From Oscillospiraceae bacterium (GTDB lineage Bacteria; Bacillota; Clostridia; Oscillospirales; Oscillospiraceae): a stretch of 64,000 bases of DNA. Positions 1 through 64,000 of this stretch are shown here, in pieces (position 1 is the first letter of the stretch; each line of letters starts with the position of its first letter). The notes under the pieces are model-generated. The model searched no databases, was not told where the DNA came from, and worked only from the letters and a program-made list of their open reading frames with translations. The stretch is taken from positions 72,844-136,843 of the forward strand of contig JAFQCV010000006.1 of the NCBI GenBank assembly GCA_017416325.1, read 5' to 3'. The translations under genes were made by a program, and so were the position numbers.

Positions 1-384
1 AGGACTGCCCAAAACCAAAGAACCTGCTGGGGCATGAATCTTTCCGGTTACCAAAGTGCCTGCGCCAACCAAACAGCCATCTTCTAATACGGCGCCGTTT
101 AAAATAATGGCGCCCATGCCGATGAGGCAGCCGTCGCCAATGGTGCAGCCGTGGACGATAGCGCCGTGTCCAATGGTGCAATTCTTTCCAATCGTGATTT
201 TCTCATGCAGCACACAGTTGTCCTGAATATTGGTGCCGCTGCCGATCCGGATCGCGCCGGAGTCACCACGAACTACTGCGCCGTACCAAATGTTAACATC
301 TTCCGCCAGGATCACATCGCCTACAACGGTTGCATTGTGTGCCAGATATGCGCCCTGTATGCATGGCTTCTTGATTCTATCCAT
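1..384 (-). CDS. gamma-carbonic anhydrase / YrdA-like hexapeptide-repeat protein (3' end truncated by window edge)
   Basis: Manual translation from ATG at 384: MDRIKKPCIQGAYLAHNATVVGDVILAEDVNIWYGAVVRGD...GTNIQDNCVLH...TIGHGAIVHGC...IGMGAIILNGA; GGAGG RBS upstream. Not in the ORF track because it has no stop in the window. Confidence 0.9.
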   Translation of the reverse strand, partial: MDRIKKPCIQGAYLAHNATVVGDVILAEDVNIWYGAVVRGDSGAIRIGSGTNIQDNCVLHEKITIGKNCTIGHGAIVHGCTIGDGCLIGMGAIILNGAVLEDGCLVGAGTLVTGKIHAPAGSLVLGSP

Positions 385-526
385 AATGTTCCCTCCAATA
401 TTTTCATTATCATATCATGTTACATCTGTAAATGCAAGGATACAGGAACTTAATGAATTATTTATATACAGGTACTTTTCGAAAAAACAAAACTGTGCTA
501 CAATACATGTAAAATGAGGTGAAATT

Positions 527-1180
527 ATGGGAAAATGCATTATTTTCTGCGCAGGTGGATTTGATAGCCTGTATGAGCCTATTGCGCCGGAAGATCTGGT
601 GATTGCTGCGGATGGGGGGTTACGCCACACCCAGGAGCTGGGGGTAGAACCGGGGGTGATTTTGGGAGACTTTGATTCCTTGGGCTACGTTCCCCGGGGG
701 AGTAAGGTATTTCCTTGTGAGAAGGATGATACGGATGCTATGCTGGCAGTTCGCTGCGGACTGGAGGCAGGCTGCCGGAAATTCATCATCTATGGTGGTG
801 TGGAAGGCCCTCGCCTGGAACACACGGTTGCAAACTTTCAGACGCTGCTGTTCTTGGCAGAACAGGGGGCTGGGGGTTTTCTGATCGGTCAAAATCAGAT
901 CGTTTCCGTTCTTTCACCCGGTGAAATGATATTCCCGAAAACAGCAAAAGGATATCTGTCAGTATTTTGCCTTGGGCAGGATGCAACTGGCGTATCTTTG
1001 GAAGGTGTAAAGTATCCTATGACTAACGGGACATTAACCGCTGGTTTCCCGTTAGGTGTCAGCAATCGTTTTTTGGGAACCGAAGCGCGCATCCGTGTTC
1101 AGTCAGGCTGCTTGCTGGTGATTTGGGATCGTGCAAACGGTTTGCCGCAAGTTGATGCTGAGAATGAAATTTACCTCTAA
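527..1180 (+). CDS. thiN: thiamine diphosphokinase
   Basis: IAADGG, GDFDS, EKDDTD, G-R-x-(D/E)H and LGVSN motifs of the TPK family; 217 aa. Confidence 0.9.
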   Translation: MGKCIIFCAGGFDSLYEPIAPEDLVIAADGGLRHTQELGVEPGVILGDFDSLGYVPRGSKVFPCEKDDTDAMLAVRCGLEAGCRKFIIYGGVEGPRLEHTVANFQTLLFLAEQGAGGFLIGQNQIVSVLSPGEMIFPKTAKGYLSVFCLGQDATGVSLEGVKYPMTNGTLTAGFPLGVSNRFLGTEARIRVQSGCLLVIWDRANGLPQVDAENEIYL

Positions 1181-1192
1181 GGAGGCGCATTT

Positions 1193-3622
1193 ATGGGGAA
1201 AATCATAAAAAAAGCACCGCCCCCAACTCAAGAAGTTCCGGTTTTTATAACGGATCCGGAAACAGGGCTGGACAAAACTGCTGTTTTGCTTCGCCAGGAA
1301 TCCGGCTTGTCCAATGGAATCCACCAGAGCGCGACCCGCACGGTAAAAGAGATTATTGCTGAGAACCTGCTTACATTTTTTAATCTTATTTTTGTGGTTC
1401 TTGCTGTGCTTCTAGTCATTGCCGGCTCTTCGGTGAAGAATATGACGTTCTTAATTGTGGTGGTGTGCAATATCGCCATTGGCTGCTATCAGGAGATCCG
1501 AGCCAAGCGTGCGGTGGATAAGCTGACGCTGGTTGCTGCGCAGCAGCTGAAGACCATACGGGAAGGTAAAGTAGAAGTCATTCGTTCTGACCTGCTTGTC
1601 AGGGATGATATCGTTGCGTTTATGCCCGGCGATCAAATCTGTGCTGACGCAATAGTTTGTACTGGTCGCCTGCTGTTAAATGAGGCGCTGATTACCGGTG
1701 AAGAAGATCCGGTAGAAAAACTGCCGGGAGATATTTTGCGCTCCGGCAGTTTCGTGGTGGCTGGCAGTGGGCGTGTCAGGCTGACACAGGTGGGTGCGGA
1801 TGCCTACGCAGCCCGCCTTGCTGCTGAGGCAAAAGCAGATCCTCACGCGTCCAAGTCCGGCATGATGCTTTCCCTGGATCGTCTGATCCGTGGCGTAGGT
1901 ATTATTCTGATCCCCGTAGGCTTGTTTTTGTTTTACCAGGAGTTTAAGGCTTTGCAGCTGCCTTTCCGGGATAGTGTGGAAGCAACAGTTGCAGCCTTGG
2001 TTGGTATGATCCCGGAAGGCCTCTACTTGCTGACAAGTGTGGCTATGGCGGCATCAGCTTTGGTGCTCGCCCGGCGAAAAGTATTGGTTCAAGATATGAA
2101 CTGCATTGAGACATTGGCGCGTGTGGATGTTCTTTGTGTGGATAAGACCGGAACTATCACGGAAGCGGTCATGCAGGTGGAGAATGTAGTTCCTCTTACC
2201 AAGGACCCTCCGGAGCGCCTGGAGAAGATTCTTGCGGCGTTCTATTCAGTAGATACTCCGGAAAACGACACCGCCCGGGCAATGTCAGAAATGTTTGCAC
2301 AGGAAAATGATTGGACCTGTACCCGTCATATCCCGTTTACATCGGAGCTGAAATGGAGCGCTGCGGCGTTTCAGGGCCATGGCTCATTTGTTGTGGGCGC
2401 TCCCGAGTGTATCCTTGGGGAGCGGTTTGAAGAATATAGGTCAGATGTGGAGCAGTGGGCAGGTACCGGATACCGTGTGTTGATGGTTGCCCAGTATGGG
2501 GCAGACCTTTCAGAAAGCTTGGAGCCGGGAAAACTAAGTCCTTTGGCGTTAGTGCTGCTGACGAACCGTATTCGCAAAGAGGCACCGGATACTTTTCGGT
2601 ATTTTGCGGAGCAAGGTGTTTCTGTGAAGGTAATATCCGGAGATGATCCGTTGACGGCTTCTGAAGTTGCCCGCCGTGCCGGGATCCCCAATGCAGACTG
2701 TTATATAGATGCGAAGCTGCTGCAGACGGACGAAGACTACTTAAATGCTGTTGAGAAGTATACGGTCTTTGGCCGTGTGACCCCAGATCAGAAAAAGCGG
2801 TTGATTCAAGCCTTCAAAAAACGCAAGCACACTGTTGCTATGACCGGTGATGGTGTGAATGATGTATTGGCCTTGAAGGAGGCTGACTGTGGTATCGCTA
2901 TGGCTTCCGGCGCACAGGCTGCTACCCAGGTGGCACGAATCGTTCTGTTAAAGTCGGATTTTTCTGCAATGCCGGGCATTGTGGATGAAGGTCGGCGGGT
3001 GATCAATAATATCCAACGAGCCGCAACGTTGTTTTTGGTGAAGAACATTTTCTCTCTGGGTCTTGCGCTGATTTCCTTGTTTACCATCTGGCCGTATCCG
3101 GTGGAGCCCATCCATCTGACAATGATTTCTGCATTAACCATTGGTGTCCCATCTTTCTTTCTGGCAATGGAACCCAATTTTGAGCGGGTCAAGGGGAGAT
3201 TTCTCCGCGGAGTGCTGCGGCGCGCCTTGCCGGGTGGCTTGACCAATATTTTTGTGGTTTTAATGGCACAAGCTTTTATGGCTGTGTTTGGCATGGAAGT
3301 AACAGAAATATACCCGGTCTGCGCGGCAATATTAGGTATCGTGGGACTTTTGGTGCTGTTTCAGACCAGCAAGCCTTTCGATAAATTCCGGCGCATCATT
3401 TGGTTTGCTATGGCGATTGCGTTAGCAGGCTGCTTTGCGCTTTTGCCGGGGCTGTTTGAATTGAGAATTGGCAGTTGGCGCACGGGTCTTGTGATGCTGG
3501 TGCTGATCCTTATGACCCCAACGGTGTTCTTCGCGTTGCAAAGGATATGCGATTGGTCTGATAGAGTAATTGTTGCGATGATTCGCAAGTACCGCAAGAG
3601 AAAAAGAAAACAGCGTATATAA
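1193..3622 (+). CDS. cation-transporting P-type ATPase (CtpE-like)
   Basis: TGE, PEGL, DKTGT phosphorylation motif, SGD and GDGVND; multiple TM helices. Confidence 0.92.
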   Translation: MGKIIKKAPPPTQEVPVFITDPETGLDKTAVLLRQESGLSNGIHQSATRTVKEIIAENLLTFFNLIFVVLAVLLVIAGSSVKNMTFLIVVVCNIAIGCYQEIRAKRAVDKLTLVAAQQLKTIREGKVEVIRSDLLVRDDIVAFMPGDQICADAIVCTGRLLLNEALITGEEDPVEKLPGDILRSGSFVVAGSGRVRLTQVGADAYAARLAAEAKADPHASKSGMMLSLDRLIRGVGIILIPVGLFLFYQEFKALQLPFRDSVEATVAALVGMIPEGLYLLTSVAMAASALVLARRKVLVQDMNCIETLARVDVLCVDKTGTITEAVMQVENVVPLTKDPPERLEKILAAFYSVDTPENDTARAMSEMFAQENDWTCTRHIPFTSELKWSAAAFQGHGSFVVGAPECILGERFEEYRSDVEQWAGTGYRVLMVAQYGADLSESLEPGKLSPLALVLLTNRIRKEAPDTFRYFAEQGVSVKVISGDDPLTASEVARRAGIPNADCYIDAKLLQTDEDYLNAVEKYTVFGRVTPDQKKRLIQAFKKRKHTVAMTGDGVNDVLALKEADCGIAMASGAQAATQVARIVLLKSDFSAMPGIVDEGRRVINNIQRAATLFLVKNIFSLGLALISLFTIWPYPVEPIHLTMISALTIGVPSFFLAMEPNFERVKGRFLRGVLRRALPGGLTNIFVVLMAQAFMAVFGMEVTEIYPVCAAILGIVGLLVLFQTSKPFDKFRRIIWFAMAIALAGCFALLPGLFELRIGSWRTGLVMLVLILMTPTVFFALQRICDWSDRVIVAMIRKYRKRKRKQRI

Positions 3623-3647
3623 GTTTTTAGGATAGGGAGGTAGCAGT

Positions 3648-5009
3648 GTGCTGACTTATGAACTGAAAAAAGCGCCCGGAGTACCTCTATATGAAGCTCT
3701 TTACCGCTGTTTACGGCAATCTATTTTGTCAGGTGAACTGGCGCCGGGAGACAAATTGCCTTCCAAACGTGCCTTAGCTGCCCATTTGGAGATCAGTAAA
3801 ATTACTGTGGAAACAGCATACAGCCAACTTTTGGCGGAAGGTTATATCCGTTCCCACGAAAAGGTAGGGTATTTCGTGGAAAAGGTGGCTCATCCGCAAC
3901 AGCTTCCACACACTCAATTTTCTGAGAAAGAACAGACGGAAAGCTGGCCGTTGGATCTGACTGCCAATGGACCTGCCCATTTTCCTTTCTCTGTATGGAA
4001 CCGCCTTCAAAGGGAAGTTATGCAGGAATATGGTCACCGGTTGCTGCAGACACCACCGTATCAAGGGTATTTTGGCTTGCGGCAGAGCATCGCAAGACAT
4101 TTGGCGCAGTTTCGTGGTATGCATGTAGATCCGGACAATATTATTCTTGGTGCGGGGACTGATTTTTTATATAATTTACTGATCCAGCTGCTGGGCAGAG
4201 ACCGTATTTATGGAACAGAAGAACCCGGTTATGATAAAATACGGAGAATCTATACTGCCGGCGGCGTGCGGTGTGTGGGTGTACCCATGGATGACCAGGG
4301 AGTTGTCAAGAATGGATTGCGGGATGTAGATGTGCTGCATATTTCACCTTCCCATCATTTCCCAACAGGGCTGGTGATGCCTATGGGCCGTCGTATGGAA
4401 CTTTTGGAGTGGGCGCGGGAGCATGATAGCTATATTATCGAGGACGATTATGACAGCGAATTTCGTTTCCATGCCCACCCTATGCCTGCGATGCAGACCT
4501 TGGACAGAAATGGACGGGTAATCTACATGAACACCTTTTCCAAAACCTTAGCGCCGTCCATTCGAATCAGCTATATGATTCTTCCGAAGGCCTTAGGAGA
4601 GGTTTTTCGACAGAAGTTAGGTTTCTATAGCTGCACTGTTTCCGCCTTTGATCAATATACACTAGAGCGATTTTTGAGCCGTGGGTACTTTGAAAAACAC
4701 ATTAACCGTATGCGCCGATTCTATAAGACAAGACGGGATCGGGTGATGGATGTGCTGCGGTCCTGTGATTGGTCGGAAAACGCGGAAATTTGTGAAGAAA
4801 ATGCCGGCTTGCATTTTTTGCTCAAGGTGGATACACAGCTTTCAGATGGAGAGCTGGTATCAAGATTTGCCGAAGCCGGAGTTCGCGTGCGGACTTTAAG
4901 CAGTTACTATGGCAGCAGTGCTCCGCATGAGAAGGAGAAAACGTTAGTTATCAACTATTCTGGACTTCAGGAAGAAGAACTTGATCGACTGAAGACAGTC
5001 AAGCTGTAG
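3648..5009 (+). CDS. MocR/GabR-family (GntR HTH + PLP aminotransferase-like) regulator
   Basis: N-terminal GntR wHTH (LPSKRALA...TVETAYSQLLAEGY), IIEDDYDSEF, and TFSKTLAP with the PLP lysine. Confidence 0.92.
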   Translation: MLTYELKKAPGVPLYEALYRCLRQSILSGELAPGDKLPSKRALAAHLEISKITVETAYSQLLAEGYIRSHEKVGYFVEKVAHPQQLPHTQFSEKEQTESWPLDLTANGPAHFPFSVWNRLQREVMQEYGHRLLQTPPYQGYFGLRQSIARHLAQFRGMHVDPDNIILGAGTDFLYNLLIQLLGRDRIYGTEEPGYDKIRRIYTAGGVRCVGVPMDDQGVVKNGLRDVDVLHISPSHHFPTGLVMPMGRRMELLEWAREHDSYIIEDDYDSEFRFHAHPMPAMQTLDRNGRVIYMNTFSKTLAPSIRISYMILPKALGEVFRQKLGFYSCTVSAFDQYTLERFLSRGYFEKHINRMRRFYKTRRDRVMDVLRSCDWSENAEICEENAGLHFLLKVDTQLSDGELVSRFAEAGVRVRTLSSYYGSSAPHEKEKTLVINYSGLQEEELDRLKTVKL

Positions 5010-5025
5010 TGCTCAGTATTATAAA

Positions 5026-5063
5026 AGCAAACTCCCTCAACCTTTTTGGCTGAGGGAGTTTGC
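5026..5063. terminator. intrinsic terminator hairpin between convergent MocR regulator and gltX
   Basis: gcaaactccctca-(loop)-tgagggagtttgc inverted repeat with A/T flanks. Confidence 0.75.
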
Positions 5064-5077
5064 GATATTTACTGAAT

Positions 5078-6724
5078 TTAAGTTAGTGTAGACAGAACCT
5101 GACGGATTCTTTGTTCTGTGCGCTCCTTACCCAGGATCTGCATCACGGTGTAAAGATCCGGAGAATTTGTTTTGCCGGTAACAGCTTGGCGGATAAAGGT
5201 GGATACATCCGCAACATTACCTGAGTAGGCAGAAGGATCTGCCTTATACGCCTTCATGTCAGTGGTAAAGCCGATCTCCTCCGTAATGGCTTTGACCTTA
5301 TCAAACCAGGCGGAGGAATCGTCTGCAGGATCGTAGGTTTTCAGGAATTTTTCCAGGACAGCACGAATCACGGAAGGCGCAAAAGCGCTGGCAAAATCGG
5401 GAAGCTCCCAATATTCGTCATAGAAGAAGCCCATGTACGGTTTGGCTTCCTTCCAGGTGGCCAGATCTTTTCTGGGCTTCTTTCCACCACGGCCAATGGC
5501 CAGAATTGCCGTAGCAAAGGCGGGATCTTCGTTTAATTTTTCTGCAAACTTGGGATCAAATTCAGCTGCCCACGCAACAAGGAGCTTGAAAACTTCTTCT
5601 GCGGACATTTTGGAGATCACATTTTTGGAAACATCCACAAGCTTGGCGTAGTCAAACAGAGAACCGGCAGGATTCAGCTTTTTGGGGCTGAACTGGAAGG
5701 TATCCATGTCAGCATCGCTATTCGCTCTGCGCCAGTCTTCAAAATTGGAGTTAAGCACGGTCATTAAATACTCCCGCATAGCCTGCACAGAAAAGCCTTC
5801 CGCTTTATAGTAAGTCAGGGCAAGCTCGGGGTCCTTACGTTTGCTCAGTTTACGCTTGGAGCTGCCGTCCATCTTCATCAGCGGTCCAATGTGGACATAC
5901 TTGGGAAGCTTAAATCCGAGGGCCTTGAACAGCTGAATGTGGAATGGCAGGCTGGGAAGCCATTCATCGCCCCGTACTACATGAGTCGTGCGCATTAGCT
6001 GATCATCAACTGCATGGGCAAAGTGATAGGTGGGGATGCCGTCAGACTTCAGCAGAACATGGTCTACATCATTTTCGGTGATAGTCAGCTTGCCTTTGAC
6101 CAAGTCTTCAAATTTAAATTGGTTTTCAATGGAGCCTTCACTGCGGAAACGCAGGACCCAGGGGTTACCGGCATCCAGCTGTGCCCGGACATCTTCTATA
6201 GAGCGGTCACGCCAGATGGCATACTTGCCGTAGTAGCCGGTGGTTTCCTTGTTTGCTTCCTGCTGCTGACGGATAGCGGATAATTCCTCTTCGGTGCAGA
6301 AGCAGGGGTAGGCTTTGCCTTCACTGACCAGCTTCTTTGCGAATACATGATAGATCGCGGCTCTTTGACGCTGCCGGTAAGGACCGTATAGTCCGTGATC
6401 GCCTTCGTGAGTCGCACCCTCGTCAAAATGAATACCGTAGTGCTTTAAAGTGTCGATCAAAATTTCTACGGCACCGGGAACTTCCCGTTTGGCGTCGGTG
6501 TCTTCCACACGAAGAAACAGAACGCCGCCGGTTTGGTGCGCCATGCGCTCAGAGATCATGCCCTGCACCAGATTACCCAAATGGACAAAGCCGGTGGGAG
6601 AGGGGGCCATACGGGTGACAACAGCGCCTTCCGGCAATTCCCGGCGAGGGAATTTGGCTTCGATATCCTCGGGGGTTTCGGTGACCTGCGGAAACAGCAA
6701 TTGGGCAAGTGCCTGATGGTCCAT
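5078..6724 (-). CDS. gltX: glutamate--tRNA ligase
   Basis: RMAPSPTGFVHLGN (HIGH), LRVEDTD, PTYHFA...D...THVVRG and KLSKR (KMSKS) motifs. Confidence 0.95.
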   Translation of the reverse strand: MDHQALAQLLFPQVTETPEDIEAKFPRRELPEGAVVTRMAPSPTGFVHLGNLVQGMISERMAHQTGGVLFLRVEDTDAKREVPGAVEILIDTLKHYGIHFDEGATHEGDHGLYGPYRQRQRAAIYHVFAKKLVSEGKAYPCFCTEEELSAIRQQQEANKETTGYYGKYAIWRDRSIEDVRAQLDAGNPWVLRFRSEGSIENQFKFEDLVKGKLTITENDVDHVLLKSDGIPTYHFAHAVDDQLMRTTHVVRGDEWLPSLPFHIQLFKALGFKLPKYVHIGPLMKMDGSSKRKLSKRKDPELALTYYKAEGFSVQAMREYLMTVLNSNFEDWRRANSDADMDTFQFSPKKLNPAGSLFDYAKLVDVSKNVISKMSAEEVFKLLVAWAAEFDPKFAEKLNEDPAFATAILAIGRGGKKPRKDLATWKEAKPYMGFFYDEYWELPDFASAFAPSVIRAVLEKFLKTYDPADDSSAWFDKVKAITEEIGFTTDMKAYKADPSAYSGNVADVSTFIRQAVTGKTNSPDLYTVMQILGKERTEQRIRQVLSTLT

Positions 6725-6872
6725 AACGATTACCTCTTGTTCTTAAAAATTCTTTTTATACTATACCATTGGATGGGATTCTTGTCAATTTTCTTGTGTT
6801 TTTTTGCCTTTATGTTTTACAGTCAAAAAACGGGATATCCTACTAAAAGAAAAAATTTTGGAGGTAAGAATT

Positions 6873-7586
6873 ATGCAGGAAAATAAAGACGCACAAATGA
6901 AAAAACAGGAGCAGGAACAGGTGATAGAACTTGGGTCTGACATTACGAAAGGGAAAAATGGCAATATCTATACCTTAACGATCATTGGACAGGTTGAGGG
7001 GCATCAGATCGCGCCCGAGAATATTAAAACGACAAAGTATGAACACGTTCTGCCACTTCTGGCAGGTATCGAAGAGAGTGATGATATCGACGGTCTTCTG
7101 TTGCTTTTGAATACGGTTGGCGGTGATATTGAAGCTGGACTTGCCATCGCACAAATGATTGCCGGCATGAAGAAACCCACAGTCTCTTTGGTTTTGGGCG
7201 GCGGTCATTCCATTGGGATTCCCTTGGCGGTTTGCACAAAGAAATCCTTTATTACCCCTACAGCCAGCATGACTGTCCACCCGGTAAGAATGACAGGCCT
7301 CGTTGTTGGCGCTCCCCAGACTTTCCGATATTTCCAACGGATTCAGGAGCAGATTGCAGATTTTGTAACGGCAAATTCCCGTATTTCCGGAGAAGAATTC
7401 GAAAACTATATGATGGCAACCGGAAAAATGGCGACGGATGTAGGTACGATTCTTTATGGTAAGGAAGCGGTTTCCTGCGGCCTGATCGACCGTTTAGGCG
7501 GGATCAGCGATGCACTGGCAGCGCTGCACAAAATGATTGAAAAGGGAAATAAGGGTCGTCAAGCAGGCAAAAATAACAATCTTTAA
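6873..7586 (+). CDS. tepA: ClpP-like translocation-enhancing protein TepA
   Basis: KTTKYEHVLP, NTVGGDIEAGLAIA, GGGHSIG and HPVR motifs; position upstream of spoIIIE. Start moved to ATG 6873 after GGAGG. Confidence 0.85.
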   Translation: MQENKDAQMKKQEQEQVIELGSDITKGKNGNIYTLTIIGQVEGHQIAPENIKTTKYEHVLPLLAGIEESDDIDGLLLLLNTVGGDIEAGLAIAQMIAGMKKPTVSLVLGGGHSIGIPLAVCTKKSFITPTASMTVHPVRMTGLVVGAPQTFRYFQRIQEQIADFVTANSRISGEEFENYMMATGKMATDVGTILYGKEAVSCGLIDRLGGISDALAALHKMIEKGNKGRQAGKNNNL

Positions 7587-7666
7587 GGTTTTTTTAGATA
7601 CGGGGTGGAAATTTCAGAAGAAATATGTTATGATAACATGAACATTTTTATGGGAGGAGGGACTGC

Positions 7667-8494
7667 ATGAATTCTGGCGTGCTCCAAAGCCTTTTATACG
7701 GTTTTATATCCGGATTAACAGAATTTTTGCCTGTTTCCGCTGAGACCCATCGAATGTTCTTCACGCAGATGACGGGAATGTATCCGGAACCGCCCCTTCT
7801 TCGGTTGTGTGTGCGGCTGTTTTCTGTGCTGGGGCTGCTTTTGGCGTGTCATAACACCCTTTTGCGTATGCGCCGGGAGCAAAAATTATCGTTAATTCCT
7901 GCCCACAGGCGCCGAAGAAAACCGGATGCTGCGGTTTTGCTCCAGCGCAGAATGGTGATATCTACCGCGATTCCACTGGTATTAGGCCTTTTGTTTACGG
8001 TACGGTGTGCAGCATTGTCTAATCTTTTATGGCTGCAAGGTGTGGTCCTGATCCTCAACGGGCTGATTCTTTATTTTCCGCAATTTATGCTTCGCGGCAA
8101 TAAAGATGCCCGTGCCATGTCCGGATTCGATTCCTTACTGATTGGCCTTTCCGGCGCGCTGTCTGTGCTTTCCGGGTTTTCCAGAATGGCAACCATGGTG
8201 TCCTTTGCCAGAATGAGGGGGGCAGATAAAGGCTTTGCGGTGGAACTTGCGTTGCTTTTATGTATTCCGGCGTTGCTGTGTTTGTGCTTGCTTGATTTCT
8301 TTTTGCTGATTTCAGCACAGGCATCGCCGGGATTCCTGCAGTGCCTGTCAGCATCTGCTGCGGCTTTTGCAGGGAGTTATCTTGGTATATATGTAATTCG
8401 ATATTTTGGTAGAAGGCCGGGCTTTACTGCCTTTGCCTATTATTCTTGGGGCGCGGCGCTGCTGGCGTTTGTCCTGTATCTGACGATTATTTAG
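7667..8494 (+). CDS. undecaprenyl-diphosphate phosphatase (UppP/BacA) family membrane protein with degenerate catalytic motifs
   Basis: GLTEFLPVS..H and GFSR motifs, hydrophobic profile, C-terminal FAYY. Confidence 0.75.
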   Translation: MNSGVLQSLLYGFISGLTEFLPVSAETHRMFFTQMTGMYPEPPLLRLCVRLFSVLGLLLACHNTLLRMRREQKLSLIPAHRRRRKPDAAVLLQRRMVISTAIPLVLGLLFTVRCAALSNLLWLQGVVLILNGLILYFPQFMLRGNKDARAMSGFDSLLIGLSGALSVLSGFSRMATMVSFARMRGADKGFAVELALLLCIPALLCLCLLDFFLLISAQASPGFLQCLSASAAAFAGSYLGIYVIRYFGRRPGFTAFAYYSWGAALLAFVLYLTII

Positions 8495-8508
8495 TGGGAG
8501 GTTTCCAT

Positions 8509-11187
8509 ATGGCAGGGAAAAAGACTTCGACCCAGGCGCAAAAAGCTGCGGCAGCGAAGAAAAAGAACAGGTCTAAAACTGCTGCGGACACTAAGAAAAA
8601 TTCAACAAACAGTAAAGCGGCTTCTCAAACCAGAGTACCGGTGCGTGCAATCACATCGTTGGTCTGCGCCGGTCTCTTTATCCTGTTTTTGGTGATTTTC
8701 TTTGAACCGGAGGGTGCGGCTGTTCGCCTGATTCAGAATATCATTTTGGGTATTGTGGGTAAGGTGAGTTTCTATGTAGCGATCCCCGGACTGCTTTACT
8801 TATTTGTCATTCAGGCGTTCAGTGGCAAGCGTCCGATCAAGCTGCGCAGCATTTGTATGATCGTTTTCATTCTGCTATGCGGTGTTATCTCACAGCTTGG
8901 CATGATCAGCGGAGAAAATCTGCCCTCCGGTGGCGCGTTATTGGTTGCCCTTTGGAAGGGCGGCGCGGCCGGAACCACAGCGGGTGTGCTCTGTGGCAGC
9001 ATTTCTTTGTTCCTGCACTGGTTGCTTGGTACTGCGATTTCGTACATTATTTTGGTGATTGCGGCTGTGCTGACATTGCTGGCAGCATTTCAAATCACGA
9101 TTCCCAGCATTGTTCGTGCCATTCAGAACCGTCCCAGAGCAGATTGGGAGGATGAGGTAGAAGAGAGACAGGAGCCTGCTGCGGTGGTTGTAAACCATCT
9201 GGCAAACAAGCGGATCGCTTATGTAGAACAAAAGCGCCGCCGGCAAGAAGAACAGCTGGAGCTGGACATGGATCTTGTGGAAGAAACGCCTGCTCCTGCT
9301 GTAAGAAAGTCCCCAAAGCCCAGCAACTCCGATTTTATGCGCCATATTGACACGGATGTTGCAACTCCCGTTGCTGCAGCCGGAAAGGCGGTTACAGAGG
9401 ATGTGGACATTGATATCTTGATTCCTCAGCCTAAGGCTGTGAATCCTGCGCCGAAGCAGGCACCGATACCTCCGGTAATGCCTTCTTTCGAGAAGGATGA
9501 GCCCATTCCCGAAGCGCCGATTTTTGAGGAATCTCCCATTGTTGCGCAGCCCGTCCAGCCGGATGTGCCGGTGGAGATCCCGGGGAAAGTGACTGCCAAA
9601 CAGGCGCAGGAGTCTGCCGCGCAGGTTGCCGCAGAGATCGCCCAGGCAGCAACACAGGTCAAGCAGGAGTATCGGTTCCCGCCCATTGATCTTTTAACTG
9701 CGCCCAGTCGCGGTGTGCAGGACGGCACTATGGAGATGCGCGAAAATACCCGCCGTCTGAACGAAACACTGGCAAGCTTTAAGATCGATGCCCACATTAT
9801 CAATGTTACCCGTGGACCTAGCGTGACCCGCTATGAGGTGGAACTGGACAAAGGTGTACGGCTGAACAAGCTGACTACCTGCGCTGACGATATTGCGCTG
9901 AGCCTAGGCGCGTCCGGTGTCCGCATTGCGGCAGTTCCCGGAAAGATTTCCGTTGTGGGTATTGAAGTGCCCAATAGATCTGTTACCACGGTCTCCCTGC
10001 GTGAGGTGATCGATTCTTACGAGTTCAGCCGATCCAAGTCCAAGGCGACCTTTGCGGTTGGCAAGGATATTGGCGGTTCGTGTATCGTTGGCAATATTGC
10101 AAAGCTGCCTCATATGCTGATTGCAGGCACAACAGGCTCGGGTAAGTCTGTTTGTATGAACTCTTTGATCATAAGCTTACTTTATAAGGCTAGTCCGGAA
10201 GATGTCAAGCTGATTATGGTCGATCCTAAGATGGTGGAACTGGGTATCTACAACAGTATTCCCCACCTGTTGATTCCGGTTGTGACCGATCCTAAGAAGG
10301 CTGCCGGCGCGCTGCAGTGGGCTGTAACAGAAATGATGCGCCGCTACGAAACTATGCGGGATGCCGGTGTCCGGGATCTGGACTCTTTCAACAGCATGGT
10401 GGAAACCGGTGAGATCGAGAAGGACCGTCTGCCGAGAGTGGTCGTGATTATTGATGAGCTTGCGGATTTGATGCTGGTTGCCGCTAAGGAAGTGGAAGAA
10501 TCCATTTGCCGTATCGCGCAGATGGGCCGTGCAGCCGGCGTACATTTGGTGATTGCCACCCAGAGACCCTCTGCGGATGTTATCACAGGCTTGATGAAGG
10601 CCAACATTCCTTCCCGTATTGCTTTCGCGGTTGCATCCGCAATGGAATCGCGCATCATTCTGGATAACCAAGGCGCTGAAAAACTGGTAGGCAAGGGTGA
10701 CATGCTCTATGCGCCCATTGGTGCCGGTAAGCCTGTTCGTGTTCAGGGTTGTTTTGTTAGTGATTCTGAGGTGGAAGCGGTTGCTTCTTTTGTCAAAGAA
10801 AACTTTGATACGAATTATGACCAGAATATTATGGAGGAGATCGAGCGTAAGGCCGTTCAGGCGGACAGCAAGGCTTCCGGAACCGATGCGCAGCCTAATT
10901 CCGAGGAGTTGGATGGCGATGAAATGCTGCCTGCTGCAGTGGATGTGATTCTGGAAACCGGTCAGGCTTCCGTATCTATGCTCCAGCGGCGTTTAAAACT
11001 GGGCTATGCCCGTGCCGCGCGGATCGTGGATGAAATGGAGGAAAAGGGCATTGTCGGTCCGTTCCAGGGCAGTAAGCCCCGTACCATTCTGATTACCAAG
11101 GAGCAGTGGCAGGCTATGCGCTCCGGTCAGCCTGCCCAGATGAATTTTGGTGACTTGGAGGACACTTACACCGGAGATATGGAGTGA
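8509..11187 (+). CDS. ftsK: DNA translocase FtsK/SpoIIIE
   Basis: N-terminal TM segments, Pro-rich linker, GTTGSGKS Walker A, IIDELADLM, ATQRPS, gamma domain LQRRLKLGYARAARIVD. ATG 8509 after GGAGG. Confidence 0.95.
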   Translation: MAGKKTSTQAQKAAAAKKKNRSKTAADTKKNSTNSKAASQTRVPVRAITSLVCAGLFILFLVIFFEPEGAAVRLIQNIILGIVGKVSFYVAIPGLLYLFVIQAFSGKRPIKLRSICMIVFILLCGVISQLGMISGENLPSGGALLVALWKGGAAGTTAGVLCGSISLFLHWLLGTAISYIILVIAAVLTLLAAFQITIPSIVRAIQNRPRADWEDEVEERQEPAAVVVNHLANKRIAYVEQKRRRQEEQLELDMDLVEETPAPAVRKSPKPSNSDFMRHIDTDVATPVAAAGKAVTEDVDIDILIPQPKAVNPAPKQAPIPPVMPSFEKDEPIPEAPIFEESPIVAQPVQPDVPVEIPGKVTAKQAQESAAQVAAEIAQAATQVKQEYRFPPIDLLTAPSRGVQDGTMEMRENTRRLNETLASFKIDAHIINVTRGPSVTRYEVELDKGVRLNKLTTCADDIALSLGASGVRIAAVPGKISVVGIEVPNRSVTTVSLREVIDSYEFSRSKSKATFAVGKDIGGSCIVGNIAKLPHMLIAGTTGSGKSVCMNSLIISLLYKASPEDVKLIMVDPKMVELGIYNSIPHLLIPVVTDPKKAAGALQWAVTEMMRRYETMRDAGVRDLDSFNSMVETGEIEKDRLPRVVVIIDELADLMLVAAKEVEESICRIAQMGRAAGVHLVIATQRPSADVITGLMKANIPSRIAFAVASAMESRIILDNQGAEKLVGKGDMLYAPIGAGKPVRVQGCFVSDSEVEAVASFVKENFDTNYDQNIMEEIERKAVQADSKASGTDAQPNSEELDGDEMLPAAVDVILETGQASVSMLQRRLKLGYARAARIVDEMEEKGIVGPFQGSKPRTILITKEQWQAMRSGQPAQMNFGDLEDTYTGDME

Positions 11188-11258
11188 TCTGTAGCGGATT
11201 GCCGCTGTAGATAAATATTTTGCATCCCATCCGGACTGCCGGAGGGACAGCAAGGAGG
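11187..11258 (+). promoter_or_regulatory. putative tandem-hairpin 5' leader of the ECF S-component gene
   Basis: Two stems (11187-11212 and 11220-11253); the second ends at the AGGAGG RBS (11253-11258). Confidence 0.4.
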
Positions 11259-11264
11259 AAAATC

Positions 11265-11855
11265 ATGAACAAATCAAACCCAAAGAGTGTTAACACACAC
11301 CAACTTGTACTGTTGGCCATTCTCTCAGCAATCGTAGCGGTGCTTGCTTATTACGGAGGATTCATTAAAATCGGCGGTCTCGCTTCGATTTCACTCACGT
11401 TGATTCCTGTAGTAATTGGCGCTACTTTGTGCGGACCGGTTGCAGGGGCATTACTCGGCGGCGTAGCCGGTGTCATGTTCTTCGCAACACCGGATGCTGC
11501 ATATTGGCTGGGTCTGAGCATACCGGGAACGATTATAACGGTGATGGTTAAGGGTATTCTTTCAGGATTGTGTGCGGGCCTTGTCTTCAAATTGCTTGAA
11601 AAATTTAATCGCTATCTTGCTGTTGTCGTTAGCGCGATCGTCTGCCCTGTTGTAAATACGGGAATCTTCCTTTTGGGTTCTCTGGTGTTCTTTATGGATG
11701 CGGTCAGCAGCGGCGCTGCAGGGGAGGGCGTATCCATTGGAATGTATCTTATTGTATTCTTTGTTGGCTTAAATTTCGTTTTTGAACTCATTGCGAATAT
11801 TGCTGTTAGCCCGGCAATGGTAAGGATACTGGATATAACGAAGAAAAAAAGATAA
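11265..11855 (+). CDS. ECF transporter S component (PanT-like, possibly pantothenate)
   Basis: ~196 aa, six hydrophobic helices; LTLIPVVIGA...GP..GA.LG and V.P.VNT.IF patterns typical of PanT-type S components. Confidence 0.75.
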   Translation: MNKSNPKSVNTHQLVLLAILSAIVAVLAYYGGFIKIGGLASISLTLIPVVIGATLCGPVAGALLGGVAGVMFFATPDAAYWLGLSIPGTIITVMVKGILSGLCAGLVFKLLEKFNRYLAVVVSAIVCPVVNTGIFLLGSLVFFMDAVSSGAAGEGVSIGMYLIVFFVGLNFVFELIANIAVSPAMVRILDITKKKR

Positions 11856-11876
11856 TAGTACATGTAAATTACTGCC

Positions 11877-11906
11877 ACCGGCACGGTATTTCGTGCCGGT
11901 TTTTTT
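11877..11906 (+). terminator. intrinsic terminator
   Basis: accggcacg-(loop)-cgtgccggt followed by a T run. Confidence 0.75.
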
Positions 11907-11909
11907 ATG

Positions 11910-11938
11910 TTCTGAATGAGTCACTCAGCACATATACT
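11910..11938 (+). promoter_or_regulatory. putative sigma-E promoter of the spoIIIA operon
   Basis: -10 CATATACT at 11931-11938 fits CATAnnnT; weak -35 TTCTGAA. spoIIIA is sigma-E dependent in Bacillus and Clostridia. Confidence 0.45.
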
Positions 11939-11956
11939 TGCGTAGGAGTGATGCAA

Positions 11957-12793
11957 ATGAATTGTGCCTGGGATGCGTTTCTATCTCTGCTGCCGCAAGA
12001 TATGCGCCACGAGGTAAATAAACAGGGAGCAAAATCGTTGCAGGAATTGCGGCTTCGCCTGGGACAACCTGTGGAAATGGTTCTCAACGGTAAAAGTACC
12101 TGGCTTTCCCGGAAAGCCAGGCCGGAAGACCTTTCGTTTGTGGTAAATTCTGCCAGCCGTTATTCTCCGTGGTCTGCATCCACAGCCGCCCAGGGGTATA
12201 TTACGGCAACCGGAGGTCATCGGGTGGGAATTTGCGGTGTATGCGTGATCCAAAACGGCATTATGACAGGTATCAGTAAGGTGACATCCTTGTGTATTCG
12301 TGTGGCAAAGGACTTTCCTGGCATCGGGAACGGGTGCGATCTGTCCGGTTCCGTGTTAATTCTGGGACCGCCGGGGAGCGGAAAAACAACCCTCTTACGG
12401 GATCTGATCCGTAGGAGAGCGGATGCTGCATGGGGAAGTGTCGCGGTAGTGGACGAGCGTGGGGAGCTGTTTCCTGTTGGCGCTGATTTTTATAAAGAAT
12501 GCCGGACGGATGTGCTGACAGGCTGCGGCAAGGCTCACGGCATTGAAACAGCCCTACGCACCATGGGACCGACGGTGATTGCTGTGGATGAGATCACGGC
12601 AAAAACAGACTGCGACGCGCTTATGCACGCGGCTTGGTGCGGTGTGGATCTAATGGCAACAGCCCATGCAGCCAGTATTCAGGATCTTCTGCAAAGACCA
12701 ATATACAGACCTCTGGCGGAGTCTGGTTTATTTCAAACAGTGTTGATTTTGAACCGGGACAAGTCTTGGCGCAGGGAAAGGGTGAGACTATGA
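11957..12793 (+). CDS. spoIIIAA: stage III sporulation protein AA (ATPase)
   Basis: ELRLRLG.P, QGYIT..GGHRVG.CG, GPPGSGKTTLLRD, VDERGE, DEI, ATAH; first gene of the eight-gene operon. Confidence 0.93.
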   Translation: MNCAWDAFLSLLPQDMRHEVNKQGAKSLQELRLRLGQPVEMVLNGKSTWLSRKARPEDLSFVVNSASRYSPWSASTAAQGYITATGGHRVGICGVCVIQNGIMTGISKVTSLCIRVAKDFPGIGNGCDLSGSVLILGPPGSGKTTLLRDLIRRRADAAWGSVAVVDERGELFPVGADFYKECRTDVLTGCGKAHGIETALRTMGPTVIAVDEITAKTDCDALMHAAWCGVDLMATAHAASIQDLLQRPIYRPLAESGLFQTVLILNRDKSWRRERVRL

Positions 12794-13302
12794 GTGTGAA
12801 ATGGATAGGCGCAGCACTGACAGTAGCAGCTTGCGGTTGGTTTGGCTATTTAGCTGTAAATGCCTATAAGCGTCAGGAGTCGTACTTACAGCAACTTTCT
12901 CAAATACTCGCATACATGGCTTGGGAACTGGAGTACCGTTTGACACCGCTGCCGGAACTGTGCCGAAAGGCAGCGCAGCAATCCAAATCACCCCTAGGGC
13001 AGTTCTTTGTTCAGTTAGCCCAGGAACTGGATGGGCAGGCAGCCCCGGAAGTAGCCCCCTGTATGTCGATTTTACTAAGCAAAAGTGGCGATATTCCCCA
13101 ATTGACAGGAAAAGCATTGGAATTACTGGGGGAATCCTTGGGGCAATACGATCTTTCCGGGCAATTAAAGGGTTTGGAGGCGGTTGAAAAATACTGCAAG
13201 CACGAACTGGAAAAATTGAGTTATCATCGGGAGGAACGTCTGCGCGGTTATCAGGTGTTGGGACTTTGTGCCGGAACAGCGCTGGCGATATTGTTAATTT
13301 AG
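12790..13302 (+). CDS. spoIIIAB: stage III sporulation protein AB
   Basis: KWIGA..., E.EY..TPL, LG..D...Q and C-terminal LG...G....ILLI; ATGA overlap with spoIIIAA. Confidence 0.85.
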   Translation: MSVKWIGAALTVAACGWFGYLAVNAYKRQESYLQQLSQILAYMAWELEYRLTPLPELCRKAAQQSKSPLGQFFVQLAQELDGQAAPEVAPCMSILLSKSGDIPQLTGKALELLGESLGQYDLSGQLKGLEAVEKYCKHELEKLSYHREERLRGYQVLGLCAGTALAILLI

Positions 13303-13305
13303 CTT

Positions 13306-13500
13306 ATGGATATTGATCTTATTTTTAAAATTGCCGCAGTGGGTATCATCGTTTCGATTTTAAATCAGGTTCTTTCCAGGTCAGGAAGGGACGAGCAGGC
13401 AACGATGACGACCCTTGCGGGTTTGGTCGTTGTTTTGATGATGCTGGCGCAGCGGATCGCGGATCTGTTTGCGCTGGTTAAAACCCTCTTTCAATTCTGA
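13306..13500 (+). CDS. spoIIIAC: stage III sporulation protein AC
   Basis: MDIDLIFKIAAVGIIVSILNQVLSRSGRDEQA..TTLAG, the classic 64-aa sequence. Confidence 0.95.
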   Translation: MDIDLIFKIAAVGIIVSILNQVLSRSGRDEQATMTTLAGLVVVLMMLAQRIADLFALVKTLFQF

Positions 13501-13895
13501 TGAGTAGCTTTTTTCAAGTCGCCGGTGGCGTGCTGCTATCCGTTATTTTAGGGCTTACCCTGAGTAAATACGGAAAAGATTTTTCTGTGGTTTTAATTTT
13601 GCTGGTCAGCTGTATGGTGTTGGCAGTGATGGCAGCCTATTTGGAACCGATCATCGATTTTGTGGGGGAGCTACTTCGCTTGAGTGAACTGCAGAATGAG
13701 TTGTTAACACCGGTTTTGAAGGCGACCGCAATCGGTATTGTTGCAGAGATTGCAAGCTTGATTTGCACAGATTCCGGGAATGCTGCATTAGGGAAAAGTA
13801 TTCAGCTTCTGGCTGTGGCTGTGATCCTTTGGCTTGCGCTGCCGCTGCTTCGTTCTCTGCTGGAACTGATGCAAAGGATGTTGGGGAATATATGA
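13500..13895 (+). CDS. spoIIIAD: stage III sporulation protein AD
   Basis: LKA..IG..AE....IC.DSG..ALG..I motif; operon position. Confidence 0.9.
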   Translation: MSSFFQVAGGVLLSVILGLTLSKYGKDFSVVLILLVSCMVLAVMAAYLEPIIDFVGELLRLSELQNELLTPVLKATAIGIVAEIASLICTDSGNAALGKSIQLLAVAVILWLALPLLRSLLELMQRMLGNI

Positions 13896-14932
13896 GAAGA
13901 GTGTTGATATTGCTGGTAATCATCCACGCTTTGCTCGTGCCTGTCTCAGCTATGGAGTTTACAGCGCCTGAGGCACCGGATGAAGCCCAGGATCTGATGC
14001 CCCCACAGACGGAAACTTTTGGTGAGGGCCTTTGGAAGGTTATAAGTGCGGCAATAGACAAGCTTCAGCCGCAGATATCCAAGTCCGGTAAGACTTGCAT
14101 TATGTTGATTTCGGTTGCGCTTCTGGTGTCTATTTTGCAGCAGATTCCCACTGAAAAGAATGGTATTGTTGAATTTGCCGGGTGTATAGCAGTCGGGGTT
14201 ATGCTTTTGGACAGCGCGGGAAGCATGATCCAAGCTGCGGTAGATACCATTAATTCCCTGAGCGAATATGGGAAGATGTTTCTTCCTGTTATGGCCGGAG
14301 CGCAGGCCGCGCAAGGTGGGCTGGCCTCTTCCGCAGCGTTATATACCGGCACAATGGTATTTGATGCGATCTTGGGAAAAGCGGTTTCTGTGTGGATGAT
14401 TCCCTTGGTATACATGTATTTAGCTTTATCGGTTGCCGGTTGCGCTATGGGAGAAGACCTGTTAAAGCGGATCCGGGATCTGATTAAGTGGCTGATTACC
14501 TGGTGCCTGAAAAACGGACTTTACATATTTACCGGTTATCTGAGCATCACAGGCGTAGTCAGCGGTGCGACAGATGCAGCAAAACTCAAGGCGGCTAAGT
14601 TAACGATTTCTTCTGCAGTGCCGGTAGTTGGCGGAATTCTATCTGACGCCTCAGAGGCTGTCCTGGTAGGCGCGGGGATGATGAAAAATGCAGCAGGGAT
14701 ATATGGTATGCTTACGATTGCGGCAATATGGATATCTCCTTTTTTGCAAATCGGCATCCAGTACTTGATGTTAAAGATTTCCGGAGCCTTATGCGCCATG
14801 TTAGATGCCAAACGGGTCAGCTCACTGATAGACAGTTTTTCGACAGCAATGGGATTTTTATTGGGCATGACGGGGATCATGTGCATTTTGCTGCTGATCA
14901 GTACGGTTTGTTTTATGAAAGGGGTGGGATAA
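13892..14932 (+). CDS. spoIIIAE: stage III sporulation protein AE
   Basis: Polytopic membrane protein with VPVVGGILSDA.E.V.......KNA.G motif; ATG 13892. Confidence 0.9.
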   Translation: MRRVLILLVIIHALLVPVSAMEFTAPEAPDEAQDLMPPQTETFGEGLWKVISAAIDKLQPQISKSGKTCIMLISVALLVSILQQIPTEKNGIVEFAGCIAVGVMLLDSAGSMIQAAVDTINSLSEYGKMFLPVMAGAQAAQGGLASSAALYTGTMVFDAILGKAVSVWMIPLVYMYLALSVAGCAMGEDLLKRIRDLIKWLITWCLKNGLYIFTGYLSITGVVSGATDAAKLKAAKLTISSAVPVVGGILSDASEAVLVGAGMMKNAAGIYGMLTIAAIWISPFLQIGIQYLMLKISGALCAMLDAKRVSSLIDSFSTAMGFLLGMTGIMCILLLISTVCFMKGVG

Positions 14933-15408
14933 TGGAATCAGTACGGGAATACCTGCTTGGAGTTACCACAGCTGCGCTGTGCTGTGGTATTCTAACCACA
15001 ATTCTCGGAAAAAAGGGGATGTGTGGGAGTACAGTAAAATTCCTTTGCGGTATTGTGATGATCCTGGCAGTAGTTAGCCCCTTATTGAATTTACAGTTGA
15101 GTAATTTACAGGGTGCATTTCATGACCTTTCTTTGGAAACAGGAGCGGTCACAGCTTTTGGTCAGGAAACAGCATTAAAAGAATACGCCGATATCATAAA
15201 GGGCAGGACGGCAGCATATATCTTGGACAAAGCGGAAAGTCTGGGGGCGGAGCTGACGGTGGAGGTGACATTATGTGATGAAGAGCCGTTGGCTCCCTGT
15301 GGGGTAAAACTCAGTGGAGCCATATCCCCCTATGCAAAGAAGGTTCTGTCCGATACCATTGTCAGAGATCTGGGGATTGATGCGGAGGAACAAATATGGA
15401 CTGGTTAG
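14932..15408 (+). CDS. spoIIIAF: stage III sporulation protein AF
   Basis: Two N-terminal TM helices (KF..GI..IL.V.SP); operon position; ATG overlaps the AE stop. Confidence 0.8.
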   Translation: MESVREYLLGVTTAALCCGILTTILGKKGMCGSTVKFLCGIVMILAVVSPLLNLQLSNLQGAFHDLSLETGAVTAFGQETALKEYADIIKGRTAAYILDKAESLGAELTVEVTLCDEEPLAPCGVKLSGAISPYAKKVLSDTIVRDLGIDAEEQIWTG

Positions 15409-15890
15409 CTTTAAAAGATAAATCGCAGCAGTGGATAGGGAAATACCGATATGTGATCATCGTGCTTTTGGCAGGTATTGTTCTTATGCTGCTGCCATCA
15501 AGACAGGAAAAAGTAACGAAAACCCAGATAACAACAGAGCCTACGGTACAAAAACAGGACGTTCAAAAAGAACTTACGCAAATTTTGACACAAATTGATG
15601 GGGTGGGGGATGTCCGAGTCATGTTGACCATTGCATCCGGAGAAGAAGCTGTCTATCAAACTGACACAGAGACTACGGGTGATACCTGCCGCATAGATAC
15701 GGTAATTGTGACAGACTCAGACAGAAAGGAACAAGGGTTGATTCAAAAGTTAAACCCTCCCAAGTATATGGGGGCAATTGTTGTTTGTAAAGGTGCCGGA
15801 AATGCAGCAGTAAAGCTTGCTGTTGTGGAGGCGGTAACCCGTGTTACCGGCTTGGGCGCGGATCAAATATCTGTTTTGAAAATGAAATGA
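15396..15890 (+). CDS. spoIIIAG: stage III sporulation protein AG
   Basis: L..IL..IDGVG.V.VMLT, P...GAIVVC.GA....VK..V.EAV....G....I.V.KMK. Confidence 0.92.
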   Translation: MDWLALKDKSQQWIGKYRYVIIVLLAGIVLMLLPSRQEKVTKTQITTEPTVQKQDVQKELTQILTQIDGVGDVRVMLTIASGEEAVYQTDTETTGDTCRIDTVIVTDSDRKEQGLIQKLNPPKYMGAIVVCKGAGNAAVKLAVVEAVTRVTGLGADQISVLKMK

Positions 15891-15905
15891 ACGGAGGTCT
15901 CATTT

Positions 15906-16466
15906 ATGAAGAACTGGAAAAACTGGAAGAAAAATTTGACAGCAGCCGGGGTGCTGTTTGTTGTCTGCGTGGGTATCTACATGAACTGGATGTATACAAA
16001 GGATGAGCAGGTAGCCAATTTGACGGATAAACTGGATTCCGACAAGCTGCTTTCGGAAGCCGGACTTGTGCTGGATTCTGAGAATGTGCAGGACGTGGAT
16101 AATCCGGAGAATACGCTCACAGATTATTTTGCTGCCGTACGCCTGTCCAGACAGGAGGCCAGAGATAATGCAGTTGGGCTGCTTCAGGAGGCGATGGCTT
16201 ACGGGGACAGCGAACAGGCGGCACAGTCCGGCGTTCAGCTGGAGCAGCTAATCCAGACCGGACTTTGTGAAGCGCAGATCGAAAGCTTGATCATTGCCAA
16301 GGGCTATGTAGACTGCGTTGCCTATATGTCTGAGGATGGGATTTCTGTTGCGGTAGCGACCCCGGAGGGTGGCCTGCAGCAAGCGGATGTCGCCGTCATT
16401 GCAGATATTGTAATGACACAAACGGATTATTCCATTGGCCAAATTCGCGTGGTAGAGGTTCTGTAA
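15906..16466 (+). CDS. spoIIIAH: stage III sporulation protein AH
   Basis: N-terminal TM, DYFA..RL.R...R, E..IE.LI.AKGY.DCV. Confidence 0.9.
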   Translation: MKNWKNWKKNLTAAGVLFVVCVGIYMNWMYTKDEQVANLTDKLDSDKLLSEAGLVLDSENVQDVDNPENTLTDYFAAVRLSRQEARDNAVGLLQEAMAYGDSEQAAQSGVQLEQLIQTGLCEAQIESLIIAKGYVDCVAYMSEDGISVAVATPEGGLQQADVAVIADIVMTQTDYSIGQIRVVEVL

Positions 16467-16481
16467 GATACTAAAATAGGG

Positions 16482-16520
16482 AAATGCCCCACAAGAGTAA
16501 TTAGCTCTTGTGGGGCATTT
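16482..16520. terminator. bidirectional terminator between spoIIIAH and the DUF4838-like gene
   Basis: aaatgccccacaagag-(taattag)-ctcttgtggggcattt. Confidence 0.8.
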
Positions 16521-16531
16521 GACGCAAAAAA

Positions 16532-18439
16532 TTAAGCGAACATATACCATTTATCTGTTTTGGAAAGATCCGCTACAGTACCTTCGGGATCGCGGTAATC
16601 AAACAAAGTTTTCTCGTTCAAAAAATAATTAACAGGCAAAGCAATGCCATAACCGCCTTTTGTCAGATAGCTGTTGAAATTACGGCTCATGTAAATGAGC
16701 TCGTCACACTCCGGATCTCCGACACTGACTTCTTCCCGATCAAGCATAGTATAACGGAAAGCCATACGAAGAAGCCGCACATTATTTGCGGCAGTTGCAT
16801 CGTACATGGCAGCATCCAGAGCCTGATCAAACAGAGAATAAATCTTCTCAGCATCAATGGTTTCCCGAAGCTGCTGGGATGCTTTGTTCAGAGGAAGATC
16901 ACCCTTGTTTGTGTCTTCGTAAATACGGAAGATTTCTGCAACATAGCTTGCTCCCTTGCCGAAAAGCTTGCAAATGCTTTGAATCTGATCTTCCAAAGAA
17001 AGATCGGTATCGTAGGCAGTTCTGCCAAAGCAGTAAAAATTCAAAAGGTTGTTCCAAATGTTGAAGCATTCGATTTGTGTGGAGCTGCCGCTGATTCCGT
17101 TTTCTACATAGAATTTGTAAATTGGCTGCATTTCATCAGCAGCAGGGAGAAGACGATGCCGATTGCCGTAATTGCCCATGTAGTATTCATAAACATTGAC
17201 ACTATTTGTCAATTTACGGAATTTCAGCATATTGTCGGCGATTTTTGTTCCAATAATACCGCGGCCTTCAGCGTTTCCGCAGGCGCGCAGTCCACCGTTT
17301 GCAGCAGAGGCCCAAACGGTCTGTCTCAGACTTAAGCCGTCCTCCATGGACATATTGTCAGGACAGTCCCACAGATCTGTATAGGAGCAAACACCAATGG
17401 TCACTCCAGGGTGAACTTTTCTTACTCGACGGATTAATTTGTTGGCAAAAGAAAGGTAGTTCTCCATTTTGTTGTGCTTTGAACATTCTTCGCAGCAGCA
17501 TTGCGGAGCGCGAAAATCATTGGGCGAAAAGGCGATGTTTTCAACCAATGGATTTTTGTCAACCCAATGGATGATGTTTTTGGCAATTTCTTCGATACCT
17601 TCTTCATTGCTGCAGCACCAAACAAGCTGACCGCCAAAACGACCGGATTCGGTGGGGTGCCAGCGTGTTCCGTCTTCCTCCAGGCGGAAATAGGTGGGAT
17701 GCTCCTCAACATAGCGAATGGAAATATCCTTGTTGCCAAAAGGCGGCAGCCAGGTTTCGATGGCGTGATGACCGCCGACGGTTAGCTTAAAACCACGTTT
17801 TTCCAGTTCCGGCAGCAGACCCATTTCTTTAATTTGATCATAAACTCCGGTCCAGGTAGAAAAAGAGTTGAAGCGGTTTTTTATCAAATAGTCAAAAAAT
17901 GGCACATTGAGACTATGCTCGGCATCATATGCCCAGTTGTTGTACTGGACATGAGCGCTGCGGCAAGTCAGATCTGCTTTTGCTTTGGTGTAGACTGTAT
18001 TTTCCAAGAAAAGTTCATTATAGACAGGAACGATTTCTCCGCCAATTGTTCCGGGTTTTGTAAAAGCGCCGAAGCAGCAATGCAGATATCGCTCTAAGTA
18101 CTCATAGACGGCATATATTAAGCCACGATTATGTCCGTCACCGTCCTCGCTGCCGGCAATGACTGTAGCGGCATCACTGATTTTGATATAGATGCCCTCA
18201 GGACCGGGGATGTTGTTGACAAAATCTTCACTACTGATGATTGACGATGCAGATGCATTTCTGTCGGGACAACCAAGGATAAAGGTATATTTGCCTGTTT
18301 CCGGAATACTTGCAATGGGGGCTACAATACCGATGCATTTTTTGAGATAAGCGGCCAGCTCTTCTGCGGCAAACTGCTCCGTGGGCATTGGGTTTTCAGG
18401 TGTAACAATAATGGCAGATAAATTTTTGTGCAATCTCAT
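16532..18439 (-). CDS. DUF4838-like protein (GH67/GH20-N-like domain + putative TIM barrel), probable carbohydrate-active enzyme
   Basis: N-terminal FAAEEL..YL...G, G..YAVYEYLE..L, HP.YF, QL.WCCSN, PND....CCCEEC and YEYY patterns; no signal peptide; AGGAG RBS. Confidence 0.6.
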   Translation of the reverse strand: MRLHKNLSAIIVTPENPMPTEQFAAEELAAYLKKCIGIVAPIASIPETGKYTFILGCPDRNASASSIISSEDFVNNIPGPEGIYIKISDAATVIAGSEDGDGHNRGLIYAVYEYLERYLHCCFGAFTKPGTIGGEIVPVYNELFLENTVYTKAKADLTCRSAHVQYNNWAYDAEHSLNVPFFDYLIKNRFNSFSTWTGVYDQIKEMGLLPELEKRGFKLTVGGHHAIETWLPPFGNKDISIRYVEEHPTYFRLEEDGTRWHPTESGRFGGQLVWCCSNEEGIEEIAKNIIHWVDKNPLVENIAFSPNDFRAPQCCCEECSKHNKMENYLSFANKLIRRVRKVHPGVTIGVCSYTDLWDCPDNMSMEDGLSLRQTVWASAANGGLRACGNAEGRGIIGTKIADNMLKFRKLTNSVNVYEYYMGNYGNRHRLLPAADEMQPIYKFYVENGISGSSTQIECFNIWNNLLNFYCFGRTAYDTDLSLEDQIQSICKLFGKGASYVAEIFRIYEDTNKGDLPLNKASQQLRETIDAEKIYSLFDQALDAAMYDATAANNVRLLRMAFRYTMLDREEVSVGDPECDELIYMSRNFNSYLTKGGYGIALPVNYFLNEKTLFDYRDPEGTVADLSKTDKWYMFA

Positions 18440-18562
18440 TTTTACAACTCCTTTTTATCGGGGCGACCTTGTGTGCATTGTAATAATGTGATCTTAAAAA
18501 GTCAATGAAACACAAATCAATTCCAAACAAAATAGTAGTTCACAAAATATCTGTAAAAAAAA

Positions 18563-19309
18563 CTAGTCCAGATCCATGGCGACAGCAACATCCAGCGCGA
18601 TTTCCATCATTTGGGTAAAGGCTGTTTGACGTTCTTCCGAGGTGGTTTCAACCCCTTTTAAAACGTGGTCGGAAATGGTGCAGATACAAAGGGCGTTTTT
18701 GCCGTACCGCGCCGCGTTCATATATAAAGCGGCAGCTTCCATTTCCAGCGCCATGACACCCATTTTCTTCAGTCCGTAGATGCTGTCAAGACCTTCGGGA
18801 ACGCCGATGTGATCCCCGTAGAAAACATCGGAGGAATTTACATTTCCAACATGATAGGTCGCACCGTGGGCTTCAGCTGCTTTGACAGCTTCGCTGAGCA
18901 ACCGGTAACTGGAGATCGGCGCAAAGGTTCCGGGCAGGTGGAACTGGGCGGCAAAATTAGAGTCTGTGCAGGCGCCTTGTGCGATGACGATGTCGTATAG
19001 ATCAATGTCATCTTGAATAGAGCCGGCAGAACCGACACGAATGATGTTTTCCACACCGTATCCGTTAAACAGTTCGTGGGAATAGATGCCAATGGCAGGC
19101 ATGCCCATTCCGGATGCCATAACGGACACGCGAACCCCTTTATAATAGCCAGTGTAGCCCTGAACACCTCGCACATTGTTAACAAGGACAGGCTCTTCAA
19201 GAAAGTTTTCAGCAATAAATTTAGAGCGCAGAGGGTCGCCGGGCATTAAGACTGTTTTGGCAAAATCACCGGGTTTTGCGGAAATATGGGGAGTGGGAGT
19301 TCGAAGCAT
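18563..19309 (-). CDS. deoD: purine-nucleoside phosphorylase (DeoD type)
   Basis: PTPHI.A..GD.AKTVLMPGDPLR, NNVRG, GMGMP, IIRVGSAG, EME, ISDH, ERQ. Start at ATG 19309 after AAGGAGG. Confidence 0.95.
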   Translation of the reverse strand: MLRTPTPHISAKPGDFAKTVLMPGDPLRSKFIAENFLEEPVLVNNVRGVQGYTGYYKGVRVSVMASGMGMPAIGIYSHELFNGYGVENIIRVGSAGSIQDDIDLYDIVIAQGACTDSNFAAQFHLPGTFAPISSYRLLSEAVKAAEAHGATYHVGNVNSSDVFYGDHIGVPEGLDSIYGLKKMGVMALEMEAAALYMNAARYGKNALCICTISDHVLKGVETTSEERQTAFTQMMEIALDVAVAMDLD

Positions 19310-19343
19310 AATTTGCGCCTCCTTCAAGGTTGAATTTGGGTCG

Positions 19344-20012
19344 TTAATAAGAACCGTCCTGAGACAGGCCCTTGGCGATCTTCACAATTCGGCTGGTTCC
19401 AAGTCGGGATGCGCCTAAAGCAAGAAACTTTTCAGCGTCTTCCAAGCTGCTGATACCGCCCGCTGCTTTGATTTTTACATGAGGGGCAACATGCTTTTTA
19501 AACAACGCAACATCCGCAAATGTAGCCCCGCTTTTGCTAAATCCAGTGGATGTTTTGATATAGTCGGCGCCGGAATCTGATACACATTGGCATAGGGCGA
19601 TTTTTTCGTTCTCGGTAAGCAGGCAGGTTTCGATGATAACTTTTAGCAGCTTACCGCCGCATGCAGCTTTGATGGCGGCAATTTCTTTTGTGATTTCTTC
19701 CCATTTCCCGTCTTTTGCCCAGCCGATGTTAATGACCATATCCACCTCATCTGCGCCGTTTGCCACGGCGTCCGCCGCCATAAAACACTTGGCGGCTGTT
19801 GTGGCGTAGCCGTTGGGAAAACCGATAACTGTGCAGACTGGGAGCTTATCACCCACATATTCCTTAGCCTGTCTTACAAAGGATGCCGGAATACAGACGG
19901 ATGCGCAATGAAAATTTAGTCCATCGTCACATATTGCCCGAATCTCATCCCAGGTCGCGGTTTGTGTCAGCAGGGTGTGATCGCAGGCGGCGAGAATCTG
20001 TGCAAGCTTCAT
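19344..20012 (-). CDS. deoC: deoxyribose-phosphate aldolase
   Basis: [46 protein letters not shown]. Confidence 0.95.
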
Positions 20013-20068
20013 AGTGTTTCTCCTTTAGAGTATTTCAGATATTACGTATGATGTTAAAATATCAGCGG

Positions 20069-20905
20069 TTATGTGATTTCGTAACGCTCGGTTATGGGGA
20101 TTTCTTGGTGATCATCTCTGGGGCAGCAGCCAAAATACTGAACATAGGCGCGATAAAAGGTGGAATAGTCTTGATATCCGCTGGTTTGATAGATCTCCGT
20201 GGGTTTACGCCCTTGCTGGATCTGTTGCCGTGCATAGAGCAGCCGTTTGACTGAGATATATTTACCAATAGATGTTCCGGTTGCTTTTTTAAACCTGCGG
20301 CACAGCTCCGCCCTGCTGAGATAAAAGGTGTCGCAAAGTTGCTGAATGGACAAGGGTTCTTCCAAATGACGGTTAATATAGCCGATCAGCTGATATTCTA
20401 CGGTGTTCGGTTCGCTAGATAGCGGGTTATGGTCAAACACATTTCCAATTTCCTGCAACAGTAAAATCAAATTTGCCAAACAGGAGAGGGGATTCGCCGA
20501 TGGCAAGGTTATGTTTTGAATATATGTCATATAGTTACCGCCGATCAGGTCTGTAGCGCGGTATAGATTTTGTTTTCCGGATTTTCGGTCAAACACCGGG
20601 CGTAACAGATGGTTTTCCGGGTCAACCTGCGCAAAAAAATCCGTATCGATATGGAATGAGATTCTTTCGTAAGGATACTGAGGGTCTGGTTCAAAAAAAT
20701 GCGCTTCCCCAGGCCGCATCAGAAGAACATCTCCGGAATGAAGAAGATATTCGCTGCCCTCTATGTGATAAGTACCCTTTCCCCGAATAAAACAGAAAAT
20801 TTCAAACCGGGGGTGGGTATGCATTTTAAACATCTTGGGAATCGGTGTTTCATCCAAGCTGTGAGAAATGGAAATACCCGGAAATTTGTGATTGCAAATT
20901 TGCAT
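20069..20905 (-). CDS. AraC-family transcriptional regulator
   Basis: Cupin N-terminus (HTH..FEI...G.G) and C-terminal double HTH (LCRRFKKATG...GYQDYSTFYRAY). Confidence 0.9.
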   Translation of the reverse strand: MQICNHKFPGISISHSLDETPIPKMFKMHTHPRFEIFCFIRGKGTYHIEGSEYLLHSGDVLLMRPGEAHFFEPDPQYPYERISFHIDTDFFAQVDPENHLLRPVFDRKSGKQNLYRATDLIGGNYMTYIQNITLPSANPLSCLANLILLLQEIGNVFDHNPLSSEPNTVEYQLIGYINRHLEEPLSIQQLCDTFYLSRAELCRRFKKATGTSIGKYISVKRLLYARQQIQQGRKPTEIYQTSGYQDYSTFYRAYVQYFGCCPRDDHQEIPITERYEIT

Positions 20906-21035
20906 AATACATCACCAATATGAGTTTATCACAGATAGATACGAATTGCAATATATTTTAGGAGTTAATGCAATTACATTACATTTACACTTCGTTTATA
21001 ATGACTGTGAAATCATAATAGAAAAGGGGTTGGCT

Positions 21036-21887
21036 ATGGATAAATTTCAACTCTATGCGTTTGCTGATGAGGCCGGAAGCAAAATGGATACCCAGATCCG
21101 CGCATTGCTGCGGAACGGTCTGAATGGACTGGAAATTCGCGGCATTGACGGAGAAAATGTTTCCGTTATTACCTGCGATAAGGCCAAAGAGGTTCGTAAG
21201 AAGCTGGACGATAACGGACTTGTTACCTGGTCTATTGGATCGCCCATAGGTAAAATACGTCTCGATGAAGATTTTGAGGCGCATCAAGATCTTCTCCGGC
21301 ACACCCTGGATGTGGCGAATATTCTGGGTGCAAAGAATATGCGAATTTTCTCTTTCTATATGCCGAAGGACAGCGATCCTTCTGTCCATCGCCAGCTGGT
21401 TATGGATAGAATGGGAAAACTCTTGGAGATTGCGGAGAAAAGCGGAGTTGCCCTTTGCCACGAAAATGAGAAGGGAATTTACGGAGACACATCCATTCGT
21501 TGCCGTGACCTCTTGGATACGCTGCCGAAGCTAAAGGGTATTTTTGATCCTGCTAATTTTGTTCAGAGTGGTGAAGATACCATTCAGGCGTGGGAGCGAC
21601 TGAAGGATCGGATTTACTACTTGCATATCAAAGATTCGTTAGAAGATTCCTGTGTAGTTCCTGCCGGACTGGGCGCTGGCAATATTCCCTACATTGTCAA
21701 GGAATATTTAGCCCGAGGCGACAAAGCCATGACCTTGGAGCCTCATTTGGTGGAATTTGACGGCTTGAAAGATTTGGAGGAGTCTGGCGATGTGAGCATC
21801 GTTGGTAAACACTTCTCTTATTCCAGTGCGGATGCGGCTTTTGACGCAGCATGTGCCGCGCTGAAGAAAATTTTAGCGGAGGTATGA
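21036..21887 (+). CDS. sugar phosphate isomerase/epimerase (xylose-isomerase-like TIM barrel)
   Basis: FADE, SIGSPIGK, HENEKGIYG, FDPANF, LHIKD and LEPHL metal-ligand motifs. Confidence 0.85.
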   Translation: MDKFQLYAFADEAGSKMDTQIRALLRNGLNGLEIRGIDGENVSVITCDKAKEVRKKLDDNGLVTWSIGSPIGKIRLDEDFEAHQDLLRHTLDVANILGAKNMRIFSFYMPKDSDPSVHRQLVMDRMGKLLEIAEKSGVALCHENEKGIYGDTSIRCRDLLDTLPKLKGIFDPANFVQSGEDTIQAWERLKDRIYYLHIKDSLEDSCVVPAGLGAGNIPYIVKEYLARGDKAMTLEPHLVEFDGLKDLEESGDVSIVGKHFSYSSADAAFDAACAALKKILAEV

Positions 21888-21889
21888 AC

Positions 21890-22639
21890 ATGGAAATTGG
21901 CGCACAACTTTACACGGTAAGAGAGCATTGTAAAACCTTAGAGGATTTTGCCGTCACCTTAAGAAGAGTGGCGGATATCGGTTACAAAACAGTACAGGTA
22001 TCCGGTGCTTGCCCCTTTGAGCCGGAATGGCTAAAGGCCCAGCTGGAACAGAACGGTCTGAAGTGTGTCATTACCCACACTGACGGAGCAAGAATCTGCA
22101 CAGAGCCTGAAAAGGTGGCTGCAGAGCATGATGTATTTGACTGCAAATACATTGGTCTTGGTTCTTATGGCTTCAATCCGGACAGAGGCGAATCTCTGGA
22201 GCACCTGCTGGCTACATACCGGGAGCCTGCTGAAAGACTGAAGGCCTGCGGAAAGTATTTTATGTACCATAATCACGCGAAAGAATTCAATCGCCAGGAC
22301 GGAAAGCTGATCTTGGATCATATCTGTGAGACCATTCCTGCTGATGTGATGGGAATTACTCTGGATACCTACTGGGTGCAGGTGGGCGGCGCAGATCCGG
22401 CGCAGTGGCTGGAAAAGCTGGCTGGCCGCATTCCCTGCATCCATTTGAAGGACTGCGCATTTGGTCAGCAGATGGCGGTGTTGGGCGAAGGTAATATGAA
22501 CTTTGACCGCATTTTTGAGAAGGCGGAAACCGCTGGCACAGAGTATATGCTGGTTGAACAGGACCGCTGCTACGACCAAGATCCGTTTGATTGTTTAACG
22601 CGCAGTTATCAATATCTGCGTGCCCATGGATTTGAATAA
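21890..22639 (+). CDS. sugar phosphate isomerase/epimerase, IolE-like TIM barrel
   Basis: GAQLYTVR, YHNHA.EF, LDTYWVQ.GG.DP, HLKD, G.GNMNF, VEQD. Confidence 0.85.
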   Translation: MEIGAQLYTVREHCKTLEDFAVTLRRVADIGYKTVQVSGACPFEPEWLKAQLEQNGLKCVITHTDGARICTEPEKVAAEHDVFDCKYIGLGSYGFNPDRGESLEHLLATYREPAERLKACGKYFMYHNHAKEFNRQDGKLILDHICETIPADVMGITLDTYWVQVGGADPAQWLEKLAGRIPCIHLKDCAFGQQMAVLGEGNMNFDRIFEKAETAGTEYMLVEQDRCYDQDPFDCLTRSYQYLRAHGFE

Positions 22640-22651
22640 GGAGGAATTGTG

Positions 22652-23836
22652 ATGGAAAAGATCAATCTTGGTATTATTGGCATTGGCAACATGGGCGCTT
22701 CCCATGCCAAAAAGATTTTTGAGGGGCAGTGCCCTGACTTCATTCTGACCGCTGTTGCGGATACGAATCCAGACCGGCTGGTCTGGGCGAAGGAAACCTT
22801 TGGTGATGCGGTTAAGTGCTTCGCTACTGCTGAAGAAATGCTGGACTCCGGCTGCGTGAATGCTTGTATCGTGGCTGTTCCCCATTTTGATCATGTTAAG
22901 TACGCAATTGAGTGCATGAAGCGCAGCATCCATGTGTTGGTGGAGAAGCCCGCCGGTGTGTATACCAAGCAGGTCAGAGAGATGAACGCAGAGGCTGATA
23001 AGCATCCCGAAGTTGTTTTTGCCATGATGTTCAACCAGAGAACCAATCATATCTATCGCAAGCTGAAGGAACTGATTGCTTCCGGTGATTACGGTCAGAT
23101 TCGTCGTGTTAACTGGATCATTACCGATTGGTACCGTCCCCAGGCATACTATGATTCGGGCGCTTGGCGCGCTACCTGGTCCGGTGAGGGTGGCGGCGCT
23201 CTGTTGAACCAGTGCCCCCATCAGCTGGATCTGCTGCAGTGGCTTTGCGGTATGCCTGTAAAGGTTCAGGCGCACTTGCACTACGGTAAATGGCATGATA
23301 TCGAAGTCGAGGACGATGTAACGGCTTATATGGAATTTGCCAACGGGGCAACCGGTGTATTTGTCACTTCTACCGGCGATGCCTGTGGCACAAACCGTCT
23401 GGAGATCCAGATGGACAAAGCGAAGATCGTAGCGTATAAGGGTTCACTGGAGGTTACGGAATACGAGGTAACTGAGCAGGAGTTTAGCGCGAAGAACACA
23501 GCGCAGTTCGGAAAAATGGAGATGAAAACCTTTGTTCCTGAGACAGACGGTGTGAATCCTCATCACATGGGCGTTATCCGTCCCTGGGGCGCTGCTATTC
23601 TGCGGGGTGAACCTCTGATTGCCGACGGTCGTGAGGGTATCAACGGCTTGATGCTTTCCAACGCCATGCATATGTCTGACTGGCTTGGCAAGGCCGTGGA
23701 GCTGCCTTTGGATGAAGACCTTTATTATGAAGAGCTGATGAAGCGTGTAAAAACATCCAGAAGAAAAACTGTCGAAGTTAAAGCAGTTGTTGCGGATATG
23801 GATTCCACCTATGGCAGTAAGATCACAGAGAAGTAA
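22652..23836 (+). CDS. Gfo/Idh/MocA family NAD(P)-dependent oxidoreductase
   Basis: GIIGIGNMG, HVLVEKP, WRATW.GEGGG.LLNQCPHQLD. Confidence 0.9.
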   Translation: MEKINLGIIGIGNMGASHAKKIFEGQCPDFILTAVADTNPDRLVWAKETFGDAVKCFATAEEMLDSGCVNACIVAVPHFDHVKYAIECMKRSIHVLVEKPAGVYTKQVREMNAEADKHPEVVFAMMFNQRTNHIYRKLKELIASGDYGQIRRVNWIITDWYRPQAYYDSGAWRATWSGEGGGALLNQCPHQLDLLQWLCGMPVKVQAHLHYGKWHDIEVEDDVTAYMEFANGATGVFVTSTGDACGTNRLEIQMDKAKIVAYKGSLEVTEYEVTEQEFSAKNTAQFGKMEMKTFVPETDGVNPHHMGVIRPWGAAILRGEPLIADGREGINGLMLSNAMHMSDWLGKAVELPLDEDLYYEELMKRVKTSRRKTVEVKAVVADMDSTYGSKITEK

Positions 23837-23856
23837 TCGGAAATTTTTACAGACCT

Positions 23857-23897
23857 ATACGGCTGATGTACGAATCGGTACATCAGCCGTATTTTAT
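23857..23897 (+). terminator. intrinsic terminator inside the oxidoreductase cluster
   Basis: atacggctgatgtac-(gaatcg)-gtacatcagccgtat then tttat. Confidence 0.7.
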
Positions 23898-23997
23898 CGT
23901 TTTCTGCGGAATTTACGGAATATTGAATATTGTTTTTTCAAGCAAACTAATTTAAAATAACAGTATACTACAATATTGCAGTTAAGGGTGGATGTGT

Positions 23998-25011
23998 ATG
24001 GCTGATAAAACTATTCGTTTTGGTATTTTGGGCTGCGGCGCTATCGCGCGTTTTCATGCTGATGCCATTGCAATGCTTGATAATGCAGAACTTATCGGTG
24101 TAGCGGGTTCTTCTTTGGAAAGCGCGCAGCGCTTTGCCCTTGGATATCAGGTTAAGGCATATGCTGATTATAACGAAATGCTTGCAGATCAGAATGTTGA
24201 TGCTGTGTGCATCTGTACCCCGAGCGGTTTTCATGCAGAGAATACGATGCAGGCCTTGCATGCGAAAAAGCATGTAGTCTTGGAAAAACCCATGACTTTT
24301 ACCAAAGCTGAGGCAAAAGCTATTGCGGCAGAGGCAGAGAAAAGCGGTTGTGTACTGACGGTGATCTGCCAGCTTCGGTTTTCTGAGGATGTACGCCGGG
24401 TGAAGAAGCTGCTGGCAGACCGTGCGTTAGGTGAGTTGGTGTTTTGTGATTTATACATGAAATATTGGCGCGATCACGCTTACTATGCCTCCAGCAACTG
24501 GAAGGGCACCCGCCGTTTTGATGGCGGCGGCGCGTTGATGAATCAGGGAATTCACGGTATTGATCTGCTGTTATATCTGGTGGGCAACGCCAAGGTTGTT
24601 CATGCCAAAAATTGCACACGGCTCCACGATATCGAGGTGGAGGATGCTTCTATGGCAATGCTTCAGTTTGAAAACGGCGCTATGGGTGTGATTGAGGCCT
24701 CTACCTGTGTCTGGCCCGGCTTTGAACGCAGACTTGAGATTAATGGAACGAGAGGCAGTGTAATTCTGGTGGAAAATCAAATTCAAAAATTGATCATCGA
24801 TGGGGAAACCTTGGTGGAAAGGCAGCAGAGGGCAGGAAACGGTACTGCCAGTAATCCTACGGCCTTTGCCTGTGATTTGCACGCTTTGCAGATTTCAAAT
24901 TTTATCGATGCCATCTGTGGTCGTGATGAGCTGCTTATTACAGCCGCCGAGGGCGGACGCGCCGTAGCTTTGATCGAGGAAATATATCAGTTCGGTCTCC
25001 AGGGGAGGTAA
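23998..25011 (+). CDS. Gfo/Idh/MocA family oxidoreductase
   Basis: GILGCGAI, HVVLEKP, WKGT..FDGGGALMNQGIHGID, EVED. Confidence 0.9.
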   Translation: MADKTIRFGILGCGAIARFHADAIAMLDNAELIGVAGSSLESAQRFALGYQVKAYADYNEMLADQNVDAVCICTPSGFHAENTMQALHAKKHVVLEKPMTFTKAEAKAIAAEAEKSGCVLTVICQLRFSEDVRRVKKLLADRALGELVFCDLYMKYWRDHAYYASSNWKGTRRFDGGGALMNQGIHGIDLLLYLVGNAKVVHAKNCTRLHDIEVEDASMAMLQFENGAMGVIEASTCVWPGFERRLEINGTRGSVILVENQIQKLIIDGETLVERQQRAGNGTASNPTAFACDLHALQISNFIDAICGRDELLITAAEGGRAVALIEEIYQFGLQGR

Positions 25012-25013
25012 TC

Positions 25014-25997
25014 ATGAACATTGCGTTTGCAGGTCTTCGCCATTGCCACATATTCGATTTGTATAAGATGGTGCAGGCGGATCCCAATTACAGAATTCTG
25101 GGCGCATTTGAAGCAGATATCGATGCCCGTCAGGAAGCTGTTCGGATGGGTGTCACTTGCAACTATTCCGCATATGATGCGCTGCTTGCCGACCCGCGGG
25201 TAGAGGCGGTGGCGTTAGGCGGCTGCTACGCAGACCATGGTGACATGGCAATTCGCGCACTTCAAGCCGGTAAGCATGTGATGGCGGATAAACCCCTTTG
25301 TACGGATCTTGCGGAATTGGATATGATAGAAAAGCTGGCGCACGAGAAGAATTTAAAGGTTAGTTGCATGCTAACGATGCGCTTTGAAAAGAAAATTCAA
25401 GCGCTAAAGAAACTGATTGGCAGCGAAGTCTTAGGTGAGATCAACAATGTATATTTTGGCGGTCAGCATCCTTTACAGTACGGACGGCGTCCTGCATGGT
25501 ATTACGAACCGGGCAAACACGGTGGTGTCATTAATGACATTGCTATCCATGGTATCGATGTGCTGAACTTTGCTGTAGGGCTGGAAGTGGATAAGACCCA
25601 TGCAGCCCGCTGCTGGAATAAGTTTGCTGACTGTGAGCCGGATTTTCGGGACAGCGCCCAGCTGATGCTCTCCGCGAAAAATGGCGCGGGAATTTTGGCA
25701 GATGTGTCCTACAGTATTCCAGATGGCGTAGAATTTTCGTTGCCGTATTACTGGCAGTTTTACATTTGGGGCACGAAGGGGACGATTGCTTTTTCGCTCA
25801 ACGAGAAGAATTCCTTCTATTTCCTGAAAGATTGTGAAGCGCCCATTCTATTGGAGGAACAACCTGTGGAAATCGACTATCTCACAGATTTCCGCAATCT
25901 GGTAGCCGGTCGTGAGGATGTTGTGCTTTCTATGGAGGAGTGCATCCGGGCAACCCGCATAACGCAGCAGATTCAAAAGCGGGCAATGAATGATTGA
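25014..25997 (+). CDS. Gfo/Idh/MocA family oxidoreductase (DKP variant)
   Basis: AGLRH.H, HVMADKPL, GGVINDIAIHGID. Confidence 0.85.
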   Translation: MNIAFAGLRHCHIFDLYKMVQADPNYRILGAFEADIDARQEAVRMGVTCNYSAYDALLADPRVEAVALGGCYADHGDMAIRALQAGKHVMADKPLCTDLAELDMIEKLAHEKNLKVSCMLTMRFEKKIQALKKLIGSEVLGEINNVYFGGQHPLQYGRRPAWYYEPGKHGGVINDIAIHGIDVLNFAVGLEVDKTHAARCWNKFADCEPDFRDSAQLMLSAKNGAGILADVSYSIPDGVEFSLPYYWQFYIWGTKGTIAFSLNEKNSFYFLKDCEAPILLEEQPVEIDYLTDFRNLVAGREDVVLSMEECIRATRITQQIQKRAMND

Positions 25998-26027
25998 TGG
26001 TTAAAATTCAATCCGGGTGGTTGAAGA

Positions 26028-26247
26028 AGCCGAGGGGAATCGATTTGCATTGATGGATTTTTGGAACATGAATCGATTGTAGTCTACAGTCTGCTGACTG
26101 CATCCTACAATCTATGGAATCTCCCACGGGCTAAACAAGTGTCCACCGGACACTTGTTTACACCGGCAATATTGCCGGCGCCGCCCTTTCGATTCCATCC
26201 CTCGGCTCCACCATAAAAAACAGCCGCCCAAATGGGCGGCGTTTTTA
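26028..26247 (-). repeat. structured element downstream of ssrA carrying inverted and direct copies of the tmRNA 3' end
   Basis: 16-bp direct repeat agccgaggggaatcga (26028-26043 = 26254-26269); 21-bp inverted repeat (26199-26219 vs 26242-26262); palindromes at 26132-26160 and 26163-26178. Confidence 0.8.
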
Positions 26248-26595
26248 TGGTGGAGCCGAGGGGAATCGAACCCCTGTCCGAAAGCAACTTGGAAGGAACT
26301 TCTCCGGGCGCAGTTTGTTATTTACATTCCCTCAACCCGGCGAAAACAAACATCCTACGGGAATCAGTAGCTTCATGATGCGTGGCACGGGCAAAGCTTA
26401 CCGTACGCACGTTCTCCACTCAAATCACACCCAAGCCCGGCTCGTGGACCTTCCGGGGAGGATGCGCGCCTAATTAGGCAGCGAATGCAACAGTATTGTT
26501 GTCAGTTAAATTTAAAAGGTACCCGTTTTATCGTGGTCAGGCGCCACGGCCCGCTATTCCAGCCTCACTACCCCCGTCGAAACCAGTACGGCCCC
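26248..26595 (-). ncRNA. ssrA: tmRNA; predicted tag (A)DNNTVAFAA
   Basis: 5' GGGGCCGTACTGGTTTCGACGGGG, 3' GACAGGGGTTCGATTCCCCTCGGCTCCACCA; internal frame GAC AAC AAT ACT GTT GCA TTC GCT GCC TAA; 348 nt; downstream of smpB. Confidence 0.95.
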
Positions 26596-26653
26596 GGATA
26601 GTAAGCAAGAATCATTTGATGTTGTGGGGCGCTGTGCGCCCCACTGGGCTACA

Positions 26654-27193
26654 TTAGAATCTTCCGTAAGGATCGGGCAGCTTCTTCAGTTCTGCCAGCT
26701 CCGCGCCGTTGAGCTCCACGGTGATGGAAGCGATCTTCTGCTCGGCTACAGGGCGATCCTGAGGACCGGTCTGGGTGGCTGCGATAGCATCCACCACCTC
26801 AATACCAGAAGTTACCTTACCAAAGGCGGCATACTGTCCGTCCAGGTGCTTGGCATCCTGGTGCATAATAAAGAACTGGCTGCCGCCGGAGTTGGGGGAG
26901 GAGGAACGGGCCATGGAAAGAACGCCCCGCTTGTGCTTCAGATCGTTCTTGACACCGTTAAAGAAAAACTCGCCCTTGATGCAGTAGCCGGGGCCGCCCA
27001 TGCCGGTTCCTTCCGGGCAGCCGCCCTGGATCATGAAGCCTGGGATGACCCGATGAAAGATCAGTCCGTCATAGTAGTTGTGGCTGCACAGATCTACGAA
27101 GTTGGCAACACTCTGGGGTGCCTTCTCGGGATACAGTTCGCCCTCGATAATGCCGCCGTTTTCCATTGTGATCTTAAAAGTAGGATTTGCCAT
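26654..27193 (-). CDS. cyclophilin-type peptidyl-prolyl cis-trans isomerase
   Basis: APQSVANF, YDGLIFHRVIPGFMIQGG, GVLSMAR, SGGSQFFI, HLDGQYAAFG. Confidence 0.93.
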   Translation of the reverse strand: MANPTFKITMENGGIIEGELYPEKAPQSVANFVDLCSHNYYDGLIFHRVIPGFMIQGGCPEGTGMGGPGYCIKGEFFFNGVKNDLKHKRGVLSMARSSSPNSGGSQFFIMHQDAKHLDGQYAAFGKVTSGIEVVDAIAATQTGPQDRPVAEQKIASITVELNGAELAELKKLPDPYGRF

Positions 27194-27194
27194 A

Positions 27195-27656
27195 TTAATA
27201 TCTCTCCTTCATAGCCCGGTCGATTTGACGCTTGGCGTCTTTCTCTGCCGCGGCTTGTCTTTTATCATATAATTTCTTACCCTTGCACAGTCCGATCTTG
27301 ACCTTTACAAGGCTGCCTTTTAAATAGACGGAAAGGGGGATGATGGAATAACCGTCCTGCTTGACCTTGCCAAACAGCCGCATAATCTCCCGTTTATGCA
27401 TCAAAAGCCTTCTGGGGCGTCTGGGGTCGGGGTTAAAGCGGTTTCCGTGGTCATAGGGGGAGATGTGCATTTGGTTGACCAAAAGCTCACCGTCTTTGAT
27501 TCCGCACCAACTGTCCTTCAGATTGAGTGTGCCGGCCCGGATAGACTTTACTTCAGTGCCTTGCAGTTCAATTCCTGCTTCAAACTCTTCTTCAATGAAG
27601 TATTCATGTCTGGCTTCCCGGTTGGTTGCCATGATTTTGACGCTCAGTTTTTCCAA
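27195..27656 (-). CDS. smpB: SsrA-binding protein
   Basis: NREARHEY, EAGIELQGTEVKS, R.R.LLMHKREI, GKKLYDKR; TTG start after AGGAGG. Confidence 0.97.
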   Translation of the reverse strand: MEKLSVKIMATNREARHEYFIEEEFEAGIELQGTEVKSIRAGTLNLKDSWCGIKDGELLVNQMHISPYDHGNRFNPDPRRPRRLLMHKREIMRLFGKVKQDGYSIIPLSVYLKGSLVKVKIGLCKGKKLYDKRQAAAEKDAKRQIDRAMKERY

Positions 27657-27704
27657 GACGGCTCACCTCCTTGCTGAGAGCATTATACCATAAATGTCAA
27701 GCTA

Positions 27705-28370
27705 TCAAAACAGAAATTCTTCGAATTCTTGTGTTGTTTGAAAGCTATAATTGCATAGCTGATTCATTTCTGTGCCGATTTCCGGTACGCCCAGGTCGTT
27801 CCAACCTGCGTAGGCTACGGCGATTCCCAGAGGCGCGGCCATTTTGCAGGCCAGCTTCATATCGTCAACCACAAGAATTTGATCATTGGTAAGGGAAAAT
27901 CGGCGCATAATATCCTGTAAAGGATATGGGTTGGGTTTTCTTTGCTGTTCCGGCAGTTCCCAGCCATATACAGCATCCGGTAAAAATCCAAAATGGGTAC
28001 GGTAGTCTCGCAGAATATTATCTTTACTGGAATGGGACACCACGCAAATCAGTCCGCCGGCTTCTTTCTGGTGCTTAAGAATATTCTCAATATCGGGGTA
28101 GGGGGCCGGTGTGTTTTGCAGCACATAGTCCATCCACATAGTATGCTCTTGGGCCAGTTCTTCTTCTGTAAAACCAAAGCGCAGCCGGCAAAGCTCTGCA
28201 AAACCGTAGTGGTGGCAATCACGCACAAAATCCGAAAAAGACATGGTTTTCCCCGGCCGGAATACTTCAAGCACATATAGAAAAAAGGGATAGCTCATTG
28301 TTTTCATGCTTTGCACAACGGTATCATCATGATCCATAACCAAGCAGGAGTATTTCAGCACAGGGTCCAC
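27705..28370 (-). CDS. HAD-superfamily hydrolase
   Basis: DHDDT motif I, VSHS, KPNP, VDD. Confidence 0.8.
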   Translation of the reverse strand: MDPVLKYSCLVMDHDDTVVQSMKTMSYPFFLYVLEVFRPGKTMSFSDFVRDCHHYGFAELCRLRFGFTEEELAQEHTMWMDYVLQNTPAPYPDIENILKHQKEAGGLICVVSHSSKDNILRDYRTHFGFLPDAVYGWELPEQQRKPNPYPLQDIMRRFSLTNDQILVVDDMKLACKMAAPLGIAVAYAGWNDLGVPEIGTEMNQLCNYSFQTTQEFEEFLF

Positions 28371-28434
28371 CTCTTTTTGGAGAATATTTGTATTATACCA
28401 AACTCACTGACTACTGGCAACCGGAAAATTCCTC

Positions 28435-28463
28435 TTGCTATAACCGAACAAATGTGTTATTAT
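28435..28463 (+). promoter_or_regulatory. sigma-A promoter with an imperfect LexA (Cheo) box between -35 and -10
   Basis: TTGCTA (28435-40), 17 nt, TATTAT (28458-63); CGAACAAATGTGT at 28445-28457 vs Firmicute consensus GAAC-N4-GTTC. Confidence 0.55.
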
Positions 28464-28487
28464 AAATACAAATAGGAGGTGAGCGGT

Positions 28488-28754
28488 ATGGGGATCAATT
28501 GTCCTGTGGATGTGATATCCGTATGCAGTGCCAATGGGGATATCCGGCCGCTGCGCTTTCGGATGGAGGACGATTCCCATGGACTGCTGCGTATTGATAT
28601 CGATGAAGTGGTAGGAATGAAACCCGTGCAATATGTAGGTGTTGAAGCGCAGATATTTCTGTGCAAGGCGACCGTAAAAGGGAAGCAATGGCTGTTTGAG
28701 CTGAAGTATACCATTCGTACCCATACTTGGTGTTTATTCCGGAGGATCTACTAA
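28488..28754 (+). CDS. small hypothetical protein translationally coupled to dinB
   Basis: AGGAGG RBS, ATG 28488, 88 aa; TAATG overlap with the polymerase start. Confidence 0.75.
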   Translation: MGINCPVDVISVCSANGDIRPLRFRMEDDSHGLLRIDIDEVVGMKPVQYVGVEAQIFLCKATVKGKQWLFELKYTIRTHTWCLFRRIY

Positions 28755-30031
28755 TGGAAAACAGGGTGATATTTCATGTGGATGCCAACTCTGCTTTTCT
28801 TAGCTGGTCTGCGGCTTACCGGGTGAAGGTGCTGCAGGAGACGGAGGATCTTCGGGAGGTTCCCTCTGTAGTGGCAGGAGACAAAGCGTCCCGTCATAGT
28901 ATCATTTTAGCAAGAAGTACGCCGGCCAAAAAACTGGGCATCCAGACGGGTGAGCCGCTGTTTCAAGCGCTGGAGAAGTGTCCGAGCTTAAAAATCGTTC
29001 CCCCGGATTATGAATTGTATGTGAGAGCTTCCCGGAGCTTTGTAGAGCTTTTGAGAAGCTTTACCCCTGCTGTGGAGCAATATTCTATCGATGAGGCCTG
29101 GATGGATATGACCGGGACCACCCGGCTTTGGGGATCCCCCAGATTGGCGGCAGAGAAGCTGCGGCAGCGGGTATGGGAAGAACTTGGCTTTACTGTGAAT
29201 GTGGGGATTTCCTCAAACAAGATTTTGGCAAAAATGGCGGGAGACTTCGAAAAACCAAACAAAGTCCATACGCTGTTCCCGGAGGAAATGGCAGATAAAA
29301 TGTGGCCGCTTCCTGTGCGAGATCTGTTTTTGGTAGGCGCGGCGACAGAAAGAAAGCTGAATCTTTTAGGAATTTATACCATTGGTCAACTGGCTGGGGC
29401 GGATGTGACTTTACTGAAGCGAAAGCTGGGAAAACACGGAGAAACCATCTGGCATTTTGCCAATGGCCGCAATGCAGACCTGGTTACTCCGGAACCGGCA
29501 GAAAACAAAGGTTACGGAAATTCTACCACCACACCCCGGGATGTAACTTCAGAGCAGGAGGCGTATCAGATCCTTTTGAGCCTGTGTGAAACGGTGGCCA
29601 GCCGGATGCGCCAAGACGGCCAGTGCGGGCGGTGTATTTGTGTGCATCTTCGCACCAATGAATTTCGGAATTTTTCTCACCAAAGCATGCTGACAGGCGC
29701 AACCAATATTACCACAGAGATCTTTGAAGCGGCCTGCAAGGTGTTTCATGAAGCTTGGGACGGCGTGACACCACTGCGTCAGCTTGGGGTACAGATGACA
29801 CGACTATCCAAAGAACCCTATCAGCAATTTGACCTTTTTTCTGAGATGTCACCTCAGCGATATGAAAAAAAGCTGCGTTTAGATGAGGCTGTGGACAGCT
29901 TGCGGGATAAATTTGGAGAAGATATTATCCAAAGGGGCAGATTTGTCAATACCGGAGAAGTTCATATGGGCGGTGGCTTGGACAAAACGCGTCGCACAGG
30001 TGTCACCAAGCCAATCCCAAATGAAATATAA
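28754..30031 (+). CDS. dinB: Y-family DNA polymerase (DinB/Pol IV-like)
   Basis: FHVDANSAFLS, EQYSIDEAWMD, NKILAKMA....KP, and a C-terminal QFDLF beta-clamp-binding-like motif. Confidence 0.9.
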   Translation: MENRVIFHVDANSAFLSWSAAYRVKVLQETEDLREVPSVVAGDKASRHSIILARSTPAKKLGIQTGEPLFQALEKCPSLKIVPPDYELYVRASRSFVELLRSFTPAVEQYSIDEAWMDMTGTTRLWGSPRLAAEKLRQRVWEELGFTVNVGISSNKILAKMAGDFEKPNKVHTLFPEEMADKMWPLPVRDLFLVGAATERKLNLLGIYTIGQLAGADVTLLKRKLGKHGETIWHFANGRNADLVTPEPAENKGYGNSTTTPRDVTSEQEAYQILLSLCETVASRMRQDGQCGRCICVHLRTNEFRNFSHQSMLTGATNITTEIFEAACKVFHEAWDGVTPLRQLGVQMTRLSKEPYQQFDLFSEMSPQRYEKKLRLDEAVDSLRDKFGEDIIQRGRFVNTGEVHMGGGLDKTRRTGVTKPIPNEI

Positions 30032-30059
30032 AAACCGCTCTGTACCAGAGCGGTTTTTT
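30030..30059. terminator. bidirectional terminator
   Basis: aaaaaccgctctg-(tac)-cagagcggttttt. Confidence 0.8.
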
Positions 30060-30066
30060 AAGAGGA

Positions 30067-30318
30067 TCAAAGCTTGGCTTTAGCTTCCTTCAAAGCAGTT
30101 GCCAGCTGGTCGGGGCAGGAGGTATTCTTCATGCCGCAGGTAGTGCCCTCCAAACGGGCGATGACTTCGTCGATATCCATACCTTCCACCAAAGAGCTGA
30201 TGCCCTTGAGATTGCCGTTACAGCCGCCAATGTACTGGACATTTTTGAGCTTTCCGTCTTCAATTTCAAAGTTAATGTACTGAGAACAGGTTCCTTTGGT
30301 CTTGTATTCGAATTGCAT
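30067..30318 (-). CDS. TIGR03905-family TSCPD-domain protein
   Basis: KG.CS, GGCNGNL.GI..LVEG, G..CG...TSCPDQLA; start ATG 30318. Confidence 0.88.
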   Translation of the reverse strand: MQFEYKTKGTCSQYINFEIEDGKLKNVQYIGGCNGNLKGISSLVEGMDIDEVIARLEGTTCGMKNTSCPDQLATALKEAKAKL

Positions 30319-30337
30319 AGATATTTCTTCCTTTCTT

Positions 30338-30811
30338 TTATTTACACAAATCATCGGTAACAGCGCCGATAAGCGCAATCAGCGGCTCCGGTGGAAGGAT
30401 CATTTGATGTCCACGTTCACCGGCAGAAACCGCAATTTCATCCCAGAGGATACAGGTTTCATCAAAATGCGTGGGATACCTTTTCTTCATTCCCACAGGG
30501 CTGCAGCCACCGCGGATATATCCGGTCAGACCAAGCAGTTCCTTCACTGCCACCAGTTCCATACTTTTATCACCGGCGGCTTTTGCTGCCTTTTTTAAAT
30601 CCAATTCACAGCACACAGGGATACAGAAAACATGGATGCCGGTACGCTCGCCTCTGGCAACCAGAGTCTTAAAAACCTGTTCCGGCGGAAAACAAAGGGC
30701 AGCTGCCGCGTGATTTCCGCTTAAATCGTTTTCGTCATATTCGTAAAAAAATTCCCGGCAGGGGATATGTGCCTGCTGCACCAAACGAACTGCATTGGTC
30801 TTTGCTGCCAT
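30338..30811 (-). CDS. ybaK: Cys-tRNA(Pro) deacylase
   Basis: KTNA.R, QVFKTLV, LDLKK.A, TGYIRGGCSP.G.K, SAG.RG. Confidence 0.92.
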   Translation of the reverse strand: MAAKTNAVRLVQQAHIPCREFFYEYDENDLSGNHAAAALCFPPEQVFKTLVARGERTGIHVFCIPVCCELDLKKAAKAAGDKSMELVAVKELLGLTGYIRGGCSPVGMKKRYPTHFDETCILWDEIAVSAGERGHQMILPPEPLIALIGAVTDDLCK

Positions 30812-30949
30812 GTTAAATCACCGGGAAACATTATACTACATTTTTCTAAGGCTTGCAAGCGGTCAATCGAGAAAAGCTTTGCAGATTGCTTGCCTTTTTC
30901 GGGAAACTGTGGTAATATATTGCCATCATTATCCTAAGAGGCGATTTTT

Positions 30950-31966
30950 ATGGAACAGGTAGAAATTTCTAAAAAGAGAATGCTCTCAGGCATCAAACCC
31001 AGCGGTGACCTTACATTGGGAAGTTATTTGGGCGCGGTTAAGAACTGGGCTGAGCGAGCGGAGCAGTATGATTGCTTCTATTTTATGGCGGATCTGCATG
31101 CGATTACGGTTCGCCAGAACCCGGCAGATCTCCGCCGCCGCACTTTGGAGCAGTTGGCGCAGTATATTGCTTGCGGTCTGGATCCTGATAAAAACACACT
31201 GTTTATACAAAGCCATGTGCATCAGCATGCTGAGCTGGGGTGGGTGCTTGACTGCTACTCTATGTTCGGCGAGCTTAGCCGGATGACCCAGTTTAAGGAC
31301 AAGTCTGCCAAAAATGCGGACAATATCAATGCTGGGCTGTTTACTTATCCCAGCTTGATGGCTGGTGATATTCTGCTTTATCAGCCGGATTTGGTTCCTG
31401 TTGGAGAGGATCAGAAACAGCATGTGGAGCTGACCCATGTGATCGCTCGCCGTTTCAATAGCATTTACGGCGATGTATTTAAGATTCCTGAGCCCTTTAT
31501 TCCCAAGGTCGGTGCCAGAGTTATGAGCTTGACGAATCCTCAGGCTAAGATGTCTAAGTCCGAAAATGAGGACACCGGCCGTGTTCTGCTGATGGACCCT
31601 CCTGAGGTGATCATGAAGCAGTTCAAGCGGGCAATCACGGATTCGGATACAGAAAACTGCGTCCGCTACGATAAAGAAAACAAGCCTGGTGTATCCAATT
31701 TGATGACGATCTACTCTGCTGTAACCGGAAAGACATTTGAGCAGATCGAATCAGAATTCTCCGGCTGTGGTTACGGGAAGTTTAAGCCGGCTGTTGGTGA
31801 AGCGGTTGTAGAGCATTTGCGTCCCATTCGGGAGGAATCTGCCCGTTTGATGAAAGATAAGGCCTATCTGGAGTCTGTATACCGGGAAGGCGCCCAGAAG
31901 GCATCTTTCGTAGCGGAGAAAACTCTGCGAAAGGTCTACAAAAAAGTTGGTTTCGTTGCAAAATAA
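30950..31966 (+). CDS. trpS: tryptophan--tRNA ligase
   Basis: SGIKPSGDLTLGSYLGA, ADLHAIT, YP.LMA.DIL, VPVGEDQKQH, KMSKS. Confidence 0.97.
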   Translation: MEQVEISKKRMLSGIKPSGDLTLGSYLGAVKNWAERAEQYDCFYFMADLHAITVRQNPADLRRRTLEQLAQYIACGLDPDKNTLFIQSHVHQHAELGWVLDCYSMFGELSRMTQFKDKSAKNADNINAGLFTYPSLMAGDILLYQPDLVPVGEDQKQHVELTHVIARRFNSIYGDVFKIPEPFIPKVGARVMSLTNPQAKMSKSENEDTGRVLLMDPPEVIMKQFKRAITDSDTENCVRYDKENKPGVSNLMTIYSAVTGKTFEQIESEFSGCGYGKFKPAVGEAVVEHLRPIREESARLMKDKAYLESVYREGAQKASFVAEKTLRKVYKKVGFVAK

Positions 31967-31973
31967 TCGAAAA

Positions 31974-32003
31974 AGCAGCATCTTCATTTCGGAGATGCTG
32001 CTA
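31974..32003. terminator. terminator hairpin after trpS
   Basis: agcagcatct-(loop)-agatgctgct. Confidence 0.65.
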
Positions 32004-32030
32004 TTATAATATGACACGGTTTTTCCGGCA

Positions 32031-32366
32031 TTACATATACAAATACAGCGCCAAAGTAAGGAGCGCGGTATTTTGATTTTCCTTACTGTCGCCGGACATC
32101 AAAAGCAGCAGCAGAATCACCAGAAGATCCCCGGTGTCAAAATCTTTTGGGAGTAACTGCCGTAAAAATCCTTCTACGTTCGTTCCGCTGGGGGTTGGCC
32201 TGTAGGGCTTTTCGGATATGGGAGCTGTGTAGCAGGGAGGCTCAGTCTGACATGTTTGCTGGGGCGTATCCGCTTTTGGAGACTGCTTATTTCCCTCGCT
32301 GCGCTGTTCCTGCACCCGGCTTCTACGGTAAGAACCATCCGATTGGGGGATGTAACGGTTATACAC
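32031..32366 (-). CDS. hypothetical protein
   Basis: 111 aa; MYNRYIP..DG.Y N-terminus and hydrophobic C-terminus (DTGDLL..LLLLL); third of three tightly packed genes. Confidence 0.7.
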   Translation of the reverse strand: MYNRYIPQSDGSYRRSRVQEQRSEGNKQSPKADTPQQTCQTEPPCYTAPISEKPYRPTPSGTNVEGFLRQLLPKDFDTGDLLVILLLLLMSGDSKENQNTALLTLALYLYM

Positions 32367-32372
32367 GCAGCA

Positions 32373-32747
32373 TCACCAACCTTTTCCCTTGCTACCCAGC
32401 GCAGCGGCGGCAAAGCTGGCGATTTTTGCGGCGCGCATGGCTTTTTCCAGTTTTGCGATCCGGCTTTGGCACAGGAATGGACTAAGCGCCCGCAGCAAGC
32501 CTTGCTGGTTCTTATCAATGTTGGTTTGCTGGGTCGCTGCGAAGACCTTTTGAAGCATCTCGCTGTCAAGATTGAGCATTGGTGCGCCGGTTTGCTGTAC
32601 CGGTTTTTCCGGGAAAGAGGGCTCTTGTCTCTTCGGGGGTTCGTTTGCTGGATCTGACTGCCCTAACGATTGCGCCATGGCCATAATTTGGGACATCATC
32701 TGCGGGTTGGCCAGAACAGAATTCAACTTATCCTCCAGATTATCCAC
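32373..32747 (-). CDS. hypothetical helical protein
   Basis: 124 aa, GTG start after GGGGGTG; LL.AL.PFL...R..KL..AM..AK pattern. Confidence 0.7.
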   Translation of the reverse strand: MDNLEDKLNSVLANPQMMSQIMAMAQSLGQSDPANEPPKRQEPSFPEKPVQQTGAPMLNLDSEMLQKVFAATQQTNIDKNQQGLLRALSPFLCQSRIAKLEKAMRAAKIASFAAAALGSKGKGW

Positions 32748-32751
32748 CCGG

Positions 32752-32982
32752 TCACCCCCTTAACCGTTCCAACAGGGCTTTGGTCTCCGGGGTGGCCATG
32801 ATCCCTTCCAAGGCTTTTTTTAGCTGCGCATAGTCACCGGAGGCGGCCAGGGCGAAAGCTTGTTCCATTTCCTTGCTGTGCTTGCTGTTTAAGGCGGAAA
32901 GGAGCTGCTTTCCTGCCTCGCTATTTGCCAGTGCGGCAGCTTCCTGGATGGAATTAGGGCTGAAATCAGGTTGTTTTTGCAT
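32752..32982 (-). CDS. hypothetical protein
   Basis: 76 aa from ATG 32982 after GGAGG; first gene of the three-gene unit. Confidence 0.65.
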   Translation of the reverse strand: MQKQPDFSPNSIQEAAALANSEAGKQLLSALNSKHSKEMEQAFALAASGDYAQLKKALEGIMATPETKALLERLRG

Positions 32983-33144
32983 AGAGGTACCTCCATTACG
33001 GTCTGGATATTCCTGAAGTATTCTATGCATCCTAGACATGTATTGTTCCTGTTTGATTGTTTATGAAAAAATATGTTTGGAAGGTAGAATTTTATTGAAA
33101 TTTGTGTTATACTGCAAGCATTAAAGTGTATGGTTGGTTAATAT

Positions 33145-33642
33145 ATGAAGATTTTAGTGCTGTCAGATTCTCACAGCGGACTTGCTTTTATGCGATATGC
33201 GATCCGTTCAATAAAGCCGGATGCTGTGATCCACTTGGGAGACCACTATGATGATGGCCAGTCGATGGCGGAGGAGTTTCCCAATGTAACCTTTCATCAG
33301 GTTTGCGGAAATTGTGACCGCTATCGCTGTCCCCCCTTTGCCCGAGAGTTTTTGTGCTACTCTGTTTGCGGCGTAAAGCTTTATATGACTCACGGACATA
33401 TTCATGGTGTGAAAATGGGACTGTACCGACTTTTGAAGGATGCAAGGGATAACGGTGTCCAAGCTGTAGTCTATGGGCATACCCATATTGCTGATTGTCA
33501 CCAGGAGGTAGATGGCCTATGGGTGCTCAATCCCGGAAGCTGCGGTTCTTTTGGTGGTAGCGCAGGATTGATTCAGACCTGTGGAAATAAAATTACTGAC
33601 TGCAGAATTTTGCGGCATGCGGATATGGAGGAAATGATATGA
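33145..33642 (+). CDS. YfcE/MJ0936-family metallophosphoesterase
   Basis: SDSH, HLGD, GNCD, THGH, GHTH, NPGS. Confidence 0.9.
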   Translation: MKILVLSDSHSGLAFMRYAIRSIKPDAVIHLGDHYDDGQSMAEEFPNVTFHQVCGNCDRYRCPPFAREFLCYSVCGVKLYMTHGHIHGVKMGLYRLLKDARDNGVQAVVYGHTHIADCHQEVDGLWVLNPGSCGSFGGSAGLIQTCGNKITDCRILRHADMEEMI

Positions 33643-34409
33643 TTCTGGCAGTAGACATTGGTAATTCCAATATTGTCATTGGCGGTATCGAACAGGATGA
33701 AATCGTTTTTCAGGCCCGGCTAAGAACCGATTCCACCAAAACATCGGACGAGTACTGCATTGACTTGAAGATGATTTTGGATGTTTATGAGGTGCGACCA
33801 AAATCCATTGATGGATCGATCATTGCATCTGTCGTACCGCAGGTACTCAACTCCATGAAGACGGCATTACGCAAGCTGATTGGGAAAACCAGCTTGGTGG
33901 TAGGGCCTGGGTTGAAAACCGGTTTGAACATTCAGGTGGAGAACCCATCCCAAACCGGCGCGGATATTGTAGTTGGTTGCGTTGCTGCCTTGCAGGAACA
34001 CAAGCCGCCACTGATCGTAATTGATATGGGCACTGCAACTACCATGGCAGTAATTGATAAAAACGGTTCCTTTATTGGCGGCAGTATCAGTCCCGGTGTT
34101 AAGATCTCTGTAGATGCGCTCACTGAGAGAACGGCGCTGTTGCCCGGACTGCAGTTGGATGAGCCTAAGAAAGCCATTGGCAGAAATACGATAGAGTGTA
34201 TGCGTAGCGGCATTATGCTTGGAAATGCCTGCATGATCGACGGTATGATCCAGCAAATGGAAAACGAATTGGGCAGCACGGCGCAAGTAGTGGCGACCGG
34301 TGGCATTGCTAAATTCGTGCTGCCCATGTGCAGTAAGCCTATTATTTATGACAATGATCTTCTTCTAAAGGGGCTTGCGGTGCTTTACAAGGAGAATACG
34401 CGGTCTTAA
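33639..34409 (+). CDS. coaX: type III pantothenate kinase
   Basis: DIGNSN, SVVP, GAD, IDMGTATT, GG.I.PG, ATGG. Confidence 0.93.
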   Translation: MILAVDIGNSNIVIGGIEQDEIVFQARLRTDSTKTSDEYCIDLKMILDVYEVRPKSIDGSIIASVVPQVLNSMKTALRKLIGKTSLVVGPGLKTGLNIQVENPSQTGADIVVGCVAALQEHKPPLIVIDMGTATTMAVIDKNGSFIGGSISPGVKISVDALTERTALLPGLQLDEPKKAIGRNTIECMRSGIMLGNACMIDGMIQQMENELGSTAQVVATGGIAKFVLPMCSKPIIYDNDLLLKGLAVLYKENTRS

Positions 34410-34410
34410 G

Positions 34411-34578
34411 TCAAAGGGTGACCAGGAAAAGAATTGCAACAACGATTCCTAATGTTGTCGCCCCGGTGAGCAGATAGTCGATAAATTTGTTCAGTCGGTA
34501 GCCTTGTGTGGCTGCATTGGGAAAAGAAGTCTGAGCTTTTGTATATCTTTTGTGATAGATTGCAGTTCTTGATTTCAT
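34411..34578 (-). CDS. small 55-aa protein with a C-terminal TM helix (absent from the ORF track)
   Basis: MKSRTAIYHKRYTKAQTSFPNAATQGYRLNKFIDYLLTGATTLGIVVAILFLVTL; AAGGAGG RBS at 34587-34593. Confidence 0.65.
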   Translation of the reverse strand: MKSRTAIYHKRYTKAQTSFPNAATQGYRLNKFIDYLLTGATTLGIVVAILFLVTL

Positions 34579-34726
34579 AGTGTTTGCCTCCTTAATGTCT
34601 TTTGTAACTTAAGGATACAATACAAAAGGTACAACAAAACGGACTGTAATAAGATTGTTGCATACCGCTGAATAATATGATATAATATTTCTATACAGTA
34701 ATACACATATGGTGAGGTGTGGTTAA

Positions 34727-35146
34727 ATGGTTTATTGGGTTAGGTTTCTTGCCTTCTGGCAGAGATTTATGGACCGTGTCCAGATCATACTGGCCAATTT
34801 GCGAAAATTCTTTGCAAAAACCGCCAAGTTTCTGGAAAGATTTATCTTTGAAGTTTCCAAACTGAAAAAGATTATCGCAACTGTTCCGGTTGCCATAGGC
34901 GCGGTGATTCTTGCGTTTTACAATATGGCAAATCTTCCGAAAGTGGTTGGCTTGGATTTGCTGGAAAGCGGCGCTTTTACCTACCAGATCCCCAGGGGGA
35001 TCGCAGTTTTTGCACCCCTTGCTGTTACAGGCGTGTGTCTGCTTTTGATGTTTTGCTCCAGAAGAATTTTAACACCCTGGCTTGTTAGCGTTATTTCCTT
35101 GTTGATCCCGGTTGCCATTTTGATCACCAATATATTTCCTGCTTAA
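34727..35146 (+). CDS. hypothetical membrane protein
   Basis: 139 aa, three hydrophobic segments; GAGGTG RBS. Confidence 0.7.
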   Translation: MVYWVRFLAFWQRFMDRVQIILANLRKFFAKTAKFLERFIFEVSKLKKIIATVPVAIGAVILAFYNMANLPKVVGLDLLESGAFTYQIPRGIAVFAPLAVTGVCLLLMFCSRRILTPWLVSVISLLIPVAILITNIFPA

Positions 35147-35181
35147 AAAGTGCGCTGTTTTCTAAAAAACAGCGCACTTTT
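35146..35181. terminator. bidirectional terminator
   Basis: aaaagtgcgctgtttt-(loop)-aaaacagcgcactttt. Confidence 0.8.
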
Positions 35182-35182
35182 A

Positions 35183-35827
35183 TTATAGGCTGGTCAATTT
35201 CTCGTACAGCTCGTCAGCTGTATCTACGATGGCGATTGCTCCGGCATCGACCATGGCATTTACATTTCCGTATCCCCAGGAAACACCGATTGTAGGGATT
35301 CCATGGGCTGTTGCACCAATCACATCAAAGGCGGTATCGCCAACCATCCAAATGTTACTGGCATCATCAAGCCTGGACAGAAGGTATGCGATAACTTTGG
35401 ATTTTTCATCCCGACTGCCATCCGCGGTTGCTCCGCAAATTTCATCAAAGTACCGGGACAGCTGGAATTTATCCATGATTTCTATGGCGGTAACTTCCGG
35501 TTTAGAGGTCGCGACTACCAAAGAGTACCCAAGCACCCGCAGCTTTTCTAACATTTGTGGAATTCCGGGGTAGGGGGAGTTCTCGAATTTTCCGATTGTA
35601 TTATAGCGGCTACGGTAGACAAGAATGGCTTCTTCTACACGATTTGCCGGCACTCCATGTTCGATGAAAGTATCCCGAAGAGGCGGGCCGACAAACACTC
35701 TGAGGGCCTGTCTGTCAGGAACAGGCAGTGAAAAATGACGAAGGGTCATTTCCACTGAGTTAAGGATACCTTCACCGGAATCGGTCAATGTGCCGTCCAA
35801 ATCAAAGATAATACGTTTTTGTGACAT
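35183..35827 (-). CDS. HAD hydrolase, phosphoglycolate phosphatase / 5'-nucleotidase-like
   Basis: FDLDGTLTDS, VGPPL, ATSKP, MVGD..FDV.GA, WGYG. Confidence 0.88.
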   Translation of the reverse strand: MSQKRIIFDLDGTLTDSGEGILNSVEMTLRHFSLPVPDRQALRVFVGPPLRDTFIEHGVPANRVEEAILVYRSRYNTIGKFENSPYPGIPQMLEKLRVLGYSLVVATSKPEVTAIEIMDKFQLSRYFDEICGATADGSRDEKSKVIAYLLSRLDDASNIWMVGDTAFDVIGATAHGIPTIGVSWGYGNVNAMVDAGAIAIVDTADELYEKLTSL

Positions 35828-35972
35828 GATAGATACCTCTTACAGGAAAGAATCGCGTCTTTTCTCCAATATAGCACAGTAAAACTCAGAATACAAGTGT
35901 GCAAATAACTTGACATCTGTGCGTATTTGTGCAAAAATACAAAAAGTACCATTTTCCGTTGAGGAGGAAGTT

Positions 35973-36815
35973 ATGAGAGAAATATCTGTTCACAAAATTA
36001 CGGAAGTTATCGAGAGAATGTGTATTGAAGCCAATACGCAGCTTCCGGGAGATGTCAAGTGCGCAATTGAAACTTGCCGCGCCTGTGAGGATGGCAGCAT
36101 TGCCAAAGGTGTTTTGGATAAGATTATTGAAAATTACAATATTGCAGGTCAGGAAAATGTACCTATTTGTCAGGATACCGGTATGGCTTGTGTATTTTTG
36201 GAGATCGGACAGGATGTGCATTTTATTGACGGCAATTTGGCGGATGCGGTTGATGAAGGTGTTCGCCGTGGTTATACCAATGGCTATTTACGCAAATCTG
36301 TGGTAGCAGACCCCATTCGCCGGGGAAATACCGGTGATAATACCCCTGCCATGCTTTACACAGAAATCGTACCGGGCGATCAGGTGAAAATCACCGTGGG
36401 TCCCAAAGGCTTTGGCAGTGAGAATATGAGTCAGCTCCGTATGTTTAAGCCTTCTGCCGGGTTACAGGGCATCAAGGATTTCATCCTAGAGGTCGTTGAA
36501 GCTGCAGGTCCTAATCCCTGTCCTCCGATCGTTGTGGGGGTAGGCGTTGGCGGTACTTTTGACAAAGCTGCGCTGCTTGCAAAAAAGGCGATCATGCGTC
36601 CTCTTGACCAGCGGAATCCGGATCCTTTTTATGCTGACTTGGAAGCAGAGATGCTGGAAAAGGTCAATGCCCTCGGTATTGGCCCCCAAGGTTTCGGCGG
36701 TAAGACAACCGCAATCGCTTTGAATATTGAAACTATGGCAACACATATTGCCGGCATGCCCTGCGCGGTAAATATCAACTGCCATGTAACCAGACATAAG
36801 ACGGAGGTGCTGTAA
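35973..36815 (+). CDS. class I fumarate hydratase / tartrate dehydratase alpha subunit (Fe-S)
   Basis: PICQDTG, YLRKSVV.DP, NT.DNTP, KGFGSEN, PNPCPP, GPQG.GG, HIA..P.A.N..CH..RH. Confidence 0.9.
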   Translation: MREISVHKITEVIERMCIEANTQLPGDVKCAIETCRACEDGSIAKGVLDKIIENYNIAGQENVPICQDTGMACVFLEIGQDVHFIDGNLADAVDEGVRRGYTNGYLRKSVVADPIRRGNTGDNTPAMLYTEIVPGDQVKITVGPKGFGSENMSQLRMFKPSAGLQGIKDFILEVVEAAGPNPCPPIVVGVGVGGTFDKAALLAKKAIMRPLDQRNPDPFYADLEAEMLEKVNALGIGPQGFGGKTTAIALNIETMATHIAGMPCAVNINCHVTRHKTEVL

Positions 36816-36817
36816 AA

Positions 36818-37375
36818 ATGGAAAAGCACATTACACTGCCGTTAACGCCGGAATTGGCAAAGACCCTGAAAGCCGGCGATACCGTATATTTGACCGGTAC
36901 GATCTATACATCCCGGGATGCCGGACATAAAAGGATGTGCGAAGCCTTGGCCAGGGGAGAGGAGCTGCCCTTTGATCCGGAGAATACCACGATCTACTAT
37001 GTAGGCCCCACACCGGCTAAGCCCGGTCAGGTTATCGGTTCTGCCGGACCCACCACCTCCGGCCGTATGGATGCCTATGCGCCCACGATGCTGTCTGTGG
37101 GTGCCCGTGGCATGATCGGCAAGGGTGCTCGCTTGCCTGAAGTGGTCGAAGCAATGAAAAAATATAGCGGTGTCTATTTTGGCGCCATTGGCGGTGCCGG
37201 TGCGCTGCTTGCCAAGTGTATCAAAAGCTGCGAGCTGATCGCCTATGAGGATCTTGGCGCTGAGGCGCTTCGGAAGCTGTATGTAGAAGAAATGCCTGTA
37301 TTTGTGATCATTGATTGCGAAGGTAATGATCTGTATAAGATGGGCCGCGCGGAATACTTAGCAGATAAAAAGTAA
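36818..37375 (+). CDS. class I fumarate hydratase / tartrate dehydratase beta subunit
   Basis: RDAGHKR, YY.GP.P, GPTTS.RMD, IGKG, GGAGAL, DLG.EA. Confidence 0.9.
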   Translation: MEKHITLPLTPELAKTLKAGDTVYLTGTIYTSRDAGHKRMCEALARGEELPFDPENTTIYYVGPTPAKPGQVIGSAGPTTSGRMDAYAPTMLSVGARGMIGKGARLPEVVEAMKKYSGVYFGAIGGAGALLAKCIKSCELIAYEDLGAEALRKLYVEEMPVFVIIDCEGNDLYKMGRAEYLADKK

Positions 37376-37388
37376 GGGAGAGATTTTT

Positions 37389-37694
37389 ATGCCGATGATT
37401 GCTACTGCGTTTGAAACCGTTATGATTATTTGTTTTGGTCTGAGCTGGCCATTTTCTGTGTATAAATCCTGGAAATCCAGAACGGCCAAAGGTAAGAGTT
37501 TGCAATTTGAGATTTTTTTGTGGATTGGCTATGTATTTGGAATTGCGAAGAATTTTGTCTTGTATGCCAACGGAACTAACAGCTGGATCTTTTTCCTTGG
37601 TTGGGGGTTCTATTTCGTGAATTTTGCGATGATTACGGTAGATATGATTTTGTACTTCCGTAATGCAAGGCTGGACAAGTTAGCTATGAAATAA
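37389..37694 (+). CDS. PQ-loop / SemiSWEET-like small membrane protein
   Basis: CFG.SWP.S..KS...RTAKGKS..F; three TM helices. Confidence 0.7.
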   Translation: MPMIATAFETVMIICFGLSWPFSVYKSWKSRTAKGKSLQFEIFLWIGYVFGIAKNFVLYANGTNSWIFFLGWGFYFVNFAMITVDMILYFRNARLDKLAMK

Positions 37695-37700
37695 ATAGTT

Positions 37701-37727
37701 GCCGGCTGCTTTTGTTGAGCAGCCGGT
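37701..37727 (+). terminator. hairpin (probable terminator) before tRNA-Ser
   Basis: gccggctgct-(tttgttg)-agcagccggt. Confidence 0.5.
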
Positions 37728-37770
37728 ATACTTGACTTTTATAGTCCCGGATGGTATAGTTTAAGCCGAT

Positions 37771-37859
37771 GGAGAGTTGTCCGAGCGGTTTAAGGAGCTA
37801 GTCTTGAAAACTAGTGATTCCGAAAGGAACCTAGGGTTCGAATCCCTAACTCTCCGCCA
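37771..37859 (+). tRNA. tRNA-Ser (anticodon TGA)
   Basis: GGAGAGTTGTCCGAGCGGTTTAAGGAG, anticodon arm CTAGT-CTTGAAA-ACTAG, long variable arm, GGTTCGAATCC, encoded CCA; TTGACT/TATAGT promoter upstream. Confidence 0.97.
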
Positions 37860-37890
37860 AACAACAAATCCACCCCAAATGGGTGGATTT

Positions 37891-37993
37891 CAGACCGTAG
37901 AAAACCCCTGTTTTGCGCTATGCAAGGCAGGGGTTTTTCTACGGTCTGACCCTTGTTTTGCATTAAGCAAGACAAGGGTTTTTATATGGTCTG
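37891..37993. repeat. tandem palindromic element (CAGACCGTAGAAAA...TTTTCTACGGTCTG plus a degenerate second copy); possible IS-end/MITE remnant
   Basis: Long hairpin at 37891-37948, then acccttgttttgc..gcaagacaagggtttttatatggtctg. Confidence 0.55.
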
Positions 37994-38043
37994 CAGTTAG
38001 AACATAGTTCCAACTGGATTTTTGCGGAGTGAGCAGTTTCTAT

Positions 38044-38850
38044 TTACATATTCCTAAAGTTGCGACGGTATTGAAGTGGTGTGCAGCCGGTCGTCTCTTT
38101 AAAGACTCTACTAAAGTAGGACGCACTGCTGAAACCGCATTTTTCGCTGATTTGAGAGACGGAGGCATTGGTGGTTTCCAATTCTCCTTTGGCAAGGACG
38201 ATCCGTGTGTTAAGAATATATTCCATCACTGTCTGCCCTGTGTGATATTTGAATTGCCGGCAGAAATGGTACTTACTCGTATTGACAGCCCGGCAAACTC
38301 TATCAATATCCAGGGTATCAGCAATATTCTCGTTGATAAACTGGATCGCTTTGCTTATATAGCCGTTGCCAGCGGCTGTACTCTCCGCGGCGTAAATTTT
38401 TAAATAGTACAGTAAACGCAGAACGCAGGACAAAAGCACAGGATCTGTACCGCTGCGGTTTTTGCAGGCTGCCGCTTCTTCAAAAATACTGTCCACTGCT
38501 GCTTGTTCCTCGGGTGGGATCTGCGCATAGAACACTGACCGATCAAAAACATCTAGGTATTCTTCATCGCCACGCAACAATGCTCTGACTTTAGTGTATT
38601 TCTGTTTGGATAAGATCAGCTTGCTCCGGTTGTAGGTTTCCGGTATCTCCGGCATTGTGTAGTGGTAGGTTCCTGGGCTTATCAGTACCAGCGCGCCTTT
38701 TTTTATGGGGAAGATCCGCTCCTTGGTCACGATGCTGCCACCATCGGAGTATACATACATAAATAGTGGTCTCCAGGTGGTATGCCAGGTTTTATACATA
38801 CGATCTTTGCCTATTTCATGATATAACAGTGTATCATACATATTTATCAC
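38044..38850 (-). CDS. AraC-family regulator divergent from the nan genes
   Basis: C-terminal SKYHFCRQFK..TG...EYI...RI, CGFSSASYFSRVFK..TG.TP.QYR. Confidence 0.9.
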   Translation of the reverse strand: MINMYDTLLYHEIGKDRMYKTWHTTWRPLFMYVYSDGGSIVTKERIFPIKKGALVLISPGTYHYTMPEIPETYNRSKLILSKQKYTKVRALLRGDEEYLDVFDRSVFYAQIPPEEQAAVDSIFEEAAACKNRSGTDPVLLSCVLRLLYYLKIYAAESTAAGNGYISKAIQFINENIADTLDIDRVCRAVNTSKYHFCRQFKYHTGQTVMEYILNTRIVLAKGELETTNASVSQISEKCGFSSASYFSRVFKETTGCTPLQYRRNFRNM

Positions 38851-38975
38851 CCCCTAATATTCTACCACAACTTTTTGCAAAAAGCAACTACAGTAAATTA
38901 TGAGGCAATAATTGCCTATATTTTGGACTATTTTACTGGTATAATGACAGTAACTGTAAAAATGGAGGGAATTGC

Positions 38976-39911
38976 ATGCAAATTCTGGCTTTGGATGTAG
39001 GTGGAACAGCGATCAAATCCGCACTGATCGGACCGGATGATATACTGCGGGATCAGCAGATATCTCCTTCGAAACCAGCACCGGCCCAGATACTGACAGA
39101 AATGGCGGCCGATGTGGCTAAGTCCTATGAGGATTACGATGTTCTGGCGGTTTCCATGACTGGTCAAATCGACCATAAACGTCAAATGACCCTTGCCCGG
39201 AGCAATGGCTTTTCCTTTGAAGCTATACAGTTTCCGGTAGGGGAGGCACTGCGGCGGCAAGTGAAGCGGCCTGTGTTCGTGCTCAATGATGCTAACGCCG
39301 CTACCCTCGGCGAAGCCTGTTACGGGGCGGGTAGGAACTATCGGAATTTTATATGTATCACGTACGGCACCGGTGTAGGCGGTGGGATCATCCAAAACGG
39401 TGTCCTGCTGACAGGTCACCAGGGAATCGCTGGGGAGCTGGGCCATATGTCCATCCATGCTGGCGGTCGCAGATGTCGTTGCGGACGCCGTGGGTGCTAT
39501 CAAGAATACGCCTCCACCACCGCTCTGCTGCGCCAGGCCAGAAAGATTTTCCCAGAGCTGGAAAACGGCCGGGAGCTTATGGACCGGTTGCCCGGCGAAC
39601 CACGGCTGCAGCGGGTGTTGGACAAATGGATCGGAGAGGTCGCCGAAGGACTTTGTAATTTTGCCTATATTTTTGATCCGGACTGTTTTGTACTGGGTGG
39701 CGGTGTGATGGAGCGGCAGGATATCCTGGAACGTGTACGGCGACGTTTTCAAAAAACGGTTATCCCATCCTTTGCCGGTATTCAGATCCAGAGGGCAGAG
39801 TTGGGGAATAACGCCGGTATGCTGGGTGCCGCAGCCTATGCTCGGTGGGCATTGACCGATAATAAAGAAGGCGAGCAAATTAGTTGCATGATGAAGGAAG
39901 GATTGTTATGA
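38976..39911 (+). CDS. nanK: ROK-family sugar kinase, probable N-acetylmannosamine kinase
   Basis: DVGGT, NDANAA.LGE, GTGVGGG, AGELGH, C.CG..GC..EY; context with nanE and nanA. Confidence 0.8.
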   Translation: MQILALDVGGTAIKSALIGPDDILRDQQISPSKPAPAQILTEMAADVAKSYEDYDVLAVSMTGQIDHKRQMTLARSNGFSFEAIQFPVGEALRRQVKRPVFVLNDANAATLGEACYGAGRNYRNFICITYGTGVGGGIIQNGVLLTGHQGIAGELGHMSIHAGGRRCRCGRRGCYQEYASTTALLRQARKIFPELENGRELMDRLPGEPRLQRVLDKWIGEVAEGLCNFAYIFDPDCFVLGGGVMERQDILERVRRRFQKTVIPSFAGIQIQRAELGNNAGMLGAAAYARWALTDNKEGEQISCMMKEGLL

Positions 39912-40600
39912 AAAAACAGGAACTGATAAATAAAATTCAGGGCGGGCTCATTGTATCCTGCCAAGCGCTGGAGGATGAGCCACTGCATAGCAGCTTCATT
40001 ATGGGCAGGATGGCCTATGCCGCCCAACTTGGTGGTGCGGTAGGTATCCGCGCCAACTCGGTGGAGGATATCCGGGAGATTCAGAAGACGACGGATCTTC
40101 CTATTATCGGTATTATCAAGAAAGTCTATCCTGGCTGTAAAGCCAAAATCACTCCTACCATTGCTGAGGTAGATGCTTTGGTGCAGACAGGTGTAGAGAT
40201 TATCGCAATGGATGCATCCACCCGTCCCCGTCCCGATGGCCGGTCTGTGGCAGAGACCTTTCCGCCCATCCGGGAAAAATATCCCGAACAGCTGTTTATG
40301 GCAGACTGTGCCACCTATGAAGAAGCTCTCCGGGCGGAAAAATTGGGCTTCGACTTCATTGGTACAACACTGAACGGCTACACCGACGATACCCGGCATA
40401 TGCCACCCCCCAATTTTGATTTTATGCATCAGCTGGCCACAGGGTTGCAGACCCCGGTGATCGCCGAGGGTGGTATCTTCTCCCCGGAACAGCTGCGGCA
40501 AGCGATGGATCAAGGTGTTTTGGCCTGTGTTGTCGGCTCCGCCATCACGCGTCCCATGAAAATTACAGAACATTATGTGAAAGTATTGAGAAAGGATTGA
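39908..40600 (+). CDS. nanE: N-acetylmannosamine-6-phosphate 2-epimerase
   Basis: LIVSCQAL..EPL, GIRAN, PIIGIIK, ITPT, GTTL.GYT, IAEG, VVGSAITRP. Confidence 0.95.
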   Translation: MKKQELINKIQGGLIVSCQALEDEPLHSSFIMGRMAYAAQLGGAVGIRANSVEDIREIQKTTDLPIIGIIKKVYPGCKAKITPTIAEVDALVQTGVEIIAMDASTRPRPDGRSVAETFPPIREKYPEQLFMADCATYEEALRAEKLGFDFIGTTLNGYTDDTRHMPPPNFDFMHQLATGLQTPVIAEGGIFSPEQLRQAMDQGVLACVVGSAITRPMKITEHYVKVLRKD

Positions 40601-40605
40601 TCACA

Positions 40606-41517
40606 ATGGCAGTGCTCGAAAAGTTTACCGGAGTATTCCCGGCATTTTACGCTTGTTATGATGATAACGGAGAAATTTCCAGAGAGCGGGCTTCCAAGCT
40701 GGCAGAATTTTATCAACAGATGGGAATCCGCGGTCTGTATGTCACCGGTAGTTCCGGCGAGTGTGTATTCCACACCGTAGAGGAGCGGAAAGCCACTCTG
40801 GAGGCAGTAATGGACGCTGTGGGAGGCAAAATGACCGTCATTGCCCACATCGCAGCTCCTGCCACACGGGATAGCATAGAGTTGGCCCGCCACGCAGAAA
40901 AACTGGGTGTGGATGCCATTGCCATGGTCCCGGGTTTCTACTACGGCTTGAAGGTTCCCGTGGTGCGTAAATATTGGCAGGATGTTTTGGATGCCACAGA
41001 CGCCGTACCTATGTTCATTTATAACATTCCCGGCACCACCAACGGCTTTAATCTTTCTGTGGAGCTGCTGACAGAAATGCTCCAGACCGGGCGGGTCGCA
41101 GGTGTGAAGAACTCCTCCGGAGCGGTACAGGACATTCTCCGCTTCCGCATGGCTGGCGGCGAGGATATGGCCATCTTTAACGGCCCGGACGAGCAGTATC
41201 TGGCGGGCCGGATGATGGGCGCTTCCGGCGGTATCGGCGGTACATACGGCTTTATGCCGGAGCTGTTTATGAAGCTGGAAACCTTGATCCGCAACAAAGA
41301 CATGGAAAGGGCTGCAGCACTGCAAAAGGAGATTTCCGGTTTGATTTATGAAATAGTAAAGACCGGCTCCCTCTACGCCGCTGCCAAAGAAGTGTTGCGA
41401 TTGCGTGGTATGGAGCTAGGGGATGTTCGGGCTCCATTCCTGCCTTTGGATGAAAACGGTAATGCCATCGTCCGCGAGGTCTATGACAGGATCCAGGATG
41501 TTATGGCGCGTTATTAA
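40606..41517 (+). CDS. nanA: N-acetylneuraminate lyase (DapA family)
   Basis: GLYV.GSSGEC, IYNIP (catalytic Tyr), GVKNSS (Schiff-base Lys), FNGPDE, GGIGGTY. Confidence 0.88.
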   Translation: MAVLEKFTGVFPAFYACYDDNGEISRERASKLAEFYQQMGIRGLYVTGSSGECVFHTVEERKATLEAVMDAVGGKMTVIAHIAAPATRDSIELARHAEKLGVDAIAMVPGFYYGLKVPVVRKYWQDVLDATDAVPMFIYNIPGTTNGFNLSVELLTEMLQTGRVAGVKNSSGAVQDILRFRMAGGEDMAIFNGPDEQYLAGRMMGASGGIGGTYGFMPELFMKLETLIRNKDMERAAALQKEISGLIYEIVKTGSLYAAAKEVLRLRGMELGDVRAPFLPLDENGNAIVREVYDRIQDVMARY

Positions 41518-41534
41518 GAAAGGATGGATAAACC

Positions 41535-42632
41535 TTGAAGATCATCGGGGGTAACGTATTTGGTTCCGATCATCAGATGCATAATAAGGAACTTTGCTTT
41601 GAAAACGGTATCATCACAGAATCGTCCGCCGAAGGCGTCTACGACGCTACCGATTGCTATGTTCTGCCCGGTTTGATCGACACTCACATCCACGGTGCCC
41701 GGGGGATTGGTTTTTACTGGTCAAAAGAAAATCTGCTACCAGCGCTGGATTGGTTAACGCAGCAAGGCATTACCGGTATTTTACCCACCACCTGCAGCGA
41801 GACACCGGAGGAACTGGAGGAAGATATCCGCAGGTTAGCAACGTTTCCCGATGACCGGATTTTGGGTATTCATGCCGAAGGTCCATTTCTTAACCCCGCC
41901 AACCGGGGAGGGATGCGGGAAAACCGGATTCAACCGCCCAATGTGGACACCTTGCAGCGAATGTACGATGCCAGTGAAGGAAAACTGAGGATTCTCACCA
42001 TTGCTCCGGAAATGGAGGGAGCAGATGCGGTGATCGATCGGTGTCTGGAACTGGGGGTTCAGGTCTCTATGGGGCATACCAGTGCCTCTTATGCCTGTGC
42101 CAATGCTGCTGTGAATCGTGGCGTAACCCGACTGACACACACATTTAACGGTATGCGAGGCTTCAATCACCGAGAGCCGGGCGTTCTGGGCTGCGGTCTG
42201 GAAGATGACCGGGTAATGTGCGAGTTGATTTGCGATCTATATCACGTGACCGCCCCGGCTATCCGGCTGGCTATTCGGACAAAAGGTCACGAAAACATCA
42301 CTATGATCAGCGACGGTTCCCGTTTCTCCGGGGTAGGAGACGGGGAGTATTTCCAAGGGGATCGTATCCTTTATGTAAAAGACGGTCTTTGCACCCTGGC
42401 AGACGGTACTATCTCCGGCAGTTCCCGCTGTCTCAGTGACGGCGCTCAGAATCTCTTCCGGTTAGGCTATACCCCGGCACAGATTGCAGTGATGGCCGCG
42501 GTAAATCCGGCGAAAGCCTGCGGCTGTACTGACCGGGGCGAGCTGATTCCCGGCTGCCGGGCAGATATTGTGGTATTCGACGAAGCTTTCCGGGTAAAAG
42601 CAGTTTTTTTGAAGGGACAACAGGTGGTTTGA
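41535..42632 (+). CDS. nagA: N-acetylglucosamine-6-phosphate deacetylase
   Basis: PGLIDTHIHG, HAEGPF, TIAPE, GHT, THTFNGM, HREPG, NPA; TTG start. Confidence 0.9.
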   Translation: MKIIGGNVFGSDHQMHNKELCFENGIITESSAEGVYDATDCYVLPGLIDTHIHGARGIGFYWSKENLLPALDWLTQQGITGILPTTCSETPEELEEDIRRLATFPDDRILGIHAEGPFLNPANRGGMRENRIQPPNVDTLQRMYDASEGKLRILTIAPEMEGADAVIDRCLELGVQVSMGHTSASYACANAAVNRGVTRLTHTFNGMRGFNHREPGVLGCGLEDDRVMCELICDLYHVTAPAIRLAIRTKGHENITMISDGSRFSGVGDGEYFQGDRILYVKDGLCTLADGTISGSSRCLSDGAQNLFRLGYTPAQIAVMAAVNPAKACGCTDRGELIPGCRADIVVFDEAFRVKAVFLKGQQVV

Positions 42633-42777
42633 TAGATTCATAACCATCGGTGCTGTAAGAAAATGGATAGAGTCCCGGAGCTTCCCGCGCGGACTTAAAT
42701 CTGCTATAATATTGACATATAATGCATATGTACGTGCTTTGCGCGTGTCCATTAATTTCCTATGAGAGGTGAAGAAT

Positions 42778-45700
42778 ATGAAGCGATTTCAAAGAGTGAA
42801 CGCCTTCATCCTGGCCCTGGCGCTGTTTATGAGCATGATTCCTGCTGGAGTCTTGGAACTAAAGACAGTTGCTGCGGAGCCAGACCCCGATTTGGGGAAG
42901 ACCTTCCTACATGCGGCATACGCTGCAACGGAGGTTGTAGTTGACGGTGAGTTGGATACCATCTACCGACTGGATGTTCCTGTCGGTACATTGCGCATTG
43001 GTGCGGCCTGGGATCTGACAAACCTGTATCTGGCGGTCAACAGCGATAATACCGCTAACGTTACCATAATGGTCAATGGTGAAACGGTTACCGGCGGCGT
43101 TGCAGCGGGCAATTCCTGCACGGAGTACAAGATCTCCCTGACGGTCGCCAAGATCAATGATCTTACCGGAAGCAACACCTTGACTGTTCAGGTTGGTGAT
43201 GCTACGCCTGTGGAACTGCAGTTGGTACTCAGTGTTAACCAATATGCGCAGGCGGTTTACATGGAACCGGCTAATGGCGCTACTCCCGGCGGTCAGACGA
43301 GCGCTGCGGGCTCTATTACAAAGGGAACAGCTATGATCCTAAATGCAAACAGCGCTAGTCAGGGCAGCCTGGCAAAGAACCAGACTGCTGCCGAGGCATC
43401 TACGGAAACTACCACGGTCTTTGAGTTTGATGTTTCTGATTTGACACTTCCCAATACGTCCACCGTTACTAATATAGGTGATAACGGGTGGTCAATCGGT
43501 CGTTATTTTTGCTCAGGCGGTCTGTCTGTGACGTTCCGTGACGATTTGGACAGCGGCACATCGGCTTTTCTGCTTAGTCTGTCAAATAAGAACGGGAGTC
43601 CTGTCCTTACTTACTTTGATAATGGGAGCGCAAACGGCTGGGTAGAGGCAGCGCTGACTGCTGCGGATAAATACCATGTCCGTGTGGAGCTGAGCTATAC
43701 TGACGATGCTGCACCCATCGGCACACTGGATATGAATGATACGGTTTCTGCCAAGTATTTTGTCAATGGCGAGTGTGTTGCTGAGGGCAATAGCGTCAGA
43801 CAGAGTGGTGGTAGTAAAGGAACCTCTTTAAAAAATGTTGCCCAGTTTTTTACCGCGAAAAAAACCGGACTCCAAGTGACAGTATCCGATGTTTCCGTAA
43901 CCAAGATCGATCCTACAGCTTATAACGATCTGGTTAAAGTTAAGGAAGTCATGGATCTGATCGATGGCATTGGCGATACTGTGACTCTCAGCAGCAAGGA
44001 CACTATCAACGCAGCCAGCGAGGCTTATGATGCTCTGAGCTCTGCAGTCAAGCCCCTGGTGGCAAATGTGCAAAAACTGGAAGATGCCAAAGCTGAGCTG
44101 AATGCATTGGAGAACAGCTATCTCCTTGCAATGTTCTCTGCCACCGAGATGACATTGGACGGCAAGGCTGACGAGGCAATCTACACACGGGCTGTTTGGC
44201 TGTCTGATACCCTGAGGGCCAGCCTGGCTTGGGACACCAAGAACCTGTATCTGGCGTTTACCGATACCAATACTCCCAATGTTTCCAACCTGGTGATCAA
44301 CAATAAAGCTGTGACCGTTACCGGCGATAACAGTAAGACCACCACCGGTGTTCGGGAGCTCCGGATTCCGCTGAATACGGTGGATATCACAGACTTAACC
44401 AAAATTTATCCGATTTCTTTCCAAATTGGCGGTCTCACTTGGGCTGGCAAGGTGGTATTTGATACCACTGCCTTTGAGACAATAAGCATTAAAGATGCGA
44501 ATAACGGCGCAATCAAAGAACAAGATGACAAGGTTGTTGTTATCAAGGATCTGACAGCCAGATCTACCATAAATGCCGGTGCAAATTTGGATGTGTGGAA
44601 TGCTTCCACAGCGGCTGCTACCGTTCTGGAGTTCGATCTGGATATCAACAGCCTGCCTGAAACATCTACACAGGATTACTCCTCCCGGTATGTGGGCACA
44701 GGTTTGAACGTCCTGGTCATGGACGACCTGGTTACCAAAGGCCAAGACGGTAATGTAAATCAGGCATTTAAGTTTGGCTTCTTCAAGCAAGGCGGCGTTA
44801 TCCAGTTGGGCCATGCGGCTGACGGAGAGCACAGATTTGTTGTTGTGGATGATAACGACAATGGGAAGTTCCATGTCCGTGTAGAATACAGCTATGCTGA
44901 AGATGCGGAAAAGACTGTTACTGCCAAGTATTTTGTTAACGATGTGCTGGTAGCCACAGGCGAAAATGTCCGGGTAAATACCGTCGGCCTCGGCACAACA
45001 GGCGGCAAAAAGGTCTCCCTAAGAGTTGACAGCGCAAATATGGACGCAGTTTTGTCCAATTTGTCTATTTCTAAGACTAACCCCACCTTGGTTCAGGATC
45101 TGACCGTCCGTGTGGAAGAGTTAGAGCGGATGATCGAGGCCATCGGTCCTGTGACGATGGACAGAGCCGATTACATTGGCGAAGTCTTGGATCGATTCAA
45201 CCAGTTGAGTGCTGTCGCGCAGAAGCTGGTTAAGAATGTGAATGTTCTGCAGGATGCCGTTACTCAGCTGAATCAGCTGGAGAACAGCTATCTCCATGCT
45301 GTATTTGTACCTGTTTCCGTGGTCGTGGACGGCAAGGCTGATGAGCCTGTTTTCCGTCGGAATCTGATTCTGGGCGCCACCGAGTTTGGCGCTGCCTGGG
45401 ATGCTAAGTACCTGTATCTTTGCTTTGCGGGCACCACAACACCCAATGTTACCGAGCTGAAGATCAACGGTAAGACCGTGAATACTGCCGGTGTTACCGG
45501 TACAGGTGTCCGGGAGATCCAGGTTGCATTGAAAGACCTGGGCATTACAAGCCTCACCGTGCCTTATGCGATCTCCTTTAAGATCGGCGTTCAGACTTGG
45601 TCCGGCAAGCTGGTGTTGGATAATGTAGACTTTGGTTCTGTACCTCATGACAATCTGTATTACGCCGCCACTGGCACGCAGGATAAGCTGTCCTTTACTC

Positions 45701-48700
45701 TGGACACTTGGGCTGTCAATGACACGGGTAACCAAAGCAACTATATGAGCCTGGCATATGTGAGAAGCGAAAAGCTGACTTCCGTTACCGGCGCAGCCAC
45801 TGTTGTAGAGTTTGATATGTCAGTGGACAATATGCCGGATGGCTACACGGTATCAAGTGCTCCCCGCCGCGCTTTCCTTAATAACGGTATCGCTGTATCC
45901 GTCCGTGACGAGAGAGATACTACAGACGATAATGGTTTTCTCTTCGGTCTGGGCAAGAAAAACGGCCAGCTGTACCTGATCTACTGGTACTACGATACCG
46001 CAACACAGACCAATAAGTTTGCAGAAATTCCTGCAGGTGTCAGCGATAGGTGCTATGTCCGCGTGGAATATGTCTACGGCGAGGGTACTGCTGTAACAGC
46101 TAAGTACTATATCAACGGCATTTTAATCCTTGAACAGAGTAATTCCTATATCACCGGAGGCGCCTTTGGTACGACTGCCACCAACTTAATTCAATTCTAT
46201 GCTATGGTCCCCCAGAAATCCGCATCTGCCACCCATAAGGTGGTTGCGACCTTCCATAATGTCTCTGTGGGTCACACCCAGCCTACTTTGATAAGCGACC
46301 TGTCTGTGGAAGTTCCCAAGGTGGAAGCCTTGATCGATGCTATCGGGCTTCCTATAACGCTGGACAGCAAGGCTAAGGTTGACGCGGCCCTGAATGCCTA
46401 TAACAGCCTAAGCGATCTGGCTAAGACTCAGGTTTCCAACCTAAATGTTCTGGAGACTGCCCAGGCTCGGCTGCGGATGCTGCAGAACAGCTATATCCAT
46501 GCGGCATTCTCCAGTGAAGAGTTGCTTCTGGACGGAAAAATCTTTGAGACCGCCTACCGTATGAATGTTAAAATGACCGACACCCTGAAGTTCGGCGCAG
46601 TCTGGAGCAAGAAGTATCTGTATCTTGCCTTTGAGGATGAGAGTGCGCCTGCTGTCACTGACCTGGTCATCAACGGCAAGACGGTGAAGCTTACTTCCTC
46701 CAACAGCAAGGCTGGCGCTGTCGGCCGTGAGATTCGGATAGCCTTGTCGAGTTTGGGTATCGTAGGCTATGATAAGACTTATCCCATTTCCTTCCGCGTT
46801 GGCGACATCTACTGGAGCGGTACTTTGATTCAGGACAGCAACGATTATGAGCCTCTGACCCACGGCAGCCTGTACTACGCCGCTGCCGGCTCCAGCGATA
46901 AGAAGTCTCTTGTTCTGAACACTTTAACTCCTGATGCTGATGGCAATAAGAGCCGCAGCTTGGGTATGTTCACCAACGAGAAGCTTGCTGCTGTTTCCGG
47001 TAAGATCACCATTCTGGATTTAGATGTGGTCATCAACAACATGCCGGATAACTGCACAGTTGCCAAGGTTCCCAGTCGAAACTTTATTAATAACGGTGTG
47101 ACATTCACATACCGGGATAACCTGTCTCCTGCTGCTGATGGCAGCGCTGCGGCTACGGAAGGCATGCCATTTGGCCTGGGCAAGCAGAATGGCAAGCTGA
47201 TGCTGTATTATTGGTACAACGATGCCAACGGCAATGCGCAGCTGGGCTCTGCGGACGTTCCTGCGGCAAGCAGCTATCATCTGCGCGTGGAATACGGCAA
47301 TGGCAACGGTAAGGTGACCTCTGCCAAGTACTTTATCAATGGCCTCCTGCTGGCTGAGACTGCATCTTCCCGTATTACCGCAAGCTCCTTTGGTACAAAG
47401 GCTGAAAACATCCTGCAGATATTTGCCCAAGCTTCTGTGGAGACCGAGGCGGGCCGTGTTGACCTGCATGTCAGCAATGTTTCCGGTTCTCATCCTCAGC
47501 TGCTGGTCATTGACGATAAGTCTGCCGCAGCCAATATGGATAATGTCATCGATGCCATCGGCACCGTGACACTGGACAGCACGGAAAAGATCGTTGCTGC
47601 CCGTGAGCTCTACGACAGCCTGACCTCCGCCCAGAAGAAGCTGGTTACCAAGCTGGCCGTTCTGGAGGCTGCAGAAGCTAAGCTGCGGGCTCTGAAGGAT
47701 CAGATCAACGCACAGTATACTGCCTATGCCTTTGCGGAGTATACCACTCAGGACATGAATATTGATGGTGTACTGGAAGAAAAGATCTGGCGCACAAAGC
47801 AGACCATCTTTGGAGTTGGCAAGCTGGGTATGGCTTGGGACTTCAATTACCTGTATCTGACCGTTACCGGCAGCAAGGTGGGTACCTTCAAAAATCTGAA
47901 GATCAACGGTATGTCTGTTACCGATCTTGGTGTAGCCAAAGGAAACGTCCGGGAAATGAAGATCCTGCTGTCCAGCGTGGGTATCAAGGCTATTGATTTC
48001 ACCCATGGTTATGACCTGTCCTTCTCTCTGGACGGCAAGACCTGGGAGGGTCAGCTGATCTTCGATACCGGAACTTACGCGGCAATGAAGCCTTCCTCCG
48101 TTTCCTGGGGTGGCTCTAAGGACGGTTATAACGGTGTCCTTAAATCCTTGGATTCCACTAAGGATGGGAAGCGCGTATGTGTTATCTACAATAGCACGAA
48201 GCTGGATTCCATCAACGGTATGACCACCATTCTGGAGTTTGATCTGAAGGTCAATTCCATGCCCAATAACGGTTATGACAGCGGTGTCAACCGTAACTTC
48301 CTGAGGGGCGGTGTCAGTGTCTGTATTCGTGACGATGACCTTAATCTGGGCGAAAACGGTTATGGTACGGAGGGCTTCCTGCTGGGTCTGGTTCGACAGA
48401 AGGGCAATATGTACCTGGTCTACTGGGAGGACTCCACGGATGAGTATGTTTATGTGCTTGTGGATGACTTCGGCACCAATAACTATCACCTGCGTATTGA
48501 GTACGAATATCACACCAACGACGATGTTTCTGCCAAGTACTATGTCAACGGTTTGTTTGTAGCAGAATCTCATGATGCGAAGGAAATTGCAGAGGACGGC
48601 GCTTTCCTTACCAATGCTACAGACCGTATCCAGGTCATGGCTTACGGTACAGATGAAGGTGCGGTAGACGCAGTTATTTCCGACCTCTCTATTTCCAAAA

Positions 48701-51700
48701 ACCGTTTTATGGATAACCCCGATCCCCGGGATGATATCACCAAGGATGCTATCTTTGGCGTACTGGATCTGAACCATGTTCAGAAGGACCTGACTTTGCC
48801 TAAGGAGTTTGTAACCGTCAACGGCGAGCGCTTTGCGCTAAGCTGGAAAACCAGCAATTCCTCTGTGGTTACCAAGGAAGGTAAGGTCACCCGTCCTCTG
48901 GAGGATCCTGCCTCTGCTACCTTGACTCTGGTGGTGGACGGTGAGGAGCTTTGGGCAGTTAATGTAAAGGTCGATCCTATGTCTCTGGAAGAAACGGAAT
49001 CTCCCGAAAATGTGGATGCAGCTTTCAGCAAGGCACCCATTGTCATCGACGGCATCCTGGACGATGAAGGCTGGAGAATGAGTGGCCGCGTCCTGGATCG
49101 GAATAAGCAGCTGTATGCGGAATACGGCTTCCAATGGACACAATCCTACCTGTATGTAGCGGTTGAGTATCTGGATGGGATCAATACCCTGTCTTTGAAG
49201 CTGAACGGCCGTTACTTCACGCTGAAGGACGGCAAGCTGTACCGTGGTGGCGAGAATGTGGGCGGAAGCGGCGCTCTGGCAGTTACCAACGGCAATGTTG
49301 TGGAAATGCGTATTCCGCTGTCCGTTCTGGGTCTGCCCAGCAAGATCAGCTCCTACGGTTATTCCATTCCAATGTCCTTGAAGGCAGGTCCTTATGTGGG
49401 CAACGGCAAGCTTCTGCGCCTGTCTAATATTGACTGGGTCGTTACTGTAAACCGGAACCAGGAAACTCCTGGAGAGGTGCTGAAATCCGTTGATGCCTAC
49501 CACGGCGCCCAGCGGCTGGCCAACGGCTACCGCCTGTTTGATCTGTACGGTGGCACCAACACGGCGAAAAACCGCAGCTATTTTAACATAACCGGAACTG
49601 ATGCACTCTACGAAAACTTCTCGGACCGGACCTACGACACCCGTGTGGAGTTTGACTTCTATGCAGAAGCCCTGCCTGTCCTGCCCACCGACGGTTCTGC
49701 CTACAGACCGCAAGGCGGCCTCTACTCCGTCTCCGGCTTGACCTTCACAGGCGGTGAGGCTCAGAATGCAGATGGCTATGGCGACACCTTCTCCTACGGT
49801 ATTATCAATACCGTTAACGGCTTGATGTTTGTTCTGAACATCGCCGGTGATATACAGACCCATTTGCTGAACAAGCAGGTTGGTGAGAAGTTCTCTGTGG
49901 CTGTGGAATGGAGAAGCGATGATTCCATGGATCTGTTCATTGACGGCGATTTCGTTAAGACGTTCTACGGTGCAGCAGCTTGGAAATCCGGCTCAGCCAA
50001 CGCCAGCTTAGCCGGAAATATGTATGTCTTCTTCGAACCGCAAAGTGTTGCGGATAACTATGATGTGTACGTTACCAACTTTGCGATGGGTACGGTCCAC
50101 CATGAAGAAAACCTTCTGACGCAGCTGGACTTTGAGGACATACGCGGCAAGAACAAGCTGGAGGATAAAATTACTACAGATTTGGTTCTGCCCACCTCTA
50201 TCACCAACGGTCAGCTGGACAAGGAATACAAGATCACCTGGACCTCCAGCCATTCTGCGGTGAACGCGGCAACCGGCAAGGTCACCAGACCTGAGATCGG
50301 CGCTTCGATCGTTACTTTGACTGCCACATTGTCCAACGGTGAAACTAAGAGCTTTGAACTGGTAGTCTACGGCTCCAAGGCACAAAACGACGGCGTGCTG
50401 CATGTGCTGGAGGATCTGGATCCTGCCAGCGGCGTTGGCAGCTCCAGCAAGGATATCGTCTTCACCTTCGATGACACCAACAATAGTATCATCAAGGTCC
50501 TGGACGGCGAGACTACCATCAACTACGTGGTGCTGAAGGATGGCGACGATAAAGCGCGTCTGCTGCCTGAAAACCTGACTCTGTGGGTCAGTGATGATAA
50601 CAAGGTTTACACCCGTGTCAAGGACTTCAAGCTGCTGCAGGTTGGGGAAAAGTGGTATCTGTATGACTTTGAAGCTGAATGTAAGTATGTCAAGGTCCAT
50701 TATACCCAGCCGGATGGCGAGGATGCTTCTTTCATTGGCACCTACGGCGAAATGATCGACGCAGGCTACCAGAAGGTCTTCGGCGCAACCGATGATGTAA
50801 CCTTTACCCAGTCCTCCTATGTCCTGACCAATAATACCGGGAAGACCCAACAGGACTATGCCTGGACCGTTTCCAAGAAGGATCTGGGCATCACCGGTAC
50901 GGATGCTTCCATCCGCATCTATCTGGACGGCAAGCTGCAGTACCACTATGTCAGCGGCAGCGATGTAGTTGTTCGGATCAATGATCTGGAAAAGGGTGCT
51001 TCTGTGACCCTAACAGTTCTGAGCAGCACCGGCAAAAATGTTATGGATATCTCCAACAAGGAGGGTGTCCATGAAGTGATTTACGGCGTCCGGGAAACCA
51101 CCCTTAGCACGACGAAGTATTTCTACATGACTTTGCCCGCGGGCACCACCTTCCCCGACGGCTCCAGGCTGGAGAAGGAGACCTTGTACTCTCTGAGCGG
51201 CAGCGGCTGCCGTACATCCACCGACGGCGGCATTACCTGGGAAACCTACGCAGTGAAAAACAACGCCCCTGAAGGCAAGCAGCCAGTGAAAGGTTACAGT
51301 CAGGGCGGTTGGATCTTCGACTCGGTCACCGGCCGGATAACATACGAATTCTATGTGAGCGCGAAGGATGTGGAGGTTGCCTCTGATGACAAGCATTATC
51401 ATATCTCGTTTGCGTGCTCCGATGACGGCGGTAAGACCTGGTACCTGCAGTATACAATGCCCTGCCATCTCTGCACGGAAGGTCTGATAGGCGACTACAA
51501 CGTGCCATCCTATGCATTGACCTATGCTGACGCCATCCAGCTGTCCAGCTATGACGGCAAGGGCCCCAATGTGGACTTCGTATTCCCTGTGGGCCATGTA
51601 TGGGCTTATAACGACTCCTATCAATGCTCTGCTATCTACAGCACGGACGGAGGAGATACCTGGCATTACAGTAAGACTCCTATAACCTATCCCTCCACTT

Positions 51701-53892
51701 ACATTGGCGCAGAGGGTGGCACTTCCGAGGGCTGGATCATCGAGCGCTCTGATGGTGTTCTGGTTCTCCATGTCCGGTGTCAGGATAAATCTGCTATCCA
51801 CTTCAAGGTCAGCTACTCCTTTGACAAGGGTATCACCTGGACGAATGAGAATCTGTTTTCCGATTACTATGCAACCAACGGTCAGGCAACCCTTAAGTAC
51901 ATGGAGGTAAATGGCGAGACCACCATGATCTCCACATGGGGCGGCAACAGCTCTCTGGGTGGCGACTCTTACCACCGGAATCCCTTCGTCTTTGCCGCTT
52001 CTGTAAACGACGGTGAGACCTTCCGTAATATCCAGAATATTACGTTCCGGTCCTTCGAAGAGCAATACGATGAAGCCTATATAACCGAAACGACCAATGT
52101 GTCTCTGGCTAAGTATGGCAATAATCTGGTATTCAACTACTCCAGAAATAGACCAGGTGACAAAGCAAAGACCGTGATCGAAGACTTTGACGACTGGTTC
52201 ACCCGTACCAAGGGCGGTTATGACAACTTCGAACACGGCACCGTCCGGTACGAAGGCTGGCAGAAGGTCTACGGAACAAACAATCTGGCATCTGACATTG
52301 CTCAGGGTAAGTACTCTATGCAGGTGGGCCTGGATTCCAGAGTCATCCGCAGCGTTCCCTACCTGCAGGATGGCAAGATCTCTGTGGATATCTATGTACC
52401 TGCCGGCAGTGGCTTCACCTTCGAGCTGCAGAGCGGTCATACCAGAACCTACAACAGTCTTTCCGTACCCATCGCATTCCGGGCTGAAGGCGGCAAGATC
52501 TACTTCGGCGATTCCAATGTCGCTTCGGCTGAGGGCATCCAGGAAGGCTGGAACACCCTGGTCTTCGATCTGAATATGACGAAGGACAAAGCGACCCTAT
52601 CCATCAACGGTGGCGAAGCCATTAACATTCCTTTAAAGATGGACTTCGATGACTACGTCAACTTTATTGCTATCGGTACCGACAAGGTCTCCACAATCTA
52701 TGTGGACGAGGTTCTGATCATCAGCAATCTGCAGGCCGATGTGGCTGTGGATGCGGCTGACAAGCAGGCTGCTGCTGAGGTCGTGGAGCTGATCAAGGCA
52801 ATCAAGACCGCAAGCAACCGGGATGCCGCCATCAAGAAGGCAAGAGCAGCCTTCGATAAGCTGACCCAGGCACAGCAGGATCTGATCGACGCGAGAGTCC
52901 TGGCAAATAACGGCAAGTCCGGTCTGGCAGGCATGATCAACTACTACGAGGAACTCCGTTTGTATGAAGACGGCGACTTGATCGTAGAGCAGATGATCGA
53001 TGAGATCGGCGAGGTTACTTATGTCAATGGCGATAAGATCAAGGCTGCTGAGGATGCTTACAAGAAGCTGACCAGCGCCCAGAAGGCAAAGGTAAGCAAC
53101 TATGGCGTCCTGCGTGTGGCAAGACTGAAGTACAACAGAATCATTGCTCACAAGACAGTCTCTGATCAGGACGCAGCAGAAGCGGTGCAGGAGATGATCG
53201 ATGCTTTGATCCTGTCCAACCCCCTGCGCTATGAAGAAAAGATCACGGCAGCCCGTAAGGCATACAAAGCCTTGTCTGCTGATCAGCTGCCTTTAGTGGA
53301 TGCCAAACACCTGTACCAAGCTGAGATTAAGCTTGCTTCGGCGAAGAAGGTGGAGACTGCCAGAAGATTGGCAAGCATACAGCATCTGATCAACTCTTTG
53401 GATAACGTTACAATAGAACAGATCGCGCTGATCGAAGGATTGCGCGCGACTGTCAATGAGCTGTTAGCTGAGGATAGAGCGGTACTCAACGACCAGAAGT
53501 TGGTCCAAGCTGAACAGATTATCCGCAGCTTGAAGGCTGGCGTTGACAAGAAGACTGTGGATGAATTCAGAATTGCTGGCGTCATCTCTTACATTGACTC
53601 CATCGGTCAGGTCACCATGGAGAAGAAGGCGTTGATCGATGCCATCCGCGCATCCTACGACAAGCTGACGCCCAAGCAGCAGGAGCGTGTCGAGAACATC
53701 GATACGCTGGTGATCGCGGAAGCGACTGTTCTGGCTCAGCTGCAGCTGACCGACGCGGTTCCCAACACCGGCGATACCACGCCTGGTGGTATTACCTACG
53801 AGGCTGCTGTGTTCGTGATGCCTGTCATGCTGCTTAGCGCACTAGCTATGGCTGTCCTGGTGATCTTCCCAAAGAAACGCAAACGCAGATAA
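42778..53892 (+). CDS. giant (~3,700 aa) secreted, sortase-anchored multimodular protein with an Asp-box (BNR/sialidase-like) propeller
   Basis: Signal peptide; six ~400-aa repeats starting with a DGxxDE/W motif; two Ig-like modules (W.SS...GKVTRP); five Asp-boxes; helical repeats; VPNTG + TM + KKRKRR. ATG 42778 after GAGGTG. Confidence 0.85.
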   Translation: MKRFQRVNAFILALALFMSMIPAGVLELKTVAAEPDPDLGKTFLHAAYAATEVVVDGELDTIYRLDVPVGTLRIGAAWDLTNLYLAVNSDNTANVTIMVNGETVTGGVAAGNSCTEYKISLTVAKINDLTGSNTLTVQVGDATPVELQLVLSVNQYAQAVYMEPANGATPGGQTSAAGSITKGTAMILNANSASQGSLAKNQTAAEASTETTTVFEFDVSDLTLPNTSTVTNIGDNGWSIGRYFCSGGLSVTFRDDLDSGTSAFLLSLSNKNGSPVLTYFDNGSANGWVEAALTAADKYHVRVELSYTDDAAPIGTLDMNDTVSAKYFVNGECVAEGNSVRQSGGSKGTSLKNVAQFFTAKKTGLQVTVSDVSVTKIDPTAYNDLVKVKEVMDLIDGIGDTVTLSSKDTINAASEAYDALSSAVKPLVANVQKLEDAKAELNALENSYLLAMFSATEMTLDGKADEAIYTRAVWLSDTLRASLAWDTKNLYLAFTDTNTPNVSNLVINNKAVTVTGDNSKTTTGVRELRIPLNTVDITDLTKIYPISFQIGGLTWAGKVVFDTTAFETISIKDANNGAIKEQDDKVVVIKDLTARSTINAGANLDVWNASTAAATVLEFDLDINSLPETSTQDYSSRYVGTGLNVLVMDDLVTKGQDGNVNQAFKFGFFKQGGVIQLGHAADGEHRFVVVDDNDNGKFHVRVEYSYAEDAEKTVTAKYFVNDVLVATGENVRVNTVGLGTTGGKKVSLRVDSANMDAVLSNLSISKTNPTLVQDLTVRVEELERMIEAIGPVTMDRADYIGEVLDRFNQLSAVAQKLVKNVNVLQDAVTQLNQLENSYLHAVFVPVSVVVDGKADEPVFRRNLILGATEFGAAWDAKYLYLCFAGTTTPNVTELKINGKTVNTAGVTGTGVREIQVALKDLGITSLTVPYAISFKIGVQTWSGKLVLDNVDFGSVPHDNLYYAATGTQDKLSFTLDTWAVNDTGNQSNYMSLAYVRSEKLTSVTGAATVVEFDMSVDNMPDGYTVSSAPRRAFLNNGIAVSVRDERDTTDDNGFLFGLGKKNGQLYLIYWYYDTATQTNKFAEIPAGVSDRCYVRVEYVYGEGTAVTAKYYINGILILEQSNSYITGGAFGTTATNLIQFYAMVPQKSASATHKVVATFHNVSVGHTQPTLISDLSVEVPKVEALIDAIGLPITLDSKAKVDAALNAYNSLSDLAKTQVSNLNVLETAQARLRMLQNSYIHAAFSSEELLLDGKIFETAYRMNVKMTDTLKFGAVWSKKYLYLAFEDESAPAVTDLVINGKTVKLTSSNSKAGAVGREIRIALSSLGIVGYDKTYPISFRVGDIYWSGTLIQDSNDYEPLTHGSLYYAAAGSSDKKSLVLNTLTPDADGNKSRSLGMFTNEKLAAVSGKITILDLDVVINNMPDNCTVAKVPSRNFINNGVTFTYRDNLSPAADGSAAATEGMPFGLGKQNGKLMLYYWYNDANGNAQLGSADVPAASSYHLRVEYGNGNGKVTSAKYFINGLLLAETASSRITASSFGTKAENILQIFAQASVETEAGRVDLHVSNVSGSHPQLLVIDDKSAAANMDNVIDAIGTVTLDSTEKIVAARELYDSLTSAQKKLVTKLAVLEAAEAKLRALKDQINAQYTAYAFAEYTTQDMNIDGVLEEKIWRTKQTIFGVGKLGMAWDFNYLYLTVTGSKVGTFKNLKINGMSVTDLGVAKGNVREMKILLSSVGIKAIDFTHGYDLSFSLDGKTWEGQLIFDTGTYAAMKPSSVSWGGSKDGYNGVLKSLDSTKDGKRVCVIYNSTKLDSINGMTTILEFDLKVNSMPNNGYDSGVNRNFLRGGVSVCIRDDDLNLGENGYGTEGFLLGLVRQKGNMYLVYWEDSTDEYVYVLVDDFGTNNYHLRIEYEYHTNDDVSAKYYVNGLFVAESHDAKEIAEDGAFLTNATDRIQVMAYGTDEGAVDAVISDLSISKNRFMDNPDPRDDITKDAIFGVLDLNHVQKDLTLPKEFVTVNGERFALSWKTSNSSVVTKEGKVTRPLEDPASATLTLVVDGEELWAVNVKVDPMSLEETESPENVDAAFSKAPIVIDGILDDEGWRMSGRVLDRNKQLYAEYGFQWTQSYLYVAVEYLDGINTLSLKLNGRYFTLKDGKLYRGGENVGGSGALAVTNGNVVEMRIPLSVLGLPSKISSYGYSIPMSLKAGPYVGNGKLLRLSNIDWVVTVNRNQETPGEVLKSVDAYHGAQRLANGYRLFDLYGGTNTAKNRSYFNITGTDALYENFSDRTYDTRVEFDFYAEALPVLPTDGSAYRPQGGLYSVSGLTFTGGEAQNADGYGDTFSYGIINTVNGLMFVLNIAGDIQTHLLNKQVGEKFSVAVEWRSDDSMDLFIDGDFVKTFYGAAAWKSGSANASLAGNMYVFFEPQSVADNYDVYVTNFAMGTVHHEENLLTQLDFEDIRGKNKLEDKITTDLVLPTSITNGQLDKEYKITWTSSHSAVNAATGKVTRPEIGASIVTLTATLSNGETKSFELVVYGSKAQNDGVLHVLEDLDPASGVGSSSKDIVFTFDDTNNSIIKVLDGETTINYVVLKDGDDKARLLPENLTLWVSDDNKVYTRVKDFKLLQVGEKWYLYDFEAECKYVKVHYTQPDGEDASFIGTYGEMIDAGYQKVFGATDDVTFTQSSYVLTNNTGKTQQDYAWTVSKKDLGITGTDASIRIYLDGKLQYHYVSGSDVVVRINDLEKGASVTLTVLSSTGKNVMDISNKEGVHEVIYGVRETTLSTTKYFYMTLPAGTTFPDGSRLEKETLYSLSGSGCRTSTDGGITWETYAVKNNAPEGKQPVKGYSQGGWIFDSVTGRITYEFYVSAKDVEVASDDKHYHISFACSDDGGKTWYLQYTMPCHLCTEGLIGDYNVPSYALTYADAIQLSSYDGKGPNVDFVFPVGHVWAYNDSYQCSAIYSTDGGDTWHYSKTPITYPSTYIGAEGGTSEGWIIERSDGVLVLHVRCQDKSAIHFKVSYSFDKGITWTNENLFSDYYATNGQATLKYMEVNGETTMISTWGGNSSLGGDSYHRNPFVFAASVNDGETFRNIQNITFRSFEEQYDEAYITETTNVSLAKYGNNLVFNYSRNRPGDKAKTVIEDFDDWFTRTKGGYDNFEHGTVRYEGWQKVYGTNNLASDIAQGKYSMQVGLDSRVIRSVPYLQDGKISVDIYVPAGSGFTFELQSGHTRTYNSLSVPIAFRAEGGKIYFGDSNVASAEGIQEGWNTLVFDLNMTKDKATLSINGGEAINIPLKMDFDDYVNFIAIGTDKVSTIYVDEVLIISNLQADVAVDAADKQAAAEVVELIKAIKTASNRDAAIKKARAAFDKLTQAQQDLIDARVLANNGKSGLAGMINYYEELRLYEDGDLIVEQMIDEIGEVTYVNGDKIKAAEDAYKKLTSAQKAKVSNYGVLRVARLKYNRIIAHKTVSDQDAAEAVQEMIDALILSNPLRYEEKITAARKAYKALSADQLPLVDAKHLYQAEIKLASAKKVETARRLASIQHLINSLDNVTIEQIALIEGLRATVNELLAEDRAVLNDQKLVQAEQIIRSLKAGVDKKTVDEFRIAGVISYIDSIGQVTMEKKALIDAIRASYDKLTPKQQERVENIDTLVIAEATVLAQLQLTDAVPNTGDTTPGGITYEAAVFVMPVMLLSALAMAVLVIFPKKRKRR

Positions 53893-53915
53893 GCAAAAAA
53901 CACAATTACCCAAGC

Positions 53916-53949
53916 AAAGCCCGGTTCGGCAGCTGCCGAACCGGGCTTT
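53916..53949. terminator. 34-bp perfect palindrome, probable terminator of the giant gene
   Basis: aaagcccggttcggcagctgccgaaccgggcttt. Confidence 0.7.
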
Positions 53950-53966
53950 CTCCATACAACATAGCA

Positions 53967-54149
53967 TAAAAGAACCACACCTTTTGGTGTGGTTCTTTTA
54001 TGGCGGAGTGAGAGGAATTTGCTTTTCTGCGGAAAAGCCACGGCGGTTGCAATATGCCACTGGCATATTGCTAAGTGCCGCCTTTCAAATCCCTCTGACA
54101 CTAATACCTATGCCAATAAAAGCACCACCCATTGGGGTGGTGCTTTTAT
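53967..54149 (-). repeat. structured element downstream of tRNA-Ser(GCT) carrying inverted and direct copies of the tRNA 3' end
   Basis: 21-bp direct repeat with one mismatch (54001-54021 vs 54150-54170); 13-bp inverted copy at 54084-54096; palindrome gcaatatgcc-act-ggcatattgc at 54049-54071; two terminator-like hairpins. Confidence 0.8.
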
Positions 54150-54241
54150 TGGCGGAGTGAGAGGGATTTGAACCCTCGCGCGCTGTTTAGACGCCTACTC
54201 CCTTAGCAGGGGAGCCCCTTCGGCCTCTTGGGTATCACTCC
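54150..54241 (-). tRNA. tRNA-Ser (anticodon GCT)
   Basis: GGAGTGATACCCAAGAGGCCGAAGGGG, anticodon arm CTCCC-CTGCTAA-GGGAG, long variable arm, GGTTCAAATCC, encoded CCA. Confidence 0.97.
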
Positions 54242-54367
54242 GAATCAAAACAAGATGTATTCACTTGATTGCCAAAGTATTCTAGCATAGCAAAGAATAT
54301 TTGTCAAGGAAAAATCTTGTTTTACTGATTTTAACTGAGCTGTTGACACAAGGCAAAACGCTCCCGT

Positions 54368-54571
54368 TTATTTGTGCTTAAGCTTAGATTTGTTTCCGTG
54401 TTCATCAACATAGTAGGTGCTTTCCAGTTGTCCCACAAGGTTTGCTTTTACAGAATCAATGTAGATCCTGCGCAGCCTGTCGCGCTCCTGGAGCTCCTCA
54501 TCGGTTAATTTATCTGTTTTTGCCTTTTTGGCCAGTACGTTGATTCTTGCAATTACATCATCCATTTTCAT
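54368..54571 (-). CDS. DUF896 (YnzC/UPF0291) family protein
   Basis: I.RIN.LA.K.K...LT.EE..ER..LR..YI. Confidence 0.88.
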   Translation of the reverse strand: MKMDDVIARINVLAKKAKTDKLTDEELQERDRLRRIYIDSVKANLVGQLESTYYVDEHGNKSKLKHK

Positions 54572-54580
54572 ATCGGTACC

Positions 54581-55366
54581 TCACATGTAACGGTGGATCA
54601 CCACCGAGAGTCTTTCTTTTTTTGTTATGCCGTTAATTTGGTGCAATTTTATTTTCCCCAAACCACGGACGGATATTTTAGATCCCTCAGATACATTTTT
54701 ATCCGCCTTGTCACAGGGCAGTCCGTCTATAGAAGTTTTTCCACTGGAAATATATTGAGCAGCAAGACCTCTTGCAATCGAAAACCCAGAGGAAACGATG
54801 CTGTCCAAACGAGCGGATGCCAGCGTATCCCGGATTTCTTTGATTTCCGGTTCCGGCACAATTACTTCGTTAAGGGCAATGGCGGAAAGGCGCAGCTTCG
54901 TTCTGCCTGCGCTGATAAAGTTTTGTAAAAGATATGGGGCGATTTCGTCTGTAACAAAAAAATCACAGAAGTTTTTTCCAACACAGATATCGCCGATGGA
55001 TTCCCTGGAAATACCGCTTCCCAACAATGCGCCCAGAAAATCCCGATGGGAAGGAGAATCGTTTTCATAGAATGTTGCCCTGAGGCAGACGATAGGGGAA
55101 TCCTCGCTGTCAAAGTAGGAATTATCCAGATATTCCGGGAGATAGATCAGCATTTTTCTTTCCGCATCCGGATATCCTCCGAATTCATGAAGGCCTTCTT
55201 GGTGTCCGAAAAGAAAACGAGCCATATGCAACTCCCGTGGGGATAAAAACGCACTGTTTGCTGGAATGTTGCGATTCATTCCTGCTGTGATCTTGTCCCA
55301 AATTTTCGCAAGAAGAATCTTGTCTTCGTTATTTTGGGCTATTTTGGCAATATTGGATCGATCCAT
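54581..55366 (-). CDS. ylmH: YlmH-family S4-domain RNA-binding protein
   Basis: FL.P.E, GGY.DAER, HRDFLGALL..GI.RE.IGDI, S.RLD, ISVRG.GK. Confidence 0.88.
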   Translation of the reverse strand: MDRSNIAKIAQNNEDKILLAKIWDKITAGMNRNIPANSAFLSPRELHMARFLFGHQEGLHEFGGYPDAERKMLIYLPEYLDNSYFDSEDSPIVCLRATFYENDSPSHRDFLGALLGSGISRESIGDICVGKNFCDFFVTDEIAPYLLQNFISAGRTKLRLSAIALNEVIVPEPEIKEIRDTLASARLDSIVSSGFSIARGLAAQYISSGKTSIDGLPCDKADKNVSEGSKISVRGLGKIKLHQINGITKKERLSVVIHRYM

Positions 55367-55487
55367 AGTAACGATCTCCTGAAAATAATGTCGTAATTAT
55401 ATCACACAACATAAAGTTTGCAAAGATATTTTTCTTGTGTCATGGGGATTTGTGGAGTATAATACAAAAAAGAAAGTGGGTGATTTC

Positions 55488-56702
55488 GTGATCATAGGCA
55501 TTGTTGGCGGTGGTGCATCCGGCATGGCAGCCGCTATTGCTGCTTCGGAAAAGCCGGATAATCATGTCATTATATTTGAACGCCAGGCAAGAGTTGGCAG
55601 AAAGTTGTCGGCAACGGGAAACGGGCGCTGCAACTTGTCGAATATCTATGCCTGTGAGAGAGGATACCACGGTACGGATGAATCCTTTCCTGCTGCTACC
55701 TTGTCGCGGTATTCACCGGAGGACACACTGTCTTGGTTTCACTCTCTTGGTTTATTTACCGTAACAGAACCCTCCGGCAAGGTCTATCCCTATTCTGACC
55801 AAGCTAATTCAGTGGTAGACGTACTGCGCTTTGCCCTTAACAAGCCCAACATCTGCTTACGTACAGGATTTGAGGTAGCCAAAATTAAGAAAACGCAAGA
55901 TGGGTTTCTGGCGGAAAATGAAGCAGAGTCGGTATTTTGCCATAAGATAATTATTGCTGCCGGTGGATTGGCAGGCACGAAATTGGGCGGAACTATGGCA
56001 GGCTACAAGCTCCTGCGCAGCTTGGGGCATCGTGTTACGAAGCTGCGGCCTTCGCTGGTACAGCTAAAAAGCAGTTGGCGCGGTGTAACTGGGCTGAAAG
56101 GTGTTCGGGCAACCTGCAACGCCAGAATTATGCATAACGGGGTAGAGAAAGCTCACAGTACGGGAGAAATTCAGTTTACTGAGTATGGTTTATCCGGTCC
56201 CGTTATTTTTGAGATCTCCCGCGATGTTTGTCAGGAAAACGGTGATTGGTCTTGCGTTTTAGATTTTTTACCCAGCTATTCAGAGCAGGAGCTATATGAT
56301 GAGGTAATAAGAAGGAAAACCTCCGCGCTCTGTGCTGACGAATTGCTCACCGGAATCCTGCATAACCGACTGGGAAGAGTTATTGTGCAGTCGGCTGGAA
56401 TCTCACTTTCTACGCCTATTTGCCAATTAACCAATGAAGACCTGCATGCGGTGTGTCAGCTTGTTAAGGGTCTGGAAGTTACGATTACAGAACCACTTGG
56501 GATGGATAGCGCACAGGTTACCGCAGGCGGTATATATACAGATGAATTTGATCCGCAAACCTTGGAAAGTCGACTGGTTTCCGGTCTGTTTGCTTGCGGC
56601 GAAGTTCTGGATGTTGATGGCGACTGCGGTGGCTATAACTTGCAGTGGGCATGGAGTTCCGGAAGAGTTGCAGGCTCCTGCGCTGGGAGGGAAACAGAAT
56701 GA
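55488..56702 (+). CDS. HI0933/YhiN-family flavoprotein
   Basis: GGGASGM.AA, GRKL..TGNGRCN..N, GE..FT.YG.SGP, AQVTAGG, GE.LDVDG.CGGYNLQWAWSSG. Confidence 0.92.
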   Translation: MIIGIVGGGASGMAAAIAASEKPDNHVIIFERQARVGRKLSATGNGRCNLSNIYACERGYHGTDESFPAATLSRYSPEDTLSWFHSLGLFTVTEPSGKVYPYSDQANSVVDVLRFALNKPNICLRTGFEVAKIKKTQDGFLAENEAESVFCHKIIIAAGGLAGTKLGGTMAGYKLLRSLGHRVTKLRPSLVQLKSSWRGVTGLKGVRATCNARIMHNGVEKAHSTGEIQFTEYGLSGPVIFEISRDVCQENGDWSCVLDFLPSYSEQELYDEVIRRKTSALCADELLTGILHNRLGRVIVQSAGISLSTPICQLTNEDLHAVCQLVKGLEVTITEPLGMDSAQVTAGGIYTDEFDPQTLESRLVSGLFACGEVLDVDGDCGGYNLQWAWSSGRVAGSCAGRETE

Positions 56703-58288
56703 TTCGAATTCGGGATATCGCTTTTCCGCCGGAGCATGACGTCAATCAGCTTTTATATGAAGCATCAAAAATCTTAAAGGTTTCTGCCTCTAAGGTTCGG
56801 AATATATCTTTGGTACGCCGCTCTGTGGACGCCAGAAAGAAGCCGGATATCAAAATTATTTATACGATCGACGTTACTGTGGATGGCAATGAAAAGAAAA
56901 TACTCAAGGCAAGCGGATGCAAACGCGCAGCCATTTCGCCAAACGTATATTACAAACCGCCCAAGACCAAAGTGCCTGTTGCACAGCGTCCTGTTGTGGT
57001 TGGCTTTGGCCCTGCCGGTATGTTTGCCGCGTTGATTCTGGCAATGGCAGGATGCAAACCGTTGGTTTTGGAGCGAGGCGAGGACGCTAAGACCAGAAAT
57101 GAAAAAGTAAAGAAATTCTTCGCTACAGGGCAGCTGGATGCTAATAGCAATGTGCAGTTTGGCGAGGGCGGAGCCGGTACTTTCTCGGATGGAAAGTTAA
57201 ATACCGGGGTAAATAATCCAAGAATCAGTTGGATTTTGGAGCAGTTTGTAAAAGCAGGCGCACGGGAGGAGATCCTCTATGATGCGAAGCCACATATTGG
57301 TACGGATGTTTTGCTGAATGTTGTTCAGAATCTGCGCAAAAGGATTCAAAAGCTTGGCGGCGAGATTCGGTTCAATGCACAGGTTACAGGCATCCAATTG
57401 GAAAACGGCCGTTTAACCGCGCTTGAAGTAAACGGTGGGGAATTAATTCCCTGTCGCGATGCGATCTTTGCCATTGGACACAGCGCAAGAGACACTTTCC
57501 AAATGCTTTTGGATGCCGGCGTACCCATGGAGCCAAAGCCATTTTCTATGGGAGTTCGTATCGAGCATCCTCAGACAGTAATTAACGAAAGTCAGTATGG
57601 AAGCTGTGATTTGCCGTTGCCTCCTGCAGACTATAAGCTTGTATGCCATTTGGACAACAGAACGGTTTATACATTTTGTATGTGCCCGGGTGGATACGTG
57701 GTTGCTGCTGCTTCCGAAAAGGGGGGCGTTGTAACAAACGGAATGAGTCTTGCAGATCGCGATGGAGAAAACGCGAATTCTGCCGTGCTGGTCACAGTGA
57801 ATCCTGAGGATTTTCCTTATGAGGGTGCTTTAGGCGGCATGCTCTGGCAGCGGGAACTGGAACAGAGAGCTTATGCGGTTTCTGACAGCTATAAGGCGCC
57901 TGCGCAGCTTGTGGGAGACTTTCTAAACCACAGGGCAAGTGATAGGGAAGGCACGGTTCAGCCTACCTACAGGCCAGGTGTGACTTGGTGCGACTTGTAT
58001 TGTGTACTGCCTGAAATCATAACGGATGCGATTGAGGAAGCATTGCCAAAACTCGATAAACATCTTTACGGCTTTGCCAACGCGGACGCGGTTTTAACGG
58101 GACCGGAGACAAGAAGCTCTTCTCCTGTGCGGATCTTGCGGTCAGAAAACAGGCAGTCATCTATATCAGGATTCTATCCCTGCGGTGAGGGCGCCGGATA
58201 TGCCGGAGGTATTATGTCTGCGGCAATCGATGGTATTCAGACTGCAGAGATGTTGATTCAGGAAATGGAGAACAGGTATGGACCGTAA
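56699..58288 (+). CDS. FAD-dependent oxidoreductase (COG2509-like)
   Basis: G.GPAG.FAA, GEGGAGTFSDGKL, KPHIGTD, FCMCPGG, ETRSSSP, GEGAGYAGGI.SAA.DG. Confidence 0.9.
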   Translation: MIRIRDIAFPPEHDVNQLLYEASKILKVSASKVRNISLVRRSVDARKKPDIKIIYTIDVTVDGNEKKILKASGCKRAAISPNVYYKPPKTKVPVAQRPVVVGFGPAGMFAALILAMAGCKPLVLERGEDAKTRNEKVKKFFATGQLDANSNVQFGEGGAGTFSDGKLNTGVNNPRISWILEQFVKAGAREEILYDAKPHIGTDVLLNVVQNLRKRIQKLGGEIRFNAQVTGIQLENGRLTALEVNGGELIPCRDAIFAIGHSARDTFQMLLDAGVPMEPKPFSMGVRIEHPQTVINESQYGSCDLPLPPADYKLVCHLDNRTVYTFCMCPGGYVVAAASEKGGVVTNGMSLADRDGENANSAVLVTVNPEDFPYEGALGGMLWQRELEQRAYAVSDSYKAPAQLVGDFLNHRASDREGTVQPTYRPGVTWCDLYCVLPEIITDAIEEALPKLDKHLYGFANADAVLTGPETRSSSPVRILRSENRQSSISGFYPCGEGAGYAGGIMSAAIDGIQTAEMLIQEMENRYGP

Positions 58289-59246
58289 TACTGTGATTTC
58301 TGATCTGCGTCATAAATTCAGCATAAACGGCTGGTGGGTGCTGCTCTACTACGCGATCATGAATCTTTCGGTTTTTATCGTTGCGGCTGCCGATGCTGTG
58401 ATCATTGGACTGCAATACGCATGGGATCCGGATAGCTTTCAGTCTGATCCGGTACAGGTGATGTTAGAGCGTATGACCGGAAACGGATGGGGATATCTGT
58501 TGGCATGTCTCGTCGTGGGAACTGTGCTTTTGTTATGGAAAAAACCGAATTATTGTTTCCGGCAAATTTGGATGCATGAAAAATCCATGACGGGAAAAGC
58601 GTTTATGGTTCTTTTTTGTGCGTTTCTCACCGGTCAGGCTTTTCAAATTTTGCTGACACCGGTTATGGAATGGCTTTTGAATCGAATTGGACTTTCTGCT
58701 TTCGCATCTTTGGAGGCGGCAACCGGAAGCACTAACACAGTCAGTATGTTTCTGTACGTAGCGGTTTTGGCACCTGTATTTGAGGAGATTTTTTTCAGAG
58801 GCTTCATTCTTCGCAATCTTCTGCCATACGGGAAAAAGTTCGCGATCGTTGCCTCCTCATTTCTCTTTGGTATTTTACACGGCAATCTCCTACAAACTCC
58901 CTATGCGTTTTTCGTTGGTCTTGTTTTGGGATACACGGCGGTCGAATACGGTCTGGTGTGGTCGTTCATCCTGCATATATTTAACAATTTTGTTTTGGGA
59001 GACTTAGCAACAAGACTTGCAGAGCTAATCCCTTCATTCTATGTTGATCTGGCGCTGTGTGTTTTAATTTTCGGCTGTGCGATCACTACCTTGGTGCTTG
59101 CTGCAGTCAACAGCAGAAAAATTGCCGATTATCTTAGCAACAGAAGAATTCACCCCTGGTGTCTGTGGAGTTTCTTCACATCTTGGGGTGTGATCGTATT
59201 TACGGTGATCATGCTTGGAAATATGGCTTTGCTCCTTGTTTTATAG
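58278..59246 (+). CDS. CPBP (CAAX/Abi) intramembrane metalloprotease
   Basis: EEIFFRG, FGILH, H..NN motifs. Confidence 0.88.
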   Translation: MDRNTVISDLRHKFSINGWWVLLYYAIMNLSVFIVAAADAVIIGLQYAWDPDSFQSDPVQVMLERMTGNGWGYLLACLVVGTVLLLWKKPNYCFRQIWMHEKSMTGKAFMVLFCAFLTGQAFQILLTPVMEWLLNRIGLSAFASLEAATGSTNTVSMFLYVAVLAPVFEEIFFRGFILRNLLPYGKKFAIVASSFLFGILHGNLLQTPYAFFVGLVLGYTAVEYGLVWSFILHIFNNFVLGDLATRLAELIPSFYVDLALCVLIFGCAITTLVLAAVNSRKIADYLSNRRIHPWCLWSFFTSWGVIVFTVIMLGNMALLLVL

Positions 59247-59250
59247 AATC

Positions 59251-59283
59251 AACCCCGGTTTACAGTTTGTAAACCGGGGTTTT
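59251..59283. terminator. terminator hairpin
   Basis: aaccccggtttaca-(gtt)-tgtaaaccggggtt. Confidence 0.8.
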
Positions 59284-59288
59284 CTTCA

Positions 59289-59558
59289 CTATATGTTGTG
59301 TGAAAGGTATAGCACACAGATCATGATCTGCAGGGTTAAAATAAGCGGGATCCCCATGTAAAACTTGGGGTGCTTTGTTTTATGGCGGAAAATACGCATG
59401 CCTGCGAAGACACCAATGCTGCCGCCAAATACAGCAACACCTATTAATGTGCGTTCCCGTATGCGCCAACGGTTATTTTGTGACCGTTTTTTGTCTGAGC
59501 GCATAAGAAGAAGCCCGGCAGCATTAATTAGTAGCAGATAAATAACAATAATTTTCAT
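59289..59558 (-). CDS. DUF1294 family membrane protein
   Basis: DK.R....WRI.ERTL......GGS.G...GM..FRHKT.H.KF; start ATG 59558. Confidence 0.88.
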   Translation of the reverse strand: MKIIVIYLLLINAAGLLLMRSDKKRSQNNRWRIRERTLIGVAVFGGSIGVFAGMRIFRHKTKHPKFYMGIPLILTLQIMICVLYLSHNI

Positions 59559-59584
59559 AGTGGTAATTGTTGTGGAGGTTGTAT

Positions 59585-60085
59585 ATGAAAAAATGGATAT
59601 TGGGAATAGTATTACTCTTTGGAGTATTTCTCGGCGGATGCCGGGGTGCAGAATCTTTTGAGGTGATCGCGGATAATATTGTCGAATTACCTTCCGCTGA
59701 GCCTGCAAAGGTGGAACTGAAAATTCCGGAGGACGGCACACTGACTGTAATGAGTGGAAACGACTGGCAGTGCTATGAGGGTGAGCACTACCAGATCATT
59801 CTGCAAACTTATCCATCCGGCGATCTAAACCGAACACTGCAAAATATTACAGGTTACGATAAAGAGCATCTGTCCGTAATGGAAATATCGGAAGAAAATA
59901 TCGACAAGTATCTGTGTGCCTGGTCGGCTGTTTCCGAAGAAGGCGAATTGGTTGGCAGATGCTCCGTTTTGGATGATGGGATATATCACTATTGTCTCTC
60001 GGTTTTGGTTGATGCAGAAGTATCCGGGGAGGTTCGTGATACAGTGGATGCAGTGTTTGCCGCTTACTCGTTGGAAGGGTACTGA
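59585..60085 (+). CDS. putative lipoprotein
   Basis: MKKW + hydrophobic stretch + lipobox LGGC; GGAGG RBS; acidic mature domain. Confidence 0.7.
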   Translation: MKKWILGIVLLFGVFLGGCRGAESFEVIADNIVELPSAEPAKVELKIPEDGTLTVMSGNDWQCYEGEHYQIILQTYPSGDLNRTLQNITGYDKEHLSVMEISEENIDKYLCAWSAVSEEGELVGRCSVLDDGIYHYCLSVLVDAEVSGEVRDTVDAVFAAYSLEGY

Positions 60086-61053
60086 GCCGCTACATCCAGA
60101 CACAGCTGCCTACATTCGGCGATTGCGGAAGCCGGGTGCAGGATTTTGGCTTTGTTGCCAAAGCCGATGATCCAACTAAGAAACATGGGAGAAACTGCGA
60201 TATTAGCGGTAAAAACAAAATGATCAGGACCATCAGGGATAAGCATCGGTTCTGTGCCAAAACGATCTATGACAACATTGATAAGGCTGTTATGAAAGCG
60301 CATTTTTACAGCGACAGTATCTCCTGAATACATTTGAAACAACTGATTGGCATGATCGTTCAGCGCTTTGCCGGTAAGCTCTTTGCAGGGAATTCGAGAT
60401 TCCGCTGTTGAGCAAATATCACTCATTCTGTCAACTCGGTATGAGGTAATGCCATAACGTTCAGAAAAAGCAAGGAGATAGCAGTTTTCATTGTTTTGGC
60501 ACAGTCCATAGGGGCTTGCCTGGTAGCTTTTTTTCCGGTAGTGGCGTTTTCCGTCCAATCCCCAGTCGAAATAGCGGAAGGTGATTTGTTTGTTTTCTGC
60601 AATCGCGTCCTGAATAGTGTCTACGTTATAGTAGATCGTTTCATTCATGCTTTTGACACGTCCTGAAACCAAAACATCCCGTCGGATTAATTTCGCATCG
60701 TGGATGCTACATTCCTCACAAAGCTTTTCGATCAGCTCCTTGGACTTCTTTTCCGTAAGATATCGGCTGGACTGTACTGCATTAATCAGCAGCTTCAGCT
60801 CTGGGAGTTCAAAGTTTCGTGATGCAATATAGTAGCCGCCGTTTTTACCGGGCAGGGCTACGATATCTGCACCGTATTCCTGTAGCGCGGCAATATCGGA
60901 ATAGATTGTTTTGCGTTCACATTGAATCCGGTAATTGCGCTCAAGCATAGCAATAAGTTCAGATGCTCTCACGGGATGACCCTCGTGAGAGTTTTTTTGT
61001 AAATAGTCCAGAATATACAGGATCTTTAATTTCTGATTATCTGATTTTGCCAT
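60064..61053 (-). CDS. WYL-domain transcriptional regulator (wHTH-WYL-WCX)
   Basis: N-terminal HTH (ERKTIYSDI..L), SPY.L......CYL, YRVDRM, and WCX-like F..W...FG....IL.P. Confidence 0.88.
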   Translation of the reverse strand: MAKSDNQKLKILYILDYLQKNSHEGHPVRASELIAMLERNYRIQCERKTIYSDIAALQEYGADIVALPGKNGGYYIASRNFELPELKLLINAVQSSRYLTEKKSKELIEKLCEECSIHDAKLIRRDVLVSGRVKSMNETIYYNVDTIQDAIAENKQITFRYFDWGLDGKRHYRKKSYQASPYGLCQNNENCYLLAFSERYGITSYRVDRMSDICSTAESRIPCKELTGKALNDHANQLFQMYSGDTVAVKMRFHNSLINVVIDRFGTEPMLIPDGPDHFVFTANIAVSPMFLSWIIGFGNKAKILHPASAIAECRQLCLDVAAQYPSNE

Positions 61054-61196
61054 ATAAAACACCTCTTATGTGTTATTCGATGTCATTTTAACATATTACC
61101 TGCAAATTGGGAAGACGGTATCCTAAATTGTTGATTTGCTTTTTCATCTATTTTGTGGTATTGTATGAATACTGCGTAAGGGAGGGAGAGCGAAAA

Positions 61197-62027
61197 ATGG
61201 GATTCTTTGGTTGTCATTTGTCGTCGTCGGGCGGTAATTTAAAAATGGTAGAAACTGCATTGTCCATCGGCGCAAATACATTTGCCTTTTTTACCCGAAA
61301 TCCCCGGGGCTCTCGCGCAAGGCCGGAAGATCCTCAGGATGCCGCGGCGGCATATTCTCTTATGAAGGAATCAGGTTTTGGACCACTGGTTGCCCATGGC
61401 TCGTACACCATGAATCTCTGTACGAAAGATCCGGAGTCAAGAGCATTTGCTGCCGAAATTCTGGAACAGGATCTGCGCAGGATGGCAGCGCTGCCCGGGA
61501 ATTATTATAATTTTCACCCGGGCAGTCATGTTGGACAAGGCGTTGAAACGGGGATACAACAAATCGTTGATGCGCTGCGATCCGCCCTTGCGCCCAAATA
61601 TCCGGTAACGGTGTTACTGGAAACTATGGCAGGGAAGGGCAGTGAGATTGGTGGCGTTTTTTCTCAGCTGCGTGCCATTTTGGATGGTGTTGACAGTGAT
61701 GCATTGGGTGTTTGCTTAGATACCTGTCATGTATGGGATGGCGGCTACGATATTGTTCATGATCTTGACGGCGTGTTAACGGAATTTGACCGCATCATTG
61801 GTTTAAAAAGACTAAAAGCGATCCATTTAAACGATTCAAAGAACGAAAAACATAGCCGAAAGGACAGACATGCCTGCTTAGGGGAGGGCCTTCTTGGACT
61901 CGAAACTTTTCGAAAAATTGTAAGGCATCCACAACTGCAAGGAATCCCGATGATTCTGGAAACACCAAACGAGCTTCCAGGATATCAGCGAGAAATCTCT
62001 GTTCTTCGTATGTTAGAAGCAGAATAA
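61197..62027 (+). CDS. nfo: endonuclease IV
   Basis: FFTRNPRG, HGSY..NL, FHPGS, LETMAGKG.E.G, DTCH, HLNDSK, DRH, LETP. Confidence 0.95.
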   Translation: MGFFGCHLSSSGGNLKMVETALSIGANTFAFFTRNPRGSRARPEDPQDAAAAYSLMKESGFGPLVAHGSYTMNLCTKDPESRAFAAEILEQDLRRMAALPGNYYNFHPGSHVGQGVETGIQQIVDALRSALAPKYPVTVLLETMAGKGSEIGGVFSQLRAILDGVDSDALGVCLDTCHVWDGGYDIVHDLDGVLTEFDRIIGLKRLKAIHLNDSKNEKHSRKDRHACLGEGLLGLETFRKIVRHPQLQGIPMILETPNELPGYQREISVLRMLEAE

Positions 62028-62045
62028 AAAATAAGGAGGTGCAGC

Positions 62046-63755
62046 GTGGAAACAATTATCTCAGGTTTACAGCAGGCGGACAAAACTTATCTTTATGTTT
62101 TTCAATCTGTGGTGCGGTATATTTTGCCGATTTTAGCAGGTTTTTTGATTTTTCGTTGCATCCGCCCCCTGTTGACGTTTCGCCGTGAACCGGAAATTTG
62201 GGCGTGGCTGTGCTTATCCAAGGATAAGAAGCTCCCCATTACCCATTGGGAAAGTGTAATTGGACGGAGTAAACGCAGCGATATTGTAGTGGATGTACCA
62301 ACAATTTCCCGAAATCATGCCGTGCTCACCAGATACGATGACGGCAGCTGGACGATTGCAGATGCCGGTTCCAAATGCGGTACTCTTGTAAACGGGGAAA
62401 AGATTGACATTTGCCCTTTAGAACCGGATGATTTGATCTCTATTGGCGGCGTAGAAATGACACTACAGCCAATTTCCAGACGGCAGGAGATTCGCCTGGC
62501 ACAGCTGCGAACCCGGGCAGCAAATCCTGTGAGCAGTGTTCTAAACTTACTGTTGCTGTCGGTTATGCAAATTTTGTTTTGCTTTTCCTATCTCTTTGTC
62601 GCCGATGCAGAGGATGCTCGTCTAATTTTTGTTGGTTTTATGGGTATTGCTATATTTCAATGGGCAATGCTGGTCTTTTATTTAGTCATCCGTAAACCTT
62701 CCTTTGAGGTGGAAACACTGGCGTTTTTTCTCTGCACACTGGGAATGGTTGCCATAGCCGCCGTAAAGCCTTCAGAAGCCGTAAAACAGCTGATTGCTGT
62801 ATTTTTGGGCCTATGCCTGTTTGTGGGAATCGGGATCGTTTTGCGGGATTTGGAGCGCGTAAAGCGTGTCCGGTATGTAGCCGCAGTTATCGGAATTTTA
62901 CTCCTTTTGATCACTTTGATTTTCGGCAAGGAATACCACGGTGCGAAGAACTGGCTGATTATTGGATCTTTATCCATTCAACCTTCAGAGATAAGTAAGG
63001 TTTGCTTTGTTTTTGTTGGCGCGGCAACTTTGGATCGGCTGGTGAATCGCCGAAACTTAATTTTGTTCATTTTGTATACGGGCGCAATATGTGTGTGTCT
63101 GGCAATCATGAATGATTTTGGTACGGCATTGATTTTCTTTGTTGCGTTCCTGCTGATCGCATACCTTCGTTCCGGAAGTATCGGTACGATCGCATTGGCT
63201 TGTTCCGCTGTAGGATTTGCTGGTATATTAGCGGTTAAGATCGCGCCCCATGCATTGCGTCGATTTGAAACCTGGCGCCGCATATGGGAAGATCCGCTTA
63301 ATGCCGGATATCAGCAAACCAGGGCGTTGATGTGCATTGCCGCCGGAGGCTTTTTTGGCCTCGGCGCAGGCAATGGCTGGATGAAACGTGTATTTGCGGC
63401 AGATTCCGATGTGGTATTCGCATCCCTTGCAGAGGAATACGGATTGCTGATGAGTCTTATGGCCGTTGTGTGTATTCTGGCTTTAGGACTTTTTGTACTG
63501 CGTTCCGCAGCCATTGCCAGAAGCAGCTTTTACACAATCGGGTCTTGCACGGCTGTGGGAATTTACCTTGCGCAGACAATTTTGAATGTGATGGGTACGG
63601 TGGATCTGTTGCCGCTGACCGGAGTAACATTTCCTTTCCTTTCAAACGGTGGCTCCAGTATGATTTGCGCGTGGGGGTTGTTAGCTTTTATAAAAGCAGC
63701 AGATACCCGCCAGAATGCAAGTTTTGCTGTCCGTCAGTCTAAGGAGGAGGGTTGA
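62046..63755 (+). CDS. FHA-domain / FtsW-RodA-SpoVE (SEDS) fusion protein
   Basis: N-terminal TM + FHA (IGR...DI.....ISR.HA...GT.VNG) followed by SEDS motifs (GAKNW, IQPSE..K, DFGT, GYQ, GGFFG.G, PLTGVT.PF.S.GGSS). Confidence 0.88.
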   Translation: METIISGLQQADKTYLYVFQSVVRYILPILAGFLIFRCIRPLLTFRREPEIWAWLCLSKDKKLPITHWESVIGRSKRSDIVVDVPTISRNHAVLTRYDDGSWTIADAGSKCGTLVNGEKIDICPLEPDDLISIGGVEMTLQPISRRQEIRLAQLRTRAANPVSSVLNLLLLSVMQILFCFSYLFVADAEDARLIFVGFMGIAIFQWAMLVFYLVIRKPSFEVETLAFFLCTLGMVAIAAVKPSEAVKQLIAVFLGLCLFVGIGIVLRDLERVKRVRYVAAVIGILLLLITLIFGKEYHGAKNWLIIGSLSIQPSEISKVCFVFVGAATLDRLVNRRNLILFILYTGAICVCLAIMNDFGTALIFFVAFLLIAYLRSGSIGTIALACSAVGFAGILAVKIAPHALRRFETWRRIWEDPLNAGYQQTRALMCIAAGGFFGLGAGNGWMKRVFAADSDVVFASLAEEYGLLMSLMAVVCILALGLFVLRSAAIARSSFYTIGSCTAVGIYLAQTILNVMGTVDLLPLTGVTFPFLSNGGSSMICAWGLLAFIKAADTRQNASFAVRQSKEEG

Positions 63756-63757
63756 TC

Positions 63758-64000
63758 ATGAATCGGATTATGAGAAGAGCCCGAATCCTCCTGGTTCTGG
63801 TTTTGGTGATTGCGTTGGGCATTTCCTTATTTGCCGCGGATTATTTAATCAACGCGAGAGATTGGGTTTTGTTTCCCGGTTCGCCCCATTTGTATAATGC
63901 CGGAAATCTTGGTTGCGGTATCGTGACGGATCGCGACGGTGTTTTGCTGATGGATATGCGAGATCAACGGGTCTACGCGGATAATGATGTGCTACGTCAG
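63758..64000 (+). CDS. penicillin-binding protein (class B), 5' part only
   Basis: ATG after AGGAGG; N-terminal TM and G.I.TDRDG..L motif; directly downstream of a SEDS gene; runs off the window. Confidence 0.7.
   Translation, partial: MNRIMRRARILLVLVLVIALGISLFAADYLINARDWVLFPGSPHLYNAGNLGCGIVTDRDGVLLMDMRDQRVYADNDVLRQ

Follow-up and report, generated by a model that had tools for sequence, protein, structure and literature searches.

What kind of sequence places the same ordered series of hairpins, together with copies of the gene's own 3' end, behind two unrelated RNA genes? The question arises twice in the window, by which we mean the whole 64,000-nucleotide stretch of Oscillospiraceae DNA analysed here: once behind the tmRNA gene and once behind the gene for tRNA-Ser(GCT). 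Both belong to an extensive family of small DNA modules that are rich in hairpins and carry no genes. The family is restricted to a genus of gut Clostridia, where it is abundant, and is apparently undescribed; our literature searches found no description of such modules.

The original prediction had set out the order of parts behind both hosts, and every part that it listed was found in its place. The tmRNA gene (26248..26595), identified by ARAGORN and by Rfam (RF00023, 154 bits), lies on the reverse strand, as do the parts that follow it, with the exception of the unstranded hairpin T (26214..26247), which carries an A-run and a T-run and reads as a terminator on both strands. Read in the sense of the gene, T is followed by an inverted copy of the tmRNA tail, termed inv, which runs from CCA back to the T-loop (26189..26213, 15 nt exact); it contains the CCA complement, reaches the T-loop past a 3-nt insertion and forms, with the gene end, a long palindrome around T. 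Next comes a core of type A (26124..26190), which consists of GAAA, a 4-bp stem (26183-26186 with 26128-26131), an accessory hairpin (26163-26178), a long hairpin tipped CC-GGT-GG (26132-26160) and GTGG (26124-26127). The strand that closes the outer stem, P1 (26114..26123), is a short partial copy of the T-loop and T-stem and pairs with the inner end of inv. A spacer (26044..26113) with a further hairpin (26077-26110) separates it from A' (26022..26043, 16 nt exact), a distal direct copy of the tail from the T-loop on, whose CCA end has decayed. Neither the accessory hairpin nor the hairpin in the spacer was part of the original prediction.

The gene for tRNA-Ser(GCT) (54150..54241, ARAGORN and Rfam) is also on the reverse strand, as are the parts behind it apart from the unstranded T, and has a promoter-like site at 54279-54307. 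It is followed by T (54115..54149) and by an inv that is exact over 13 nt at the T-loop end and interrupted in its acceptor part (54085..54114). The type A core (54022..54086) comprises GAAA, a 5-bp stem (54078-54082 with 54042-54046), a hairpin tipped CC-AGT-GG (54049-54071), GTGG (54038-54041) and an extra hairpin (54022-54037). A' (54001..54021) includes CCA, has one mismatch to the tail and is followed by a second terminator hairpin, T' (53967..54000), which is related to T. The predicted P1 closing strand is as described at tmRNA but not here, where A' itself, placed after the extra hairpin, doubles as the closing strand. This copy is a divergent subtype, A2, which is also present at other loci of congeners.

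Beyond the window, alignment recovered 16 further copies of the GAAA / CC-RGT-GG / GTGG core common to both sites, from this genome and from others. We define type A by GAAA, a short stem, a hairpin tipped CC-RGT-GG and GTGG, and type B as a sister type with three hairpins; the modules are small (~100-200 bp), and units of 165-230 bp contain no ORF. The window's own 2.0-Mb genome holds ~20 modules. Behind 11 of its 36 tRNA and tmRNA genes, an exact inverted copy of at least 9 nt of the gene's own last 23 nt lies at +34 to +53, compared with 1 of 36 in the upstream control; given this difference and the recurring core, chance as the origin of the pattern is excluded. Of 40 high-quality congeners, 24 have type B, with 1-12 copies in each. 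A scan of public genomes placed it behind 22 tRNA types and tmRNA, chiefly in MAGs of Faecousia and other Oscillospiraceae, bearing out the expectation of a multi-copy, protein-less, structured element restricted to tRNA and tmRNA 3' ends. As anticipated, the hits abut such ends: 47 of the 83 type B hits in that scan lie at most 200 nt from the 3' end of an intact tRNA or tmRNA gene, and most of the remainder adjoin tRNA 3' fragments or contig ends. Type B was absent from 300 further genomes of the order, phage records gave no module match, IMG/VR held only three copies, at prophage edges, and a metagenome scan with the tmRNA flank gave no matches.

The modules are matched to the gene that they follow. 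Identical core alleles sit behind different tRNAs, each with an inv and an A' that match the local tRNA, and P1 pairs vary along with the host; the claim that the flanks resemble each host and not each other thus extends well past the two window sites. The junctions lie in the T-loop, at positions 54 and 55/56. Of 46 loci, 36 have an A' that begins at position 55 (21) or 56 (15), and inv ends at position 54 in 16 loci and at 50-53 in 27; in both window copies, too, the tRNA 3' segment is repeated directly from the T-loop on. A pristine copy, at locus L117, has perfect 39-nt arms which run from position 54 through CCA and the terminator arm. Of 22 nt, inv matches the tail at 13.0 and A' at 17.0; the two agree with each other at 11.4. 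Each copy simply decays away from the working tail, and selection for pairing beyond ~10 bp, let alone for full-length pairing between inv and A', is therefore unsupported. A target-site duplication of tail plus terminator was also rejected, as the distal and proximal hairpins have a common stem in no more than 2 of 23 loci. With a retroelement primer-binding site in mind, we note that inv, where fresh, extends over the complement of CCA, that CCA is encoded by the tRNA genes here, and that the single RT match in the genome lies at an unrelated position. As a description of the pattern, the original prediction's ends 'templated from the host gene' hold up; as a process, such templating is conjectural.

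From one species to the next, modules are gained and lost in the way of tiny mobile elements. Downstream of tmRNA, ~12 congeners have no module, which provides the element-free sites in relatives that had been suggested as a check, while 6 carry type B and the window genome type A. Tandem arrays with a period of 165-171 nt, and repeated A' remnants that form footprints at loci, show turnover, and module copies also lie behind dead tRNA fragments.

We favour, with moderate confidence, the interpretation that the modules are gene-less, non-autonomous DNA insertion cassettes for tRNA and tmRNA 3' ends, which enter at the T-loop. The unit consists of a tail from the T-loop on (A), T, inv and a core of type A or B, with the older, decaying tail copy A' after it. 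On entering the gene at the T-loop, with junctions at positions 54 and 55/56, the unit would supply the working tail and push the old one downstream. As single-stranded DNA, inv and the tail could pair into a helix that mimics the T-arm/acceptor duplex, with the core as a cap, and so offer an enzyme acting in trans a folded recombination site comparable to integron attC or CTX-phage attP. A move from one tRNA to another by simple T-loop recombination would create a chimeric tRNA, which counts against the interpretation, since an extra step that re-matches both flanks would be required. A more far-reaching and less probable reading is a self-retargeting system, in which the core may insert at the T-loop of virtually every tRNA or tmRNA gene by means of a widespread enzyme, and in which both flanks may be copied from the target at insertion, the reversed one as a 'guide' or folded site and the other directly. 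Also counted against the cassette interpretation are the decay of inv and A' away from the tail, the possibility that G-T pairs are scarce in module stems because the copies are young, and that we found no excised form, no strain-level pair of empty and filled sites with shared flanks, and no enzyme. In addition, the gene-proximal terminator has a native look in some cases, with similar tmRNA stems in several species, including at one module-free site, which would fit insertion behind the terminator instead.

Several known systems share features with such cassettes. Integrative elements that use a T-loop sublocation of tRNA and tmRNA genes were reportedly described by Williams in 2002. Like these, the modules are inserted between direct tRNA-segment copies that start in the T-loop, the gene stays intact through a replacement tail brought by the insert, and successive insertions stack behind the gene. 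Unlike them, the modules have neither integrase nor genes, measure ~0.2 kb as opposed to kilobases, use one core family for 22 tRNA types and tmRNA, and have the target copied once more, in inverted orientation. Integron attC and CTX-phage attP(+) are folded single-strand recombination sites served by an enzyme in trans, with cassette-like arrays, in which paired inverted segments rebuild a duplex that the recombinase can recognise. The modules resemble them in being short imperfect palindromes of variable sequence and conserved structure, and differ in that the paired segment copies the target gene itself; pairing potential and DNA-type conservation of the stems are observed in the modules, whereas single-strand folding is something that we infer. 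MITEs and REP/REPIN sequences depend on an enzyme in trans and, like the modules, are small, non-coding, multi-copy, hairpin-rich and patchy, with inverted ends. However, the inverted ends of the modules are host-derived and different at each site, and there is no fixed target duplication.

No autonomous partner element was found for the modules. A MITE origin was rejected, as the ends differ with each host tRNA, no partner IS was found and the length of the repeat follows the tRNA tail. The suggested link to HUH/RAYT nucleases found no support either: a REP/RAYT system is present in the genome, but its RAYT-like gene, on contig C90, is flanked by a different, unrelated repeat. The idea of an IS110/IS1111 bridge (seek) RNA was dropped because the IS110 recombinase (PF01548) was not found in this genome, which is 86% complete. 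Tycheposons of Prochlorococcus are tRNA/tmRNA-anchored islands of stacked elements with partial tRNA repeats and cargo, and encode recombinases and replication genes (bioRxiv 10.1101/2020.12.28.424599). The modules share the anchoring, the stacking, the partial tRNA repeats and the adjoining cargo but are gene-less; the tycheposon paper makes no mention of hairpins or palindromes, and the word 'inverted' occurs in it once, in a reference title (bioRxiv 10.1101/2020.12.28.424599).

The strongest competitor, though in our opinion an unlikely one, is that the modules are scars or integrase-less (CIME-like) derivatives of ordinary integrative elements, with the core as an attP arm region and the direct repeats as attL and attR. 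Like those of the known T-loop class of integration sites, the tail repeats begin in the T-loop; in size the unit is close to a lambda-type attP; the IMG/VR copies lie at prophage edges; and the tRNAs concerned often harbour large serine recombinase elements. Indeed, a large serine recombinase homolog is present in 64 of 151 congeners, and at ~14 of 27 serine recombinase loci a module lies directly behind the gene. These genes terminate in a tRNA-like stretch of their own, and similarity among genes that are 78-94% identical ends exactly at the CCA end, before the terminator. This places the serine recombinase elements upstream of T and the module outside them, not on the element side of the junction; at L198, a recombinase gene with 94% identity is not followed by a module. 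With the element junction at the CCA end, upstream of the terminator, we did not accept the large serine recombinase, promising as it had looked, as a demonstrated mobiliser. In line with the original prediction, the window contains no recombinase: the genome's tyrosine and serine recombinase matches are all elsewhere. None of the 9 tyrosine recombinase matches adjoins a module, and no integrase was found within the modules themselves, the nearest recombinases lying elsewhere. Furthermore, integrases are site-specific, whereas one core family serves 22 tRNA types and tmRNA, and att sites are not known to include the target in inverted form, so that ordinary att duplication leaves this copy unexplained, as had been argued from the outset.

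Less probable again, in our judgement, is that the modules are a structured trailer ncRNA, made by read-through from the tRNA gene, whose closing helix mimics an acceptor/T-arm minihelix, is processed by tRNA enzymes and serves tRNA maturation or regulation. RNAalifold on a MAFFT alignment of type A recovered P1 alone, because the hairpins were misaligned; for type B we therefore turned to a structure set by hand and to a covariance model. With these, 98.7% of alignment cells in the stems are paired, compared with 81% in shuffled controls, and 24 of 29 stem pairs show double changes (422 double against ~11 single-side changes), so that the covariation looked for is strong and nearly all of the change is double-sided. 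This covariation, the position of the modules directly behind the tRNA on the same strand, the cloverleaf-like outline of closing helix and three hairpins, and the strand-specific conservation of loops and linkers (the orientation of the CC-GGT-GG tip is kept in 29 of 38 variants, and the module model scores 86 bits in sense against 30 in antisense) are all in keeping with a trailer RNA. However, G-T pairs make up only 4 of 1056 pairs in module stems against 32 of 1070 in generic terminators of the same genome, a scarcity that could alternatively reflect the young age of the copies. A strong terminator stands in front of the module, no promoter of its own was found at either window site, and the patchy presence among congeners, the tandem arrays and the copies behind dead tRNA fragments are likewise at odds with an RNA gene. 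Nor did Rfam offer a family: at the gathering threshold only tmRNA and tRNA pass in the window, permissive scans of both window sites gave nothing credible, and there was no match for a related dispersed repeat. Strong covariation nearly without G-T pairs, the lack of an own promoter and the lack of an Rfam family speak for a DNA-level element and against an RNA gene, and the ncRNA alternative in the original prediction is accordingly disfavoured.

Replication errors alone, that is, fold-back template switching at the terminator hairpin and the palindromic T-loop (centre TTCGAA) in the manner of an inverted triplication and with no element at all, would account for the single perfect palindrome of tail, terminator and reversed copy in fresh copies and for the terminator loop that is sometimes flipped between copies (G007 tmRNA and the genome's own Leu-GAG locus), but are very improbable given a conserved complex core of two defined types, the same junction in fixed position classes at hundreds of loci, and a distal hairpin that so seldom shares its stem with the proximal one.

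If the cassettes are mobile, they represent a new way to colonise the most conserved genes of the cell without breaking them, and could explain why tRNA gene ends are hot spots for islands, defence genes and recombinase elements. A core that gains target-matched flanks at each new tRNA would suggest that templating or recombination of an unknown kind is at work, with possible use in programmable insertion. Even on an ordinary reading, the family is a useful marker, being genus-restricted, abundant and absent from Rfam. The modules are also liable to confuse assembly, through tandem arrays and contig breaks, and tRNA annotation; at the tmRNA site, inv produced a partial tmRNA_permuted match in the Rfam scan. 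Among the cargo adjoining modules we noted Shedu, RtcB and serine recombinases.

The modules behind the tmRNA gene (26248-26595, minus strand) and the tRNA-Ser(GCT) gene (54150-54241, minus strand), both genes called by ARAGORN and Rfam, are built from the same parts in an identical order, as the original prediction had described. In the sense of the RNA, the tmRNA module opens with a terminator hairpin bearing an A-run and a T-run (26214-26247), which scores as a terminator on either strand, followed by the inverted copy, a reverse complement of the tmRNA tail from the CCA back to the T-loop (26189-26213), and by GAAA. A 4-bp stem then surrounds two hairpins, one short and accessory, the other long and tipped with CC-GGT-GG (26132-26160), after which come GTGG, a short closing strand whose pairing partner is the inner end of the inverted copy (26114-26123), a spacer bearing one further hairpin and, finally, a direct copy of the tail that starts at the T-loop and whose CCA end has decayed (26022-26043). 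In the tRNA-Ser(GCT) module the direct copy is itself the closing strand (54001-54021), with an extra hairpin before it and a second terminator after it. The third gene of the window, tRNA-Ser(TGA) (37771-37859; ARAGORN and Rfam), had no module in a tail-copy check of all 36 genes. An Rfam search returned no family at or above threshold at either module site. The reversed acceptor strand behind the tmRNA gave a 39.5-bit sub-threshold match to the 'permuted tmRNA' model of Rfam (26189-26278), and could give rise to false calls of a two-piece tmRNA.

The element recurs, as predicted, both in its own genome and in congeners. BLAST of the two window stretches against the own assembly (2.0 Mb, 90 contigs, 86% complete) matched the hairpins at further loci, every one behind tRNA genes. 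An exact inverted copy (at least 9 nt of the gene's own last 23 nt) lies 34-53 nt behind 11 of the 36 tRNA and tmRNA genes that ARAGORN calls there, against 1/36 in the upstream control, and a direct copy further downstream accompanies it in 9 of the 11. With the weaker cases of Ala-CGC and Ser-GGA counted, about 13 of the 36 genes bear a module. Two types of core, the conserved hairpin part between the tail copies, were found. Type A, to which both window copies belong, has a consensus from an alignment of 18 copies (A1), in which a closing helix on the T-loop side is followed by GAAA, a stem of 4-5 bp, a hairpin that may be absent, a hairpin between A/T flanks and tipped with CC-RGT-GG, GTGG(GA) and the closing strand. 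The Ser-GCT copy represents a divergent subtype, found at other congener loci too. Type B, of which a covariance model found 13 copies in the own genome, consists of three hairpins, a short GCAAA linker and then the direct copy; its first hairpin has the CC-GGT-GG tip of type A, the second is almost invariant and the third comprises a T-run, a GC stem and an A-run.

An exact-pattern scan with the second type B hairpin, taking one genome per species, found at least 117 stretches, nearly all in MAGs named Faecousia, Oscillospiraceae, Acutalibacteraceae or uncultured Clostridia. Of the 83 type B hairpin matches at the first 80 loci listed, 47 are found downstream of an intact tRNA or tmRNA gene, on its strand and no more than 200 nt away, representing 22 tRNA types and tmRNA; most of the rest come after tRNA 3' fragments or are truncated at contig ends. 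The covariance model detected the type B core in 24 of 40 congeners at least 90% complete (1-12 copies each), whereas the hairpin pattern occurred in 0 of 300 other genomes sampled across the order, a set including 17 of other genera of the family and one congener. In essence, then, the sequence family belongs to the genus, and its occurrence there is patchy; most of these genomes are MAGs, where tRNA loci and repeats often stay unassembled. A metagenome scan with the tmRNA flank gave no match.

The predicted covariation was found in the type B cores. In 100 cores aligned to the covariance model, an alignment that favours pairing, 98.7% of stem cells are standard pairs (81% when shuffled), both sides have changed at 24 of 29 pairs, and 422 double changes stand against about 11 one-sided ones, a covariation that no shuffle equalled. 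Counts on the raw hairpins, independent of that alignment, agree: 366 Watson-Crick, 1 G-T, 1 A-C and 12 other pairs in 38 variants of the first hairpin, and 669, 3, 1 and 3, respectively, in 77 variants of the third. Generic terminator-like hairpins of the own genome gave 1007 Watson-Crick, 32 G-T and 13 A-C pairs. Such pairing could be read as that of a read-through ncRNA. However, the arms of the module stems vary greatly in sequence yet stay strictly complementary, the G-U intermediates usual in RNA families are missing, a terminator stands in front of the stems and no promoter of the module's own was found, which together point to selection or copying at the DNA level, either as a duplex palindrome or as a single-stranded DNA hairpin. 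The element is nonetheless asymmetric between strands, since the orientation of the tipped hairpin's loop is kept.

Where the host gene is intact, 21 direct copies begin at tRNA position 55 and 15 at position 56, and the inverted copy ends at position 54 in 16 loci and at 50-53 in 27; the classes of the two junctions occur together, and the extra CC(CAT) of the 50-53 class is probably an invariant feature of the left end of that core. Behind tRNA-Arg(CCG), a fresh copy (L117) has perfect 39-nt arms made of positions 54-76 and the terminator arm, and older copies have lost the acceptor part. Mean matches to the working tail are 13.0/22 nt for the inverted and 17.0/22 nt for the direct copy (11.4 between the two), and the roughly 10 bp beside the T-loop decay slowest. 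Judged by sequence, both look like copies made at birth that decayed afterwards.

What needs explaining is a conserved core flanked on the right by a precise junction in the T-loop and on the left by an inverted copy which, together with the working gene end, makes up a single long palindrome centred on the terminator. Ordinary att scars would speak to the junction and would still have the inverted copy and the spread of one core family over many tRNA types to account for; pure replication error would leave the conserved core and the precise junction. We lean somewhat towards an integrase-less T-loop cassette, and hold the following mechanism for it only tentatively. The unit of tail, terminator, reversed tail and core would recombine at the T-loop, renewing the gene end and displacing the old one. 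In single-stranded form the reversed tail would fold into a copy of the target duplex with the core as its cap, much as in integron attC or CTX attP, and arrays would arise from repeated entry or from unequal exchange between palindromes. The cassette model leaves unexplained the matched flanks of one core family at 22 tRNA types and tmRNA. The match might come about by copy-choice on either side of the core, at a T-loop sequence that is almost universal and in part palindromic; alternatively, synthesis might fold back at the terminator hairpin, or old lineages, each specific to one tRNA, might have had their cores homogenised. No description of a tRNA-tail-matched foldback module was found in Rfam, phage records or the literature searched; the nearest known kinds are integrative elements of the T-loop class, along with derivatives of these that lack an integrase, att sites that fold as single strands, and MITE/REPIN repeats.

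Some units, including two in the own genome, carry genes between tail and terminator. Behind the tmRNA of one congener a lipoprotein cassette lies between two identical modules; cargo elsewhere includes RtcB and Shedu SduA. At two loci a large serine recombinase gene is immediately upstream; homologs occur in 64 of 151 congeners, with a module directly behind the gene in about 14 of 27 loci. All these genes (L074:4942-6468, minus strand; L104; L198-L227), located between a tRNA and its terminator, finish in frame in a tRNA-like stretch of their own, where a T-loop-like motif is followed by about 17-20 nt and then by the final bases of the host tRNA and CCA; sub-families are matched to Lys/Glu, Arg, Val and tmRNA ends. 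We rejected the recombinase as the explanation of the modules, because similarity between genes 78-94% identical stops exactly at the CCA end, before the variable terminator, and the closest homolog has no module. By their sequence, these are conventional elements integrating in the 3' part of the tRNA acceptor, upstream of the terminator, which explain cargo and not modules.

Cassettes behind tmRNA in two congeners (L036:2117-3300; L037, minus strand) and behind a tRNA-Pro tail copy (G000 C5:45600-46330, own genome) have common boundaries, namely a start hairpin with a promoter, a near-palindromic motif of 18 nt immediately ahead of each ribosome-binding site, and a shared end sequence preceding the terminator; thus the same cargo frame serves different tRNA sites. 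Just upstream of the window (G000 C5:43000-68500), three tRNA-Pro(GGG)-matched modules, one after a dead tRNA-Pro 3' fragment, span 23 kb. Since the DNA between them holds bile-salt hydrolase, GH36 and sugar-acid genes and no integrase, this appears to be an island delimited by modules.

A repeat of about 270 nt is dispersed through the own genome in 23 copies (C24:7446, C3:13172, C90:26367 and 20 more; L191-L195). It has the same CC-GGT-GG-tipped hairpin, adjoining sequence that, in reverse complement, resembles a tRNA-like 3' end with CCA. The repeat has no linkage to tRNA genes and no Rfam match, and short GC hairpin copies flank it on both sides, with the loop flipped between sides. Two RAYT-like (Y1 HUH) genes of the same genome (C90:8700-9500 and C56:11650-12250) each lie between their own REP hairpins, which begin with a GTAG-type motif; this is REP/RAYT of the classical kind, and its sequences are unrelated to those of the tRNA modules.

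Turnover is evident behind tmRNA, where about 12 congeners have no module and 6 have type B (one in tandem). The window genome has type A there, behind a terminator and inverted copy resembling those of a type B-bearing congener. Tandem arrays have a period of 165-171 nt; in one, the inverted copy complements the real tRNA-Leu tail perfectly over 25 nt and the repeated direct copy has decayed. A hairpin often follows the distal copy, sharing a stem with the proximal terminator in just 2 of 23 loci. Footprints are present as runs of tail remnants or as linker plus tail. Tandem runs of up to five 30-nt units, each the last 15 nt of tRNA-Lys and 15 other nt, occur at L243:10000-10216, L080, L090 and L093, and related runs of tail remnants are located behind modules.
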